The notes under the pieces are model-generated. The model did not search any database, was not told where the DNA came from, and worked only from the letters and a program-made list of their open reading frames with translations. 64,000 bases of DNA, taken from contig CAVTLK010000002.1 of NCBI GenBank assembly GCA_963735595.1, forward strand, positions 320,001 to 384,000, given 5' to 3'. How positions within the stretch are numbered: the stretch's first letter is position 1; each line of letters begins with the position of its first letter. The DNA is from an uncultured delta proteobacterium. Lineage in GTDB: Bacteria > Desulfobacterota > Zymogenia > Zymogenales > Zymogenaceae. This document shows positions 1 to 64,000 of the stretch, one piece after another. Made by a program: the position numbers and the translations under genes.

Positions 1-96
1 ATTTATACGCTCATTACGATTATTTTCCAGCAGCGATACGAGCATTACGTACGCATGCTTCATGTAATTCTTGTCGGTAGTGACCAAGATATTCAA
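1..96 (-). CDS. Glycosyltransferase family 8 protein, N-terminus only (runs off the window edge)
   Basis: Not in the ORF track. Manual translation from TTG at 96 gives MNILVTTDKNYMKHAYVMLVSLLENNRNERIN, matching the typical GT8 start (I-x-x-x-D-x-N-Y...V-M-L-x-S-L-x-x-N-N). It follows gmd on the same strand. Confidence 0.7.
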   Translation of the reverse strand, partial: MNILVTTDKNYMKHAYVMLVSLLENNRNERIN

Positions 97-193
97 AGTC
101 CAGGTTCCTGCTCGATATCGTTAGTCGGTTGATCCAAATGACCCGCACAATAAGGCTGTTTCACCCTGATGCTGGTATATGCGACGCATTGGA

Positions 194-2582
<2,389 letters not shown>

Positions 2583-2586
<4 letters not shown>

Positions 2587-4007
2587 AGGTATTCTTCCAG
2601 CCCGGATTCCTTGAGCTTCTCGATGATCATCTTCACGTCCTGACTTCGGTCCTTGTTGGCCACCAGGATGACATCATCGGTTTCGACGATGATGATGTTC
2701 TCGATCCCTATCGTTGCCGCGAGCTTCTTGGGGCTGTAGATGATGCAGTTCTTCGTGTCTATACTGATGTGTCTGGACCATGTGACGTTGTTGTCCTTGG
2801 TCTTTTTGCTGATGAGGGCATCGAGCGCGGCCCATCCGCCGATATCACTCCACCCGATGTCGGCCGGCAGCACCAGCATGTTATCGGCATGTTCCAGGAC
2901 GCCGTAGTCGATTGATATTGATTCCAGGCGCGGATACGTTTCGGCCAGGACGTCCTCGATTTTTTCTCCGTCGCCGATTCTCTCCCGGATTTCCATGAGA
3001 ATCGAGTAGTTATCCGGCAGATACTTCTGGATGGAATCGAGGATCACGCCGGCCTTCCAGATGAAGATGCCTCCGTTCCAGTAGTAACTGGCGGACTTCA
3101 GGAATTTCTCGGCCAGTTTTTTTTCGGGCTTTTCCTCGAAACGGTCGACGGCAAAAAAGTCATGGCCGTTGAACGACGTATATCGACGGCCCTTTTTTAT
3201 ATACCCATATCCGGTTTCGGGATAGGTGGCCTTCATCCCGAGGGTAATGAGACAATCCTTTTGAGCGGCCAGATCATAGCTGACTTCCATTGCCTTTGTA
3301 GAAACCGTCCTCGTCCAAAATAAGGTGGTCCGCGGGAAAGACGGCCATCACCCCGTGTGGATTTTTTTCGTTTATGAGGATGGCGGCCAGTCCGATACAG
3401 GAGGCGGTATTTTTTGCGATCGGCTCAAATATCAGATTCTCTGGTGGGAATTTCGGGGAGGAGTTTCTCGAGCTCGTGCCGGTGTTCTTCGTTTGCGATG
3501 ATATAGATATTGTCTGCGGAGATGACCTTGTTGATCCTTTTGATCGTTTCGCGGATCATCGGCTCGGAGCTGATTATATCGAGCAGCTGCTTGGGCATTT
3601 TTTTTCTGCTTCTGGGCCAAAAACGCGTTCCGTGGCCCCCGGCCATGATAACGGCGTAGTAGTTCTTTTTTATACGGCCGTACTTATCCTCGAGACGCAC
3701 GACATCGTCAAGCTGGGCCGTGGAAACCTCAAGGACGTCGCATTCCTCGATTGCGATAAATCTATGCCGTACCTTCGGCATGATCCTGTATGATTGTCCC
3801 GGTTTCATGAGGATGCTTATGAGCCTACCGTTTTCCTCGACCTGCTAATTCCATAGAGCCCTGAGAAAGCAAGATGGTCTCATCTTTGAAGTTGTGGAAT
3901 TGCAGGCTGCTGCACTCGCCTTTGTAAATATGGAGGATCTTGCCCGCGTAACTCTCGGATTGGGCGTAAAGGATTTCGTATCCCCACGGTTTATCTATTC
4001 TTTTCAT
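2583..4007 (-). CDS. manC: N-terminal cupin (type II PMI-like) domain fused to mannose-1-phosphate guanylyltransferase, frameshifted
   Basis: Cupin motifs DKPWG..SSLQFH..KDET and DDVVRLEDKYGR; GMP motifs VIMAGGHGTRFWPRSR..PKQLL, PETGYGYI, WNGGIF, SIDYGVLE, GWSDIG. Spread over ORFs 3825..4007, 3425..3808 and 2583..3290. Confidence 0.85.
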
Positions 4008-4022
4008 AACCCTCTCCGATGG

Positions 4023-4043
4023 AAAAGAGGGGGAAATCCCCTC
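4023..4043 (-). terminator. Small terminator-like hairpin between wzt and manC
   Basis: Minus strand GAGGGGA-TTT-CCCCCTC followed by TTTT. Confidence 0.35.
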
Positions 4044-4105
4044 AACGTGCCCGCGCCGGGTAAGACCGACGAATACCGATAGTAACGGTTTAGCTCTTTC
4101 GGATT

Positions 4106-4882
4106 TTACGACTTCAGATAGCGTTCGATCGCCCCGTCGGTTTTCCCGAAGTAGACGAGTTCTCCGTCGACAAAATACATGCAGGAGGGACAGATCTTTC
4201 GTACCAGCGTCATGTTATGACTCACAAAGAGGATCGTCCTTTCGTCGTTCTTGAAACTCTGGATTCTCTCAAAGCACTTGCGCTGAAACTCGGCGTCACC
4301 AACGGCCAGGACTTCATCTAGAATCAGTATCTCGCTTTCAATATGCGCCGCGATTGAAAAGCCGAGGCGCACATACATGCCGCTTGAGTAGAATTTTACC
4401 GGCGTGTCGAGAAACTTTTCGATCTCGGCAAAATGGACGATCCGGTCAAACTTCTTGTTTATTTCGGCCCTTCTCATTCCGAGTATTGCCGCGTTCAGAT
4501 AGATATTCTCCCGCCCCGTCAGGTCGGGATGAAACCCGGTTCCAATCTCCAGGAGGCTCGTCAGGCGTCCCCTGATTCGTGCGGTTCCGATCGTCGGCTC
4601 GGTAATTCTGCACAGGATCTTGAGTAGTGTCGATTTGCCCGCGCCGTTCTTTCCGATGATCCCGACGGTCTGGCCCCTTTCTATTTGGAAAGAGACGTTT
4701 TCCGAAGCGCCCAGAAATCCTCACACCTTTCTACAGCGTCCGGGCGTAAGTCTTTCCTGGCTCTTCTTAGAATGTCTTTGTAAGGTAGTTTATCTTTTCG
4801 GTGAGGGTGGAATAGCGATCCGTCGGCCGATGAGAGATCCTGTATTTTTTTCCGATATTTTCCGAAACGATGCAAACTCCAT
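4106..4882 (-). CDS. wzt: Polysaccharide export ABC transporter ATP-binding protein, frameshifted
   Basis: GIIGKNGAGKSTLLKIL (Walker A, about 4615-4665), YSSGMYVRLGFS, ILILDEVLAVGD, LFVSHN. No C-terminal carbohydrate-binding domain. Confidence 0.88.
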
Positions 4883-4898
4883 GTAGTTCCCGTGACGG

Positions 4899-5770
4899 TC
4901 AAATTATGTCGGCGAAATATCTTTCCATTCTTTTGAAATAGTAGAGCCCCGAGACGAAGATAACAGACGAAACCGCCATTGATATTCCGAGGAGTTGCAG
5001 GTCCATATCCTTGTTGCCCAATATGCAGACACGGTGCGCGTCAATGACTCCCGACATCGGGTTCAGGTAGATAAGAAAGCGGTATTTCGTCGTAACAATG
5101 CTCGTCGGATAGACAACGGGTGTGATGAAGAGGAGCAACTGGATGAAAAAGGGAATAATATGCTGGATATCACGGAATCTTTACCGTTAGCGCGGAAAGC
5201 CATAACCCGAGTCCTATTGCCGTCAGCGTCGATGTGATCAGGATGACGGGAAGCATAAGAATATATATGCTGGGCGGGTACGAGTAGTAGAGCCATGATG
5301 CAGCGCCAGGAATAGAAGTGATATTAGGTAGTCGTAGATGCCCGAAAGACTATAGGAACAGGGAATAATTATTCGGGGGAAATATACTTTCGTTATGAGG
5401 GACTGGTTGCTTGACCAGACAGGCGCTCGAATTGAGAAGCGAATATGAGAAGTAATTCCAGAGCACCAGTCCGGAAAGACAGAACAAGGGATACGGTATA
5501 TCTTCAGACGGGACCTTTACGATTCCCCCGAAAACAACCGTGAGGATCACGATCGAGATGAACGGCTTGATGAAGGCCCACGCGAAACCGAGGACGGTTT
5601 GCTTGTAACGGGCCTTTATCTCTTTCCAGGCAAAAAAATAAAACAGCTCCCGATATACGATAAAGTCTCTCAGGTTAATCGGGATAAAGCCACTGGACGG
5701 CTTAATGACCAGCTCTTCGTCCGTGAGACGTCGCGTATTCGTCCAAATGGTCCTTTTTTCTGATTCATTG
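4899..5770 (-). CDS. wzm: Polysaccharide export ABC transporter permease, frameshifted (start approximate)
   Basis: YRELFYFFAWKEIKARYKQTVLGFAWA, FITPVVYP, LNPM, FKRMERYFADII. Confidence 0.88.
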
Positions 5771-5783
5771 AGGACCTTTGCCG

Positions 5784-6751
<968 letters not shown>

Positions 6752-7377
6752 CTAAACCGATACGGAATCTTGATCCAAAATAGACCATTCGTTTTCCCTG
6801 TTAATACTACGCACGGAAGAATGGATTTAGCGCCACACTATTTCAGATTGTGAGAAACAAGGATTATAGAGGTGATGTCCCTGTCTTGTCCGTCCGGGAA
6901 TACGCGAAAACCGCGTGTTTAGTATCACTCGAAACGGCCGTCAATTTAGTATAATTACTGAATATAAAGAACCGGCCCGTAAAGAGAGGAGCGTATATCC
7001 GGCGACCGGGCAACGTGGGCCGTGAGCGACGGTGAGACTGTTTCCCTCATATACGAGTTACCTGTCGATGCCAAAGAACCGGGTGATCTCCCTTTGGCAT
7101 AGATATACCGTAATCATTGATAAAAAGCAACTGTTTTCGGCGTTCACGGATATAGCCGGGTGTTTTCCGTATCTTTCGAAAAAAGGCACCATGCTCCCCG
7201 GGGACGCACGGACGCGTTTCCTGCGGGATGACAATGAGGAATCAGGGGGATTTTAGAAGTATCGGCGGAGCCTATATGAACAATCCCAAGGACAAGAAAA
7301 TAGTTGCATAATTTGCATGAATAGTATACAAATATAGTGAGTCTCAGGATTTTCTCAAAAGGGTCCCCTGGTGTAAT

Positions 7378-8517
7378 ATGACGATGACCGATATCCTTAC
7401 CACGCCCCACGCGTTGGGGACACACACCGCGCCCAACCGTCTCGTCGCCCAGGCGATGGAGACAAACTGCGCCGAAGGGGGCGGGATTACCCCCGGCATC
7501 ATCCGCAGGTATGAGGGGCTGGCCGAGGGTGGCTGGGGCATTGTTTTTATGGAGGCGGTTTCGATCACGGAACGGCACCTGGCGCGCAAACGCGGTCTGA
7601 TCATCACAAAGGACCGCCTGGACGGCTTCAAACGGCTGGTGGAAGCGTTCAGGAAGGCAAACGATCGGTCGCTCCTCCTGTTTCAGCTGAGCCACTCCGG
7701 GCGGCTGAGCGGCGCTTTTTCAAGGATGGTCAAGGCGTATGAGGACGACCTGACCGACGCGCCGGTGCTTTCGGAAGACGAGATCAATGAAGCGGTGGAT
7801 GACTGCGTAGCCGCGGCTTTATTGGCGCATGAGGCAGGGGCCGACGGGGTGGACATCAAGGCGTGCCACGGTTACCTGGGCGGAGAGCTGCTGCGCCCGG
7901 CCAACGGGCGGGCCGACCGGTACGGGGGCAGGCCCGAAAACCGCGCCCGGTACGTCGCCACCGTGATCAGTGAAATAAAGCGGCTCCATACCGGCTTTCT
8001 GGCGGGAAGCCGAGTATCATTGTTCGAAGGGATACGGGGCGGATGCGGCACCGCCGGCCCGGCGGAAGTGATCGAGGATCTTTCGGATATACTGGATGTC
8101 GTCTCGTCCATTGTTGCCGCCGGGGCCGACTTCATTAACGTTTCGGCGGGGATCCCCGCGCTGACCCCCGGCCTGACCCGTCCGACAGTCGCGAGCGACG
8201 TCAATCTCTACCACCATTTCCGTTACACGAAGGATGTCAAAGATCGTTTCCGGCGCACCGCCGTCATAGGTTCGGCCTATTCGGCGGGGCACGAACAAGC
8301 TGCCCGGTACGCCGGGGAAAACATCGAGAAGGGATATACGGATTTTGCGGGATTTGGACGGCAAAATCTGGCCGATCCCCTTTTCCCCCGAAAGCTCTTT
8401 TCCGGTTCCGACACGATAGACTACTGTACGTTGTGTGGGGGGTGTTCGCGCCTCCTCAAGAAACAGGAGACGGTCTTTTGCACGACATACGGGCCGAACC
8501 GGCGGGAGCGGACGTGA
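7378..8517 (+). CDS. NADH:flavin oxidoreductase (Old Yellow Enzyme family)
   Basis: NRLVAQAME, QLSHSGR, GADGVDIKACHGYL, DRYGG..ENR, GFGRQNLADP, C-terminal CTLCGGC..C. Confidence 0.88.
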   Translation: MTMTDILTTPHALGTHTAPNRLVAQAMETNCAEGGGITPGIIRRYEGLAEGGWGIVFMEAVSITERHLARKRGLIITKDRLDGFKRLVEAFRKANDRSLLLFQLSHSGRLSGAFSRMVKAYEDDLTDAPVLSEDEINEAVDDCVAAALLAHEAGADGVDIKACHGYLGGELLRPANGRADRYGGRPENRARYVATVISEIKRLHTGFLAGSRVSLFEGIRGGCGTAGPAEVIEDLSDILDVVSSIVAAGADFINVSAGIPALTPGLTRPTVASDVNLYHHFRYTKDVKDRFRRTAVIGSAYSAGHEQAARYAGENIEKGYTDFAGFGRQNLADPLFPRKLFSGSDTIDYCTLCGGCSRLLKKQETVFCTTYGPNRRERT

Positions 8518-8614
8518 TGTACGGTTCACGTCGGTTGCGGCCGATTCTACCCGAAACCGGCGTCGATTCCACGCGATATTCGCGCAGCCGCCCGAAGCCG
8601 AAAGGACTGTTACC

Positions 8615-9622
8615 ATGACGGAACCCGTAAAAAATCTCCAGGATATTGCGGCAATTTGCTCCGTCTCCGTCAGCACCGTGTCACGGGTGATCAACCACGA
8701 GCCGGGCATATCCAGAGAGACCGTACGGCGGGTCATGGAGGTAGTCCAGCGGTATAAATTTTCCCCGAGCAAGCGCAAGCGTCCGATCTCGCGCTCCCAA
8801 CTCAGGCTGCTCTTGATCGTTCCCGATGCGTCGGTTACCATGGACAATCCGTTTTTCGACATTGGCGAGCTTCTGAGATCGGTGGGCAGCGTCTTCTCCG
8901 GGGAAAAGAAGACCATTGAGACCTTTTCTTTTTCCCAGCTGTTTGACCCCGATCGGATCTCCCTTGAATCCGCCGACGGTGTCATATTCGCCTTCGGAGA
9001 CGTCGACCGCCGGGTTCTGGACTCGCTTCACACTGCGAGGATACCGTACATCTTTCTCAACCGCGTTCTGGATGACAATAACTACGTCTCCTGCAATCAT
9101 TATAAGGGGACGCTGCGGCTTGCCGAACACCTGGCGGCCCGAGGGTATAAACGTGTCGGGTACCTCGGCTGCGAGGCAATCCCGGTAAACGCGGATCGGA
9201 GGCGCGGGTATCTGACGGGGACGTTTGAGGCCGCGGGAAAAATCGACCCGTCACTGACTATCGAGGTTGCCTCGGTGGGAGAGGTAACGCAGGAGACGGC
9301 CCGTCATTTCGTAGGCCGGGGATGCGACGCCGTGATGTGTTTCAACGACAACTTCGCGATTCGGCTCATCATGGGGCTTTCGGATATGGGCAGGAAGGTT
9401 CCCAATGATATGGCGGTGACCGGTTTTGACGACTCCCCGCTCAGGAGGGTCTTTTTACCCTCGATCACGACGATCAGCCTTTCAACGTTCGAGATGGGTT
9501 TCTTCGCCGCGCGCTGGCTACGGGACAATATCCAGCACCGGGAGTCCCGGAGGATTCAGCTGGAGGTAAACGGCACCCTGATAGTCGGCGAATCGACCAC
9601 CCGAGGAGGGACCAATGGGTAA
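8615..9622 (+). CDS. LacI-family transcriptional regulator
   Basis: HTH LQDIAAICSVSVSTVSRVIN; DAVMCFND, VPNDMAVTGFDDS. Start moved to ATG 8615 after an AGGA RBS. Confidence 0.92.
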   Translation: MTEPVKNLQDIAAICSVSVSTVSRVINHEPGISRETVRRVMEVVQRYKFSPSKRKRPISRSQLRLLLIVPDASVTMDNPFFDIGELLRSVGSVFSGEKKTIETFSFSQLFDPDRISLESADGVIFAFGDVDRRVLDSLHTARIPYIFLNRVLDDNNYVSCNHYKGTLRLAEHLAARGYKRVGYLGCEAIPVNADRRRGYLTGTFEAAGKIDPSLTIEVASVGEVTQETARHFVGRGCDAVMCFNDNFAIRLIMGLSDMGRKVPNDMAVTGFDDSPLRRVFLPSITTISLSTFEMGFFAARWLRDNIQHRESRRIQLEVNGTLIVGESTTRGGTNG

Positions 9623-10395
9623 ACAACCAGGCGAGCCCCGGACCGCCCTGGTCACGGGCGGAAGCGCCGGTATCGGAAAGGCGGTCGCCCTGGCGCTGGC
9701 CTCCGAGGGATACACGGTCCTGATCTCCGGCCGGCGGCCCGACCGGGAGGCGGCCGAGCTCGTCGGGCGCCTCAACGAGGCCGCCGGGACCGACCGGTGC
9801 CGCTACGTTCGGGGAGATATCGCCGATGCGGCGTGCCGCGACCACCTGGTGAAGACAATCAGGGAAGAGTACAAAACGCTGACGGTCCTGGTAAACAATG
9901 CCGGCGTTACCACGCGGGACAGGAAGGACATGCTGGAGCTGACCGAGGACGATATAGTCGGTCTCCTTAAGGTTAACCTGATTGCCCCCTTCCTCCTCTC
10001 GGCCGCCCTAGCCGACCTCATGAACGGGAGACAAGAGCCGGCCTATATCATTAACGTATCTTCTATATCGGCCTATACCGCTTCCACGAACCGGGCCGAC
10101 TACTGCATCTCGAAGGCCGGTGTTTCGATGATGACTGCGCTTTTTGCCGACCGATTGGCGGCCGACAACATCCGCGTCTTCGAGGTGCGGCCCGGCATTA
10201 TCAGGACCGACATGACTGAACCGGCGGCCGAAAAATACGATCGTCTCATCGCGGAGGGGCTGCTTCCTATCGGACGCTGGGGAACGCCCGAGGACGTGGC
10301 CCGGGCCGTGCGTCGGGATCGTCCTGGGATACCATCCCTACAGCACCGGTTCCGCCGTCGACGTGGACGGCGGATTTCATATCAGGAGGCTCTAA
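9615..10395 (+). CDS. Short-chain dehydrogenase/reductase; frameshift near 10315
   Basis: TGGSAGIG, NNAG, S-x12-YCISK catalytic motif; true C-terminus ..STGSAVDVDGGFHIRRL* in another frame, ending at TAA 10393-10395. Confidence 0.88.
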
Positions 10396-10397
10396 CA

Positions 10398-12425
10398 ATG
10401 CGCCGGGGCGTCATTGCCGCAGGGGGGACCTCGCGTGCCGGTCATCGAGAGCCGGGTCTGTATCGTCGGCTCCGGGGCGGCGGCCCTCAATGCCGCGGTG
10501 CATCTTCGTCATCTGGGCGTCGATGACGTGATCATTGTGACCGAGCGCGTGGGAGGGGGCGTCTCGGCCAACGCCGGCTCGGACAAGCAGACCTATTATC
10601 GGACAAACCCGGCGGCGGCCGGCGGAGACGGGGTCCGGGAAACGGCCGAGAACGCTCTTTTCGGGCGGAGCGATGCACGGCGATATCGCCCTGGTGGAGG
10701 CGGCGCTGTCGGAGCGGGAATTCTATCATCTCGCGGAGCTGGGCGTGGATTTCCCTCACGACCGATACGGGGTCTACCCCGGCTACCGCACCGACCACGA
10801 CACGGCGGACCGGGGGACTTCGGCGGGGCCGGAGGACCTCGATCGAGATGGTCGCGCGGCTGGCCGATGAGGTCGAGCCGTCTCAAAATTCCTATCGTGG
10901 ACGGATTGACGGTCGTGGAGCTTATCACCGACTCGATGGACGGCGCCACGCGGGTGGCGGGGCTCGTGGGTTTGGAGCGGCCCCGCATCGGGCGGGACGA
11001 TACCTTCGGACTAACGGCGGTTATGGCAGATTACGTCGTATACGCTGTCGGCGGGCCCGGCGGGCTTTTCGGGACAGCGTCTACCCGCCCGACCAGGTCG
11101 GAGGATTGGGCGCGCCGCTGGCGGCGGGGGCGGTCGCCGTAAACCTCACGGAATCCCAGTTTGGTATCGCCTCGACGGGCTTTCGCTGGAATCTCTCCGG
11201 CAGTTACCAGCAGGTGCTGCCCCGATATATCTCTACCGACCCGGCCGGCGGCGATGCCCGGGAATTTCTCAACGCCGGGTTCCCCGACGCCGATCGCCTC
11301 TTCACCGCCCAGTTTCTGAAGGGCTACCAGTGGCCGTTTGACGTGCGCAAGCTCTCGGATTACGGCTCGTCCCTGATTGACCTTTTGGTCTTTGAAGAGA
11401 CCGTTATACGGGGGCGCCGGGCCTTTGCCGACTTTTCCCAAAATCCCGCCCACGGCGGCGTATCGTTCTCGATGGAGTCAGCCCCCGATGTCGTCAGGGA
11501 ATACCTCACGGCGTCCGGTGCTGCCGCCGATACCCCGGTGGGCCGGCTTCAAACCCTCAACCGGCCGGCCCGCGAGCATTTTCCTGGACAACGGCATCGA
11601 TCTCGCCACGGACAGGGTGCCGATCGCGGTCTCGTCATCAGCACACCAACGGCGGACTCGCCGGCTCGATCTGGTGGGAGACGACGATTCGCAACCTGTT
11701 TGCGGTCGGCGAATGCAACGGCAGCCACGGCATCTATCGGCCGGGCGGGGCCGCCCTGAACGCCGGCCAGGTCGGCTCGCTGAGGGCGGCCCAGATGATC
11801 GCCCATCGCAATGGCGGAAAGCGATCCTGGCGCGTCGGGAAGACGGGCCACGGCAACGGCCCTGGAGAGGCTCGTCCGAATCTATTCGGGACTTTCGTCC
11901 CGGCCTAACCGTATCGACACTGACAAGGAACGGAACCGTATCCAGCGGCGTATGTCGCGGGTTATGGGGATCGTCCGAAATGCCGAAGACGTTGCCCACG
12001 CCCTCGAGGAGAACCGGGAGATGATCGACGCCCACCGGTCGGGGGGGCTGAGCGGCCGGGAAGAGCTCCTTGCGTTCGTCAAGAACGAGGACCTCCTGAT
12101 AAGTGAGCGGGCGTGCCTTGCCTCGGCGAAGTTTCTCCTTGGTGTCCTCTCCGGGGCGCGAGGGTCGTTTCTGGTCGGGCGGCGCGATATGATCGAGGCC
12201 CTAACGAAGTGCCGAGCCGGCACGAGATCACCGGACGTGTTCCCGGACGAGTCGATGAACGACCGCGTTCTCGAATGTGTCCTGGATGGGGACCTTAGCC
12301 CGCACGTCCGGTTGGTCGGCGTTCGCCCGATCCCCAACGAGACCGCGCCGTTCGAGCGGACGTGGGCCGCGTACCGGGACGGCGCCTTTTATCGCGATAT
12401 TCCCTTTGACGGGGGCAAACCATGA
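10398..12425 (+). CDS. FAD-binding oxidoreductase (succinate dehydrogenase/fumarate reductase flavoprotein superfamily), multiply frameshifted
   Basis: IVGSGAAAL dinucleotide motif, NAGSDKQTYY, NLTESQFG, QHTNGGL, NLFAVGECNGSHGIYRPGGAALN. Pieces lie in ORFs 10414, 10673, 10848 and 11811. Confidence 0.8.
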
Positions 12426-13058
12426 AGAAGCGGGTACTGGTGGTCTCGGCGGGCCTGGTTCACCCGACGTCTTTCGGCGCGAAGGCATCTGGAGGGCATT
12501 ATCAGCGCATACGGGCTAATCGACCATACCACCGTCCGCGACGTCGAGGCCCTCACGCGCCTGGACCGGGATGAATTTTCCGGCGCGGTCCTCTATTTTC
12601 ATCGGCGGCACATCTCCGACAGGGCGCTTGGCGTCCTGGATCGGTTCGTGAAGGGGGGAGGGGGGCTGCTGGCGATCCACGGGGCATCGGCCTCCTTCAA
12701 GAAGACCCCACGGTATTTCGACATCCTCGGCGGGCGGTTCGTGGGCCACGGTAAAATAGAGGCGTATACGGTGTTCAGGATCGGGGGAGACGACCCCCTG
12801 TTTGCCGTTACCGAGCCATTCGCCGTCATCGACGAGCTCTATATCCACCGCTATGACAGCGACGTGACCGTTCACTACGCGACCGAGAGGACGGGCAGTA
12901 CCGAGCCGGTGGTCTGGACAAAGACGCACGGGAAGGGGCGGGTCTGCTATATCTCCCTGGGACACGTGAGCGAGGTTCTCAAGGGCAAGGAGGTAAGACA
13001 GATTATAACGGATGCCCTCTCATTTATCGTAGGAACCCGATCGGAAGGCAAGCAATGA
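12422..13058 (+). CDS. ThuA-like (class I glutamine amidotransferase fold) protein, frameshifted
   Basis: GGGLLAIHGASASF, ILGGRFVGH, DELY, WTKTHGKGRVCYISLGH. Confidence 0.82.
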
Positions 13059-14083
13059 AGAGGTTTAAACTGGCGATCGTCGGATGTGGCGATATTGCCC
13101 GGTACGTCGCGCTCGGATGCCTGATCAACCGAAAGATTACGGCGGTCGCCTGTATGGACAGCGACGAAGCAAAGGCCCGCGCGTTCGGGCGGCGTTTCCG
13201 GATCGGGCAGGTATTTGACGACTACGACCTGATGCTTGAGAGCGCCGGGGCCGACGCCATCTACCTGGCCGTACCCCACCACCTGCATCGGGCGATGATC
13301 GAGAAGGCCGTTGCCCGGGGGCTTCCGGTGTTGTGCGAAAAGCCTATCGCCACTGCTCTGGACGACGGGATGGCGATCTGCCGGCTTGCCCGGGAGACCG
13401 GGATCAAGATAGGGATCAACTATCAATACCGGTACGATACCGGGTGCTACCGGCTTTTCAGGGCCGCCCAGACCGGTGCGCTCGGCAGGCCCCTGTACGG
13501 CCGCTGCAATATCCCCTGGCACCGGGGACCGGACTACTTTTCCGGCGCCCCGTGGCACGCCGGCAAGGACGCGAGCGGCGGCGGCACGCTGATCACCCAG
13601 GCAAGCCATATCATCGATATCGCCATCCTGGCGCTTGGCGGGGAGCCGGTAACCGCCCGGGCAGATATAGCCCGGCGGGTGTTTTCCGACGTCGAGGTGG
13701 AGGACCTCGGCATGGGGATCGTGGGGCTGTCCAACGGCGCGCTGCTGTCGATAAGCAGCTCCATGATCGCCGTACCCGAACGGCCGGCGACAATCGAGGT
13801 ATACGGGAGCGCGGGCACGGGCATCTATACCGGATCGGCGTTTTCATCCGTGCGGTTTTTCGGGACGAAGCCCACGCGCCACCGCGTCCCGGTGGGGGGG
13901 TTGCACGCGTTGTTTCGGAGCGTCGAAGGCTTCCGGCGCTGGGTGCAGCACGACGTCGACTACCTGATCCCGGCCCCTTCCTCCCTTCGGGTCCTGGCGG
14001 TCGTGGAGGCGCTCTACCGCTCGGCGGCAAGCGGCAGGCGCGAGACCGTGGACGACCGCTACCTGCGCTTCACCACGACCTGA
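13055..14083 (+). CDS. Gfo/Idh/MocA family NAD(P)-dependent oxidoreductase
   Basis: AIVGCGDIA, YLAVPHHLH, VLCEKP, GGGTLITQASHIID. Confidence 0.92.
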   Translation: MKRFKLAIVGCGDIARYVALGCLINRKITAVACMDSDEAKARAFGRRFRIGQVFDDYDLMLESAGADAIYLAVPHHLHRAMIEKAVARGLPVLCEKPIATALDDGMAICRLARETGIKIGINYQYRYDTGCYRLFRAAQTGALGRPLYGRCNIPWHRGPDYFSGAPWHAGKDASGGGTLITQASHIIDIAILALGGEPVTARADIARRVFSDVEVEDLGMGIVGLSNGALLSISSSMIAVPERPATIEVYGSAGTGIYTGSAFSSVRFFGTKPTRHRVPVGGLHALFRSVEGFRRWVQHDVDYLIPAPSSLRVLAVVEALYRSAASGRRETVDDRYLRFTTT

Positions 14084-14131
14084 GGCTGCCATCGTTATTT
14101 ATAAAGTTTATCACTATCATGTGAGGATGCC

Positions 14132-15571
14132 ATGAAAGAACTGACCAAAGGGAAACTCGGACTGTCGACCAAGATCGGCTTCGGTGTCGGCGACATCTAC
14201 GGCGGCGGTTCCATGATGATCATCGGGTTTTATTATCTCTATTTCCTTACCGACGTGGTGCTCCTGACGCCGGCGCTGGCGGGAGCCGTTATTCTGGTCA
14301 GCAAGGCGTGGGATGCGATAACCGACCCGATCATGGGCGTTATCTCCGACAGGACCAGGACCCGTTTCGGGAGGCGGCGCCCCTATTTTCTGGCCGGAAT
14401 CGTCCTTATTTTCCTGTCCTTTTTTGCCATGTGGTACCCCATTGACTTTTCACGGGAGATGCACCGGTTCATCTATGTCCTGGTGGCGTACGTCTTTTTC
14501 TCGAGCGTCATCACGATGGTGATGATTCCCTACAACGCGATGGTCCCGGAGCTTACCCCGGATTACAACGAGCGGACGTCCTTGACAAGCTTTCGGATCT
14601 TCTTTTCCGGGCTTTCCTCGCTGGTTTGCGCCGTGGTGCCCTGGGAGATCGTCAAGGCCTTTAAGCCGAACGTCGACACCGGATTCATCGTCATGGCTAC
14701 GGCCTTCGGCCTCTTTTTCGCCCTCCCGTTTATCGCTACGTTCCTGACGACGCGTGAGCGTCCCGAGTTTCAACAGGACGCGGTGCCGTTCAGTCTCAAG
14801 CGCACGTTTATCGAACCGTTCAAGACCCCGACGTTTATCAACGTATTGTTGATGTATTTGTTTGCCTTCGTGGCGATGGATATGGTCATGTCGGTTATTA
14901 TATACTTTATGACCTACTACGTGGGCAGGCAGGACGAAACCAACTACGTGCTCGGGGTATTACTGGTGGTGCAGCTGGCGGTCATACCCCTCTATTACCT
15001 CTTGAGCAAGCGCACCAGTAAGAAGGTCGCATACATCAGTGCGGTCGTCGTCTGGATCTGTTCCATGTCGCTCAGCTTCGCGGCCGGGCCCGATTCCCCA
15101 TCGTGGCTGATATACCTGTTCGGCGCCCTGGTGGGGGCCGGCACCGGCGGGGTCGTGATCATGATCTACTCGATCTTCCCCGATGTCCCGGACGTGGACG
15201 AGCTCTATTCGGGCGCCCGGCGCGAGGGGCTCTACTCCGGGATGTTCACCTTCATGCGCAAGCTCAGCTCTGCCGCGGGCCTCTTTATTGTCTCGGCGGT
15301 CATCGGGTGGGCCGGCTATCAGGCGCCCGTTGACGGTATCCAGCAGACCCAGACAGACCAGTTCATTCTCGTGCTCAGGGTCATCTTTGTGGCAGTGCCG
15401 GTGGTGCTCCTTGCCCTCTGCCTGGCAAGTGCGCTCTTTTTCTCGCTGTCGCCCTCGCTGCACAGGCGCATAAAGGAGCACCTCGAGCAGAGGAGGACCG
15501 TCGCCACGGCGACGGCAGCCATGCGGGAAGAAGAAAGGCAGCTTAAACAAATTCTCGAGAAACGGAAATGA
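14132..15571 (+). CDS. MFS transporter, glycoside-pentoside-hexuronide (MelB/GPH) cation symporter
   Basis: DAITDPIMGVISDRTRTRFGRRRPY, ELTPDYNERTSL, RREGLY; about 12 hydrophobic segments. Confidence 0.92.
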   Translation: MKELTKGKLGLSTKIGFGVGDIYGGGSMMIIGFYYLYFLTDVVLLTPALAGAVILVSKAWDAITDPIMGVISDRTRTRFGRRRPYFLAGIVLIFLSFFAMWYPIDFSREMHRFIYVLVAYVFFSSVITMVMIPYNAMVPELTPDYNERTSLTSFRIFFSGLSSLVCAVVPWEIVKAFKPNVDTGFIVMATAFGLFFALPFIATFLTTRERPEFQQDAVPFSLKRTFIEPFKTPTFINVLLMYLFAFVAMDMVMSVIIYFMTYYVGRQDETNYVLGVLLVVQLAVIPLYYLLSKRTSKKVAYISAVVVWICSMSLSFAAGPDSPSWLIYLFGALVGAGTGGVVIMIYSIFPDVPDVDELYSGARREGLYSGMFTFMRKLSSAAGLFIVSAVIGWAGYQAPVDGIQQTQTDQFILVLRVIFVAVPVVLLALCLASALFFSLSPSLHRRIKEHLEQRRTVATATAAMREEERQLKQILEKRK

Positions 15572-17640
15572 TGACACGATCAAAGAAACACGCCGATCAG
15601 ACCGAAGCGGTATTCCAGCACGACTTTGCCGATACGGCCGGGATGGCCGATTTCACCTTCAGGAACGCCGGCTCGCCCCCCAGGGGCTATCCGGAGCCCG
15701 CGCCCGATACATACTCCCAGGAACCGTTTGCCGATTCGTATCGGCAGCGCAGGGATGCCCTGATCGACCACTGCCTGAAAAACCCGGCCGGTCCGAACAT
15801 CAAGGGTTACTATTACGAGCTGGTGCGTATCGCGTGCGACAAGGGGCCCGTTCACGAGTCGTTGATAGAGGCCGCGCTGGACTATATCGACGAGCGCCGG
15901 GACTGTTCCGATTTTGTCATGCTGGGGATCGTCCGCCTCCTCTATCAGCTCAAGGGCAAGCGGCTCGTTAGTCAACGGCTCCTGGATCATGCCGAGCGGA
16001 CGGTGCTTTCCTTCAAATACACGCCGGACGAGCCCGGTATCGACTCGATGTGCTACTGGACCGAGAACCACTACATCATGTTCGCCGCCAACCAGTACCT
16101 GGCCGGTCAGCTCTTTCCCGACCGGGTCTTCACCAACTCGAAAGAGACCGGCCGCCGGCGGAGCGCTCGCGCCGAGCCGCGCATACTGGAATGGCTGGAC
16201 CTGCGGTACCGGACCGGGTTTTCGGAGTGGCTCTCCCATATCTACTACGACGAGGACATCACGGCGCTGGCCAACCTCATTGATTTTGCCCGAGACCAGG
16301 TTATCGTCACGCGGGCCCAGATCGTGCTTGACCTCCTGTTTCTGGACATGGCCCTCAATTCGTATCGCGGCGCCTTCGGGTCTTCGCACGGGCGAAGCTA
16401 CGGGGAGGAAAAGCGCAACGCCACGATCGAGTCGACGACCGATACGGCAAAACTCATGTTCGGTACCGGGATATTCGCCGGCGCGGACAACATGGGGGCG
16501 GTGTCGCTGGCGCTGGGAAACAATTACCGGCTGCCACGCGTCATCTACGAGATCGCCAATGACCGTGAGAGCGCGCTCACGATAAACCGGCAGCGCATGG
16601 GAATCCGGCTCAGAGAGGCGGCGCGGTGGGGGCTCTCGTATGACGATATGGACTCCGGCGCCCATTTCCTGACCCTGGAGGCCTATCTCCACCCGAAGAC
16701 CGTCAACCTTGTCCTGCGGATGTTTGACGCCTACCGGTGGTGGGATAACCAGTTCTTCGCCCCTTTCAAATCCTACCGCGTGCTCATACGGGTCCTCAGG
16801 ACCCTCGGCCTGATGCCGGTGCTGGCCCGGGTGCTCGAAAAGGACCTCTGCCGCAACACCCGTGAGGAGGTAAACCTCTACACGTGCAGGACCCCCGACT
16901 ATATGCTTTGCAGCGCCCAGGACTACCGGGCAGGGTTCGGGGGGGACCAGCAGCATATCTGGCAGGCGACCCTTTCCCCGACGGCCGTTTGTTTCACGAC
17001 CCATCCGGGGCACTCAAAGAACACCAGCGCGGGTTACTGGGTCGGGTCGGGAACGCTGCCGCGCGTGGCGCAGATCGAAAACGTGGTCATTGCGTGCTAC
17101 AACGCCTCGCGGATGCCGGGCCTCTACATGACAAACGAGCTGTTCTGCACCCACGCATGGCTTCCGAGGGACGCCTTCGACGAGGTTTTGGAGCGGGATG
17201 GGTGGGTCTTCGCGAGGAAGGACGACGGCTACCTCGCCCTGCGCTCACGGAACGACTGCCGGTGGCAGACCGAGGGGCCCGAGGCGGGGCGCGAGCTCAT
17301 CGCCGAGGGAAATAAGAACATCTGGATTTGCGAGATGGGAAACAGGCAGAAGGACGGCGATTTCGGTGCGTTCACCCGGCGGATTGCCGAAGCGCCGCTT
17401 TCCTTCCGAGGGTTTTCAGTCATATATGACAGCCCATCGGTAGGCAGGGTTCGTTTTGGCTGGAGGGGCCCGCTGACGCAAAACGACGCGGAGGTTTTAC
17501 TGCGAGACTACCCGCGGTACGATAGCCCGTATATGCTCACACCGTTTCCCGCCGGGGAAGTTTCCGTCGCCAGGGGGCCGCATCGGCTTCGCCTCAACCT
17601 GAACGAGAACCTCCGGGAGGCGAGCACGCTCGTGGAATAG
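15568..17640 (+). CDS. Uncharacterised 690-aa protein, possibly a heparinase II/III-like carbohydrate-active fold
   Basis: Long intact ORF translationally coupled to the transporter; WTENH, GFSEWLS..YY, SHGRSY, QQHIWQA motifs; helical N-half and beta-rich C-half by composition. Fold assignment is inference. Confidence 0.6.
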   Translation: MMTRSKKHADQTEAVFQHDFADTAGMADFTFRNAGSPPRGYPEPAPDTYSQEPFADSYRQRRDALIDHCLKNPAGPNIKGYYYELVRIACDKGPVHESLIEAALDYIDERRDCSDFVMLGIVRLLYQLKGKRLVSQRLLDHAERTVLSFKYTPDEPGIDSMCYWTENHYIMFAANQYLAGQLFPDRVFTNSKETGRRRSARAEPRILEWLDLRYRTGFSEWLSHIYYDEDITALANLIDFARDQVIVTRAQIVLDLLFLDMALNSYRGAFGSSHGRSYGEEKRNATIESTTDTAKLMFGTGIFAGADNMGAVSLALGNNYRLPRVIYEIANDRESALTINRQRMGIRLREAARWGLSYDDMDSGAHFLTLEAYLHPKTVNLVLRMFDAYRWWDNQFFAPFKSYRVLIRVLRTLGLMPVLARVLEKDLCRNTREEVNLYTCRTPDYMLCSAQDYRAGFGGDQQHIWQATLSPTAVCFTTHPGHSKNTSAGYWVGSGTLPRVAQIENVVIACYNASRMPGLYMTNELFCTHAWLPRDAFDEVLERDGWVFARKDDGYLALRSRNDCRWQTEGPEAGRELIAEGNKNIWICEMGNRQKDGDFGAFTRRIAEAPLSFRGFSVIYDSPSVGRVRFGWRGPLTQNDAEVLLRDYPRYDSPYMLTPFPAGEVSVARGPHRLRLNLNENLREASTLVE

Positions 17641-17643
17641 ACT

Positions 17644-17686
17644 AAGCGGCCGGGGAAGCAATCATGCCCCCCGGCCGTTTGATTTT
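17644..17686. terminator. Intrinsic terminator between convergent operons
   Basis: CGGCCGGGG (17647-17655) pairs with CCCCGGCCG (17669-17677), followed by TTTGATTTT. Confidence 0.7.
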
Positions 17687-17715
17687 CGATCGAGCGGGTA
17701 TAGGAATAGTATTGC

Positions 17716-18255
17716 TTAGGCGGCTACCATTCTCATATCACGCTTGAGCGTTTCCATGCGGATACGCCCGCGCTCCCGCGTTTTTTTGATCCCGCCGTCT
17801 ATCTTTTTTAGTTCGCTGAGGAGCTGCGCATCGCGCTGGTCGTGGCCGACGATCCACCGATGGAGGAGATCGCTTTCGAGACTGAGATGCTGTCTGAGGA
17901 TGTGGATGTATTGTGTAGCGTAATGAGGAAAGACCGCCCGCGCACCCTGATAGCCGAGGTCATAGGCCTCGATGACCTTGAGGAGAAACCGCTCGTATTT
18001 CCACAGGCTTGCGTGGGTTTCTTCACATTCCTGTCTGAGAGTTTCCACCCCGGGGCTTCCGAGGAGCGATAGAAGGAATTCCTCCCGTTTCATGTGGGAG
18101 ACATCGATATACATCTGCAGGAGTTCGATGATCTCCTTGAGCATATAAGGTGGAACCTCCTTATTCTGTTCCATCCGCCGGGCGGAGTGATCGAGCATCT
18201 CGAGCAGGGATTCTATGACCCGTTCTTCTTTCTTGACATATTCAATCGATTTCAT
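17716..18255 (-). CDS. Hemerythrin-like domain protein (degenerate ligands)
   Basis: Pattern EE..I, Y.D.SHMKREE, ETH, Y...LRQH...E of the hemerythrin/HHE family. Start at ATG 18255 with a GGAGG RBS. Confidence 0.7.
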   Translation of the reverse strand: MKSIEYVKKEERVIESLLEMLDHSARRMEQNKEVPPYMLKEIIELLQMYIDVSHMKREEFLLSLLGSPGVETLRQECEETHASLWKYERFLLKVIEAYDLGYQGARAVFPHYATQYIHILRQHLSLESDLLHRWIVGHDQRDAQLLSELKKIDGGIKKTRERGRIRMETLKRDMRMVAA

Positions 18256-18456
18256 ACTACCCACCTCCAAGACGTCATGTATCTGTGGGATTTTTGTTCG
18301 AAGCACCATCAAGGAGAGCCATTTACTATAAATTAGTCATGATACATCAGGTTTCAAGGCGTTATAGATCGCCTCGGAAAATAACAGAACTTCTTTTCAT
18401 GTGACGTAACAGAAAGGGGATATCCTCCTCTCATTGATCCTTCGCTTGTCCTTCCT

Positions 18457-19221
18457 TCATACCTTTTCCAGGATCTCTTTGGCCAGGTTCAGATAGGCCC
18501 GCGCCCCAACCGAGCTGACATCAAACAGGACCGCCGGATTGCCCCTCTTGGGGACTTCCGCCAGACGGGAGTTACGGGGAACGATCGTCTCAAATACCTT
18601 GGTCTTGAGGTCGCGTCTGAGGTCATAGGCCACCTCCTTTGATGTTGTAGTCCTTCCGTCCACCATAGTCAGGAGAAATCCGAGGAGCTTAAGATCCGGG
18701 TTATATCTTCCCCCCACGACGCGGGCCATCCTCATCAGACGTCCGATAGTCTTGAGTGCGAAGTATTCGCTCTGTACGGGAACCAGCAGGTAGTCGGCCG
18801 CGGCGATACCGGCCATCGTTACTGCGCCCAGCGAAGGGGGACAGTCTACGATGATGAACTCGTATTCCGCCTTGAGCACGTCGAGGATTCGCTTTATGAT
18901 GAGCAGGTCGTCGTTGATTGTGGAAAGGTAGAGCGTCTCCTCGTCATTTGTCCAGATGTTTGAGGGGATGAAACTAAGATACTCGATTTCGGTTCCGTGA
19001 ATGAGACGCTTCGGTTCGGCCTTATCGATAACGGCGTTGTACATCCCGCCGCGAAGCTGCTCCCGATCCCGTCCGAAGCTGATCCAGAGCCCGCACTGGG
19101 GATCAATGCCCACCACGAGGGTATTGCGCTCATACACGCCCAGGGAAGCGCCAAGATTAACCGCCGTGGTGGTTTTCCCAACCCCACCTTTTTGACTGGC
19201 TATCGTTATGACAATGCCCAT
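18457..19221 (-). CDS. ParA-family ATPase (likely ParC-like chemosensory array positioning protein)
   Basis: KGGVGKTTT deviant Walker A, IDPQ, DCPPSLG, VPVQSEYFAL; directly downstream of cheB. Confidence 0.9.
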   Translation of the reverse strand: MGIVITIASQKGGVGKTTTAVNLGASLGVYERNTLVVGIDPQCGLWISFGRDREQLRGGMYNAVIDKAEPKRLIHGTEIEYLSFIPSNIWTNDEETLYLSTINDDLLIIKRILDVLKAEYEFIIVDCPPSLGAVTMAGIAAADYLLVPVQSEYFALKTIGRLMRMARVVGGRYNPDLKLLGFLLTMVDGRTTTSKEVAYDLRRDLKTKVFETIVPRNSRLAEVPKRGNPAVLFDVSSVGARAYLNLAKEILEKV

Positions 19222-19245
19222 ACGACCGCACCTCTCATAAACGGC

Positions 19246-20364
19246 TCAATGTCCGTTGGTGACCATAAGGTCGATCATCGCCGGGATCTGCTGGAGGGAA
19301 AGGACCGTATCGACAACGCCGTCTGCGATGGCCGATTTCGGCATTCCGAAGACGAGAGACGTCTTCTCGTCCTGGGCAATGGTCCTGCCTCCCATGATCT
19401 TGATCGCCTTGAAACCCCGCGAACCGTCCTTGCCCATCCCCGTGAGGATAACCCCGATCGTCTTTTGGCCGAAAATCGCCGCGGCCGAATAGAATAGGGT
19501 GTCGATCGAGGGAGTCGGTTTCGCTTGATCAGTACCCGCCTGCTGAAGCCCTATTTGCGGCGCCAGAAAAGACTTCTTGATCGTTATATCGTAATCGCCG
19601 GGGGCTACCAGAACCTTCCCGCCCTCCACGATTTCGCCATCCTGGGCCTCCACGACCGGCAGATGGCAAACCCGGTTAAGCCTTTCCGCGAAGAAGCGCG
19701 TAAAGAAACGGGGCATATGCTGAACGACGACGATGCCGACCGGGAAATTATCCCTGATTTTGCTCAGGATAAACTCGACGGCCTTTGGCCCTCCCGTCGA
19801 GGCGCCGATGACGACTACCTTGTTGTCGGACAGCTGCATCAGCTCCTGTCTGGTGTACCCTGACAGCGGCCTCTTGGGTGCTTCATCATGCAGCCGCGCG
19901 TCCATAGCCGCATCTTCTGCCCCCTTGATAGACAGGTAATACTCCATGTTGATAGCCGCGGCCGCCCTTATCTTAGCGATGAGCTCCTCCTTCAGGAACT
20001 GAAAGTTGAGCAGCATCGATCCTTTCTGAGGCTTCGTGATAAAATCGACGGCGCCGAGGTTAATAGCCCGAATCGTGATATTGGCCCCTTCCTTTGTGAG
20101 TCCGGAAAGCATGATGACGGGCGCCTGGTATTGTTCGACGAGCTCCCGTAATGCCGACAAACCGTCCATAGTGGGCATGATCACGTCCATGGTCACGACA
20201 TCGGGCTTGAATTCAATGTACTTCTTGATCGCCTCTTTACCGTCGGCCGCCAGCGCCGCGATCTCGATATCGGGTGTTTCTTCGACGACCTGGGTAATAG
20301 CCCGCCTGATAATCGCGGAATCGTCTACGACCAGGACCCTTATCTTCTTGCTATCCATTTTCAA
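19246..20364 (-). CDS. cheB: Chemotaxis response regulator protein-glutamate methylesterase (intact catalytic triad)
   Basis: REC domain (VVDDS..VTMD..KP) plus GASTGG, VQHMP, LTGMGKDG. Confidence 0.95.
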   Translation of the reverse strand: MKMDSKKIRVLVVDDSAIIRRAITQVVEETPDIEIAALAADGKEAIKKYIEFKPDVVTMDVIMPTMDGLSALRELVEQYQAPVIMLSGLTKEGANITIRAINLGAVDFITKPQKGSMLLNFQFLKEELIAKIRAAAAINMEYYLSIKGAEDAAMDARLHDEAPKRPLSGYTRQELMQLSDNKVVVIGASTGGPKAVEFILSKIRDNFPVGIVVVQHMPRFFTRFFAERLNRVCHLPVVEAQDGEIVEGGKVLVAPGDYDITIKKSFLAPQIGLQQAGTDQAKPTPSIDTLFYSAAAIFGQKTIGVILTGMGKDGSRGFKAIKIMGGRTIAQDEKTSLVFGMPKSAIADGVVDTVLSLQQIPAMIDLMVTNGH

Positions 20365-20384
20365 CTCGATCCAGCGTTACCCGT

Positions 20385-23300
20385 CTATAGTTCTTCTTCC
20401 GGTTGATCCGGCGCCGGTGTTCGTTTGGGTTTGTAGCGTTCAAGCGTCTGATGCTTACGTATTGCCTTTTCCCGTTCTATGGCCAGATTTACCAATTCCA
20501 CTACGTCAAGTATCAGCGAGATAGAACCATCCCCCATGATTGAGGCGCCGGAAACTCCCTTGGTGTTGGCAAAATTCTTTTCAAGTGACTTGATGACGAT
20601 ATTGTCTTCCCCGACCAGCCGGTCGACCATCAGTCCAACCTCTCTGCCCTCGGCGGAAAGAATAACGATAAATAGATGCGTCGGCGGACTCGCGTCACCG
20701 GTTTGCCAGCCCATATTGGCCTTGAAGATTTCGCTGAGCTTGATAAGGGGCAGCACCTTGTCCCGTATCCTCAGGACCTGGTGGCTCTCGATCGTCTCTA
20801 TCTCTTCGATACCGATGCGGACAGTCTCAATGATAGACACCAGAGGGATCGCGTACACACGATCGGATATCCCCACAATCAGGGCCTGAATAATCGCCAG
20901 CGTCAGCGGCAGCTTGATCATAAAAGAGGTTCCGTTGTCCTTCACCGTCATGACTTCGACGGTTCCTTTCAGCTTTTCAATGTTTCTTTTAACAATGTCA
21001 AGCCCAACTCCCCTGCCGGAGACCTTACTGACCTTCCTGGCCATTGAGACCCCCGGCTTGAAGAGGTAGTCAAGGGCCTCACGGTCGGACACGCGGGAAA
21101 GCTCCTGGGCGGCAACCTCACCGTCGGCTACCATTCGCTTCTTCACGTCTTCCAGGTCGATTCCCTTTCCGTCGTCCTTTATATCTATGATGACCTGGTT
21201 ACCTTGATGGTACGCCGAGATTGAAAGCGTGCCTTCCTCCGGTTTTCCTTTCTTCTTTCGTTCTTCCCGGGACTCAATGCCGTGGTCTATCGAGTTGCGG
21301 ATGATGTGGATGAGGGGATCTCCGATTTCCTCGATGACCGACTTATCCAGTTCGGTCTCTTTGCCGGTAATCACGAGTTTGATATCCTTGTCCATGGCGT
21401 CGGCGAGATCGCGCACGAGCCGGGGAAAACGGGAGAAAAGCTGATTGATTCCGACCATCCTGACCCGCATGACTCCCTCCTGCAGGTCGTTGCTGATCCG
21501 TCCCAACTCCATTGCCGATGACTCGAGATCGAGGGCGAGCTGCCGAAGCAGGGAAAGCTCCCGCTTATTGAGTTTATCAAGATCATACATCTCCCGATAT
21601 ACGTCTCTGAAAACCCCGGTCAGCTGGGAGAATGTCGCCCTGTTTACGGCGAGCTCTCCTACAAGATTCATGATCGTATCAACACGCTCTGTTTCGACAC
21701 GCAGTGTCTGTCGCGAGTATGGAGCATCTGCGGGAAGCTCTCCGTCGTCTCCGGTCGGCTCACCGCCATCGGCGCCTCCCGGCCCGGCGCCCGCGTGGGT
21801 TTGCTCAGCGGAATCGATGGATACCGATTCCGACATACCGCTCAGGTCCATACGATCGCCGCCGATGTGTTCGGGGGACGGCTCGTCGGCGGCATCAACC
21901 GCGTCTTGCAGACCCTCGGCATCGGGGCGGGTTTTACCGGATACCGGGAGGGATTGGGAGCCCGTCAGCGAACCGATTTCTTCCTTCAATTTCGCATAAG
22001 ACTCCTCAAGGGCGGGGAGAATCGTTAACCCATCGTCAGTAACCGCCGATCCGTTGTTCAGGATCGTAAGCTGCTTATCGACGATATCAATCATCGAATA
22101 GTATCCCATGAATTTTGCCGAGGATTTGAGGCTCTCGAGGGCCTTCTTGCATACCTCGATACTTTCGGGAACGTCGGCCTTCTGTTTGATATGGGAGATA
22201 CAGGTATTGATCGTATCCAGGTGCTGGCCGGCTGCAGAAACGAAGATATCAAGGAGCTCCTCGTCCTCCGTGGTCTCCTGTTCCGAAGGCTCAGTAACGT
22301 CCACTGTCTCGGCCTTAACTACGGATTTCCTGAGCCCGCTCTTGAGATCGATGAGCCCGTTTATCAAAAGGTCCAAATCGGCCTGCTTAAGGCCCTCCTT
22401 GTCTGCCATGTATGTATCGATGAGCGTACGAATCGAGTCAAGGCGCTCTACGATGGTGTCGTATTCCATGTAGTGGGCCGATCTCCTGAGCTTCTGGAGG
22501 ACATCGAGCACCTCGGAGAGCGACTCCCGGTCGGCCGTCCTCTCCCGGATCTTCTGTTGATGTTTATCTATTATCGAGAAGAGATCGACGGTCGCCGACA
22601 GGAAGATGTCGATCAGCTCTTCGTCGTGACCGGCTGTCAGATCTTCAACAACTTCTTTGTTTGCCTGAGGGCCGCGCGCTGCAGGCGAGCCGCTGCGCCG
22701 CGGCTGACTCGGTTGAATCGGCTGAGTTACGCGCGCGGTATGGTCGTCCTTGAAGAATGACACGATGTCCTTGGCGAGCTTGAGGCTGATGCCGTTGACC
22801 GACTCCAGCTCTTCAATACGCGCATTTCTGAGCGACCCTATGGAACGAAAGCCGGCCTTATAGAGGAGTTTCACCTTGGAGCCGCCCACCCCCGGTATGA
22901 TGGTAAACTCCTTTATGGCCTGGTCGAGGGAGAGATCGCCGCCCGTATCTTTTGAGCTTTGTTCAGCTATCCCTCCCTGCCCGGATTTGTGTTTCCTGAC
23001 AAAGTCCTTAATATGGTCTAATGCCTTGTAGAAACTCAGGAGCTCGGTGCTGTTTATGTTTTCGCCTTCCTCTAAGAGCGCCAGAGCAGAATTCCTCATC
23101 CCCGCCAGTACGTTCTTGAGCTCATCGTAGCCAAAATACTCTATCGAGGAGGAAAAGCTGCTCACCAGATCCAGGAAGCGGTTCAGCTCCTCGATGGTCA
23201 TGTTGCCTTCAAGAGTCCCGAGCCCCCGCTCAAGGTCCTTTATGTGATGGGCAACGATCTCCCCGATACCCTCGTCGAAGATATCCGTCTGGCCCGTGCC

Positions 23301-23801
23301 GCCGCCCGCGCGATCGTCCGGTATGTCCTGATTCTTCCGCTCGTCACGTGTGGGAGGCGTCATCTCCGGCTCAGGACTCCGGTCAACAGGGCCTGCGGGA
23401 CTTATAAGGTCTTTTTCGCCCATAGATTCGAACGCGCCCCTGATCTTCGTTATGATCCGGTCGGTATCGGTCAACTCTTCGCCGGTTGTCGAGAGGTCAT
23501 TGAGAAGAGAATCGATACCGTCCTTTCCGTAAAACAGGACGTCGATGATTTCCCGGTTTATCTCGATCTTGCCCTGGCGAACCCGCTCGAGACACCCCTC
23601 CAATACGTGGAGGAAATCACCGAGTTTTACCAGGCCGATATAGTTTGCCGAGCCTTTGATGGTGTGTATGGACCGGAAGATCTGATTGAGGACCTCCTTG
23701 TTTTGGGGTTCCTCGAGGATCCGGTTGAGCGATTCTTCCAATTCCGCCAGGTGCTCGTTGCTCTCTATAATGAATTCCTTGAGCAATTCTTCGTCATACA
23801 T
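20385..23801 (-). CDS. cheA: Chemotaxis histidine kinase with extended N-terminus (one Hpt, three Hpt-like repeats, HhH module)
   Basis: FRSIHTIKGSA Hpt, dimerisation domain, HIIRNSIDHGIE, DDGKG, SGRGVGLD, C-terminal CheW-like P5 domain. Confidence 0.95.
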   Translation of the reverse strand: MYDEELLKEFIIESNEHLAELEESLNRILEEPQNKEVLNQIFRSIHTIKGSANYIGLVKLGDFLHVLEGCLERVRQGKIEINREIIDVLFYGKDGIDSLLNDLSTTGEELTDTDRIITKIRGAFESMGEKDLISPAGPVDRSPEPEMTPPTRDERKNQDIPDDRAGGGTGQTDIFDEGIGEIVAHHIKDLERGLGTLEGNMTIEELNRFLDLVSSFSSSIEYFGYDELKNVLAGMRNSALALLEEGENINSTELLSFYKALDHIKDFVRKHKSGQGGIAEQSSKDTGGDLSLDQAIKEFTIIPGVGGSKVKLLYKAGFRSIGSLRNARIEELESVNGISLKLAKDIVSFFKDDHTARVTQPIQPSQPRRSGSPAARGPQANKEVVEDLTAGHDEELIDIFLSATVDLFSIIDKHQQKIRERTADRESLSEVLDVLQKLRRSAHYMEYDTIVERLDSIRTLIDTYMADKEGLKQADLDLLINGLIDLKSGLRKSVVKAETVDVTEPSEQETTEDEELLDIFVSAAGQHLDTINTCISHIKQKADVPESIEVCKKALESLKSSAKFMGYYSMIDIVDKQLTILNNGSAVTDDGLTILPALEESYAKLKEEIGSLTGSQSLPVSGKTRPDAEGLQDAVDAADEPSPEHIGGDRMDLSGMSESVSIDSAEQTHAGAGPGGADGGEPTGDDGELPADAPYSRQTLRVETERVDTIMNLVGELAVNRATFSQLTGVFRDVYREMYDLDKLNKRELSLLRQLALDLESSAMELGRISNDLQEGVMRVRMVGINQLFSRFPRLVRDLADAMDKDIKLVITGKETELDKSVIEEIGDPLIHIIRNSIDHGIESREERKKKGKPEEGTLSISAYHQGNQVIIDIKDDGKGIDLEDVKKRMVADGEVAAQELSRVSDREALDYLFKPGVSMARKVSKVSGRGVGLDIVKRNIEKLKGTVEVMTVKDNGTSFMIKLPLTLAIIQALIVGISDRVYAIPLVSIIETVRIGIEEIETIESHQVLRIRDKVLPLIKLSEIFKANMGWQTGDASPPTHLFIVILSAEGREVGLMVDRLVGEDNIVIKSLEKNFANTKGVSGASIMGDGSISLILDVVELVNLAIEREKAIRKHQTLERYKPKRTPAPDQPEEEL

Positions 23802-23892
23802 GACGCCACCTTTATAGTGCTGAGGTTATCAATACCCACGGGTTATCGTTTTTGACGGGGCATCCTACTATCCTTCCCCGTTTCTAATTCGG

Positions 23893-24654
23893 TTATATGC
23901 TCGTATACAGTATATGGATTCCGACAAATAACATTACGAAAATAAAGAACTCCCTGAGCGAGTCTGTGCGCATACGCCGCGATATCTGAGAGCCGAGATA
24001 CGATCCGATAATTACGCCCGGCAGCCCCCACGCAACCGCCATAGGAGACAGGCTCCCGCCGAGCGACAGATGGGCGGTCAGGCCCATAACGACAACGATG
24101 AACATAACCGCAAGGGCCGTGCCGACGGCCACTTCCATACTGTAGTTGAGCCTTTTGACCATGGACGGCACAATAAAATCGCCGACGCCGATGGACAAGA
24201 GACCGCTCAGGAACGAAAAGAAGAACGGGATATACCCGACACGGGCGGCCTGTCTTACGCCTACGCGTCGGAGCTCGTTGTCCATATACCAATCCCGGCC
24301 GGAAAGGAAGAAGATGGCCAAACCGACGGCCGCCGTTCCCAGTCCCAGCCTCAGCACGTTATCGGGGAGGTACGTGCCCACGACGGAGCCGGCTATTACC
24401 ATCGGCAGCGCCAGGCCTGCGTAAAAGAGAGCCACTTTGATGTCTACCCTCCCGGACCGCCAGTATGCGATGGTCCCGACCCCCATCCCCCCTACCTGGA
24501 TAGCCAGCGCAGTGGTGATGGCCTCCGGTGGCTGAATGCGGTACAGGAGGATTAGCACGGGCGACCACAAGATCCCCCCTCCAATGCCGAGCATAACGGC
24601 TACCGTGGAAATGGCAATCCCAAAAAGGAAGATCGTAAACGGAAACTGCTCCAT
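23893..24654 (-). CDS. TauE/SafE (TSUP) family transporter
   Basis: MLGIGGGIL..P..L, SGLLSIGVG, AVGTAL, G.IIGSYLGS; about 8 TM helices with an internal repeat. Confidence 0.85.
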   Translation of the reverse strand: MEQFPFTIFLFGIAISTVAVMLGIGGGILWSPVLILLYRIQPPEAITTALAIQVGGMGVGTIAYWRSGRVDIKVALFYAGLALPMVIAGSVVGTYLPDNVLRLGLGTAAVGLAIFFLSGRDWYMDNELRRVGVRQAARVGYIPFFFSFLSGLLSIGVGDFIVPSMVKRLNYSMEVAVGTALAVMFIVVVMGLTAHLSLGGSLSPMAVAWGLPGVIIGSYLGSQISRRMRTDSLREFFIFVMLFVGIHILYTSI

Positions 24655-24660
24655 AGGGTT

Positions 24661-25284
24661 TTATCTCTTCAACCGGGATAAATCAGCCCTGGCGAGGTTG
24701 AAATCCCTTGTCATCTCATCGAGTTGTTCCATCTCTTCAGAGATACGCTCCATATCGGCCAGTACGACCTCGTGGTCGCCTTTCTCATACGCCGCCTTCA
24801 TGGACCGGACCCGCTCACGGCACCTGTTGCCCGTAATACGCACCACTCCAATAACCTCACCGAAATCGGAGACGACGTCGTTGATAAACCGTCCCAGTCT
24901 CCCGATTTCATCGTTCACATAGACCGGGATCGGATTCCCGAAATCACCCTGTGCCATATTCGCCGTAACGGCAAACATACGCCGGAGGGGTATGGTAATC
25001 TTTTTAACGAACAGAATCAGTACAACGCCCGTTACGAAGGACTGGATCGCGATCAGGAAAATCACCTTTCTCTTTATCTGATCGATGGGGGCCGTAGCCG
25101 GGCCGCTACCCATTTGCGCCTGATACTGACCCTGGGAACCGGGTCCCAAACCCCGATTCGGCTCCTGAGCGTTGATGTCAATGAGAAACTCAAATCCGAG
25201 CACTAACGAGGAAAAGACGATGATACAGACGTATATCATCATCCTCCTGGTCAGCGTGACGGTTCTTGTATTCGTTGGTTTCAT
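24661..25284 (-). CDS. 2-TM HAMP-domain protein, MCP-like but lacking the signalling tip
   Basis: Two TM segments, HAMP (PL..M..MAQGDF..DEIGRLG..IN), short coiled-coil tail. Confidence 0.8.
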   Translation of the reverse strand: MKPTNTRTVTLTRRMMIYVCIIVFSSLVLGFEFLIDINAQEPNRGLGPGSQGQYQAQMGSGPATAPIDQIKRKVIFLIAIQSFVTGVVLILFVKKITIPLRRMFAVTANMAQGDFGNPIPVYVNDEIGRLGRFINDVVSDFGEVIGVVRITGNRCRERVRSMKAAYEKGDHEVVLADMERISEEMEQLDEMTRDFNLARADLSRLKR

Positions 25285-25286
25285 CG

Positions 25287-26099
25287 TTATATAAATATAC
25301 CCAACACGACGTTTCTATTGTCCCAGATCATCTTGATGCCGGTCAGAAAGACGAAGAGCGAAAAGAACGTCTTCAAAAGAGATCCCTTGGCGAGCCTGTT
25401 GATGATCGGACCCAGCTGGCCTCCGATCAAGACGCCGCCCATCGTGAAGATCGCAACCTCCCACCGGATCTGGCCCTCCCAGATATTGATGGATGTTGCC
25501 ACCCATCCGGCCAGCCCTTCCACGACCACGGTCGTGGCAATAGCCCGATGGACGTTCATCTTGTATACCCGCTCCAGGAGGGGAAACGAGGTCTCGGCGG
25601 TACCGATGGAGGAAAGACCGCTCGAAATACCCCCGATGAACGGAACCCACGCGAAGGGGTAGATTTCCTCAGTCAAAAAACCTTCGCGGTCTCCGTATCG
25701 TTTTTCCGCCATAGATGCGAAAGTCCAGACGGCGCAACACGTTACGACGAGTCCGAAAAAGATCTTAAGGATCGCCTCATCGAGCACCATCACCAGGTGC
25801 AGGCCGATAACGACGCCGGGTATGGTCAGCAGTACCATCGGGAACGCCATGGAAAACTCGATCTGCCTTTGCCTGGTGTACGCGACCATGCCTGACGTCA
25901 TGCCGCAGAGCTCCGTGACCATGCCGGTCCCTATCGCCTCCGGCACGCTCATCTTGAGTGCGTAGACGAAAATGGGGAAAAAGATAATGGCGCCCCCGAA
26001 CCCGCTGCTGGTGGCCATCGATGCCGCCAGGATAGCCACCGGAAACATAAACCAGTAGTGAGTCGTCGCAGACCAGATGTAGTGACCAACGGCTTCCAT
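25287..26099 (-). CDS. TauE/SafE (TSUP) family transporter
   Basis: SSGFGGAIIFFP, AIGTGM, SGLSSIG, AIATT, GGVLIGGQLG. Confidence 0.85.
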   Translation of the reverse strand: MEAVGHYIWSATTHYWFMFPVAILAASMATSSGFGGAIIFFPIFVYALKMSVPEAIGTGMVTELCGMTSGMVAYTRQRQIEFSMAFPMVLLTIPGVVIGLHLVMVLDEAILKIFFGLVVTCCAVWTFASMAEKRYGDREGFLTEEIYPFAWVPFIGGISSGLSSIGTAETSFPLLERVYKMNVHRAIATTVVVEGLAGWVATSINIWEGQIRWEVAIFTMGGVLIGGQLGPIINRLAKGSLLKTFFSLFVFLTGIKMIWDNRNVVLGIFI

Positions 26100-26112
26100 G
26101 TGATCCTTCCCT

Positions 26113-26841
26113 TTACACTTTCGTTAGATCGACCTGATAGAACTTGAATGATTCCACCAGGGACTTCAGCTCGCCGATATTGGAGTAAAGTGTGTTCAAC
26201 TCCCGTCGAATATCTTCGGTAATTTCCTTTTCCTTAAGGACCTCAACGCTGTTATAGACGCTGTCGACCGACCGGACGGCCGAATTATTGATCTTACCCA
26301 CCATGAGCAGTACTTCCTGAAAATCGGCGGTTATATCGTTAATGATAGAGCCAAGCTGGCCGATCTCGTCCTTCGTGTAGACCGGCATCGTCGTGGAGAG
26401 GTTTCCCCGTGATATCTCCCGGGCGGCGTGTACCATTTCGTCCAGCGGCCCGGCCACCTCCTTGATGAAGAACCAGAGCGCCACGCCGACGCAAAAGATG
26501 GTGATGGCCAGGATAATGAGCATCCGTTTCTGGAGATGGTAGAGGGGGGCGAAAACCTGCTCGTAATCAAGGTCTTCTACGGACCCCTCGATATTCTGGG
26601 CCCGGGCCTCGGCGACGAAATTGCCCTGCATCTTGTTGGTAAGCCTGGCTTCCCCGATCTCCCAGATCAATTCAAGGCTCATGGAGATCGAGACAGCCAC
26701 GATCAACAGAAAATAGATGAGCAGCTTTTTCTTCAGGTTGGTGAAGACCGCGCGTTTTCTCCGCAGCAAAAGGCTGCTTCTGCGTTCTGTTTTTCTCCGA
26801 TCAGTTCCATCCCAATCGGGACTCCCGTTTTTATACGTCAT
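26113..26841 (-). CDS. 2-TM HAMP-domain protein, MCP-like but lacking the signalling tip
   Basis: Two TM segments, HAMP (PLDEM..ISRGNL..DEIGQLG..IN), tail ending LKSLVESFK. Confidence 0.8.
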   Translation of the reverse strand: MTYKNGSPDWDGTDRRKTERRSSLLLRRKRAVFTNLKKKLLIYFLLIVAVSISMSLELIWEIGEARLTNKMQGNFVAEARAQNIEGSVEDLDYEQVFAPLYHLQKRMLIILAITIFCVGVALWFFIKEVAGPLDEMVHAAREISRGNLSTTMPVYTKDEIGQLGSIINDITADFQEVLLMVGKINNSAVRSVDSVYNSVEVLKEKEITEDIRRELNTLYSNIGELKSLVESFKFYQVDLTKV

Positions 26842-26922
26842 TTGCTCTATCCATGTCCGTCGGTAGTGTTATATTTTGCCCGGTAAAGGGCGCGGCCCCT
26901 TTTGTGGAGAGCGCCCCAGCCA

Positions 26923-27297
26923 TTAATCTTCCAGAATTTTAACGATCCGCTCCCTGAGCTCTTCCGGTTTGAATGGCTTGAGGATGACCGCCTTGATCCC
27001 CATCTTGAGGGCCGCTTCTTCAAGGAAGTGCTTTTCTTCCTCCTGCCGCAACGTCAGGAGTACCAGCCTGGCCGTCGGGTCTTCCTTCAGGATCTGTTCT
27101 GCCGCAGCAAAACCGTCGGTGTTTCTCATGGTGACGTCCAGGGTTACCAGATCGGGCTTGAGCTCGCGAAATAGCGCGACCGCCTCGTCGCCATCCTTTG
27201 CCTCTCCGATCACCTTCAGTTCACCGCCGTCCAACGCTTCCTTGATCCGGTTCCTCATGAACGACGAATCATCCACCACCAATAACCTCTTAGCCAT
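26923..27297 (-). CDS. cheY: CheY-like single-domain response regulator
   Basis: VVDDSSFMR, LVTLD, ILKPF. Confidence 0.88.
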   Translation of the reverse strand: MAKRLLVVDDSSFMRNRIKEALDGGELKVIGEAKDGDEAVALFRELKPDLVTLDVTMRNTDGFAAAEQILKEDPTARLVLLTLRQEEEKHFLEEAALKMGIKAVILKPFKPEELRERIVKILED

Positions 27298-27469
27298 AGT
27301 GCACTCCTCACTCTCGGTAACGTGTGGGTTGTCGACAACGCCACACCCGGTGTCGGCCGGCCCCGTCCCTCTGACGCGCCGCCTCGTTTTGCGAGGCGAC
27401 GCTCGTCGGTATCCGTTACGTTAACACGTATCTCAAACACGAGAACGGGACAAGCCCGGTCCGGACGTC

Positions 27470-29845
27470 TTACTGCCCGGCTGCCTTGATCGCTTCTTCC
27501 TTCTCTATTTCCTCGGTGGTGCGGTATTTGAACTGCTGCATCAAGCCGACGTTGGCGCCCGATGATTCCACGATGTTCCGCTGGAATTCGGACACCTGTG
27601 ATGCCTGTGCGGCAACGCGCTCCGCGTTCCTGGATTCGTCTGCGACCGACTTGTTGACGGTATCGGCGATACTAACGACCGACTCGATGTTCTTTTCCAC
27701 GGTCGTAGTGGCGCGTCCCGACTCGCCGGTCATCTCCACGATTTCCTGCGCAAGAGACGCCAGGTCGTCCATCGACCTGAGGACTTCTTCGATACTCCTC
27801 AGCTGCTGGGCCATGGCGTCGGCAACGATCTGGTTGATCTTGACGGCCTCGTTACCACCATCCACACCGATCTGCAGGAACTCGGCAGCCTGCTTGGCAA
27901 GTCCGGAGTTTGTCCTGGTAACTTCGCGGTTGGTCTCGACGTTCTTCAGAATGGTGGAAAGGGTCTGGGCGATGTCGCCGGCGGCCTTTGATCCCTGCTC
28001 AACTGCCTTGTTGGCGTTCTTAATAAGATCGGAGATCTCCTTGGTTGCGTCGGCGCTGCGCTCGGCCAGCTTCCGCACCTCGTCGGCGACGACCGCAAAG
28101 CCCTTGCCGTGTTCCCCGGCACGGGCCGCCTCGATGGCGGCGTTAAGCGCCAGGAGGTTGGTCTGCTCGGCGATGTCGTTGATGACCTCGACGATCTCAA
28201 ACACCTGCTCGGTCGACTCCGTAATGGCCTTCATGCCTTCCTCGTTCAGCCGCACACCCTCCTGGCCCTTCTGCACGATACCCATGACCTCCTCGGCGCG
28301 GTCGGACGCTTTGGCCGCCTCCTGGGACACGGTGTTAGCGATATTCAGGGCGTCGTTAAGCTTCTTGACCGCCTCGACGCTGCCTATACGAACCCGCTCG
28401 GCCTCCCGGGCAACCTCGGTAAGCGACGCTGCCATCTCGTTGACCGCCGATGATGTCTGGGCCGCGTTGGTGGCCTGGGCGTTGGCGCGCTCCTGAACCT
28501 GCCGTGAGGCCTTGGCCACCTCGCCCGCCAGAGACAGCGACTCGTGAGAACTGCGCGCGGCCTCGTCGGTGACGTTCGTGATCCGCTCAAGCGATCCCCT
28601 GAGCGCGCCCATCAGGCCCGCGTTGTCTGCAGACAGCGGCGCAGCCGACTCGCTGTAGCTACGCACGAGGCCGGCGTTCCTGGCGACCCTGGCCACGATG
28701 CCTTCGAGCCTGAAGACAAACTCGTTAAATCCCCGGGCAAGCATCCCGATCTCGTCATCGCCCGCGGCGGGAAGCCGCCTGGTCAGGTCGGCGCCGGCGC
28801 CCGCCAGGGCGGTCATCTCGTTTGCGATCCTGATGATCGGCTGGGCAATGGCGCGGGCAAGCAGATAGCCGACGCCGGCCGCTATGAACAGGATAAGGAT
28901 GGTCATCAGGGTTGCGTAGTTCCGTGTCGCATTCAATGACGCGAGGACCTCGTCTTCACCCTGCTCAGCGACCAGGATCCAGTTGTAATCCGCAAGGTAA
29001 TCAACAACCCCGAAGACGTCGTTGCCCAGATAGTTCTTCCACCGCCCAACGGTGAGGTCTTCCCCGCCTCCCTCCTCTTTGCCGGAGATCACGTCGGGGA
29101 GGGACTTAGCTTTGAGGAAGGCGTCGCTTTTGCTCAAATCGAGCTCGAGGATGGAGCTCTCCTTGATCATGCCCTCTTTCTTCAGCTCGTCGACAAAACG
29201 TGACTCCGAAATCATCAATCCCGTACTCGCGTCGATCAGATACACCTCACCGGTCTCTCCCAGGGACATAGATTCTCTGAGGAGGTTGCTGAGGTACTTC
29301 ATGTTGACCTGCTCAACAAAGACGCCGACTGTCGTATTGCCCCTCTTAACGGCAGAGGCGAGTACGAGAATCGGGTTTTTGGTACGGTTACTGAAAACCA
29401 TTTCGTATTGTCGTTCGGCCTTTCCGCTCATTATGTCCTTGTAATATTGGCGCTCTTTGATCGTAATTGTCCCGATATACCTCGGTTCGCTGTCCGCCAC
29501 TATATAACCGCCGCCCCCCTCGCAGTAGCTGATACCTTCAAGGTAGTCGGCCCTGCTTTTAACCAATGCCCCGAAAAAGATATTTGCCAGCGCATAATCT
29601 CCTGATTCAAGCGACGACGTAAACTCGAGGTCCGTCGGAAAGTCGTTAAGATCATGTCCTCTTTCTGACATGAAAGAACGCACCAAACCGTCCGCTGAAT
29701 CAACCAAAGACGTTAGACGTTCCCGGGTAAGATTTTCCGTGTCGGACTTGATCCGGTAATATGCCAGGACCGAGATCGTCAGCGCCGGTACGAGGGCCAT
29801 AAGGACGATCGCGATGATCAGCCTGGTTCGCAGTGTAAACTTCAT
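27470..29845 (-). CDS. Methyl-accepting chemotaxis protein (periplasmic dCache-like sensor, HAMP, long signalling domain)
   Basis: 2 TM, HAMP ([11 protein letters not shown]), hairpin tip [40 protein letters not shown]. Confidence 0.95.
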
Positions 29846-29889
29846 TTGTTGCCTCCTTTATCCTTTCTTGCTTTTTCCTTGTTAATAGG

Positions 29890-30393
29890 TCACAGGGTGG
29901 AGAGCTGCCGCTGCTCGCCGGCCGTCAATATTTTCGAGAAATCCAGGAGAATAACCAGACGGTCGTCGATTCTGCTTACACCGGTGATATACTCGCCCTC
30001 CACCCCGCTCATGATCATATCCGGGGCGCCCTGCACGGACCCCGCGGGCACGGTTATGACCTTCGATACCGAATCGACCACAAAACCGGTAACCCGTTTT
30101 TCCAGCTCGATAATGATGATACGCGTTGCCTTATCGGCATCAATCGTGGGAATGTTGAGCCGTTTCCTGAGGTCGATAACCGGGACTACCTTTCCGCGCA
30201 GGTTGATGACCCCCTCGACGAACCGCGGGGTATTGGGGACTTCGGTTACCGGTGCCGGCCGTATGATCTCCTGCACCAGGAGGATATCGACTCCGAACTC
30301 TTCCTGGCCTAAGAAGAAGGTCACTATCTGGAAATCGCCGGTCGGCGTTGTCTTTGGTTTTCGCGATATTTCGGACATAACTGTCACCTCCAC
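29890..30393 (-). CDS. cheW: Chemotaxis coupling protein
   Basis: FGVDILLVQEI, GVINLRGKVVPVIDLR, GFVVDSV. Confidence 0.95.
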   Translation of the reverse strand: MEVTVMSEISRKPKTTPTGDFQIVTFFLGQEEFGVDILLVQEIIRPAPVTEVPNTPRFVEGVINLRGKVVPVIDLRKRLNIPTIDADKATRIIIIELEKRVTGFVVDSVSKVITVPAGSVQGAPDMIMSGVEGEYITGVSRIDDRLVILLDFSKILTAGEQRQLSTL

Positions 30394-30402
30394 GTATCTT
30401 CG

Positions 30403-31236
30403 CTACTGTTTCTTATATATAAAGACGTCATTGACGCGCTCCTGCATGAACCGGTCGGTATGGCGGAGGACCGATTCGGTAGAGGCGGTAAAAAGGAAAC
30501 CGCCCGGATTCAATACATCGGAAAGCCCATTCACGAGGGTGCGCGCACGATCGTTCGAAAAATACATTAAGACGTTACGGCAGAAGACGGCGTCGAACGA
30601 GAAAGCGGGTCGACGCACCCACGACCGGGTGTCGTTGAGGTTGACAGGGTAAAACTCGACTAACCGTTTAACCCGGTCATCGACCTGCCAGTATCCGCCG
30701 TCTTCGATCATATACTTCACCCGATACTCCTCCGGGAGATGACGGACCGACCAATCTTCATACCGCGCGGTCCGCGCATGGCGCAGGGACTTCGTATTGA
30801 TGTCACAGCCCACGATCTTCACTTTAAGGTCGCCGGCTTCCAGTATCTTTCCGAATCGCTCCAGAACGATCATCGCCACGGTGTAAGGCTCTTCACCGGT
30901 GGAACAGCCTGCTGAAAGTATATTGATTCTTCGGTCGAGCGCGGTCCCCGATTCAAAGAGCCGACCCAACACTTCTTCCTGGAATACGATACATTGGTCT
31001 TCCTCCCGGTAGAAGTAGGTCTCGCTGACCGCCAGCCTGTCAAGGAGCTCAACGACTTCGGTGTCGGGCGCCCGGTGCTTTACGTAAAGGAAGTAGCTGA
31101 AGGGATTCTCAATTTCGAGCTCCCTCTGACGCTCGGCGACCTTCTTCTTAAAGACCTTGGCCCTTCCGTTGAGTATTGTCACTCCCGTGACCTCCTGGAC
31201 GTAGTCCATGACCATGTCGACTCCGTCCCTATTCAC
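30403..31236 (-). CDS. cheR: Chemotaxis methyltransferase
   Basis: SETYFYRE, SAGCSTGEEPYT, FCRNVLMYF. Confidence 0.95.
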   Translation of the reverse strand: MNRDGVDMVMDYVQEVTGVTILNGRAKVFKKKVAERQRELEIENPFSYFLYVKHRAPDTEVVELLDRLAVSETYFYREEDQCIVFQEEVLGRLFESGTALDRRINILSAGCSTGEEPYTVAMIVLERFGKILEAGDLKVKIVGCDINTKSLRHARTARYEDWSVRHLPEEYRVKYMIEDGGYWQVDDRVKRLVEFYPVNLNDTRSWVRRPAFSFDAVFCRNVLMYFSNDRARTLVNGLSDVLNPGGFLFTASTESVLRHTDRFMQERVNDVFIYKKQ

Positions 31237-31609
31237 CTTCTCCTCCCAACAGCATCTTCATATGCGTAACGAGCCTTTTGGGTTCAGTCGGCTTTATGAG
31301 GTATATGTTTGCCCCGGCCGACAATCCCCGCTCTCTGTGACGCGCCGCCTCTTCCTCAACGGTGATGATAATGATCGGGACCGACTGATACCCGTCAAAT
31401 GTCCTGATTTGTTTGATGAATTCATACCCATCCATAACGGGCATGAATACGTCGGTGATGATCCCGTCGTAACACCTGGAGCGGGCCAACGAAAGGCCTT
31501 CGGCGCCGTTTTCGGCGGTATCGACGGCAAATCCCTCCGTCTTGAAGATTACCCGGATCGAATCTCGAATTACCTTTGAGTCATCAACGACCAACAAGTG
31601 TGGAGACAT
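31229..31609 (-). CDS. cheY: CheY-like single-domain response regulator
   Basis: VVDDS, IITDVFMP.MDG, YLIKP; start at ATG 31609 with a GGAG RBS. Confidence 0.88.
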   Translation of the reverse strand: MSPHLLVVDDSKVIRDSIRVIFKTEGFAVDTAENGAEGLSLARSRCYDGIITDVFMPVMDGYEFIKQIRTFDGYQSVPIIIITVEEEAARHRERGLSAGANIYLIKPTEPKRLVTHMKMLLGGEGE

Positions 31610-31626
31610 ATTCTCCCCGCTCCTAC

Positions 31627-33438
31627 CTATGACTTGACCATGAGCGCCCGGGCAATCTCTTGGGCCAGGAGATAATCCGGGACAATTCTGTCTGCCAATC
31701 CTTTTTGTATGACCTGTCCGGCCATTTCGGGTGAAAGGCACGTATCCGTCTGTTGAACGATGATGGTCCCGCCCACCCGCTTGAGCTCCTGGGCGCCCTC
31801 GAGCCCGTCAACACCTTCCCCCGTCAGGACCACGCCGATCGCCCTCTCACCGAACGCTTCGGCCAGGGACATCAGAAGCATGTTGAATGAATTGCGGTGC
31901 TCAAAATCAAACGGCCGATCGTTGAGCCTGATACTACTGGCGGCTCCTTCCCGAAGGACCGTCATGTAGCGGCTGTCGGAGCATAAGTAACAGACGCCGT
32001 TGTTCATAATCTCGCCGTCCTGAGCCGGTTTAACGGGGATCGGCGAGTAGGAATTCAGGTATTCACAGAACGTCCCGATAACCTCTTCGGGCATATACTG
32101 AACGATGAGGACTGCGGCCTTCAGGTCCTCGGGGAATCGAGGGAGTATTCTCAAGAGGACGCTGTAGCCGCCCAGCGCCGTTCCCATGGCAATTACGGAA
32201 TCGGCATTCAGCCGTTTGCCCTCGGTCCTTGTATTTTTCCCTTTTTGCCTCAGGCGGATGTGCTGCACGCTGGAGATCGTGACATTCGCCGCCCTTTTGA
32301 CCGTTTCGACGATGTTCTTCTTCTGGACCTCCAGGCTCAGATCCTGACGTGTAGAAGGCTTTGCGATGAAGTCAATGGCCCCGAAACGCAGCGAATCAAA
32401 CGTGGCCGCGGCTCCTTCCTGCGTGTACGCTGAGAGCATGACCACCGGCGTGGGCTGCATGATCATGATGTGCTTAAGCGCCGTCAGGCCGTCCATCTCG
32501 GGCATATTGACATCCATAGTCACCACGTCCGGCTTTAAGTGCGCCACTTTCTCAACGGCCTCCTTGCCGTCCTTTGCCTGGCCGACAACCTGTATCTGCT
32601 CATCCTGGGAAAGAATATCGGTGATCCCTTTTGTAATGATTGCGGAGTCATCGACGACAAGAACACGGATAGCCGCGCTCTGCGTTTTGTCCGGGGCAGG
32701 TTCAAAATCCGTCAAGATATCCTGTTCGAGCACGAAATCGCCCCGGTGGGATTCATCAATAGAGACCAGGGATTCTATGAGGAGCTGCTCCCATTTCTTT
32801 ACAATGCTTCTCTTGGGAGCGGCTGTGTTTCTCTTGGTGGAAAACGAGCCGCTCTGCCAGGAAAGGATATCCTTGAGCGCCTGCTCCCCCTCGAGCGTAT
32901 CGGTTTGCGCATGCACGATTTCCCCGTTCTCGAAGAAGACCGCCCCTTCTCTGTTGCTGTCATTTATATAGACAGCACTGCTGAGGCGGGATATACAGTT
33001 GATCTGGATTATGTCCGTGACCTGGATTCCTTCTATGGCGCCGTCAAAGCTTTTCTTTGGCAGAGAAAACGTATTTTGAATAAGGCTCACCAGATTCCTG
33101 ACTACGAACGGTTTTTCGATGTATCCGATGGATCCCATGCCTTGGACTTCCCTGGTGACGTCAGGGCTCGAGTGTGCAGTCATGACGATGACGCCGATAC
33201 CGGGATTTATTTGCCTGGCGGAAACGATAAGCTCAAATCCGTTCATTTCGGGCATATATATATCGGTTATCAAAAGGTCTATCAGAATATTATTAATGAT
33301 ATCAAGGGCCTGTGCGCCAGACGATGCCGTTAAGATCGAGGCCTCCTGGTAGGTGCGCTTAAGGTTCGTCTTGACGACATCCAGCAACGGTTGGTCGTCG
33401 TCGACCAGCAGGATCGTCCTTTTTTCATCTGCGAACAT
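31627..33438 (-). CDS. REC-DUF4388(PATAN-like)-REC-CheB-like hybrid; methylesterase domain degenerate
   Basis: REC1 (VDDD..ITD..KP), FDGAIEGIQVTDIIQ..GAVFFENGEIVHA..W..GSF, REC2, CheB fold with GTALGG/VQYMP. Confidence 0.85.
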   Translation of the reverse strand: MFADEKRTILLVDDDQPLLDVVKTNLKRTYQEASILTASSGAQALDIINNILIDLLITDIYMPEMNGFELIVSARQINPGIGVIVMTAHSSPDVTREVQGMGSIGYIEKPFVVRNLVSLIQNTFSLPKKSFDGAIEGIQVTDIIQINCISRLSSAVYINDSNREGAVFFENGEIVHAQTDTLEGEQALKDILSWQSGSFSTKRNTAAPKRSIVKKWEQLLIESLVSIDESHRGDFVLEQDILTDFEPAPDKTQSAAIRVLVVDDSAIITKGITDILSQDEQIQVVGQAKDGKEAVEKVAHLKPDVVTMDVNMPEMDGLTALKHIMIMQPTPVVMLSAYTQEGAAATFDSLRFGAIDFIAKPSTRQDLSLEVQKKNIVETVKRAANVTISSVQHIRLRQKGKNTRTEGKRLNADSVIAMGTALGGYSVLLRILPRFPEDLKAAVLIVQYMPEEVIGTFCEYLNSYSPIPVKPAQDGEIMNNGVCYLCSDSRYMTVLREGAASSIRLNDRPFDFEHRNSFNMLLMSLAEAFGERAIGVVLTGEGVDGLEGAQELKRVGGTIIVQQTDTCLSPEMAGQVIQKGLADRIVPDYLLAQEIARALMVKS

Positions 33439-33447
33439 ACACGGCTC

Positions 33448-34488
33448 CTACTGTTCCTTGAGCAGACCTGCGACAAAAGATGGCATGGCGTGATCGTCCA
33501 TGACGTGTTGTGCTATCCCCTGCCGTGATATCTCTTCGTTTGAATCGGGCAGAAAATAGCCGGATCGATCCTCCATGACTGTCACCCCTCCGCGATCATT
33601 GACGGCCGAAAACCCGGATACGCCGTCATGTCTTACTCCGGCGAATAATATACCAACGGTCCCGGCGCCGAAGGTCTCGGAGCCGGATATCATCATCGCG
33701 TCTATCGGGTTTCCGCCCGACGGCCCGAGCTCCATGAAGACGCTATTATTAGTATTGCGAGTGAACGTAAGATACCGATCGAGGGAATTGATATATACTG
33801 TAGCGGCCTCGATCTCAATGCCGTTTCTGGCGCTCTTCACGGCCAATGGGGCCACGGCGTCAAACTTTTCCACGAATGAGTCTATGATAACCGGAGAGAT
33901 ATCCTGCGTTACGATAATGGGAAAGGGGAGGTTTTTCGGAAGCCTGCAGATAAGGCGAATGATGCTGTTTGGACCTCCCAGCGACGTTCCGATGACAAGG
34001 ATCTTATTGTGCGTCCACGCGGGGGCGGCCGTGCGTCTACCGCCTTTTCTGTGAAGGATTCGGGCCCGCCTGATCATATTAATATCGGCGGTCGATGCGA
34101 TCTTGACCCTGTTGATAAGATCCTCCTTCTGCACCTCGATATCCCGCGAGATCGATCCCGACGGCTTAGGCAGGAAGTCCACCGCGCCGAGGCGAAGCGC
34201 CTCGAAGGTTATGTCACCCTGGTGGGTAAGGGCGCTCACGATGACGACCGGCGTTGGAACGTGGATCATTATATGTCTGAGTGCGCGGATCCCGTCCATC
34301 TCGGGCATATCGATATCGAGTGTTACTACATCCGGTCGCAACCTCTTTATCTCCCGTATGCCGTCGATTCCCGTCCTTCCGTATCCAACCACTTCGATCT
34401 GAGGATCAGTCTGGAGGATCTTCGTGATGGCTTTTCTCATGTACTCGGCGTCGTCAATGACGACCGCCCTGATTCGCTTTCCTTCCAT
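33448..34488 (-). CDS. REC-CheB-like protein; catalytic His missing
   Basis: REC (IDDA..TLDIDMP..KP), GTSLGG, VTQDIS in place of VQHMP, FAGVRHDG. Confidence 0.85.
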   Translation of the reverse strand: MEGKRIRAVVIDDAEYMRKAITKILQTDPQIEVVGYGRTGIDGIREIKRLRPDVVTLDIDMPEMDGIRALRHIMIHVPTPVVIVSALTHQGDITFEALRLGAVDFLPKPSGSISRDIEVQKEDLINRVKIASTADINMIRRARILHRKGGRRTAAPAWTHNKILVIGTSLGGPNSIIRLICRLPKNLPFPIIVTQDISPVIIDSFVEKFDAVAPLAVKSARNGIEIEAATVYINSLDRYLTFTRNTNNSVFMELGPSGGNPIDAMMISGSETFGAGTVGILFAGVRHDGVSGFSAVNDRGGVTVMEDRSGYFLPDSNEEISRQGIAQHVMDDHAMPSFVAGLLKEQ

Positions 34489-34888
34489 TCGGGCGGATAT
34501 CCTCGTTTTCGTTTAGAGTCTTGGCGATAAGCTCGGAGAGGCTTTCCATCAAAAACGGCTTTTGAAGGTAGCCAAAGAGGCCTTCCCGATCGAGAGACTT
34601 CTTAGCCCCTTTATCGAGATTATTGGAGAGAAGGACTATCTTCGCGGTCGGCTTTATCCTTCTTACCTCCAGAAAAAAGTTCACGCCACCCATACCCGGC
34701 AGCACTGAATCGGTAATAATAAGGGAGAATTCCTGTTTGCCAAGCAATTGAAGGGCGGTTTCGCCGCTGTTGGCCAGTTCGATATGTATTTCGGGGAAAA
34801 CCCCGACGATATTCCTTTTAAGGAACTGCGAGTATGTGTTTTCTTCATTGACAAGCAGAAGCGCCGCGCCCTTTTTTATTTTTGCCAT
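34454..34888 (-). CDS. Single-domain response regulator (atypical acidic pocket)
   Basis: LLVNEE..LIITDSVLPG..QKPF; first gene of the chemosensory operon. Confidence 0.8.
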   Translation of the reverse strand: MAKIKKGAALLLVNEENTYSQFLKRNIVGVFPEIHIELANSGETALQLLGKQEFSLIITDSVLPGMGGVNFFLEVRRIKPTAKIVLLSNNLDKGAKKSLDREGLFGYLQKPFLMESLSELIAKTLNENEDIRPNGRKANQGGRH

Positions 34889-34942
34889 AACCGGTTGCTC
34901 ACAAGGGTAAGAAGGCCATTGGTTTTACACAATGCATACATT

Positions 34943-34958
34943 AGCAAGTTACGTGCCA
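34943..34958 (-). promoter_or_regulatory. Sigma-54 (-24/-12) promoter of the chemosensory operon
   Basis: Minus strand TGGCAC-GTAAC-TTGCT is an exact match to TGGCAC-N5-TTGCW, about 55 nt upstream of the first gene. Confidence 0.85.
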
Positions 34959-35518
34959 GTGTTAAAATATTTTGCAGTTAGCGGGGGCATACACGTGCCG
35001 GCATTGCTTAATGGTATCAATACGTTACCTTAGATCAACGATCCACCGGTGAATAAGAATAAAACTGTATAGTAATAGTGAAGATTATTTTGCGCCTGAC
35101 GGCGGGCGGTATTATTGGCTCCGACATTTATCTCGTAATAACAATATGTTAGAGACGGTTGCGAATGGTTTGTGTGATTGCGTATTATTTTGCGGTGATA
35201 AATATTTTGCACTCAATACCTTTTCCCGACGTCGTCCGGCCCTCATTGCCGGCCTATTCTACGTGGGATATGACAAAACCCTGTTTTGGGCAGCAGCCCG
35301 ATATTGATTGTCGTTCCGGTTGCCCCTTCTTGGGCAGGGTTGGATTTCTCCGGGACCATATACGATTTGTATGGGCAAGCTCATTGATCGGGGGATTCTT
35401 TATGCTATAATCGCAAAGCGGTAAAGGGGGGGCTTTTATCGATATAGGTCGAGACTATCAAGCGGACCGTAATCCTAACGGCTAATCAACTGCGTCCGGA
35501 ATTTAGAAAGGAGTTCCC

Positions 35519-35656
35519 ATGAGAATACTAAACCTGGGGGCAGGTGGATTCATCGGATCTCATTTAACCCAACGGCTCCTGGATCGCGGCCATACCGTCA
35601 TCGGAGTCGATACCCATTCCGATAAACTGGCCGAATTTTTCGGCCACGATAAATAA
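35519..35656 (+). pseudogene. Truncated NAD-dependent epimerase/dehydratase (45-aa N-terminal fragment)
   Basis: AGGAG RBS, then MRILNLGAGGFIGSHLTQRLLDRGHTVIGVD..., stopping next to the 3' end of the convergent gene. Confidence 0.75.
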
Positions 35657-35667
35657 GGCCTGTTTCT

Positions 35668-37116
35668 TCACCACCACCGTGCTCTGAGGCGTAAAAAAGC
35701 CCGGTAGGCGGCTCTCAGCAGCAAATTCCTTATACTTACCTGACGTTCCGTCCAAACGGCCCATTCGTCGCTTTCGATAGAAAACGTATCAACTAAATCA
35801 TGAGGCCTTAGACCGTTGTCACCCAGCGTATTGAGAATACCGTGAAGCCTGCCCCCGGAGTGGAATTTCTCGTAGTGCGTACGGCCCGAAAGGCCGGCTT
35901 GTTCGAGATCGGCGGGGGTTAATGAAACGCAATAATTCAGCAGCTCGTCCGGCCATCGCCAGCTGAAAGCGCCGGGGCAGGCGAGGTCAATCCCGCTGTG
36001 GATTCGTGAAGAGATACGCCTATGCAGGGCCACCGGTATACCCGCCCCCATTGCCTCAATCAGCGTCAACGCTCCTCCGTACGGAAAAGAGGCAATATAC
36101 AGGTCAACCCGATGATGATGAAGGGCCTTCCAGACACTGGGCACCCAAGGCGAGTAGATGAATCGATCGGGCCGAATGCCGTAACGCTTCAGTCCGCGAC
36201 GAATCCTGAAAAGAGCCCATGGCGTCAATAACCCGATGTGAATATGCTTTCCCCCGGTGGCCTTTAAGAGGTTCGGAACTAAATCAAGATAGCTGATAAA
36301 ATAGGGAACCTCGATCTTATTTAACCGCGCCGCCGTGCAGGTGGTGAGCGTCCCTTCAGATAAAAACGGCGGATCAACGGGCCGTGCCCCCCTATCCTCG
36401 ACGGTAAACGGAACGTAGGTGTTCTCTATACCCAGCACGTTTCGACAGTTATGGTATACCACCGGGTGCGGGTCGATGTGCCTGAGGTGAGATAAATATA
36501 CCCCCAAACATAGATGATGATCTCCGTGATGATAGAAGCAGGCATCGAGTTTCATCTCGGGTTGTATGGCGGCAACGGCAACGCTGTCTTGATGATGGTT
36601 GAACAGGTATACTCTATTGGGGCGGATTCTTAACAGGCGTTCCTGCAGCCATGTCAGCCGCTGCCGGTAGCTTACCTTCGGTGCCCGCTCAAAGACGACA
36701 GAGGCCTGCCCGGCCAATCCCTTCATCACGTAGTTGACATCAGATCTTCCAGCCATCTCGGTCGACAGGATGATGTGCCGGCCGGCCGGTTGTGCCCCGA
36801 TGAAATCCTCGATAACGCGCGTGTGCCCCCCCGATTTTTGAAGCCGGGTGACAATGTAAACAAAGACCGGCCGATCCGAATGATCGTGTCCCGTGTCGTC
36901 AATCCCTTGCCTGATTTGTTCGAGGCTGGCTTTCCCGATACGTCGGCACAGGTCATCGAGCGACTTGGAGCCGAAAACCTGTGTGGTGCACAAAGGCTCG
37001 GTAATGATTTGCTCCACAATATCGTGGATTGACCGCAATGATTTATCAATCTCGCCCGCGTCAATCAGACGAGATACGTCTTGTCTGAAAGAGTACAGGC
37101 TTTTATATCTTCTCAT
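35668..37116 (-). CDS. Putative GT-B glycosyltransferase-like protein
   Basis: SGGHTRVI and DLYIASFPYGGALTLIEAMGAGIPV resemble GT-B nucleotide-sugar binding motifs; last gene of a sugar cluster. Confidence 0.6.
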   Translation of the reverse strand: MRRYKSLYSFRQDVSRLIDAGEIDKSLRSIHDIVEQIITEPLCTTQVFGSKSLDDLCRRIGKASLEQIRQGIDDTGHDHSDRPVFVYIVTRLQKSGGHTRVIEDFIGAQPAGRHIILSTEMAGRSDVNYVMKGLAGQASVVFERAPKVSYRQRLTWLQERLLRIRPNRVYLFNHHQDSVAVAAIQPEMKLDACFYHHGDHHLCLGVYLSHLRHIDPHPVVYHNCRNVLGIENTYVPFTVEDRGARPVDPPFLSEGTLTTCTAARLNKIEVPYFISYLDLVPNLLKATGGKHIHIGLLTPWALFRIRRGLKRYGIRPDRFIYSPWVPSVWKALHHHRVDLYIASFPYGGALTLIEAMGAGIPVALHRRISSRIHSGIDLACPGAFSWRWPDELLNYCVSLTPADLEQAGLSGRTHYEKFHSGGRLHGILNTLGDNGLRPHDLVDTFSIESDEWAVWTERQVSIRNLLLRAAYRAFLRLRARWW

Positions 37117-37128
37117 GTCTGCTAAGGG

Positions 37129-37779
37129 TCATGTTTGCTTTGTTTTAGTCAATTCCCTTGCCGGATTACCGGCCACCGTCGTTTCCGGCAATACGTCCCT
37201 GGTTACGACCGCACCCGCTCCAACGACACTTCCGGCGCCAATCGTTCGGGTCTTCATTACGGTCGCGCCCGCGCCTATAAGACATCCCCGTTTAAGCGTG
37301 GCGTGGCCGCCGATGACGGCGCCGGGGCCGATAAAGACGTAGTCCTCAATAGTCACATCATGGCTTATCACTGCGTGAAGCCGTGCCGCTATAAAATCGC
37401 CGATTTTAGCGTTGCTCCCGACTATGCAACCATCCGGAAATATACAGCCCCTGCCGATTTCTACGTAATTCATGTCGATAGACGGGTGAATTAAATCCGC
37501 GATTCTACAACCGTGAGAATCGAGCAGGTCAGCGACAAGCTTCGTTCTTGTCCAGTGCCCGTGCACGTTGTTATAAAAAAAGACGGTATCGTCTTGTGCC
37601 AAACCGGGGATTAATTCACGGGTGCCCAGGACCTGGTAGCCGAAAAAGGATTTACCCTGGAGGTCCTTTGTATCGTCAATAAAGCCTAAGAGATCCCAGG
37701 TGGGGGAAGGTCTGTTGATTGCGTCGATCAACTTGATCAAATCAACGTACGCGGCTCCATAGATGATCAGCTTCTTCAT
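37129..37779 (-). CDS. Sugar O/N-acetyltransferase, NeuD/PglD family
   Basis: IIYGA..GFIDD N-domain, hexapeptide repeats, ISHD, GAGAVVT..GNPAR. Confidence 0.88.
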   Translation of the reverse strand: MKKLIIYGAAYVDLIKLIDAINRPSPTWDLLGFIDDTKDLQGKSFFGYQVLGTRELIPGLAQDDTVFFYNNVHGHWTRTKLVADLLDSHGCRIADLIHPSIDMNYVEIGRGCIFPDGCIVGSNAKIGDFIAARLHAVISHDVTIEDYVFIGPGAVIGGHATLKRGCLIGAGATVMKTRTIGAGSVVGAGAVVTRDVLPETTVAGNPARELTKTKQT

Positions 37780-37882
37780 TGGACATCCTGTCTATACACG
37801 AGTATCCGGTACCGTTTCGACAATTCGCGGCATATCGGGGCGGAAACTGTTCCGGCGTGAAATATCACCGTCGGCCGCTTTT

Positions 37883-38749
37883 CTATTTCCTCACACCGTA
37901 GCGGCCACTATTTCCCGGCTCCAGAAGCAAGATATCGCGGAGCTCCCGCGCCGTCATGAGTTCACGTCCATTCGCTTCGCGTAATACGTGTATCCTCTTT
38001 ATTAGATCTATATTACGGGCAAGCGTGGTTCGTTCCTGGTCAAACCAGACGTTGTCTTCCAGCCCGACCCGTACGCCTCCGCCAATCGCAATGGCAACGG
38101 AGTTCATCTTAAGCTGGTAATCCCCAATCGCGCCAACACTCCAGAGAGATTCCGGAGGGAGATCGTTGATCATGACCCCCAGGTGAAGCAAATCGGGCTG
38201 GGCACAGGCGATGTTTCCCATAATAAGATTAAAATAGAAAGGGGGATCAAGAAACCCTTTCTTATGGAGGTACTTGGCATAATTAATCATGCCGGCATCG
38301 AACGCCTCCAGTTCGGGCCGTATTCCGCGCTCCAGCATCCGTTGCGCCAGGTTCTGTATGACTTCCGGCTCGTTGATACTCGATCTTTTATTAAAATTAA
38401 GTGAGCTCAACGTGAGGCTTCCCATATCAGGCTTGAGGCGACCGTCCAACTCGAGCGGGGTCGCGCGTAATTCGAATTCCGGAGTATTGCGTCCGCTCAG
38501 GGATACGCACACTATCAATTCGGGAGCAAACGACCGTATCCACTCAATTATCTCCGCGAAAACTTCCTTTGTATGGATTGATTCACCTGTCAAAGGGTCC
38601 CGGGTATGCAGATGCAGCATTGTTATACCTTCATCCCAGGCGGCATGAACTTCTTCAACGATTTCGGATACGCTCAGCGGAACGTAGGGGGTCATTTCCT
38701 TTGTTGGAATCATTCCTGTCGGAGCGAAGTTTATGATTAGTTTATTCAA
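37883..38749 (-). CDS. Beta-keto acid cleavage enzyme (BKACE / Kce family)
   Basis: INFAPTG, HLHTRD (HxH), DMGSL..SLNF, PELEAFD, RVGLEDN. Confidence 0.9.
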   Translation of the reverse strand: MNKLIINFAPTGMIPTKEMTPYVPLSVSEIVEEVHAAWDEGITMLHLHTRDPLTGESIHTKEVFAEIIEWIRSFAPELIVCVSLSGRNTPEFELRATPLELDGRLKPDMGSLTLSSLNFNKRSSINEPEVIQNLAQRMLERGIRPELEAFDAGMINYAKYLHKKGFLDPPFYFNLIMGNIACAQPDLLHLGVMINDLPPESLWSVGAIGDYQLKMNSVAIAIGGGVRVGLEDNVWFDQERTTLARNIDLIKRIHVLREANGRELMTARELRDILLLEPGNSGRYGVRK

Positions 38750-38872
38750 TCTTCACGTCCTAAATACGTCTTCACGTTATTCATACGTAATTCTTTGCCT
38801 GCTGTAGGACCCAGGGGAAAACTGAAATCGTTCCCTATACATACGGCGAAACGATGATTGGTCAGTTCCTTC

Positions 38873-39823
38873 TCAATTAGTCAAATCCAATTCGTAGAAT
38901 TCGTATGCAACTCCTCCCCCACCAAACTTAGTCTTAAAGCGGTAGAGACCGTCGTTTAAAACCGTGTCCCCTTTTTCATTGCTGGTCCCCAAGTCGAAAT
39001 ACCGCGCGCCGTTCTCTTTTGCCTCCTCTATCGCCGATTCTAAAACGGCGAGGAGCGCCCGTACCTGATAACCGTGTTCGCTCGATGCTATATATTGCGT
39101 GTGCCAAGCCTGCGGGGAATTGAAAAGCACGATGCCTGCCTCCACTTTTCCATCCAGGAGAGCGCAGCGAATACGGATTTCGTCCGGCAATAGTTTTTGC
39201 AGCACCGCAATCTCTTCACGAGAATGCGTTGGCTTGGCACCATACTTACGCTCAAGATTATCTTCGAGCACCGTCCACAATTCACCGAGCAGAGAAATAT
39301 CATTGGAGATTGTAACGATTTTCTGCGCCTTGCGCAATCCTCTACATAACCGTTCGGTCGTCTGGCGACGGTTTTCAAGATCGATCGAGGAAGACAGGTA
39401 GGTATGAGTTTTACGTGCGCCCAGTCCGGCCAGGGCGTAAATATCATCCTGGGCGGGAACGAGCATATAAATATGCGGCACCGCCTTATACAGCAGGGTA
39501 TGAAAACCCCGGCTCGAGTAATGAGAGCGCAGGGCCGATAGCGCCTCGATCATTCGCGTCCCTCTCAGCCGTCCGTGATGCACGATACCGCCATACGTCG
39601 CGCCGGGATGGCTGACGACGAGTTTCTGATCATCCATTGCAATCGCCGCGGGAAACACCCCGACGATACGCGCTGCCTCCAGGAGGAGTGACGATGCATC
39701 GGTGAAGCGGCCGCGGTGATAATTGAGAAAGCGCCGCGAATGCAAAAAAGTACCGTTGACGGCGCCCGCGCACCACGCATCCCACTTTTCCTCATGTTCG
39801 GCGGAGAAGTCGACGACTCTCAC
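38873..39823 (-). CDS. GNAT/FemAB-like acyltransferase
   Basis: NGTFLHSR.FL.YH, SHPGATYGG, HTQYIA, YFDLGTS..GLYRFK..FGG. Confidence 0.8.
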   Translation of the reverse strand: MRVVDFSAEHEEKWDAWCAGAVNGTFLHSRRFLNYHRGRFTDASSLLLEAARIVGVFPAAIAMDDQKLVVSHPGATYGGIVHHGRLRGTRMIEALSALRSHYSSRGFHTLLYKAVPHIYMLVPAQDDIYALAGLGARKTHTYLSSSIDLENRRQTTERLCRGLRKAQKIVTISNDISLLGELWTVLEDNLERKYGAKPTHSREEIAVLQKLLPDEIRIRCALLDGKVEAGIVLFNSPQAWHTQYIASSEHGYQVRALLAVLESAIEEAKENGARYFDLGTSNEKGDTVLNDGLYRFKTKFGGGGVAYEFYELDLTN

Positions 39824-40935
39824 GGCCTACCTTCTATAGATCGCCGGAAGCGAAATATCGCGTCAGCAACGTACTCGATTTCCGATGCCTCCAGCGCCGG
39901 CGATATCGGAAGACTCAACACTTCCTCCGCGAACATCTCCGCAATGGGCAATTCGTATTCCCGGAAGTCCCTATAGCAGGCCTGGCGATGCGGAGGGACC
40001 GGATAGTGAATGCCGGTCGAAATCCCCTGTTGTTCCAGGTACTCTCTTAATGCATCGCGCCGTTTGCTGCGGATGACGTAAAGGTGCCACACGGGATCGG
40101 CGTGGTCCGGAACGAAAGGCAAGACGACGTCCGCGCCCGCCAACAGACTCGAATACTGAGCCGCGATTTCTCCGCGGCGTGTGTTCCATTCGTTCAGCAC
40201 AACCAGTTCTACCCGAAGGAATGCCGCCTGCATTTCGTCAAGCCTGCTGTTGTAACCGGCAAGGTCATGCCGGTACTTTACTTCAGAACCGTAGTTGCGG
40301 AGGAGCCTGACCTCTGCGGCGACCGCATCATCGTTCGTAAGCACGGCGCCGCCGTCCCCGAGCGCCCCCAGATTCTTGCTGGGGTAGAAGCTCGTGGCGG
40401 CCGCATGTCCCAGTGACCCTGCGCGGCGTCCTTTGTAGCGTGCGCCCTGGGCCTGAGCGGCATCTTCAATCACGATCAGGCCGCGCGCGGCTGCAAGCGC
40501 GTTGACGGGGTCCATGTCAGCTGCCTGGCCGTAGAGGTGTACGGGAATAATCGCCCGTGTTCGGCCGGTGACGGCGTCGCCGATAAGCGCCGGGTCAATG
40601 TTATGCGTGTCCACATTCGGTTCAACGGGAATCGGGGTTGCCCCGCACTCCGTAACGGCCAGCCAGGTAGCGATGCAGGTGTTCGAGGGTACAATTACCT
40701 CATCGCCGGGTCCGATCCGATAGGCGCGTAACAGAAGATGAAGCGCTTCGAGCCCGTTGCCGACGCCGATACAATGCTTTACTTCGCAATACCGGGCAAA
40801 TTCGGCCTCGAAGGCCCCCAGCTCGGGGCCCATGATGAAGCAGCCGGAATCCATGACCCGGCGGTAGGCGGCATCGAGATGCTCACGAATGGACCGATGA
40901 AGTCGGCCGAGATCAAGGAACGGAACCGGGTTCAT
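39820..40935 (-). CDS. fdtB: DegT/DnrJ family aminotransferase (FdtB/QdtB-like, dTDP-3-keto sugar)
   Basis: PVHLYGQ, IEDAAQAQG, SFYPSKNLGALGDGG, NSRLDE; adjacent to fdtA. Confidence 0.85.
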   Translation of the reverse strand: MNPVPFLDLGRLHRSIREHLDAAYRRVMDSGCFIMGPELGAFEAEFARYCEVKHCIGVGNGLEALHLLLRAYRIGPGDEVIVPSNTCIATWLAVTECGATPIPVEPNVDTHNIDPALIGDAVTGRTRAIIPVHLYGQAADMDPVNALAAARGLIVIEDAAQAQGARYKGRRAGSLGHAAATSFYPSKNLGALGDGGAVLTNDDAVAAEVRLLRNYGSEVKYRHDLAGYNSRLDEMQAAFLRVELVVLNEWNTRRGEIAAQYSSLLAGADVVLPFVPDHADPVWHLYVIRSKRRDALREYLEQQGISTGIHYPVPPHRQACYRDFREYELPIAEMFAEEVLSLPISPALEASEIEYVADAIFRFRRSIEGRP

Positions 40936-41345
40936 TTTCTCTTTCTCCGTGCGTCACCAGTGAATTGGCCGTAGTCCCGGTAGTAGTCAGACTCGTCGAA
41001 ATAGTCGGAGGCCAGCACGAGGCACACCGCACCGGAAGAGAAATTATCTATCTCACGCCAGATCATCGGGCAGACATAGAGGCCGTAATAGCTCCTGTTC
41101 ATACTGGCGGTTTTCTTCGAGTGCCCATCGTCGAGGTGGACGTCAAAAGAGCCTGACAGCGCGATAATAAACTCGTGCTGGGCCTTATGCGCGTGCCCGC
41201 CGCGCTCCGAACCGCCGGGTATATCGTACAGGTAGTATACGCGGCGGATATCGAAGGGGATATGACGTCCGGACTCGATGAACGTAAGGTTGCCTCGCGG
41301 ATTAGCTATTTCCGGCAGGTCGTAAAGGCTGCACCGATCAATCAT
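40932..41345 (-). CDS. fdtA: dTDP-4-keto-6-deoxyglucose 3,4-ketoisomerase (FdtA/QdtA/WxcM cupin)
   Basis: RGNLTFIE, RVYYLYD, RGGHAH, VCLVLAS..Y.RDY. Confidence 0.88.
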   Translation of the reverse strand: MIDRCSLYDLPEIANPRGNLTFIESGRHIPFDIRRVYYLYDIPGGSERGGHAHKAQHEFIIALSGSFDVHLDDGHSKKTASMNRSYYGLYVCPMIWREIDNFSSGAVCLVLASDYFDESDYYRDYGQFTGDARRKRK

Positions 41346-41650
41346 TCTTCATCACTATTAGTTAGGACCGAGAATCCGAGTCAGCGGGTTCTCTCATGAG
41401 AAACGCTTTTCACCGTGCAGTATAGCAAAAGACGGGCTTTTTTGCCACAATTACAGTTCCCTGCATTCAAAACGGACCTCCCGGGCGGCATCTTGCATTC
41501 AATGATCGACCCCCGAGCCCGTTACCAGTCCGAGGAGCTGTATCCGAATCGTCGGCCTCAAGACGCGGCCATACTATCGGGAACCCGTTCATTCTCCCTG
41601 TCGCCCGATGCAGATAGGGCGTGATTATTCCTTTTCTCGTTACCGGGTAT

Positions 41651-41679
41651 TTGACTAGTCAACGGGGCTGTGGTAAATT
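41651..41679 (+). promoter_or_regulatory. Sigma-70 promoter upstream of the PAS kinase
   Basis: TTGACT-N17-TAAATT with TG before the -10 element. Confidence 0.55.
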
Positions 41680-41775
41680 GTATAACATATATTTGCCTGA
41701 CATGACCATACGTCACGCCGAAAAAAGGGAAGTTCTTATCACTATCAATCGCATATCGACAAAACAAAAAACTCC

Positions 41776-42867
41776 ATGTACATCGAAGAATTGATCAAGG
41801 CGCGCAATGAAATCGCCGAGATGGAGGTCTTAGAGGCATCCATCCTGGAGGCGATACCTCACGCCGTCATCGGGTTGCAGGATAGAAGGATTATTTTTGT
41901 CAATCAGGGGGTCACGGCTGTATTCGGCTGGACATCGGATGAACTGACCGGCAGGAATACCCGTCTTCTGTACCGGACGGAAAAGGATTATGAAAGGATC
42001 GCCGGCAAACTCTATTCCGTTCTGGAAAAGCAGCCCATTGCCAGCATGGAGTTCCCCTGTGTACGGAAAGACGGTACGGAAATAGAATGCATGATCAACG
42101 CAGCGCGAATCGGTAAAAAATTAACAGAAAAACGAGTGGTTATTACCTATGAGGATATTACGGACCGGAAACGGGCAGTACAAGAACTTGAATTGTCACG
42201 ACAGCAGTTGCGCAAATTATCGGCGCACCTTGAATCAATACGGGAAAAGGAAAGAACCCGCATCGCACGTGAGCTGCACGATGAGTTAGGGCAGCTTCTG
42301 ACGGCAATGAATACGGACATCATCCTGCTGAAAAACAAGATCCCGGCTGGGCAGACGGTGCTGTCTGACAGAGTTGAGAGCCTCTCCTCCCTCGTTGATC
42401 TGACAATGAAGACCGTCAAGCAGATTTATATGGGGTTGCGTCCGGGCATGCTCGATCATCTCGGCCTGACAGCGGCTATCGCCTGGCAGGCAGAGGAATT
42501 TTCCAGACGCACCGGCATCGCCTGCAATGTATCCTTCAGTCCGGAAGATATGGTTGTCGATCCGGATTTAACGACGACTGTATTTCGCATTTTTCAAGAA
42601 ACCTTGACGAACGTGCAGCGTCACGCCGAGGCCACGAGAGTGACTGTCCGTCTGAAGGCAACCAACGACCGTCTCGAGTTTGTTGTCAAGGATAACGGCA
42701 AGGGCATCACGCATCGTCAGATGAAAAAACCCGATTCATTCGGTTTGCTGGGAATCAAGGAACGGGTCTATCACTGGGGAGGAAAGGAGGCCATCGTCGG
42801 GAAAAGCGGACGGGGCACTACCATAACGATCAGCATCCCCTTGCCAAAGACGGGAGAAAGATCATGA
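41776..42867 (+). CDS. Cytoplasmic PAS-domain histidine kinase (HisKA_3, UhpB/NarX type)
   Basis: PAS, ERTRIARELHDELGQ, RIFQETLTNVQRHA, DNGKG, GLLGIKER. Confidence 0.92.
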   Translation: MYIEELIKARNEIAEMEVLEASILEAIPHAVIGLQDRRIIFVNQGVTAVFGWTSDELTGRNTRLLYRTEKDYERIAGKLYSVLEKQPIASMEFPCVRKDGTEIECMINAARIGKKLTEKRVVITYEDITDRKRAVQELELSRQQLRKLSAHLESIREKERTRIARELHDELGQLLTAMNTDIILLKNKIPAGQTVLSDRVESLSSLVDLTMKTVKQIYMGLRPGMLDHLGLTAAIAWQAEEFSRRTGIACNVSFSPEDMVVDPDLTTTVFRIFQETLTNVQRHAEATRVTVRLKATNDRLEFVVKDNGKGITHRQMKKPDSFGLLGIKERVYHWGGKEAIVGKSGRGTTITISIPLPKTGERS

Positions 42868-43508
42868 CAGACAAAAAGATCAGAATCCTTATTGCCGACG
42901 ATCACCCCATTGTCCGTGCAGGTTTCAAGCAGGTTCTTTCAGAAACGCCTGATCTCGTTGTCGAGGACGAAGCGGGAAACGGGCAGGAAGTCCTCGCGTG
43001 TATTAAAAAGAAACAATACGATGTCGTCCTGTTGGATATTTCAATGCCCGGGAAGAACGGCCTGGAAATCCTGCGGGAGTTGAAAGTCGACTATCCGAAG
43101 CTCCCCGTTCTTATTCTCAGCATTTACCCCGAAGAGCAATACGCCATCCGGGCGTTGCGGGCGGGAGCAGCCGGCTATCTGACAAAGGCAAGCGCGCCCC
43201 ATGAATTGATTTCGGCGATTCGGAAGATTTCCGCAGGCGCACGCTACATCAGCGCGTCCCTCGGCGAAAAGCTGGCCGACTATCTGGACACCGACATGAC
43301 GAAACTACCCCACGAAACCCTGTCCGATCGCGAGCATCAAGTCATGCAGCTTATAGCATCCGGAAAGACCGTTTCGGAAATCGCCGAGATTCTGCATCTG
43401 AGCGTCAAAACCATCAGCACCTACCGCTCCCACATTCTGGAAAAGATGAAGATGAAAAGCAATGCCGAAATTATCCTGTACGCAGTACAGAACGAACTCG
43501 TCGGGTAG
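42864..43508 (+). CDS. NarL/LuxR-family response regulator
   Basis: IADDHPIVR, LLDISMP, LSDREHQV..IAE.L.LS.KTISTYR. Confidence 0.95.
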   Translation: MTDKKIRILIADDHPIVRAGFKQVLSETPDLVVEDEAGNGQEVLACIKKKQYDVVLLDISMPGKNGLEILRELKVDYPKLPVLILSIYPEEQYAIRALRAGAAGYLTKASAPHELISAIRKISAGARYISASLGEKLADYLDTDMTKLPHETLSDREHQVMQLIASGKTVSEIAEILHLSVKTISTYRSHILEKMKMKSNAEIILYAVQNELVG

Positions 43509-43590
43509 CCGCCGCATATCCCTTCATCACCGCCGGGAGTGACGCAGGGGCTTCTCCATCCTGAAGACGTATTTTCGGCAATTGCACCCC

Positions 43591-44265
43591 TCATGCAGCC
43601 CATTCAACAGCCGCATCCGCACTGAGACGCGGGCCGGTAATGTCCTGAACCTCCTGTACCGTCCAGCCTGGAGCCATTTCCCGAAGGTGCAATCCGTTTT
43701 TCGTAATATCGATAACCGCGACGTCGGTCACCACCATCGATACGCACCGCCGGGCGGTGATCGGGTAGGTACAGTCGGTCACAAGCTTCGGTTCTCCCTG
43801 CGGGGTCGTATGCTTCATCATGACAATGACCTTTTTGGCGCCGGAGGCGAGATCCATCGCCCCGCCATAGCTTCCAACCTTCCTGCCGAGGACCTTCCAG
43901 TTAGCCAGATCTCCTTTCTCAGAGACCTGGAACCCGCCGAGCACCGTAACGTCAAGATGTCCCCCCCGGATCATGGCGAATGCCTCGGCGCTGTCGAAAA
44001 ATGATGCGCCCGGAATCACCGTAACGTTTTCGTCCCCTGCGTTGCCGAGGTCCTTATCTTCCATTCCCGCAGCAGCATGGGGGCCGACCCCCAGCACCCC
44101 GTTTTCGGAATGGATAAGTACGTGAACGCCGGGAGGGATATACGATGCAACCATCATGGGCATCCCGATGCCGAGATTAACGCAAAATCCATCTTTGAGT
44201 TCCCGCGCCACGCGCCTGGCCATCTGCTCTTCTGATATTCTTTCCTTCATGGTTCTTAGTTGCAC
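43591..44265 (-). CDS. 3-oxoacid CoA-transferase subunit B
   Basis: VNLGIGMP, HSENG (catalytic Glu), GDLANW, GGAMDL. Confidence 0.92.
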   Translation of the reverse strand: MQLRTMKERISEEQMARRVARELKDGFCVNLGIGMPMMVASYIPPGVHVLIHSENGVLGVGPHAAAGMEDKDLGNAGDENVTVIPGASFFDSAEAFAMIRGGHLDVTVLGGFQVSEKGDLANWKVLGRKVGSYGGAMDLASGAKKVIVMMKHTTPQGEPKLVTDCTYPITARRCVSMVVTDVAVIDITKNGLHLREMAPGWTVQEVQDITGPRLSADAAVEWAA

Positions 44266-45224
44266 CTCCCGTTTCGAACGTACACGATACGATCTACAAA
44301 CAAAGATGGAGTCATGACCTGATCCGGGTCAAGGGCGTCCGGTTCGATAAGGTTTTCAGCTTCCACTACGGTCGTCTTTGCCGCCATGGCCATTATCGGG
44401 TTGAAATTGCGCGCCGATTTCCTGTATACGAGGTTTCCCAGTGTATCGGAGGTATGGGCCTTGATCAGCGCGAAATCCGCCTTGAGCGAATATTCGAGCA
44501 GCATTTCACGGCCGTCAATGACGCGTGTTTCCCTTTCTTCAGAGGCTTCCGTGCCGACCCCCGTAGGAGTATAAAACGCGCCGATGCCGGCGCCGCCCGC
44601 CCGGATTCGTTCCGCGAGGGTTCCCTGGGGCACGAGATCGACGTCGACCTGGCCTTCCATTGCCGCACGCTCAAGCACGCTTACTTTTTTGGGCGACCCG
44701 AACACGGCAAAACAGGTGATAACCTTTTTGACCATCCCCGCCTGAATGAGAATATCCACGTCTATGGGGTTTTTCCATCCTCCGCTTGCGTCGTTTCGGA
44801 TGACGGTAAGGTCCTTCGGCCCCAGATCGCGCAGGGCCAGGAGAAGATTTGACGGTGTCCCCCTTGCTGTGAACCCTCCGACCATGATGGTTGCGCCGTC
44901 ACGTATCCCGGCCACCGCTTCTTTGCACGTCGCGTATAATTTTTTTCCGTTGCCTTGCGCCCTTTCCCTCTCAACGCGTAACCGGCTGTTTGAGACGGCG
45001 GCTCGGGCATCCCCCGTTTGCCTGCCGTCCGTGTTGCTGAAAGCCCCCCATGGATTGACATTCGGATCATCTTTACAGGTCGGGCAAAAATAGCGGGCGC
45101 TCAAATCTTCAGCACCGCCGCCCCATATCTCCAGCTTGCAGCAATCGCCGCATATCTCCGTTCGGCAGTTGTCACATTCCGTTTTTGCCTCTTTTTTTCC
45201 ACAGGCTGTACATTTTCGTTCCAT
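44256..45224 (-). CDS. 3-oxoacid CoA-transferase subunit A with an N-terminal Cys-rich (Zn-finger-like) extension
   Basis: MERKCTACG..CDNC..ICGDCC..CPTC, then DGATIMVGGF, PQGTLAERIRAGGAG, ARNFNP; AAGGAG RBS before ATG 45224. Confidence 0.85.
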   Translation of the reverse strand: MERKCTACGKKEAKTECDNCRTEICGDCCKLEIWGGGAEDLSARYFCPTCKDDPNVNPWGAFSNTDGRQTGDARAAVSNSRLRVERERAQGNGKKLYATCKEAVAGIRDGATIMVGGFTARGTPSNLLLALRDLGPKDLTVIRNDASGGWKNPIDVDILIQAGMVKKVITCFAVFGSPKKVSVLERAAMEGQVDVDLVPQGTLAERIRAGGAGIGAFYTPTGVGTEASEERETRVIDGREMLLEYSLKADFALIKAHTSDTLGNLVYRKSARNFNPIMAMAAKTTVVEAENLIEPDALDPDQVMTPSLFVDRIVYVRNGRCN

Positions 45225-45583
45225 TGCCCCACTCCTTGTTTGGTCGGTAGACGACACGATCTATCTCTATTCCCTATTCTTCTTTGTAGTGACACTCTAC
45301 TCTCAGACGCTTTTCCCGGCAATCAGTCCGGGTCTGATTTTTTAATGGGAAAAGGGATGGAATTGACTTCAGACAAAAGGCGGCTTTGCCATCGGTGTTT
45401 GTCTGATGGAAGCAGACTGGTTCCGTCAATATCAAAACGGCACGCACCTTTTTGCCCTGTCATCGAAGATTGATCAGAGTCAATTTGCACTGTGGGGACC
45501 TTTTGTAAGCAAGGTAATTCGGGCCTATCTATAAGTCGGCGTCAGTAAGGCTCAAAGGCATATACGCTGACGACAATAACCGT

Positions 45584-45759
45584 CTACCATCGGGAGGCCT
45601 CGGCATACTCCTCCCGAGTATCCTCGACAGGGTATTTCAAATACTGCTCGGCGCTCTTGATCGTCGAGTGACCAGGGAGTTGTTTCAGTTTCGCAGGGTT
45701 ATTCGTACTTCTGAGGAAGTTAACGGCAAACAATGGCGGAGCGTACGAGGATGGCCACA
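45584..45759 (-). mobile_element. Tyrosine recombinase/integrase C-terminal remnant
   Basis: Manual translation HPRTLRH-(frameshift)-FAVNFLRSTNNPAKLKQLPGHSTIKSAEQY, matching box II LRH.FA...L.GH..I..T..Y. Confidence 0.7.
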
Positions 45760-45774
45760 AGGCTCAATTTAGAG

Positions 45775-45829
45775 TTGACATTGATTCTATATTAGTATAA
45801 TATTATTATTTAGGAAACAATTCCGATTT
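45775..45829 (+). promoter_or_regulatory. AT-rich promoter/operator region of perR-katG
   Basis: TTGACA and TTGATT -35 hexamers with TAATAT/TATTAT 17 nt downstream; palindrome ATAATATTAT and GGAA-N4-TTCC as candidate Fur/PerR boxes. Confidence 0.55.
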
Positions 45830-45834
45830 AGGAT

Positions 45835-48523
<2,689 letters not shown>

Positions 48524-48624
48524 TCTCAACTGAGACGGCTATTACGCGTTGCGCCCAAATAGAGATCGGGCCGAGATCTGGAGACACACAATACTGTATC
48601 TCTTGTTAAGCCAATTGATATGCT

Positions 48625-48658
48625 CCTCCCTCGCTCTTAAAAGCGGGGGAGGTTTTTT
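48625..48658 (+). terminator. Intrinsic terminator after katG
   Basis: CCTCCCTCGCT...AGCGGGGGAGG followed by TTTTTT. Confidence 0.8.
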
Positions 48659-49018
48659 ATGCCCGTTTTGTGGATTGCTTTAGATTCATCACTATTCCGA
48701 GCATAGGCTTAAAACAAGATAACATAGATCGAACGGCAAAAGACACCAATAAGCGATAGTGTTTCCGGTACCGGCCTGTATATCGGGCCCCTGCCGCGCC
48801 GAGGCGTCCGTATGCGTCTGTGGGGATATCCGCCGCGATCTGACCTACGCCTACTTTTACCGCTCGAGAGTGCGGGTAGGATGCGGGGGGTGCCGGAAGT
48901 TTAGAGCGGGTTTCAGTCGATGCGATCCAGTATTTAACGGGAACAATAAAAAACGACAAAGAACGATTGACTAACAGGAAAGCGTATGATAACCTTTCCT
49001 CAAGATCTTTGTTTCATC

Positions 49019-49093
49019 GCGCCCGTAGCTCAGGGGATAGAGCACAGCGCTCCGGACGCTGGTGCGCAGGTTCGAGTCCTGCCGGGCGCACCA
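49019..49093 (+). tRNA. tRNA-Arg (anticodon CCG)
   Basis: GCGCCCG/CGGGCGC acceptor stem, TAGCTCAG D-arm, CAGCG-CTCCGGA-CGCTG anticodon arm, GGTTCGAGTCC T-arm, encoded CCA. Confidence 0.97.
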
Positions 49094-49123
49094 CTTGTTT
49101 CTGGATATTTGGCGGAGTAGCAC

Positions 49124-49414
49124 ATGAAGGTGCAGGCGTTCGTCGGCGGAAAGGAGATCAGCCTCAACGAATTCGTTGAGCTGTACGTCGGCAATGTCTT
49201 TGCCGGGGTGGCCAATTCCCTCAGGGGGATTAAAATTCCCCGTCGTCTTGAATTTACGGTTCAAAAAGGCGTCGTAGCTATCACGGCAGACGGCGCGCCC
49301 ATCGACCTTGCCGGCTTTGCCGCGCAGATCGTCAACGATACGGTTATGGCTACCCTCAAACACCTCAAGGGTTTTTCATCCGATGACCTTGTACGTATCG
49401 TGATCGAGCTATGA
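49124..49414 (+). CDS. Small hypothetical protein with an internal two-fold repeat
   Basis: GGAG RBS; halves VGGKEISLNEFV..SLRG and ADGAPIDLAGFA..HLKG. Confidence 0.65.
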   Translation: MKVQAFVGGKEISLNEFVELYVGNVFAGVANSLRGIKIPRRLEFTVQKGVVAITADGAPIDLAGFAAQIVNDTVMATLKHLKGFSSDDLVRIVIEL

Positions 49415-49427
49415 AGGAGACCTCCTG

Positions 49428-49625
49428 ATGATCGAGATCTATAAACTTCTCGGGATTATTCTGGTAATTACCGGAGCCGTCGATATGATTATACTTCCCC
49501 GAATAATAGCGAGGGCAAAGGGTGATGCGAACACCCCCCTTGTCACCGCCGCTATCTGGGTCATGGCGTTGGCTACGATGATTGCGGGGGGTCTGTGTTT
49601 CTTCGGTATATTCGGGACGTTTTAG
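49428..49625 (+). CDS. Small 2-TM membrane protein
   Basis: AAGGAG RBS, two hydrophobic helices. Confidence 0.6.
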   Translation: MIEIYKLLGIILVITGAVDMIILPRIIARAKGDANTPLVTAAIWVMALATMIAGGLCFFGIFGTF

Positions 49626-49638
49626 ACGGGGGCGAACC

Positions 49639-49899
49639 ATGGAGAACCACGATACCTACAACGATAACGACGAACAGGAAGAAACCCGGGATGCCGTATA
49701 TGGCGACGTTCCTTCAATGTCGTCACCCCATACCCGAATAGACGCGACCCAGATGAAACCAACGGGGACAGGGTGTCGAACGTTAGTTATTTTTATCCTG
49801 ATTATTTCTGTGGTGCTTGGCTTCATCTATTTGTATAAACAAAACCAGTCTCCCGAGCAGCCGATCCGCGAAAACACTCCTCCGGGGCAAACCAGATAG
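49639..49899 (+). CDS. Small single-TM protein with an acidic N-terminus
   Basis: ATG 49639; one hydrophobic segment LVIFILIISVVLGFIYLY. Confidence 0.55.
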   Translation: MENHDTYNDNDEQEETRDAVYGDVPSMSSPHTRIDATQMKPTGTGCRTLVIFILIISVVLGFIYLYKQNQSPEQPIRENTPPGQTR

Positions 49900-50022
49900 T
49901 AAATCCGATACGAATCAGATAGCGGAACTCCTCACGCAAGGATGGGGTGTCGCTGACTATCCTGCGGGCGGCGGCCGGCGTGACGGCGAGTGCTGCTTTC
50001 GTATCGTGCCATAGGCTCCCAT

Positions 50023-50052
50023 AAAAACCGAGGGGGGCTTGCGCCCCCCCTC
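50023..50052 (-). terminator. Intrinsic terminator after the lipoprotein gene
   Basis: GAGGGGGGC-TTGC-GCCCCCCCTC hairpin with an A-run on the + strand (U-tract on the -). Confidence 0.7.
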
Positions 50053-50056
50053 TCTA

Positions 50057-50413
50057 TTATCGCGTGTTCCCCCAGACGTACCAGTTGGGATAGACGTAAA
50101 CCCAGTACCCCGGCGGGATGTTATTGTAGCCGGCGTATGAAGTGCCGGTGTAGTATCCCCAGTCGTAGAAGTTGCCGTAGCTCGCCTGGTCCTGGGGAAC
50201 GTACAGCGTTATGAGAAGATTGTAGTACTTACCGTTGACGGATGCGGCGGTCATTTCGGGAGTCACGGTTACGCCGCCCCCGGGGTTTATTACGCCCGGC
50301 TGGCCGGGCCCCGTCTGGGCCTTACCGCCGAACAAACCCCTGACCGCGTCACAGCCCGACAAGGCGAGAGCCGACGCCAATACCAAACAGATAACGACCA
50401 ATAATTTCTTCAT
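50057..50413 (-). CDS. Lipoprotein with an aromatic-rich C-terminal domain
   Basis: AGGAGG RBS; MKKLLVVICLVLASALALSGC lipobox. Confidence 0.8.
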   Translation of the reverse strand: MKKLLVVICLVLASALALSGCDAVRGLFGGKAQTGPGQPGVINPGGGVTVTPEMTAASVNGKYYNLLITLYVPQDQASYGNFYDWGYYTGTSYAGYNNIPPGYWVYVYPNWYVWGNTR

Positions 50414-50652
50414 CCTGTGGCCTCCTGACCTTAAAAAAATAGACGGATAACTCCCGGCTTGCGCCGATATGCCCTGAGTTGGTACTCGCGCAATAGTGCG
50501 GCAATGGCGAGGACCGGGACATTCCGATACATTCGGAACGCAGTATACCACGTGCGCTGCAACTAAGTAAATACACGGTTGACTACCCAATTCCCGTGAT
50601 CTGCCTCACTATTTTGCACATGACTCGGTGATTCCGGGGATAACGCTTTTTC

Positions 50653-50681
50653 TTGAAATAGACGTTCCGATACGTTATAGT
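50653..50681 (+). promoter_or_regulatory. Sigma-70 promoter of the dtd operon
   Basis: TTGAAA-N17-TATAGT. Confidence 0.6.
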
Positions 50682-50710
50682 AAAATGATTGCTTTATTTA
50701 TTCGGAATCC

Positions 50711-51517
50711 ATGGGCATTATTACACTCTGCCATCCTGACGATCTGAAATCGTGCGGCGCATGCTGCGGCCTCTATAACTGGGTTGATCACTCCCGGGAA
50801 CGGATATCGAGGCTGATGCACGAGCGAACCGATACGTTCGTCTCGGGGATGCGCCGCGGGAGATCAATTAAGGACACCAAGGCGTTACTTCTTTCAGTAG
50901 ATACTCCCGACAAACTCTTCGGCCCCATATACAACTGCCCCTTTGTCGGCTTCGTTGATAATCAGCGGCGTCGGGTCGGGTGTATGATCCACCCGATCAA
51001 TAACGACGGGAGGGAGTTGAGGGACATATCGCTGTACGGCGCCGAGATCTGCAACGGGCACGAGTGCCCGAGTTTCTCGTACCTCACCGAGGCCGAAAAG
51101 CGTGCCGTAACCTGTGTGATAGACGATTGGTACCTCTATGGGCTGGTTATCTGCGATATTGATCTTGTTAAGGAGTTCTTCACGATACTCGCGAACACCC
51201 TCGGCGAAGAGGTACGGGCCGATCTGCTGGCTGACGGCAGGGTCAGAGAGGCGGCCCTGGCCTTTTTTTCCCTCAAGGAGTCCTGGCCGTTTTCCTCAAA
51301 GGAGAAGAGGTTCGGTAAATATTCCTTTTCCATCTCCGAATACCGGCTGGAAAGGCAACTCGGGGCCCGGCAGCTCTCGATCCCCCCGTCCCCCTATCAC
51401 AGGATATTCCTGAGCCTTGCGTCGGATTTTGCAACCCGGCACGAATTCGACGACGCCCACCGGATCGTTGAGGGATGCATGGATAATTTTCTATCGGCCT
51501 ACCGTGAGGCGTCATGA
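50711..51517 (+). CDS. Cys-rich hypothetical protein (possible Zn or Fe-S binding)
   Basis: [24 protein letters not shown]....C. Confidence 0.7.
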
Positions 51518-51963
51518 GGGCCGTGATCCAGCGGGTAAGCCGGTCCACGGTCACCGTTGACGGGAAGACCGCAGGCCACATCGATCGGGGGATCCTGGTT
51601 TTCCTCGGCGTGGAGAAAGGCGATTGTGAATCAGACGCCCGATATCTGGTGGAAAAGATCGTAAACCTGAGGATTTTCGAGGACGATAATGGTAAGATGA
51701 ACCGCCACCTTTCTGACGTTGGCGGCTCCCTCCTGGTCGTGTCCCAGTTTACCCTGTTGGGCGACGTCCGCAAGGGGAGGCGTCCTTCCTTTGTGGACGC
51801 CGAAGAGCCCGAAAGGGCAGAGCAGCTTTACGAGCTTTTCATGACCCTGGCAAAAGAGGGAGGGGTACACGTTTCGGGGGGCGTCTTTCAGGCGATGATG
51901 GAGGTCTTGCTGGTCAACGACGGTCCCGTAACCTTCATTATCGACAGTAAGAAGAGGTTTTGA
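51514..51963 (+). CDS. dtd: D-aminoacyl-tRNA deacylase
   Basis: [36 protein letters not shown]. Confidence 0.97.
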
Positions 51964-51967
51964 CCGA

Positions 51968-52447
51968 ATGCCGGCTCGCGAGATGGTCCAGGACTACGTC
52001 ATCCGAATCGATCGGGAAGGCTACTGGTTTTATAACGGAAGTCAGATCATCCATCCCAACGTCCTGAAGGTGTTCAACGACGGTCTCTTCCTTGGTGAAG
52101 ATAACAACCACTACCTGAGGGTAGAAGACGATATTGCGTATATCGAAGTCGAGGACACCCCGTTTGTCGTGCGGAGGGTAGGACCGATCGAACGCGAGAG
52201 AGAGCTCGCCGGCTTTACGATCGGGCTTTCCGACGGGACCGAGGAAACGCTCGACCTCGGTTCCCTGGAAATAAATCGGAACAATATTCCCTACTGCACG
52301 GTAAGAAAGGGCATGAGGGCCCGCTTCACCTCACAGGCGTATTATATGCTGGCCGAGTATATCGAGTATGACGAGAGATACGATTCATATTTCGTCCGCT
52401 CGGGCGGCACGGTCCACACCATCATCTACCAGGGGCAAAGCCAATGA
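51968..52447 (+). CDS. DUF1285-like protein
   Basis: IDREGYWFYNGS.I, IEVEDTPFVV, YC.VR..ARF. Confidence 0.7.
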   Translation: MPAREMVQDYVIRIDREGYWFYNGSQIIHPNVLKVFNDGLFLGEDNNHYLRVEDDIAYIEVEDTPFVVRRVGPIERERELAGFTIGLSDGTEETLDLGSLEINRNNIPYCTVRKGMRARFTSQAYYMLAEYIEYDERYDSYFVRSGGTVHTIIYQGQSQ

Positions 52448-52647
52448 AGGGTGAGATACGATACCTGCTCGGAAGGGAAGTCGAAGTGGTGGCACACGGT
52501 ATTATCTATCGGGGCCGTCTCATCGAAGTGGGGATCGAAGAGGTGTACCTCAAGGGTGATACGGGTTGGATCACGCTCATGACACCCGATATCGAAGATA
52601 TCAGGGAGAGCGGGGCGAAAAAACGGGACGAAACCATCGTCGATTGA
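52444..52647 (+). CDS. Small protein, possibly Sm/LSm-like beta fold
   Basis: LLGREVEV...YRGRL.EV...VYL pattern; ATGA overlap with the upstream gene. Confidence 0.55.
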   Translation: MKGEIRYLLGREVEVVAHGIIYRGRLIEVGIEEVYLKGDTGWITLMTPDIEDIRESGAKKRDETIVD

Positions 52648-52662
52648 GCGCAGGAGGCTCGT

Positions 52663-53913
52663 ATGGATTTCACTGCATCAATACTGCCGTTTATCGCGGC
52701 GTCGATCTGCCTGATCTTCTCGATACACTTTCTCATTATGACCCTCATCATGGAGGGAGACCGATCATTTTTCGGATTCTTCTTTCTTGCGCTGGTCCTG
52801 GCCGTCAACCAGTTCGCCACCGGTATGCAGGGGCATTTCTTCCCTATTGATGTCAATCAGTCGTTTTTCTGGTACCGGGTTCAGTTCGCGGCCCTTGGGC
52901 CCGTCATCTTCATGACAGTATACTTCTTCAACCTGCTTACCAACAGGCGGGTCAATGCCCCGATTACCTACGTTTTCCTTTCGATCGTTATCGGCCTTGC
53001 CGTTTTGGTGTTCCTCCCGATCTTCGGAAGGTTTACGGTGATCCCGCAGGATGTCTTTATCTTTATTCCCCATTTCGGCGCCCTGTTCGCCATAGTCCTG
53101 TTAGCGGGGGCCGCCCTATATCTGGTCTACGTTCTTATCGAATCGCTCGTGACCGGAAGCAGGAGGCCGAAGATTCGGTTTTCCGCCCTGTATATCGCCA
53201 GCGGCATCATTCTATTTGTTCTGGGCGTCCTTGAGATCCTGATGCAGACGGGCGTTATCCCTCCGACCTCCGTGAAGTATTCGTCGGTTGCCGCGATCGT
53301 CCTCGTAATGATCGGCGCGTCGGCCGTCTTTGTCCGATTTTACGAAATGAAGACCTCCCTCAGGCGTATCCTTATCAACCTGAGCGAAACCGAACGGAGG
53401 CTGGAGCATAAGGAGCGCCTGGCCATTACCGACGCCCTCACGGGCCTCTATAACCGCGGATTCTTCGACGAAAGCCTCGAGGAGGAAGTCAAGGATTCCA
53501 TACAGAACAACAGGTCCCTTTCCCTGATCATGTTAGATATCGATGAGTTCAAGTCAATCAACGACGTCTTCGGCCACACCATCGGGGACAGTGTGCTGGC
53601 CGAGATAGCGTCCGTTATCAAGCGCAACGCCAGGGCTAGCGACCTTCCGGCCCGGTACGGAGGCGAGGAATTTGCCGTTATCCTGCCCAACACCACTATC
53701 CGCGAGGCCAATGAAGTCAGCGAGCGTATCCGAAAGACGATCGAGGAAATCATCTTTGTCGTACAGGAAAGACCCGACAGCTCCGTGACAATCTCGGCGG
53801 GTGTTACAACCCTCAAGGGGACCGACCTGGCGATTGACCTGTTAGCCCGCGCCGATAAAGCGCTCCTTGCGGCAAAAGCGCGGGGCAAAAACAACGTGTA
53901 TGTAATCGGGTAG
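52663..53913 (+). CDS. Membrane-anchored (about 7 TM) diguanylate cyclase
   Basis: TDALTGLYNR, DIDEFK.IND..GH..GD, I-site RASD, active site RYGGEEF. Confidence 0.93.
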   Translation: MDFTASILPFIAASICLIFSIHFLIMTLIMEGDRSFFGFFFLALVLAVNQFATGMQGHFFPIDVNQSFFWYRVQFAALGPVIFMTVYFFNLLTNRRVNAPITYVFLSIVIGLAVLVFLPIFGRFTVIPQDVFIFIPHFGALFAIVLLAGAALYLVYVLIESLVTGSRRPKIRFSALYIASGIILFVLGVLEILMQTGVIPPTSVKYSSVAAIVLVMIGASAVFVRFYEMKTSLRRILINLSETERRLEHKERLAITDALTGLYNRGFFDESLEEEVKDSIQNNRSLSLIMLDIDEFKSINDVFGHTIGDSVLAEIASVIKRNARASDLPARYGGEEFAVILPNTTIREANEVSERIRKTIEEIIFVVQERPDSSVTISAGVTTLKGTDLAIDLLARADKALLAAKARGKNNVYVIG

Positions 53914-53915
53914 GT

Positions 53916-54482
53916 GTGCCGGTGCCCCGTATGGCCGCGTCAGAACAGCGATCCCTCGACTTGCTGGCCAATGAGGTCCAAGCCATCGTCGGCGACGAGG
54001 CCTCCCACGGCATGCGCCACGCCGTGAATACAATGGACCTTGCCGGGAAGATCGGCCGGGTAGAGGGCGGAGATCTCTTCGTCATCCAGGCCGCGGCCCT
54101 TTTGCATGATATCGGTCGGGTGAATATCTTTTCCGATCCTTCCCACGGCCGGCGGGGAGCGGTACTGGCCCGGGAGATCCTCAACAGACTGGATATCCAC
54201 TCGGATCGCGCGCTCATCTGCCTGATCATCGCGCGGCACGACGACTGCGAGGACGACCCGGACGCACCCATTGAACTTCGCGTCGTAAAAGACGCCGATC
54301 GGCTGGAACTGCTGCGCATCGCCCCGGATTATCTCCGACTCGACCGGCTGGCGACGCTCGAGGCGCTGCGACAGGTGCCCTATGTCTTATCGCTCCACTA
54401 CCCGGGCGGGGTAAAGACGCCCGACGTTGCCGCGACGATTGAGCGGGCGCGGAAAATACTGAAGGACCGCCGTGCGCCATAG
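53916..54482 (+). CDS. HD-domain phosphohydrolase
   Basis: SHG..H, AALLHDIGR, H, DADRLE. Confidence 0.85.
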   Translation: MPVPRMAASEQRSLDLLANEVQAIVGDEASHGMRHAVNTMDLAGKIGRVEGGDLFVIQAAALLHDIGRVNIFSDPSHGRRGAVLAREILNRLDIHSDRALICLIIARHDDCEDDPDAPIELRVVKDADRLELLRIAPDYLRLDRLATLEALRQVPYVLSLHYPGGVKTPDVAATIERARKILKDRRAP

Positions 54483-54626
54483 GACGGGCAACGACCGCCC
54501 TGCGGGAGCACTACCAAATAATAGTGAGTATCGCGGTTTCGCACATGCCGGCATCATCTTAAACTAAGGCCGAGCGGATCGGCGTGTCCCGATACACGGC
54601 CTTATAATTTTCTGTGGAGCGCTTGT

Positions 54627-55040
54627 ATGTCACAACAGGGTGGAATAGAGTTTCGGGTAGATTTTTCCGGCAGGTGGTTCGGTCCCGACGGTAAAGAAGT
54701 CACCGATGCCTCTCTCTATTATCTGACGCATAACCTCAGGTTTGACGATTCAGGTTATTTTATCGCCATGAGTTTTGGACCGGCCAAGGTCATCGTGGAG
54801 GATGTGCCGTTTGTGATCACCGGTGTTGCCCGGGACCCCGACGATGAGCACTCCCTGATACTAACGGTCATGGATGGGACGACCGACAAGCTCCTTCCGG
54901 AGACCCTCTCCATTAAAGGTGAGCATTTCTATTGCATGGTGAGGAGCGGGAGGATCCCCGCGCGGTTCTTGCCCGAGGCCAGACAGGAGATCGAAAAATA
55001 CGTGGACCGGCAAGGGCAGGACTTGTACCTTACGATATAG
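54627..55040 (+). CDS. Second DUF1285-like protein
   Basis: VDFSGRWF, VIVEDVPFVI, FYCMVR..IPARF; resembles 51968..52447. Confidence 0.65.
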   Translation: MSQQGGIEFRVDFSGRWFGPDGKEVTDASLYYLTHNLRFDDSGYFIAMSFGPAKVIVEDVPFVITGVARDPDDEHSLILTVMDGTTDKLLPETLSIKGEHFYCMVRSGRIPARFLPEARQEIEKYVDRQGQDLYLTI

Positions 55041-55216
55041 CAGGCGGTCTTTCCCGATACAACGGGATACCCGTCTTGCCCATGACCCTGCGTGGAGAAA
55101 GCGGATTATCGGAGATTATTCCATTATCCCGTGGCACCGTAACCGCTTCAAAGAAACGCCCGGCCGCATCTAAGGGCCCACCGGCATCTCCACCGGCAGG
55201 GCTGCCGGCCGGGAGG

Positions 55217-56962
55217 TCAGATCACCTTCAAATCGCGGATCAACAACTCGCAAATCCCGCCCCGATCCCACTGGCTTTCTCTGACGGAAAAGACGGTGTC
55301 CACCATATCGGCCGCGACGTGGGACAGCCCCCCCAATCCGAACCCAATGGCGTTATAGCGGACGTTTTTTTCCTTGAAGACGAGCTTGAGGTGGTTATCG
55401 CCCACGATCCGCGATTCCCCAGGGATAAGCCCCCGGCAGAGAAAGACCGGCTCGGGATTTCCGGCCCCAAAGGGCGCCAGGAGCTTGGTTTCGTGAAGGA
55501 GGTTGTGTTTCTTGATATCCGCAAGGGTTATCTCTGAGTCGATCGTGATGGTCGGTACGAAATCGTTATCGGTTGTCATAGAAGCGACGACCTGGTCGAA
55601 ACGATCCCCGAACGTCTGTATATTCTCGGCCCGAATTGTCAGCCCGGCGGCATACTTATGTCCGCCGAAGCCCAGCATCAGCTCTTCAAGGGTCGAGAGC
55701 CCCTGATAGAGATGGAATCCGCCGACGCTGCGCGCTGAGCCTTTGGCAATACCGTCCTTGAGAGACATGAGGACGACCGGGCGGCAGTAGCGGTCCACAA
55801 GCCTGGAAGCAACGATACCCACCACTCCAGGGTGCCACCCTTCGTGGGCCAGAACGATCGAGCGGCGTTCCTGCAACATGCCATTGCCCTCAAGCAGGTT
55901 GAGGGCGTGCCTGAGCACTTCCTCCTCCATGCGCTGGCGCCTCTGGTTCTCCGATTCGAGCTCCCGGGCCAGGGAGAGCGCCTCCGTGTGGTCGTCGGTG
56001 ATCAAGAGCCGCACGCTCCGATCGGCGCTGCCGATCCTTCCCGAGGCGTTGAGGCGGGGTGCCAGCCTGAAGCTGATGGCCGAAGAATCCACGTTCCCGC
56101 GCTTGACTCCCGCCATTTCCCTGAGCGCGATAATCCCCGGACGTACGTCTTCACCCAGCTCCATCAGGCCGTATTTGACGAATACCCTGTTTTCGCCCCG
56201 GAGCGGGACGATGTCGGCCACGGTCCCAAGGGCCACCAGATCAAGGAATCTCTTTAGATTAGGGAGATCGTGAGACCCTCCCTGCTCTTTGAGCCGCTTG
56301 CGTACGGCGATTACGAGGTTAAAGGTAATTCCCACCCCCGCCAGATCCTTGAAGGGAAAGCGGCAATCGGGCCGTTTTGGATTAAGGATCGCGTCGGCGG
56401 GAGGAAGGGTATCACCAACCTCGTGATGGTCGGATACAATCACATCCATCCCGAGCTCTTTTGCCAGCTGGATCTCGTTATGGTTGGAAATGCCGGAGTC
56501 AACCGTAATAATGAGGTCGGCGCCCTGGGCATGTATGAATCGGACGGCGTCGGGATTGAGGCTGTAACCCTCCTTGACGCGGTCGGGGATGTAATATCGG
56601 GCCTCGACCCCGAGGGCCGAAAGGAAGAGGAAGAGAACCGCCACTGAGGTGATTCCGTCCACGTCGTAATCGCCGTATATCCAGATCCGTTCTCTCGAGG
56701 CCACCGCCCGGACGATACGGTCTACGGCCTTTTCCATGTCGGCCATGAGCGAGGGATCGGGGATGGAGGAAAGCTCGGGGAAGATGAAGTTGTATACGTC
56801 ATCTACATCGGCAAGGCCGCGATTGATAAAGAGTTCACAGGTAATCGGCGATATATCGAGTCGGTGGGTTTCCTTGAGCCCCTGGTGCAGACCGGTCACA
56901 AGGGTCCTGTCCGGATTTTCTCTTTCCCACCGCCGGCATGGTGCCGAGGCGGAGTGGTTCAT
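55217..56962 (-). CDS. recJ: Single-stranded-DNA-specific exonuclease
   Basis: [57 protein letters not shown]. Confidence 0.96.
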
Positions 56963-56968
56963 ACCGCA

Positions 56969-56997
56969 ATTATAGGACATCTCTCCCGGCAAGTCAA
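56969..56997 (-). promoter_or_regulatory. Sigma-70 promoter of recJ
   Basis: Minus strand TTGACT-N17-TATAAT, 6 nt before ATG 56962. Confidence 0.7.
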
Positions 56998-57139
56998 TAT
57001 AAACGGTCGCGGCACCGGGAAAAAAGGACTTGACTTGTTTAGTGCCGGTGGTAAAATCGTAAACGTCTTTCGACCGAAACTGAAATATCTTCGCCGTTTT
57101 CTACTAAACCTAATGCGACGGCGGCCACAGGGTGATCAA

Positions 57140-57583
57140 TTGAGCGTTAATAAAGTAATACTAGTCGGGAAACTCGGGGCCGATCCGGAAGTCCGATATA
57201 CGTCCGGCGGCAGCGCCGTTGCCACGTTCTCTATCGCCACCAACGAGCGGTGGAACGACAAGAACACCGGAGAGCGGCAGGAACGCACCGAGTGGCATCG
57301 AATCGTGGCATGGGGGAGACTCGGGGAAATATGCGGCGAGTATCTCTCCAAAGGAAAGCAGGTCTATATCGAGGGGAGACTTCAGACGCGATCATGGGAC
57401 GACAAGGACGGAAATAAACGGTATATGACCGAGGTCGTAGCCGCGAATATGGTTATGCTCGGCAGTGCATCGGGCGCCGGGCGTGCCATGGAGGATTTTT
57501 CCGAGGGAAACGCCTACCAGGGTAAAAAAGGCCCTCCCGCCGGGCCGAAAACTCCCCCCGATGATGATGATATCCCCTTCTAA
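57140..57583 (+). CDS. ssb: Single-stranded DNA-binding protein (TTG start)
   Basis: [38 protein letters not shown]-terminal DDDIPF. Confidence 0.97.
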
Positions 57584-57592
57584 TACAGATCA

Positions 57593-58561
57593 ATGACAAC
57601 CCCTTTCGCGCTTATACATGAAGATCTGAAACAAGTTGAATCAGAGATTCTGGCAAGTATTTCGTCGGACGTCAACCTTATACCGGAAATCGGCAAGCAT
57701 ATATTCTTCTCGGGGGGGAAACGCTTTCGTCCCGCACTCCTCATCCTCTGTTGCCGCCTCTTCAAACCCGGGGACACCCGATGTATTACGCTGGCCGGAT
57801 CCATCGAGTTGATTCATACCGCGACGCTGCTGCATGATGATGTTGTGGACAGGGCCGACATCCGCAGAGGCAAACGGTCGGTCAATGTCGTCTGGGGAAA
57901 TGAGGCGAGCATCCTCGTCGGTGATTTCCTCTTTTCGCAGGCAGTCCTTACCGCGCTGCGAGCCGGTAACGTCCGGTTTCTTGAGATACTGACGGACGCT
58001 ACCAAGCGGATGTCGGAGGGTGAAGTCTTCGGGCTTAGTCTCGGCCATAGCCTTGACATCAGTGAGGCGCAGTATATGCGCCTTGTCACCAATAAAACGG
58101 CGACGCTTATCTCGGCAGCGTGCAGGATCGGCGCCGCCCTTGGAGGGGCCGGGCCCCAAGAGGAAGAGCGGTTGGCGGGATTCGGGCAGGACCTCGGTAC
58201 GGCCTTCCAGCTGGTTGACGATATCCTGGACTATGCATCCAGGCCCGACCAAACGGGTAAGCCTGTGGGCGGTGATCTTGATGAGCAGAAGGCGACGCTT
58301 CCGCTTATCTATGTGCTCGGGAAGATCGATGCGGCCGAAAAAAAAGAGGTAGAAAGACGGTTCCATAAGGAAAGGAAAGACGAACAGGATTTTCAGTATA
58401 TCCTGCAGTTGATTACTGCCGAGGGAGGAATCGCCTATACCCTGGAAAAGGCCGGGGAATTTATCCATAACGCGAAGGGCCGGCTTGATGATTTCCCCGG
58501 CTCCGCCGAGAAGCGGGCGCTCATAGAATTGGCTGACTATGTGATCACGAGGAACGCCTGA
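57593..58561 (+). CDS. ispB: Polyprenyl diphosphate synthase (IspB-like)
   Basis: GGKRFRP, LHDDVVD..RRG, FQLVDDILD. Confidence 0.88.
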   Translation: MTTPFALIHEDLKQVESEILASISSDVNLIPEIGKHIFFSGGKRFRPALLILCCRLFKPGDTRCITLAGSIELIHTATLLHDDVVDRADIRRGKRSVNVVWGNEASILVGDFLFSQAVLTALRAGNVRFLEILTDATKRMSEGEVFGLSLGHSLDISEAQYMRLVTNKTATLISAACRIGAALGGAGPQEEERLAGFGQDLGTAFQLVDDILDYASRPDQTGKPVGGDLDEQKATLPLIYVLGKIDAAEKKEVERRFHKERKDEQDFQYILQLITAEGGIAYTLEKAGEFIHNAKGRLDDFPGSAEKRALIELADYVITRNA

Positions 58562-58614
58562 TAAGCCGATACGCGTACTACCCGTCGATACAACTCTTGA
58601 TTGTATAATAGCCG

Positions 58615-60222
58615 ATGGATCTTGAAACAAGAGAGCAACGAGCCGGTGTGTTGGAGAAGGTTCTCGCCGAACTGGTGAAGTCCATGAGGAGTTCCTTTAT
58701 GTATCCTCCCGGACATCCTTCCCTGAAAAAATCATACGAAAACAGTTACCACTACTTTCGCGATTTCCTCGATGCCGTTGGTGAGTTCTCTTTTACGTCG
58801 GACAAGGAAGGGATAGACTACGAAGAGGCGCCGCTTACCAGAGGAAATGAAGCCGTCAAGCGGCTCTCCCAGGATCTTATTCAGAAGAACATCTTCAGGC
58901 TTACGTTTAGGAACAGTATGATCCAGGAGGAATTCGAGTCTTTCGTGTCCCTTATTGCGATGGATAACAGGAAGTTCAGAGCGCTCGGCACCGCGACATC
59001 GCTTTTTTCTCAGCACCAGATACGGGGAATCGCCGTCAAGGAGATGGAATACGACGGCCTGCTCAAGGACGGCGCCGCGGGCGAGAGGGAGGGGATTGAG
59101 AAAGAGGGGGCAGAACCGGCGCCTGAAGGCGCGCCTGAGGAAACCCCACCGGAGGAGGGTCTTGCAGGGATCGAGCCCGCGCCGGAACAAGAAGAAGATA
59201 TTCTACAGAAGGAGATAGATCACTATCTATCGCTTCTGGGTACTGAAACTGATCCCGACCGATTCAAAAAGGTCGTCCTGAGCCTTATCCGGCTCCACGA
59301 ACAACTTATAGATGAGGAAAAGAAGGAGTATGCCGTTTCGATTCTCACCGGTTTAACGAGGGAAACGATCGTATCCGGCAAACGCCCCGAATCCTTCTCA
59401 AGGATGTGCGTCACGGCAATTAGAAAATGCCGGACGGCTCCGACTATCCCCCTTATTCTTAACAACTACGTTTCACAAGACGAAAAAGCCAGGGAGCTGT
59501 GCCACCGGCTGCTCAGGATAATCGGTGACGAGTCCATCGAGCCGGCCCTCATGCGTCTTATTGACAGCCAGGATGGCCAGTTCAGGAGAAATCTCATCAA
59601 CCTATTGGTCAGCTTCGGAGAAGCAGCCAGACCTAAGCTGGAGATATATCTCTTCGACGATCGGTGGTATGTGGTCCGTAACATGGCCGTCATCCTGGGT
59701 GAGATACGGAGCGAAAAGTCTCTCAATTCCCTGTCCCGTGCCGTGAATCACGAGGACTTTCGAGTTAAAAGGGAAGTGATCAAGGCCCTGACGCGAATTG
59801 GCGGCACGAAGGTATCCTCGTTTTTGCTGCGCCTCCTGCCGACGGTACAGGAACAGTTTTCACTTATCATTATCAACTCTCTCGGCGCCTTGGGAGACCC
59901 CGCGGCGACGCAATCCCTTATTGAAATCGCGCTCAAGAAAGACCTGTTTCACAAGAACTACGAGCTCAGGAAGGAGGCGATCAACGCCCTGGCAAAGCTG
60001 CGCAGCCATGAGGCGATAGAGACCCTCGGCAGGATTATAGCCAAGAGGGAGTTCTTCGGGGGAGTCAGGTACGAGGACCTCCAGATCACCGCCGTCAGGG
60101 CGCTGGGCAGGATCGGCGGCGAGCGTTCAGTGGAATTGCTCGGCAAGGCGGCGGCGAGCCGTAATCGAAATATCAAGCGGGCGGCAACCGCATCGCTCAG
60201 CGCCCTCGGAATGCAATCATGA
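58615..60222 (+). CDS. HEAT-repeat protein
   Basis: DDRWYVVRNMAVILG, VKREVIKAL, LRKEAINAL, AVRALGRIG repeats; N-terminal YPPGHP domain. Confidence 0.85.
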   Translation: MDLETREQRAGVLEKVLAELVKSMRSSFMYPPGHPSLKKSYENSYHYFRDFLDAVGEFSFTSDKEGIDYEEAPLTRGNEAVKRLSQDLIQKNIFRLTFRNSMIQEEFESFVSLIAMDNRKFRALGTATSLFSQHQIRGIAVKEMEYDGLLKDGAAGEREGIEKEGAEPAPEGAPEETPPEEGLAGIEPAPEQEEDILQKEIDHYLSLLGTETDPDRFKKVVLSLIRLHEQLIDEEKKEYAVSILTGLTRETIVSGKRPESFSRMCVTAIRKCRTAPTIPLILNNYVSQDEKARELCHRLLRIIGDESIEPALMRLIDSQDGQFRRNLINLLVSFGEAARPKLEIYLFDDRWYVVRNMAVILGEIRSEKSLNSLSRAVNHEDFRVKREVIKALTRIGGTKVSSFLLRLLPTVQEQFSLIIINSLGALGDPAATQSLIEIALKKDLFHKNYELRKEAINALAKLRSHEAIETLGRIIAKREFFGGVRYEDLQITAVRALGRIGGERSVELLGKAAASRNRNIKRAATASLSALGMQS

Positions 60223-61589
60223 CTTCAGCATTAGACGACAAGAATACGAGCGCCGTATTCATCGAGATGGCCAAACACCTGGGCGGCGCCCTTTCGAGTA
60301 TGAAGCTGTACCCGAATTCGCATCCTTCCGTAACCAAACAAATGGGGGAACTGGACGATTCCCTTCGCATCCTGCTTGATAATAAGAACCGCCTCATCCT
60401 CGCGCTCGCGCGCAACATCCCGGTTGTCGACGGGGTCCCGGTTTACGAGAGCACCATTCATATCAATACATTCAAGAGCATCCTGATCGATAGGGGCATA
60501 GAGATCATCATAATCAAGTCGAGCCTCAAAAAGGAAGAACTGGTGCCGTTTCTTTATGTGATGAGCGGGGCACTCAAGGAGGCCGATATCTCGGATATCA
60601 ACCGGTATCTTGAAAGCCATGAGGTCAAGAACATCCTTATAAAGGACGTCACCTTCAATGAGCGGGCCAAGGAGACCTACTTCTCAGCCATCGATACGGT
60701 TACCAAGACCATCAGCGATATCCGGCGGGGCGCGGCCCCGAATATATACGAGAGTAAGCGCATTGTCCGCTCGATCGTCAACAGCATCCTGATCGATAAG
60801 AATACGCTCCTGTCTCTGTCTATGATCAAGAACTATAACGATTATCTCTATTCCCACTCGGTCAACGTCTGTATTCTTGCGGCATCGCTTGCGGAGGAAT
60901 TAGGGTATTCCGACGAGGAAATTGCCGAGATCGGGCTGGGCGGGCTGCTGCACGACGTTGGAAAGCTTAAGACGCCGCTGGGTATCCTTCTCAAGCCGGG
61001 CAGGCTCAACGCCACGGAGTGGGAAGCGATGAAACAACACCCATACTTCGGGTACGAGATCCTCAAGGGATTGAAGGGGGTCAGTCCCAGAACGGTGACT
61101 ATGGTCTACGAGCACCACATGCGACCTAACCCGAAAGGGTACCCGCACCCGAAGGAAGGCGCCAAACCGTCGGCCGAGAGCCAGATTATTGCGGTGGCAG
61201 ACACCTACGATGCAAGCACAACCCTCAGGCCGTACCAGGACCCCCTGACCCCGGTTGATGCCGTCAAGCGCATGAAGAAGATGAGCAGGGAAACGGGGGA
61301 CTTTAACCTTGATATCCTGGAGACGTTTGTCGCGATGATGGGCATCTACCCGATCGGGACGTCGGTACGGCTTGATACCAACGAGATCGCGCTGGTGGCC
61401 CGCTATCTTCCGCAACGCCCATCCCCGCAGGTGAAGGTCTTCATGGATAGGGACGGAATACTCCTCGAGGAGCCTTTCGAGGCAGACCTGAACGATATGG
61501 ATACTGAATCGGGTATGCCGGTGCGCTCCATCGTTGCCGAGGTCGATATCAATATCCGCAACATCGACCTCAACCAGATGCTGGCCTAA
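60219..61589 (+). CDS. HD-GYP domain c-di-GMP phosphodiesterase-like protein
   Basis: YSHSVNV, LLHDVGK, HP..G, EHH...GYP, VADTYDA..RPY. Confidence 0.9.
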   Translation: MTSALDDKNTSAVFIEMAKHLGGALSSMKLYPNSHPSVTKQMGELDDSLRILLDNKNRLILALARNIPVVDGVPVYESTIHINTFKSILIDRGIEIIIIKSSLKKEELVPFLYVMSGALKEADISDINRYLESHEVKNILIKDVTFNERAKETYFSAIDTVTKTISDIRRGAAPNIYESKRIVRSIVNSILIDKNTLLSLSMIKNYNDYLYSHSVNVCILAASLAEELGYSDEEIAEIGLGGLLHDVGKLKTPLGILLKPGRLNATEWEAMKQHPYFGYEILKGLKGVSPRTVTMVYEHHMRPNPKGYPHPKEGAKPSAESQIIAVADTYDASTTLRPYQDPLTPVDAVKRMKKMSRETGDFNLDILETFVAMMGIYPIGTSVRLDTNEIALVARYLPQRPSPQVKVFMDRDGILLEEPFEADLNDMDTESGMPVRSIVAEVDINIRNIDLNQMLA

Positions 61590-62311
61590 TGCAAGGTAGC
61601 CCGAGTTTCTTGTGGAAAACCGCCCTTCCTGGGATTATCCCAAGACAGTGCGTGATCTTTCGGATGATCGGTATCTCTTTCTTGGATTGGTTATCGAAGG
61701 CGCGGCCGGCGACGGTATCTGTGCCGGCCGGGGCAGGGCCAGATCAGAGCTCCAGCTCTCCGAGCGCCCAGGCGGCAGCGCGCCTGATCCGGGGGGCCTG
61801 GGAGACAAGCGAAGCGATCAGCAGCTGTTCGGCGTTCTTGGTGCTGAAGCTTCCCGAGGGCAAGGATGGTAGCCTCATCGAGTTCCTCGTCACCGGAGGG
61901 GATCAGCGAAATAAGGGCCTTTTCGCATGACCGGTCACCAATCCTGCCGAGCGATTCGACCGCCTGAATCTTGATAAGCTCACTTGTGCCCGAAAGGACA
62001 TCCATGAGGGTGGGAACGGCCTTCGGGTTCCCCAACTCCCCCATCGCCCGCACGGCCGCGAGCTTTAGATCCTCATCTTCATTTTGGACGGAGTGAATCA
62101 GGGGCACGAGGGACTTGTCGTGTCGGATATGCGCCAGCGCATAGATAAAGCGCATTTTATCCCGCTTCGAGCAGGATCGGAACTCCTTCAGTATTTCGGG
62201 GAGTTCAACCAGCCCCTCCAACTTGAGGAGGGTGGCGGCTACCTCGGTCCTCACCGATTCGTCCTGGTCCTTGAGGGCACCGATGAGGGCGTCTTTTCTG
62301 TCTTTGATCAT
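61590..62311 (-). CDS. HEAT-repeat protein, frameshifted near the C-terminus (end approximate)
   Basis: LKD.DE.VR..VA, AAVRAMGELG, AVESLGRIG, ILALGKL. Confidence 0.7.
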
Positions 62312-63281
62312 TGTTTGTCGCGCATATCTGAATACGACGGCACGAACTCTCTACCGTCAGCCTTGGTAACCGCGTTGGTTACCGCCCGGATAACCGCGTC
62401 CTCCCCCATCATGGCCAGGGTGTTCATGCCGATGCGTTTGGACGCCCCCACCGACAACACGATAGTCACGTCGCCGTCAAAGGTCGAGTGTATGGGAGAG
62501 ATGACCTTGGCCAGCGACGACTGGAGCATTTGGGCGATCTTGATTGCCTCCCGTTTGTCCAGAAGCGCGTTGGTCGCCAGCACGGCGAGCGTCGTGTTCT
62601 GACCGGGGGGGGAAGTCTGTCTTCCCCGTTCCTAATCCGCTCGGCGCTATGGGCCAGCTTTCGGCCGTCATGAGGGTCCCGGGCGCCGGCCATGACCCGG
62701 CCGGTTGCTTCGCGTCCAGGATATCACCGAATGCGTTAACCACCACTAGCGCCCCGGCAATGATCTCGCCCAGAGACTCGGACGCGGTTCCCACGCCGCC
62801 CTTCATGGCATTCGCTACGCCGTAGAGTTTACCGATAGTAGCCCCTGTTCCGGCTCCGACACTCCCTTCGGCGACGGTACCGTTGCCGCAGCTTCCGCAG
62901 CGGCATAGCCCATCGCCTCGTCCGGGCGCACCGCGGCATCTCCGATACCCGAGGTCAAAGATGATGGCGGCCGGTACGATGGGGACCTTGGCGTAGAAGA
63001 CGTCAAGGCCGATCCCCTTTTGCTCGAGGTATCTCATCACACCGCCGGAGGCCGAAAGCCCCCAGGCGCTGCCGCCGGCCAGCGTTACCGCGTGAACCAC
63101 GCCCGCGATGTGCAGGGCCGATAGAGAGTCCGCCTGCCGGGTTCCCGCGGCCGTTCCCCGAATATCGATGCCCGCCGACGGCGCCCGCCTCGGTAAGGAT
63201 TGCGGTGACTCCCGTCATGGCCTCATAGTTTTGAGCATGTCCTACCAGCACACCGGGGACATCCGTTATTGCGTCATACAT
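62308..63281 (-). CDS. P1 family peptidase (DmpA/S58 aminopeptidase), multiply frameshifted
   Basis: ITDVPGVLVGH, LAGGSAWGL, VPIVPAAIIFDL, GSVGAGTGA, VNAFGD, HSTFDGD. Confidence 0.88.
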
Positions 63282-63457
63282 CGTTCCTATTGTATCTCCC
63301 CGAGGAACACGCGGTCAAGGTTTTTTATGCCGGTCGTTATTGATCTTTCACCGTTAACGGGGAGGATACGCTCCGAAAGGGCGCCCCCCGTTGATGCGAA
63401 TGGCCTCTATTTATTTACGGCAGGGGTGCGGCCGGCCGTGCGGCCGGTCGTCCGGTG

Positions 63458-64000
63458 CTATTTCAGAATTAGGGGAAGGAAGAAGTGATCTATGAGGAGA
63501 CCGTTGATCAAGACATACGTTAACGCCCCGAGCGATAGGAACGGGCCGAACACGATAGGCATTTTTCCGTTTTCGCCCCGCCGTAGCATTACAAGGATAC
63601 CCACGATCGAGCCGATGATGCTGCCTACGAGCACGGTGACAAAGACTCCTCCTATACCAAGGAAGGCGCCGATCATGGCCAGCAGTTTTACGTCACCCCC
63701 GCCCATCCCCTCACGTTTTGTGAATAAGTAGTATATGCCGATTACCAGCAACAGACAACCGCCTCCGACGATAATCCCGATGCCGGAGCTGATCCATCCG
63801 GTATCCGGATTGATGAATGAGGAGAGAAAACCGATCACGATGCCGGGCAGTGAAATCTCGTTGGGGATGATCTGGTGATCGATGTCGATAAAGGTGATGA
63901 CGATGAGCGCCGCGACGAGGACGTAGTAGATGACAAAACGGACCGATGGTCCGTAGCGCCAGATCAGGAGGGCGGCAAAGGACACCGGAAAGAAGCTCGA
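63458..64000 (-). CDS. pilD: Prepilin peptidase (A24), C-terminal part; N-terminus lies outside the window
   Basis: FIDIDHQIIP, GMGGGDVKL, FGPFLSLG. Confidence 0.92.
   Translation of the reverse strand, partial: SSFFPVSFAALLIWRYGPSVRFVIYYVLVAALIVITFIDIDHQIIPNEISLPGIVIGFLSSFINPDTGWISSGIGIIVGGGCLLLVIGIYYLFTKREGMGGGDVKLLAMIGAFLGIGGVFVTVLVGSIIGSIVGILVMLRRGENGKMPIVFGPFLSLGALTYVLINGLLIDHFFLPLILK

Follow-up and report, generated by a model that had tools for sequence, protein, structure and literature searches.

Bacterial chemosensory systems are ordered against a reference frame of 19 classes. Class F1 is recognised by a P2 domain in CheA and by CheC, CheD or CheX in its gene cluster. Its cognate receptor has a signalling domain of 44 heptads (44H), according to the available part of PMC6943060. 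The F2 systems of spirochaetes have a CheA with P2 and an extended dimerization domain (P3) of ~121 aa, together with a CheW–CheR-like fusion described in the available part of 10.1101/2020.03.11.986844. F4, typical of Desulfovibrionia, combines a CheA of three Hpt domains without P2 (P3 of 63–66 aa in 29 of the 30 F4 rows compared) with a ParA gene in the operon, while cyanobacterial Tax/Tfp systems place a PatA-type PATAN-REC regulator beside a plain CheY. Sensory rhodopsin II–HtrII and DctA–DcuS are transporter-fold or transporter-coupled sensors.

The locus compared here with these systems lies in a window of 64,000 nucleotides from an uncultured delta proteobacterium of the Zymogenaceae (GCA_963735595.1, contig CAVTLK010000002.1). 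The open reading frames reveal a che-type operon of 16 minus-strand genes (17716–34888), separated by gaps of at most 172 nt and all with intact frames. Their Pfam families agree with the gene order given in a preliminary description of this DNA. The features are as follows, all on the minus strand.

34943..34958, minus: sigma54 −24/−12 promoter site, TGGCAC-N5-TTGC, 70 nt upstream of the first gene
34454..34888, minus: stand-alone REC (REC1), acidic pocket partly degenerate (Pfam Response_reg, alignment); orthologs in relatives G003, G006 and G007
33448..34488, minus: REC-CheB* (CheB1), pseudo-methylesterase, His to Asp (Pfam, alignment)
31627..33438, minus: REC-PATAN(DUF4388)-REC-CheB* fusion, 603 aa, Ser to Ala and His to Tyr (Pfam, alignment)
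31229..31609, minus: CheY1, canonical single REC (Pfam, alignment); the longest ORF extends to 31741
30403..31236, minus: CheR methyltransferase (Pfam)
29890..30393, minus: CheW, a plain 167-aa protein (Pfam)
27470..29845, minus: dCache-HAMP chemoreceptor (MCP), signalling domain of ~56 heptads (Pfam, heptad count)
26923..27297, minus: CheY2, canonical (Pfam); directly before H1 (HAMP1) across the lineage
26113..26841, minus: H1, tip-less receptor-like protein with two TM helices, HAMP and a short helical hairpin (Pfam, tree)
25287..26099, minus: TauE1, TauE/SafE-family membrane protein (Pfam, above cut-off)
24661..25284, minus: H2, tip-less receptor-like protein (Pfam, tree)
23893..24654, minus: TauE2, TauE/SafE-family membrane protein (Pfam); two-gene module with H2
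20385..23801, minus: CheA, 1138 aa (Pfam, structure model)
22731..22913, minus: helix-hairpin-helix (HhH) module in CheA, residues 297–357 (Pfam HHH_5/HHH_2)
19246..20364, minus: REC-CheB (CheB3), intact S-H-D triad (Pfam, alignment)
18457..19221, minus: ParA-like ATPase (Pfam)
17716..18312, minus: hemerythrin-like gene, first metal-binding His replaced (weak Pfam match just under cut-off)

The proposal that sigma54 drives the operon is supported by the promoter site, a perfect match and the only one to the consensus in the window, where 0.02 are expected. The site is identical in G003 and present in relaxed form in G006, G007 and G096, and the genome has two rpoN genes; scans for sigma70 promoters and terminators returned matches at chance level. 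For CheY1 the ATG at 31609 is the probable start, which would give 126 aa as in G003. The chemosensory core is complete, with MCP, CheW, CheY and a CheA bearing Hpt, P3, kinase and CheW domains. Pfam detects neither CheC, CheD or CheX nor an HDOD protein, diguanylate cyclase or DNA-binding regulator among the 16 products.

CheA begins with an Hpt domain bearing His46 and continues with three His-less Hpt-like bundles, the HhH module being placed between the second and third, followed by an extended P3 of 93 residues, the kinase and a CheW domain; Pfam and the structure model show no P2 and no C-terminal REC. Its best PDB match by comparison is a CheA entry, which we take to be that of T. maritima. 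Of the CheA matches listed, the 14 nearest include 12 with the HhH module, and none of the 106 others has it. F4 shares the multi-Hpt CheA without P2 and the ParA gene, but has three Hpt domains rather than four Hpt-like bundles and the shorter P3; two loci whose gene order is presumably F4-like, L058 and L060, possess an intact CheB and branch separately, in an open fork of a 51-row tree. Unlike this CheA, those of the Tfp and ACF classes end in a REC. F2 comes closer, in that spirochaete F2 CheAs are the nearest named ones outside the lineage among the matches listed and also have an extended P3, but the matching span is 93 aa here versus 135–136 aa in four spirochaete rows, and the locus lacks both P2 and the CheW–CheR-like fusion. 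In one tree F2 CheAs grouped with or beside the lineage at 92/94; in a 32-row tree holding only two F2 rows this CheA joined them at 81/85, with an AU p of 0.365 for a lineage without F2, and the 51-row tree leaves the relation between lineage and F2 as an open fork.

F1 invites the comparison from another side, since some lineage members use 44H receptors. Table S2 of PMC10782961, as far as available, labels as F1 the CheAs DESTI_RS29395 (Desulfomonile tiedjei), DFT_RS13335 (Desulfatitalea tepidiphila) and BM091_RS10645 (Thermodesulforhabdus norvegica), giving them 2–3 Hpt domains, no P2 and a dimerization domain of 78–79 aa. In all three respects they match the lineage, and by these table features, not by sequence, they are probable members of it filed as F1. 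The operon itself differs from F1 in the missing P2, the 56H receptor, the catalytically dead CheBs, the PATAN fusion and the TauE/HAMP pairs. Receptor signalling length is ~56H here, 60H in three families and 44H in the Desulfobacterales members; neither 56H nor 60H occurs among the 12 MiST receptor classes, of which 58H is nearest. By the features compared for F1, F2, F4, Tfp and ACF, the operon agrees with no chemosensory class among them, in keeping with the earlier impression that its accessory set is foreign to them.

The single His-bearing Hpt faces seven REC domains (REC1, CheB1, two in the 603-aa fusion, CheY1, CheY2 and CheB3), just as had been counted before. Alignment finds the phospho-accepting Asp kept in all seven and the canonical acidic pocket in six, REC1 having N-E-E instead. 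Tip-less HAMP proteins, an HhH-bearing CheA and pseudo-CheBs had likewise been predicted, and Pfam and alignment agree: measured against Ser-His-Asp motifs that we take from E. coli CheB, the methylesterase triad is absent from CheB1 and the fusion and intact only in CheB3. This is a property of the lineage, in which 66 of 73 complete CheB domains lack the triad, compared with none of eight from other che loci. The PATAN-REC-CheB* arrangement also recurs across the lineage. CheR is found in the operon only in loci of the Ca. Zymogenus family (0/30 loci outside it), and an intact CheB together with CheR within the operon is almost confined to that family; most members of the wider lineage have no working CheR/CheB in the operon. 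In this last respect, and in the PATAN-REC regulator beside a plain CheY, they resemble the Tax/Tfp systems, from which they differ by the fusion of PATAN with a dead CheB. The more constant marks of the lineage are its dead CheBs, the fusion with PATAN and the P3 length of CheA; TauE is not a defining part, because many members are without it.

The most distinctive neighbours of the core are the paired H and TauE genes. H1 and H2 form two subfamilies in the tree (split support 100/99). H1 lies between cheY and either cheA or TauE1 in 15 of 15 loci, and a TauE gene follows H2 in 12 of 13. The order cheY-H1-TauE1 with cheA downstream holds in all five named Desulfobacterales loci, che or PATAN genes flank TauE1/H1 in each of the 11 metagenome loci examined (of 19 obtained, some duplicating genome loci), and TauE1 orthologs were seen only beside H1 and che genes. 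The HAMP/TauE genes are therefore tied to che genes well beyond this genome, as the preliminary description needed them to be. More distant HAMP clusters in the Atlas are mostly from Thermodesulfobacteriota, with one from Spirochaetota. TauE1 and TauE2 match Pfam PF01925 with 135 and 144 bits (cut-off 32.6), and a sequence search found no solved structural relative of TauE1. Foldseek gave no match for the H1 model at E 0.001; HAMP-DHp fusions fit its tail as well as HAMP-Tsr does (Z 8.9, 8.5 and 8.1, weak for helices). Among 17,659 sequences, the best non-self match to a profile of the H1/H2 tail, at E 4.8, was the C-terminal end of the other MCP in the genome (only two MCPs were found, the operon's included), which is a hint of resemblance only. 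A complex prediction for TauE1 with two H1 copies scored 0.00 and is uninformative either way. The arrangement recalls the SRII–HtrII and DctA–DcuS systems, in which the gene of a transporter-fold membrane protein is next to that of a two-TM HAMP transducer; HtrII, however, has its own signalling tip, whereas H1 and H2 have none and their partners are of the TauE/SafE family. At slightly better than even chances, the TauE–HAMP pairs serve as an input of the system.

What such an input might perceive is suggested by sister operons. In one family, four genomes have an SsuA/TauA-like binding protein gene as the first of the operon; in another family such a gene comes after TauE2. The proteins of the two families are 45% identical and do not reach the cut-offs for SsuA and TauA. 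A binding protein of this kind was detected in 27 of the 401 genomes, among which 24 are carriers (21 called by context, three by CheA match only), and in none of 12 TauE1 carriers; lineages without TauE1 mostly have this sulfonate-type protein in its stead. The system is predicted to sense a sulfonate-like anion, and a sulfur oxyanion is a possible ligand, though short of probable. Of the sulfur theme raised earlier, the sulfonate/oxyanion part thus gains ground. A link to sulfate respiration was dropped: dsrA was not found in the host or its family, nor in nine other genomes with H2-TauE2 in or beside the operon, against 25 of 38 tested overall.

This is almost certainly a real, conserved system. 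Fifteen of the genes keep their order in relatives of the Ca. Zymogenus family, the REC-to-ParA order being complete in G003, G006 and G007 and partial, at contig ends, in G008 and G009 (40–98% identity). The wider Desulfobacterota lineage is present in at least 35 of 401 sampled genomes (~9%), probably filed under F1 and yet of its own architecture. The carriers are kin, and co-occurrence counts are therefore not independent.

We tentatively favour, at somewhat below even chances, a chemosensory pathway in which the dCache receptor and the two TauE/tip-less-HAMP pairs provide the input and the PATAN regulator conveys the output to type IV pili. MCP, CheW and CheA have intact cores, with one phosphorylatable His in CheA; by established Che biochemistry they would form a membrane array in which CheA phosphorylates the REC domains. 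TauE would act as a co-sensor, its state being relayed to the array by the HAMP protein, for instance in mixed dimers with the full receptor. The two dead CheBs, with their phosphorylatable RECs, may be phosphorylation-gated binding or scaffold proteins, and the REC-PATAN-REC-CheB* fusion is the candidate output protein, its PATAN domain acting on the pilus motor by analogy with cyanobacterial PatA-type regulators. ParA, with the HhH/Hpt-like region, might position the array, CheR and CheB3 would supply adaptation in the Ca. Zymogenus family, and sigma54 would make expression conditional. That the output in this host is non-flagellar is very probable. Flagellin and FliM were searched for and no flagellar genes were found; FliM is present in 22 of 39 carriers but was not found in the other 17, host included, nine of which are at least 97% complete. 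Flagella are therefore an unlikely output here, and flagellar control was rejected for this host. Type IV pili are the likeliest candidate, with a chance just under even. The host has pilB, pilT, pilC, pilS and a pilin, and the Synechocystis PATAN protein binds PilB1 and PilC in the available part of 10.1101/2021.06.11.447907. PilT occurs in 24 of 25 other carriers, but also in all four relatives without the operon, and so does not single out the system. In this assembly the pilB-pilT-pilC locus has frameshifts; other genes are frameshifted too, which suggests sequencing indels, with decay a less likely cause. Another che cluster of the genome, of Dif-like type and close to mglA and pilT, could be the pilus controller and counts against a pilus output of this operon; its CheA is far from this one in the tree.

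With the same input, the output might instead be aggregation, biofilm, a second-messenger level or cell polarity, as in ACF systems. Many carriers are without flagella, and in 7 of 35 loci the operon starts with an HDOD gene. A paralog of REC-PATAN type, preceded by a separate sigma54 site, adjoins a roadblock (MglB-like) gene. Desulfonema magnum has CheAs of this clade and a Magnetomoraceae record contains TauE1, both organisms presumably being filamentous or multicellular in habit. We nonetheless consider such an output rather unlikely, as Pfam shows no HDOD, diguanylate cyclase or DNA-binding regulator gene in this operon and the PATAN proteins tested so far act on the pilus motor. More improbable is that TauE is the output, with the tip-less HAMP proteins as the link by which Che gates the export or uptake of an anion, or that H2-TauE2 is an independent, co-expressed transporter–regulator pair. 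The lack of a tip to contact CheA and CheW would suit this, as would a full ABC transporter after TauE2 in one family and the position of H2-TauE2 far from che genes in five of the tree's genomes; those genomes also carry the che system, however, H1 keeps its place between cheY and cheA even in the 7 of 15 loci where no TauE adjoins it, and in one family the binding protein has no permease genes beside it in the operon, which fits sensing. Least probable of all is a flagellar system of diverged F1 or F2 type, in which the odd genes would be remnants in decay after the host lost its flagella. The probable members filed as F1 in the available Table S2, the 44H receptors of Desulfobacterales, the grouping with spirochaete F2 CheAs at 81/85 and the absence of the operon from 4 of 10 Zymogenus-family genomes speak for it; against it, dead CheBs, a PATAN fusion and exactly this P3 length persist in many families, flagellated carriers included, P2 is missing, and all 16 frames are intact here.

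The lineage is apparently undescribed, no account of it having been found in the literature searched, with subscription journals mostly outside reach; nor did that literature describe tip-less receptors paired with a transporter family, two or three CheB copies retained as pseudo-enzymes, or a PATAN domain fused to CheB. A bolder and doubtful reading would make it a further chemosensory class across Desulfobacterota, gliding filamentous and multicellular forms included, with transporter-type sensors (TauE plus tip-less receptors, or the sulfonate-type binding protein), dead CheBs replacing methylation adaptation and a PATAN-CheB protein steering flagellum-independent surface motility, the Zymogenus-family operon being the full version with working CheR/CheB. 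Given the many carriers without flagella and a CheA clade that includes Desulfonema magnum, the system is a concrete candidate for steering in non-flagellated sediment bacteria, and its cultured carriers or probable carriers open it to testing.

The last two genes of the operon are less constant. ParA is retained in 19 of 35 related loci. The hemerythrin-like gene occurs in 1 of 35 and was ruled out as a part of the system, of which redox sensing through this gene is no feature; with two paralogs elsewhere in the host genome, it is a local add-on.

The operon is a chemosensory system, both in what it encodes and in how it works, and probably one distinct from known systems at class level. As the preliminary description had it, 16 co-oriented genes (minus-strand ORFs at 17716-34888) run in the order REC, CheB* (a CheB lacking the catalytic triad), REC-PATAN-REC-CheB*, CheY, CheR, CheW, MCP, CheY, HAMP, TauE, HAMP, TauE, CheA, CheB, ParA, hemerythrin-like, with intergenic gaps of at most 172 nt and each label borne out by Pfam. 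The sigma54 control proposed there is matched by a strict site ahead of the operon:

34943-34958, sigma54 site, strict match (1 found vs 0.02 expected)

The window spans G000:C2:320001-384000. The host genome, G000 (3.63 Mb, 93% complete), holds two rpoN genes and 11 strict sigma54 sites against 3.6 expected. The operon's site is identical in the relative G003 and relaxed in G006, G007 and G096; most other operon first genes tried showed no site at a distance of up to 500 nt. Judged from sequence, the host is likely a member of the Ca. Zymogenus family, since a record so named carries TauE1-H2-TauE2-cheA (H1 and H2 being the tip-less HAMP proteins), with a TauE1 68% identical to the operon's. 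The 15-gene REC-to-ParA order is kept in G003, G006 and G007, and in G008 and G009 as far as their contigs extend. The operon's genes had no match in four further family genomes (88-94% complete), which places the operon in six of ten. The hemerythrin-like gene, counted earlier as a member, is present in G000 but among relatives lies downstream only in G003.

The case for a separate class begins with CheA. A structure model (mean pLDDT 72) places four helical bundles ahead of the core, at residues about 4-129, 174-275, 380-499 and 512-613, of which only the first bears the Hpt His, in keeping with the single His-bearing Hpt originally noticed. The HhH module, also anticipated, occupies residues 290-357 and recurs in 12 of the 14 closest CheA matches and in 0 of the 106 remaining matches listed. 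Neither Pfam nor the model revealed a P2 domain, and the modeled P3 helices are 37 and 36 residues long. In 39 of 42 rows of the lineage, the Desulfobacterota carriers of related operons, the stretch of P3 that corresponds to residues 698-790 has a length of exactly 93 aa (the other three are 89 aa, 92 aa and one truncated where its locus ends). Four spirochaete rows have 135-136 aa there, and 28 of 31 further CheAs have 70-81. Alignment bears out the pseudo-CheBs, two of the three operon CheBs lacking triad residues. Across lineage loci, a few of them duplicates, 67 of 74 CheB domains lack the triad (one of them through truncation alone), and of the seven that keep it, six are of the CheB3 type of the Ca. 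Zymogenus family. CheBs of other che loci are intact in eight of eight cases.

Could the operon be a variant of a described class? It fails those class features of F1, F2, F4, Tfp and ACF that were compared, so that the original failure to place it still stands. Three CheAs from Desulfobacterota that carry 2-3 Hpt and a P3 of 78-79 aa were filed as F1 by Berry et al. (2023; PMC10782961); by their description, they are probably lineage members. That paper's Table S2 lists no HhH, and the F11, F12 and F14-F17 CheA rows examined are 380-821 aa with short P3. Affinity to F2 depends on the tree. In the 51-row tree, from which 26 of 77 rows were dropped as near-copies or long branches, one clade (99/96) unites 21 lineage CheAs, and the Ca. 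Zymogenus-family CheAs (100/100), that of G057, F2 and an F4-like row share an open fork. With 32 rows, F2 joins the lineage at 92/94 and the Ca. Zymogenus family at 81/85, and an AU test did not reject a lineage without F2 (p 0.365). F1 is represented in both trees only by the genome's own Dif-like CheA and architecture-identified rows. No description of the system was found in the available portions of the literature searched, including PMC8396549, PMC9321776 and 10.1101/2020.03.11.986844; fusions of the PATAN-REC-CheB* kind may appear in the supplement to 10.1101/2021.06.11.447907.

The system extends well beyond the family. A profile of the tip-less proteins matched 85 clusters (E 1e-30 or better) in a set of 1.84 billion representatives, and 21 of 401 Desulfobacterota genomes. 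The suspected tie of TauE/HAMP to che genes holds elsewhere, with cheY-H1-TauE1 in all five named Desulfobacterales loci, each with cheA plus a PATAN or CheW gene nearby. A CheA-guided search added operons without HAMP and TauE yet with PATAN-REC-CheB* and more dead CheBs, bringing carriers to at least 35 of 401 genomes (32 by gene context, three by CheA match and family only). Outside the Ca. Zymogenus family, CheR was found in none of 30 operon loci, many of which end at contig ends; it lies elsewhere in the genome in all five such genomes examined. Protein matches alone add clade CheAs from Desulfonema magnum and Desulfobulbus sp. TB, and a TauE1 from a Magnetomoraceae record. Small flagellated genomes carry a compact form (L056, L063, L066, L069, L112, L113, L115) with HDOD, two dead CheBs, PATAN-REC-CheB*, cheY and cheA, MCP and CheW being absent from the locus. 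TauE1-like proteins (about 41%), several named Spirochaetota, and one Spirochaetota cluster of tip-less HAMP proteins were also found (together P0059-P0124 and P0163).

On the input side, H1 and H2 are separate subfamilies (100/99). H1 follows cheY in all 15 cases in the tree, with TauE1 (8) or cheA (7) next; H2 is followed by TauE in 12 of 13, within the operon or elsewhere. One family has a nitrate/sulfonate-type ABC transporter downstream of H2-TauE2, and in another the operon opens with the same binding protein, 45% identical to the ABC-linked one. This protein scores best to the SsuA and TauA models, yet under both cut-offs. It was detected in 27 of the 401 genomes, of which 24 are carriers, but in none of 12 TauE1 carriers and none of 13 hand-picked non-carrier controls. 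This either-or pattern suggests that TauE1 and the binding protein are alternative ways of sensing a single type of anion, though the genomes share ancestry and three of the matches are weak and lack a known system. Since dsrA was not found in G000 or in the five related carriers, the ligand may be unconnected with sulfate respiration.

The receptor (27470-29845) can be aligned to the 309-residue T. maritima 44H domain with hardly a gap; six extra heptads per arm make it about 56H, a length not among the MiST classes in the available text of PMC6943060. Receptors are 56H in the Ca. Zymogenus family, 60H in three other families and 44H in Desulfobacterales. Against the G003 ortholog (L013:9941-12308), the first 226 residues are 48% identical and the remainder 91%; by sequence, the sensor part looks swapped or fast-evolving. 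G008 has an additional stand-alone sCache_2 gene (L017:25-576) directly ahead of cheW. H1 and H2 each combine two TM segments and a HAMP with a short hairpin of two helices. On HAMP-Tsr this hairpin superposes over 105 residues (rmsd 2.3, chain range 4-303), taking only the start and very end of the receptor. It matches HAMP-DHp fusions equally well, and all Z values are weak for helices, so that descent of the modeled tip-less proteins from a receptor is no more than plausible.

As to output, flagellin and FliM were not found in G000; of 38 other carriers, 16 likewise gave no FliM. PATAN (DUF4388) is, in the part of 10.1101/2021.06.11.447907 available, the output domain binding PilB1 and PilC in Synechocystis, and type IV pilus genes are present in G000, frameshifted in its assembly. 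The output may thus be type IV pili, to which we give slightly less than an even chance; but PilT occurs in nearly all genomes tested, carrier or not, and the pili have a second candidate controller in a Dif-like cluster close to mglA and pilT. Another non-flagellar output is given a somewhat lower chance. The Dif-like cluster (G000:C5:127136-142657) holds cheR, a cytoplasmic MCP, cheW, cheY, cheB and a split cheA, and adjoins an MglA-like GTPase gene. At G000:C4:506204-509097, a sigma54 activator, a strict sigma54 site, a REC-PATAN protein and a roadblock (MglB-like) gene are consecutive; this REC-PATAN paralog is found too in relatives without the operon. A satellite operon (G000:C4:137019-140204) encodes a degenerate REC-CheB, a ParA that shares 44% identity with that of the main operon, and a CheA-like protein that lacks the kinase (His-less Hpt-like, HhH-like, Hpt-like, P3-like helices). 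It is a candidate positioning module for the main operon's array.

Beside the operon, a sugar-use cluster at 7378-17640 (LacI, SDR, ThuA, Gfo/Idh/MocA, MFS_2) ends in a 690-aa ORF without a Pfam match. Nucleotide-sugar and glycan genes flank the region on either side, at 194-6733 and 35668-41345, where GC is lower.

Follow-up and report, generated by a model that had tools for sequence, protein, structure and literature searches.

Gene organization between cheY and cheA

We analyzed the genes lying between cheY and cheA in the window, the whole 64,000-nucleotide stretch of DNA, and found two membrane proteins with a HAMP domain, each followed by a transporter homolog of the TauE/SafE family. 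The block and the chemosensory cluster around it contain the following features, given in minus-strand order:

31627..33438 (-): REC-PATAN(DUF4388)-REC-CheB protein, marker of this chemosensory system
27470..29845 (-): MCP, the only one of the cluster, 791 aa; dCache_1, HAMP and a long cytoplasmic hairpin (roughly 28 + 30 heptads)
26923-27297 (-): cheY, encoding CheY
26113-26841 (-): HAMP-A, type A tipless HAMP membrane protein, 242 aa
26779..26814 (-): residues 10-21 of type A, an Arg-rich N-terminal motif (W-x-G-x-D-R-R followed by E-R-R)
25287-26099 (-): TauE1, 270 aa, acidic-loop TauE clade
25593..25595 (-): codon of TauE1 E169, the acid in the second Gly-rich loop
24661-25284 (-): HAMP-B, type B tipless HAMP membrane protein, 207 aa
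23893-24654 (-): TauE2, 253 aa, acidic-loop TauE clade
24178..24180 (-): codon of TauE2 D159, D or E in 69/69 aligned orthologs, at the start of model helix 158-167
20385-23801 (-): cheA, encoding CheA, 1138 aa
19246-20364 (-): intact CheB
18457-19221 (-): ParA-family ATPase, after the intact CheB

The earlier note had described four tightly packed genes, and the ORF coordinates and Pfam matches bear this out. The order reads cheY-81 nt-HAMP-A-13 nt-TauE1-2 nt-HAMP-B-6 nt-TauE2-91 nt-cheA, both peptides cited in that note lie within the ORFs, the HAMP proteins score 44.9 and 31.7 bits against Pfam HAMP (cut-off 25), and the TauEs score 135 and 144 bits against PF01925 (gathering cut-off 32.6). 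Spacers of 2-13 nt inside the block would fit translational coupling. The identical four-gene order recurs in five of nine family relatives, in one of them across a contig break, and in a genome of another family, so the block is not a chance arrangement. Promoter and terminator scans gave signals at chance level only, and a plasmid comparison returned no match.

Other parts of that description need revision. The HAMP proteins had been called clear paralogs and the TauEs more diverged, but identity is 26% over 210 aa for the HAMP pair and 25% over 253 aa for the TauE pair. Neither a cassette inserted between cheY and cheA nor an old retained tandem duplication describes the block: type A is the resident gene of a cheY-A-cheA arrangement that TauE1 adjoins in only six genomes, and types A and B are subfamilies usually found at separate loci. 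A recent tandem duplication is likewise rejected, since the midpoint root separates A from B (support 88). The two HAMP proteins are members of two old subfamilies, type A and type B.

Two subfamilies of tipless HAMP proteins

Both HAMP proteins consist of two TM helices, a HAMP domain and a helical hairpin without an MCP tip, and full-length representatives of the family span about 175-290 aa, those outside this range having been dropped before counting. TM helices followed by a HAMP domain are shared with MCP- and HtrII-type proteins; a Pfam search for the MCP signalling domain (PF00015) gave no match in either protein, and the profile match to the MCP of the cluster covers TM2-HAMP only. 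The rhodopsin-transducer-like role assigned to them earlier does not hold, since proteins lacking the MCP tip are not HtrII-like transducers. Open frames and conserved tails throughout the family rule out a broken MCP remnant. A methylation-site consensus in the cytoplasmic helices matched 4/53, 1/60 and 0/69 rows, and the MCP of the cluster itself has no match to it. A weak search of longer proteins found no HAMP-TauE or HAMP-MCP fusion.

Type A has a basic N-terminus, two predicted TM helices, a loop of ~47 aa, a HAMP domain at residues 125-169 and a helical tail. Its gene follows cheY directly for 40 of 41 distinct proteins and lies directly before cheA in 33, with 2 more found later. No TauE adjoins type A in 33 of 38 decidable cases, and a fixed one-to-one pairing is therefore not general; TauE1 itself was observed in families f1 and f6 only, in each case behind type A. 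The Arg-rich N-terminal motif, which is expanded in type A relatives, is a possible c-di-GMP site, and the pattern W-x-G-x-[DEN]-[RKQ]-R is shared by 7 of 60 type A proteins, each of them close to those linked to TauE1. The motif resembles the Cle arginine-rich c-di-GMP motif, as given in the available portions of two reports, in its aromatic-x-G-x-D-R-R core, further Arg pairs and probably unstructured tail, but has Trp for Tyr/Phe, lacks Pro and lies N-terminally on a membrane protein (PMC5677366, PMC7382256). In the window protein the residues are W-D-G-T-D-R-R with E-R-R further on, which correspond neither to a tandem [YF]xGP[DE][RK]R nor to the DRR-x11-(R/K)RxxD spacing.

The type B model (207 aa) comprises helices 11-39, 65-111, 126-167 and 171-193, with conserved E32 and K73 at the outer ends of the TM helices. 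Its tail carries a conserved N-x-Q-E after the HAMP domain and F-x-F/L-Y at the end, and type B is without an Arg-rich stretch. Foldseek returned no match to this model at E <= 0.001, and VIA recovered common helical arrangements only (best Z 8.9; NarQ TM-HAMP fragment Z 8.8). Outside the host phylum, type B extends to Thermodesulfobacteriota and Myxococcota as judged by Atlas labels only.

Linkage of type B and TauE2

Locus counts were made after collapsing repeated proteins by their last 60 residues and setting aside loci with <400 nt downstream and no match; 8 of 76 pairs were dropped for identity above 92%. Of 57 decidable cases from genomes, 45 have a TauE behind type B, as do 47 of 55 from metagenomes; the other 12 and 8 genes, respectively, have none. 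In one order represented by 70 genomes, 34 encode B and 33 a member of the TauE2 clade; the two occur together in 33, of which 8 carry them unlinked. Across 401 genomes of the phylum, the HAMP family occurs in 21, and the TauE2 clade is present in 20 of those 21 and in 22 overall. Such co-occurrence counts overstate independence because the genomes are kin, often with one operon in common, and the distance correlation (r = 0.90) is expected from shared descent alone. The HAMP-TauE pairing proposed earlier is conserved; since B and its TauE co-occur even when unlinked, the independent occurrence named earlier as the contrary outcome is not observed for pair 2, B and TauE2. The pairing recurs across several families of anaerobic bacteria.

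Marker CheB proteins are carried by 33 of the 34 B genomes in the 70-genome order, and a second order of 27 genomes contains 8 with B-TauE2, which are exactly the 8 that carry full-length REC-PATAN-REC-CheB. Eight of 41 genomes with the chemosensory system are without B; one 99% complete genome has type A only, and a single-contig genome has B-TauE2 far from its che genes and no full-length REC-PATAN-REC-CheB match. NMT1-type ABC transporter genes follow B-TauE2 in about 20 loci, consistent with a function in transport and counting against a co-sensor reading. In 24 loci, a ParA-like gene is located upstream of B at no more than 4.5 kb, and the database protein P0173 joins a ParA part to a whole type B. 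Complex prediction for two type B chains with TauE2 reached 0.18 against a mark of 0.32 and, with controls not folded, is uninformative either way.

An acidic loop in a TauE clade

TauE1 and TauE2 group in a single clade (FastTree support 87), where an acidic residue stands in place of a glycine of the second Gly-rich loop in 32 of 32 rows, compared with 0 of 44 other TauEs, 2 of which are gapped at this position. Both proteins keep the first Gly-rich loop and lack an acid-free second one, a criterion derived from our own control set and not from a paper. The key residues are E63 and E169 in TauE1 and Q53 and D159 in TauE2, position 53/63 being always Q or E in the clade, and the conserved residues of the predicted TauE2 pocket are W30, Q53, D/E159, H195 and H247. 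A further member of the acidic clade adjoins a MASE3 sensor gene.

A search by sequence found no solved TauE relative. The TauE2 model has a predicted BacA/UppP-like fold, matching BacA 5OON with Z 16.2 and an rmsd of 3.5 over 241 residues (next match Z 4.8); the TauE2-BacA profile alignment is weak (probability 13%) and does not reach the loops, and the pocket placement of D159 is based on secondary structure and overall fold. In BacA, according to the available part of the report, two re-entrant loops form an anion pocket and glutamates bind the anion with calcium (PMC5852022). By analogy with this fold, the acidic second loop is predicted to line an anion pocket, which would argue against plain sulfite export; an acid does not exclude anions, since BacA itself binds one through glutamates and calcium. 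TSUP proteins are predicted to move sulfur compounds in the accessible text of one study (PMC5840216). The sulfite or sulfate ligand suggested earlier is disfavored by the acidic substitution in an otherwise Gly-rich loop of both TauEs and by the host, in which dsrA was not found.

The chemosensory cluster and its host

In the marker REC-PATAN-REC-CheB protein, the CheB part is without the catalytic Ser and His. FliG and flagellin were not found in the host, and flagellar chemotaxis was rejected on this basis; PilT and PilB-like ATPases are present. PATAN domains bind PilB1 and PilC in Synechocystis, as stated in the available portion of a preprint (10.1101/2021.06.11.447907), and the chemosensory pathway is predicted to control type IV pili and not flagella. 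The host has 15 GGDEF matches, 8 of them near full length, and the che cluster of the window contains no ABC or sulfur genes.

Relation to known systems

The HAMP proteins, which contain no recognizable effector domain, resemble the Af1503-like receptors of the Archaeoglobus Af1505-Af1502 operon, where a membrane HAMP protein without a recognized effector shares an operon with a transporter (PMC4834066). As far as the available text of that study describes it, Af1503 has no cytosolic portion beyond its HAMP domain and is linked to a free-standing STAC protein and an MgtE-type transporter, such receptors often being coupled to a STAC gene of 60-90 aa (PMC4834066); in contrast, types A and B have a helical hairpin tail after the HAMP domain (type B helices extend to residue 193 of 207), their transporter partner is a TauE, the setting is a chemosensory cluster, and no STAC-sized gene fits between the four genes. 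STAC is absent from the fold matches of the type B model, although the tail may nonetheless be related to it.

A second likeness is to sensory rhodopsin II-HtrII, with a transporter-fold protein proposed to signal sideways to a two-TM HAMP protein that has little extracellular sensor. Sensory rhodopsin II signals laterally to HtrII, and HtrII has a full MCP signalling hairpin. Types A and B lack this hairpin, and their partner is a PF01925 TauE with a BacA-like predicted fold in place of a retinal-binding rhodopsin; sequence matches to this system are weak. DctA acts as a transporter co-sensor with DcuS. In SoxT1B (PMC11582611) and CbrA (PMC13022988) a transporter or homolog also serves signalling, and in the available portions of these reports, as with DctA/DcuS, the output is a repressor or histidine kinase, none with a TauE or tipless HAMP protein and none reported to feed CheA. 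Sequence analysis has placed TSUP and microbial rhodopsins in one superfamily, according to the accessible part of that work (PMC7176098). Within TauE/SafE (TSUP, PF01925, TC 2.A.102), the window proteins share the Pfam match and first Gly-rich loop but differ in the D or E of the second loop, the Q or E at position 53/63 and the tie of their clade to signalling genes. No description of HAMP-TauE pairing in a che cluster turned up among the listed results of searches of the openly accessible literature.

A proposed mechanism and its alternatives

We tentatively propose, at somewhat below an even chance, that each TauE of the altered clade is a transporter-derived sensor that signals, by way of its tipless HAMP partner, to a chemosensory system whose predicted target is type IV pili. 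The anatomy, gene order, co-occurrence, acidic-loop substitution and lack of flagellar markers in the host are observed, and to these we add four inferred steps. TauE2 and type B would pack side by side in the membrane, and a ligand or ion at the central pocket (D159 and Q53 in TauE2, E169 and E63 in TauE1, as predicted) would move the TM helices and HAMP domain of the partner dimer; this ligand would more likely be a cation, amine or metal-bridged anion than free sulfite. Lacking a hairpin tip through which CheW or CheA could be bound, type B would use its conserved tail to dock on the long MCP of the cluster, or on type A as an adaptor, and CheA output would then be relayed to the pilus motor by the REC-PATAN protein. 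In the host lineage type A has its own TauE, and its Arg-rich N-terminus may add a c-di-GMP input.

The signal may instead run in reverse, with the HAMP protein a regulatory subunit that switches TauE transport on or off upon a chemosensory or c-di-GMP cue. Effector-less Af1503-like receptors near transport genes, with STAC proposed to regulate solute transport in the available text (PMC4834066), are consistent with this direction, as are the Arg-rich motif near TauE1-linked type A proteins, the GGDEF repertoire of the host and the ABC transporter genes often found downstream. We nonetheless consider it unlikely, given that type B, the widespread TauE partner, has no Arg-rich stretch and that type A without a TauE between cheY and cheA is left unexplained. 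HAMP domains, moreover, usually relay signals inward from the membrane.

Improbable to a like degree is a scaffold or landmark role, in which the HAMP proteins and altered TauEs, without relaying any sensory signal, would tether the array or set its location together with the ParA-family ATPase. The upstream ParA-like genes, P0173 and a HAMP-protein tail without a known output domain speak for it, but P0173 is known from one sequence on a single contig and could have arisen artificially through a frameshift, B-TauE2 lies far from ParA in the 70-genome order, and the conserved TauE2 residues suggest a putative binding site. Ordinary transport, with the TauEs as sulfite or sulfonate permeases working beside a neighboring ABC importer and the che link a case of operon hitchhiking, would accord with Pfam scores well above cut-off, the NMT1-type genes downstream of other B-TauE2 loci and the sulfur substrates predicted for TSUP proteins; we regard it as very unlikely in view of the acidic substitution seen in none of the 44 other TauEs compared, the co-occurrence of the TauE2 clade with unlinked B, and the lack of ABC, sulfur and dsrA genes noted above for this cluster and host.

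Implications

A further-reaching version of the sensor proposal, which we put forward as doubtful, is that a TauE subfamily was converted from anion exporter to receptor subunit of a split chemoreceptor, signalling laterally to a tipless HAMP protein and, via the type A/type B pair or the MCP, into the CheA array, so as to steer the type IV pili of anaerobes that lack flagella, with c-di-GMP as a further input at the type A N-terminus. If true, sensing, transduction and kinase control would reside in separate polypeptides, and chemosensory arrays would have a new route of input, from a transporter homolog acting as sensor via a receptor unable to bind CheA itself. A mutational test could be aimed directly at the one acidic position, which the BacA-like fold locates. 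Such a system would also offer a testable handle on the signalling partners of effector-less HAMP receptors such as Af1503, and on the role of the large, poorly characterized TauE family besides sulfite export.

A HAMP-TauE block within a chemosensory cluster

The earlier note had described two HAMP-TauE pairs at 23893..26841, and their four open reading frames are confirmed on the minus strand:

26113..26841 (-), type A, 242 aa protein with a Pfam HAMP domain
25287..26099 (-), TauE1, 270 aa protein with a Pfam TauE domain
24661..25284 (-), type B, 207 aa protein with a Pfam HAMP domain
23893..24654 (-), TauE2, 253 aa protein with a Pfam TauE domain

Gaps inside the block are 13, 2 and 6 nt, and the block is flanked by cheY 81 nt before type A and cheA 91 nt after TauE2. 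Type A aligns with type B from end to end; the HAMP pair shares 26% identity and the TauE pair 25%, values that remove the contrast previously drawn between clear HAMP paralogs and more diverged TauEs. The host genome encodes no further close copy of type A or type B, and its two other TauEs, located elsewhere, are unrelated to those of the cassette. Among named relatives the closest is a contig of Ca. Zymogenus, whose class is described as fermentative and without anaerobic respiration (10.1101/2021.03.22.436540). The same-genus genome G003 shows apparent splits in each of four genes, those for the MCP, CheA, type B and TauE2 (L027:9941-19375), more likely through sequencing indels than decay. 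A hemerythrin-family protein follows ParA in the window (17716-18312, minus strand); genomes G006 and G007 have no match at the corresponding position.

Gene context was scored across genome and metagenome loci for 169 distinct proteins of the family; the metagenome loci are the best 80 of 170 confirmed with type B as query. Type A has cheY upstream in 40 of 41 cases, the remaining one being a contig end, and is followed by cheA (33), TauE1 (5) or a contig end (3). The TauE1 cases comprise five distinct proteins in six genomes of families f1 and f6, and two more type A genes, each with cheY before and cheA after, came to light once the count was complete. Type A is thus native to a CheW-MCP-CheY-A-CheA-ParA-CheB cluster, and the addition here is TauE1-B-TauE2; insertion of all four genes as one cassette is not supported. 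A TauE lies behind type B in 45 of the 57 genome cases that could be decided and, among the best 80 of 170 metagenome loci, in 47 of 55; contig ends leave 2 genome and 14 metagenome cases undecided, and 20 type B genes across both sets have no TauE behind them.

Anatomy and co-occurrence of the HAMP proteins

Types A and B each consist of two hydrophobic helices flanking a 40-47 aa loop, followed by HAMP and a tail, with no MCP signalling domain detected by Pfam in either. The profile match to the cluster's MCP (27470..29845) is limited to TM2-HAMP. In the AlphaFold model of type B (mean pLDDT 86), the second HAMP helix is predicted to extend to residue 167 and a hairpin to fold back to residue 193. 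Among 1.84 billion representatives, a profile search recovered 81 HAMP-family proteins at E <= 1e-30, most of them stand-alone and ~200-280 aa long, and a search among longer proteins returned one ParA fusion, the rest being poly-HAMP kinases. The fusion, P0173, is a single database protein in which a ParA/AAA_31 part is joined to a complete type B, and is either genuine or a frameshift artefact. The midpoint root of a 155-row tree separates type A from type B (support 88), with context-labelled relatives on either side. A further 19 representatives (P0057, P0059, P0066, P0076 and relatives) make up a third subfamily, which has a longer tail and is separate from both.

The expectation that TauE and HAMP genes would co-occur was borne out for type B and TauE2: in the first order (70 genomes), type B occurs in 34 genomes and the TauE2 clade in 33, all of which also have type B; eight of these 33 (G444, G442, G368, G459, G462, G463, G464 and G153) carry the two genes unlinked, on separate contigs or far apart. 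Type A occurs there in 31 genomes and together with type B in 26, counted from a list missing the type A of G183 and G088; G088 is an exception with type A alone, and G112 is another, its B-TauE2 being distant from the che genes. Marker CheB proteins are present in 41 of the 70 genomes, including 33 of the 34 with type B, and 8 of the 41 lack type B. In the second order (27 genomes), B-TauE2 and full-length REC-PATAN-REC-CheB occur in the same 8 genomes, one of these B genes being interrupted by a contig end; four cassette-less family relatives (88-94% complete) have no full-length REC-PATAN-REC-CheB match. Across 401 genomes of the phylum, with 6-7 candidates scored in each, the HAMP family was found in 21, the TauE2 clade (E < 1e-60) in 22 and both in 20. 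These co-occurrence counts are not independent because the genomes are kin and share operons.

An altered TauE clade

TauE1, TauE2, the TauE behind type B in G127 and two TauEs of family f40 form a single clade (FastTree support 87). Its second Gly-rich loop carries D or E in 32 of 32 rows, compared with 0 of 44 other TauEs of the sampled genomes (2 gapped), and position 53 is Q or E in every clade row. The loop residue D159 of TauE2 aligns with E169 of TauE1 and is acidic in 69 of 69 TauE2 orthologues. The TauE2 model (pLDDT 88) matches BacA (5OON) with Z 16.2 over 241 residues, the runner-up scoring 4.8, and D159 is predicted to start the second re-entrant-type helix. In BacA, according to PMC5852022, two re-entrant loops meet mid-membrane, and backbone amides and helix N-termini hold the anionic head group. 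By this analogy, rather than from coordinates, D159 may lie in the TauE2 pocket and alter or block anion binding; a metal-bridged anion could still be accommodated because BacA has calcium-binding glutamates. In the two f40 genomes (L273:584-2268, plus strand, and L274), the gene immediately after a stand-alone MASE3 sensor gene encodes an acidic-loop TauE; judged by gene order, this is a second tie of the clade to a sensor-type membrane protein.

Proposed mechanism and alternatives

Starting from the observed anatomy, gene context, co-occurrence and acidic substitution, we tentatively propose that the altered TauE would act as the sensing subunit for a ligand, that its HAMP partner would contact it and relay the signal inward, and that the conserved HAMP-protein tail would dock on the MCP or type A to pass the signal to the array. 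Hand-over through the MCP or type A is proposed because the HAMP proteins have no tip for binding CheW or CheA. This is the best-supported reading, at somewhat less than an even chance.

The HAMP protein might instead regulate transport. An NMT1-type ABC transporter occurs within 4.5 kb of type B (permease at 21 loci, ATPase at 20, binding protein at 13); we regard this alternative as unlikely. Within the same distance lie CheB/receiver genes at 33 loci, a ParA-like gene at 24 and CheA at 11, and a scaffold formed by the HAMP-TauE set and working with ParA is similarly doubtful. Ordinary sulfur transport, its che link arising by hitchhiking, appears very improbable.

Output of the cluster

The host genome (93% complete) yielded no FliG, flagellin or dsrA; PilT scores above its cut-off, two PilB-like ATPases score under theirs, and GGDEF genes are present. 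The cluster encodes a REC-DUF4388-REC-CheB protein (Pfam), DUF4388 being the PATAN domain, which in Synechocystis binds PilB1 and PilC (10.1101/2021.06.11.447907). The lack of flagellar genes, the pilus ATPases and the PATAN protein together point to pili as the probable target of the cluster. A second, smaller chemosensory cluster with MCP, CheY and CheA (G000:C5:129265-142531) lies ~8 kb from pilT. The N-terminus of the window's type A contains W-D-G-T-D-R-R and E-R-R, expanded in relatives; the W-x-G motif is found in seven of the 60 type A rows, each of them near TauE1-linked proteins. The stretch resembles without matching the Cle c-di-GMP motif (PMC5677366, PMC7382256). At L207:998-4703, type B adjoins a REC-PATAN-REC-CheB gene as well as two PilZ genes, a possible further c-di-GMP link.

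Other parts of the cluster have the following features:

19246-20364 (-), CheB, the only one in the cluster with all three catalytic residues
20385-23801 (-), CheA, long at 1138 aa; residues 300-352 form a helix-hairpin-helix domain
31627-33438 (-), REC-PATAN-REC-CheB protein; its CheB domain has Ala in place of the catalytic Ser and Tyr in place of the catalytic His
33448-34488 (-), protein whose CheB domain has Asp at the catalytic His position
34454-34888 (-), receiver protein at the cluster head, with Asn-Glu-Glu replacing the usual acidic pocket start

At what we take to be the catalytic triad positions, two of the three CheB domains look inactive, and the receiver is possibly atypical. 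CheA also contains repeated Hpt-like segments, recognized by eye, and its extra segments could be docking sites for tipless proteins.

Relation to known sensory systems

The HAMP-TauE set would work in like manner to a rhodopsin-transducer pair, and its membership features place it outside both the rhodopsin-pair group and the MCP/HtrII group. It would likewise resemble the Af1503 operon (PMC4834066), standing outside the strict Af1503 group, and the transporter co-sensors SoxT1B (PMC11582611) and CbrA (PMC13022988). TSUP proteins as a family are poorly characterised in function (PMC5840216). Among the open-access papers listed by our literature searches, none describes HAMP-TauE pairing. The HAMP-TauE block is real and is best read as a variant of transporter-coupled sensing.
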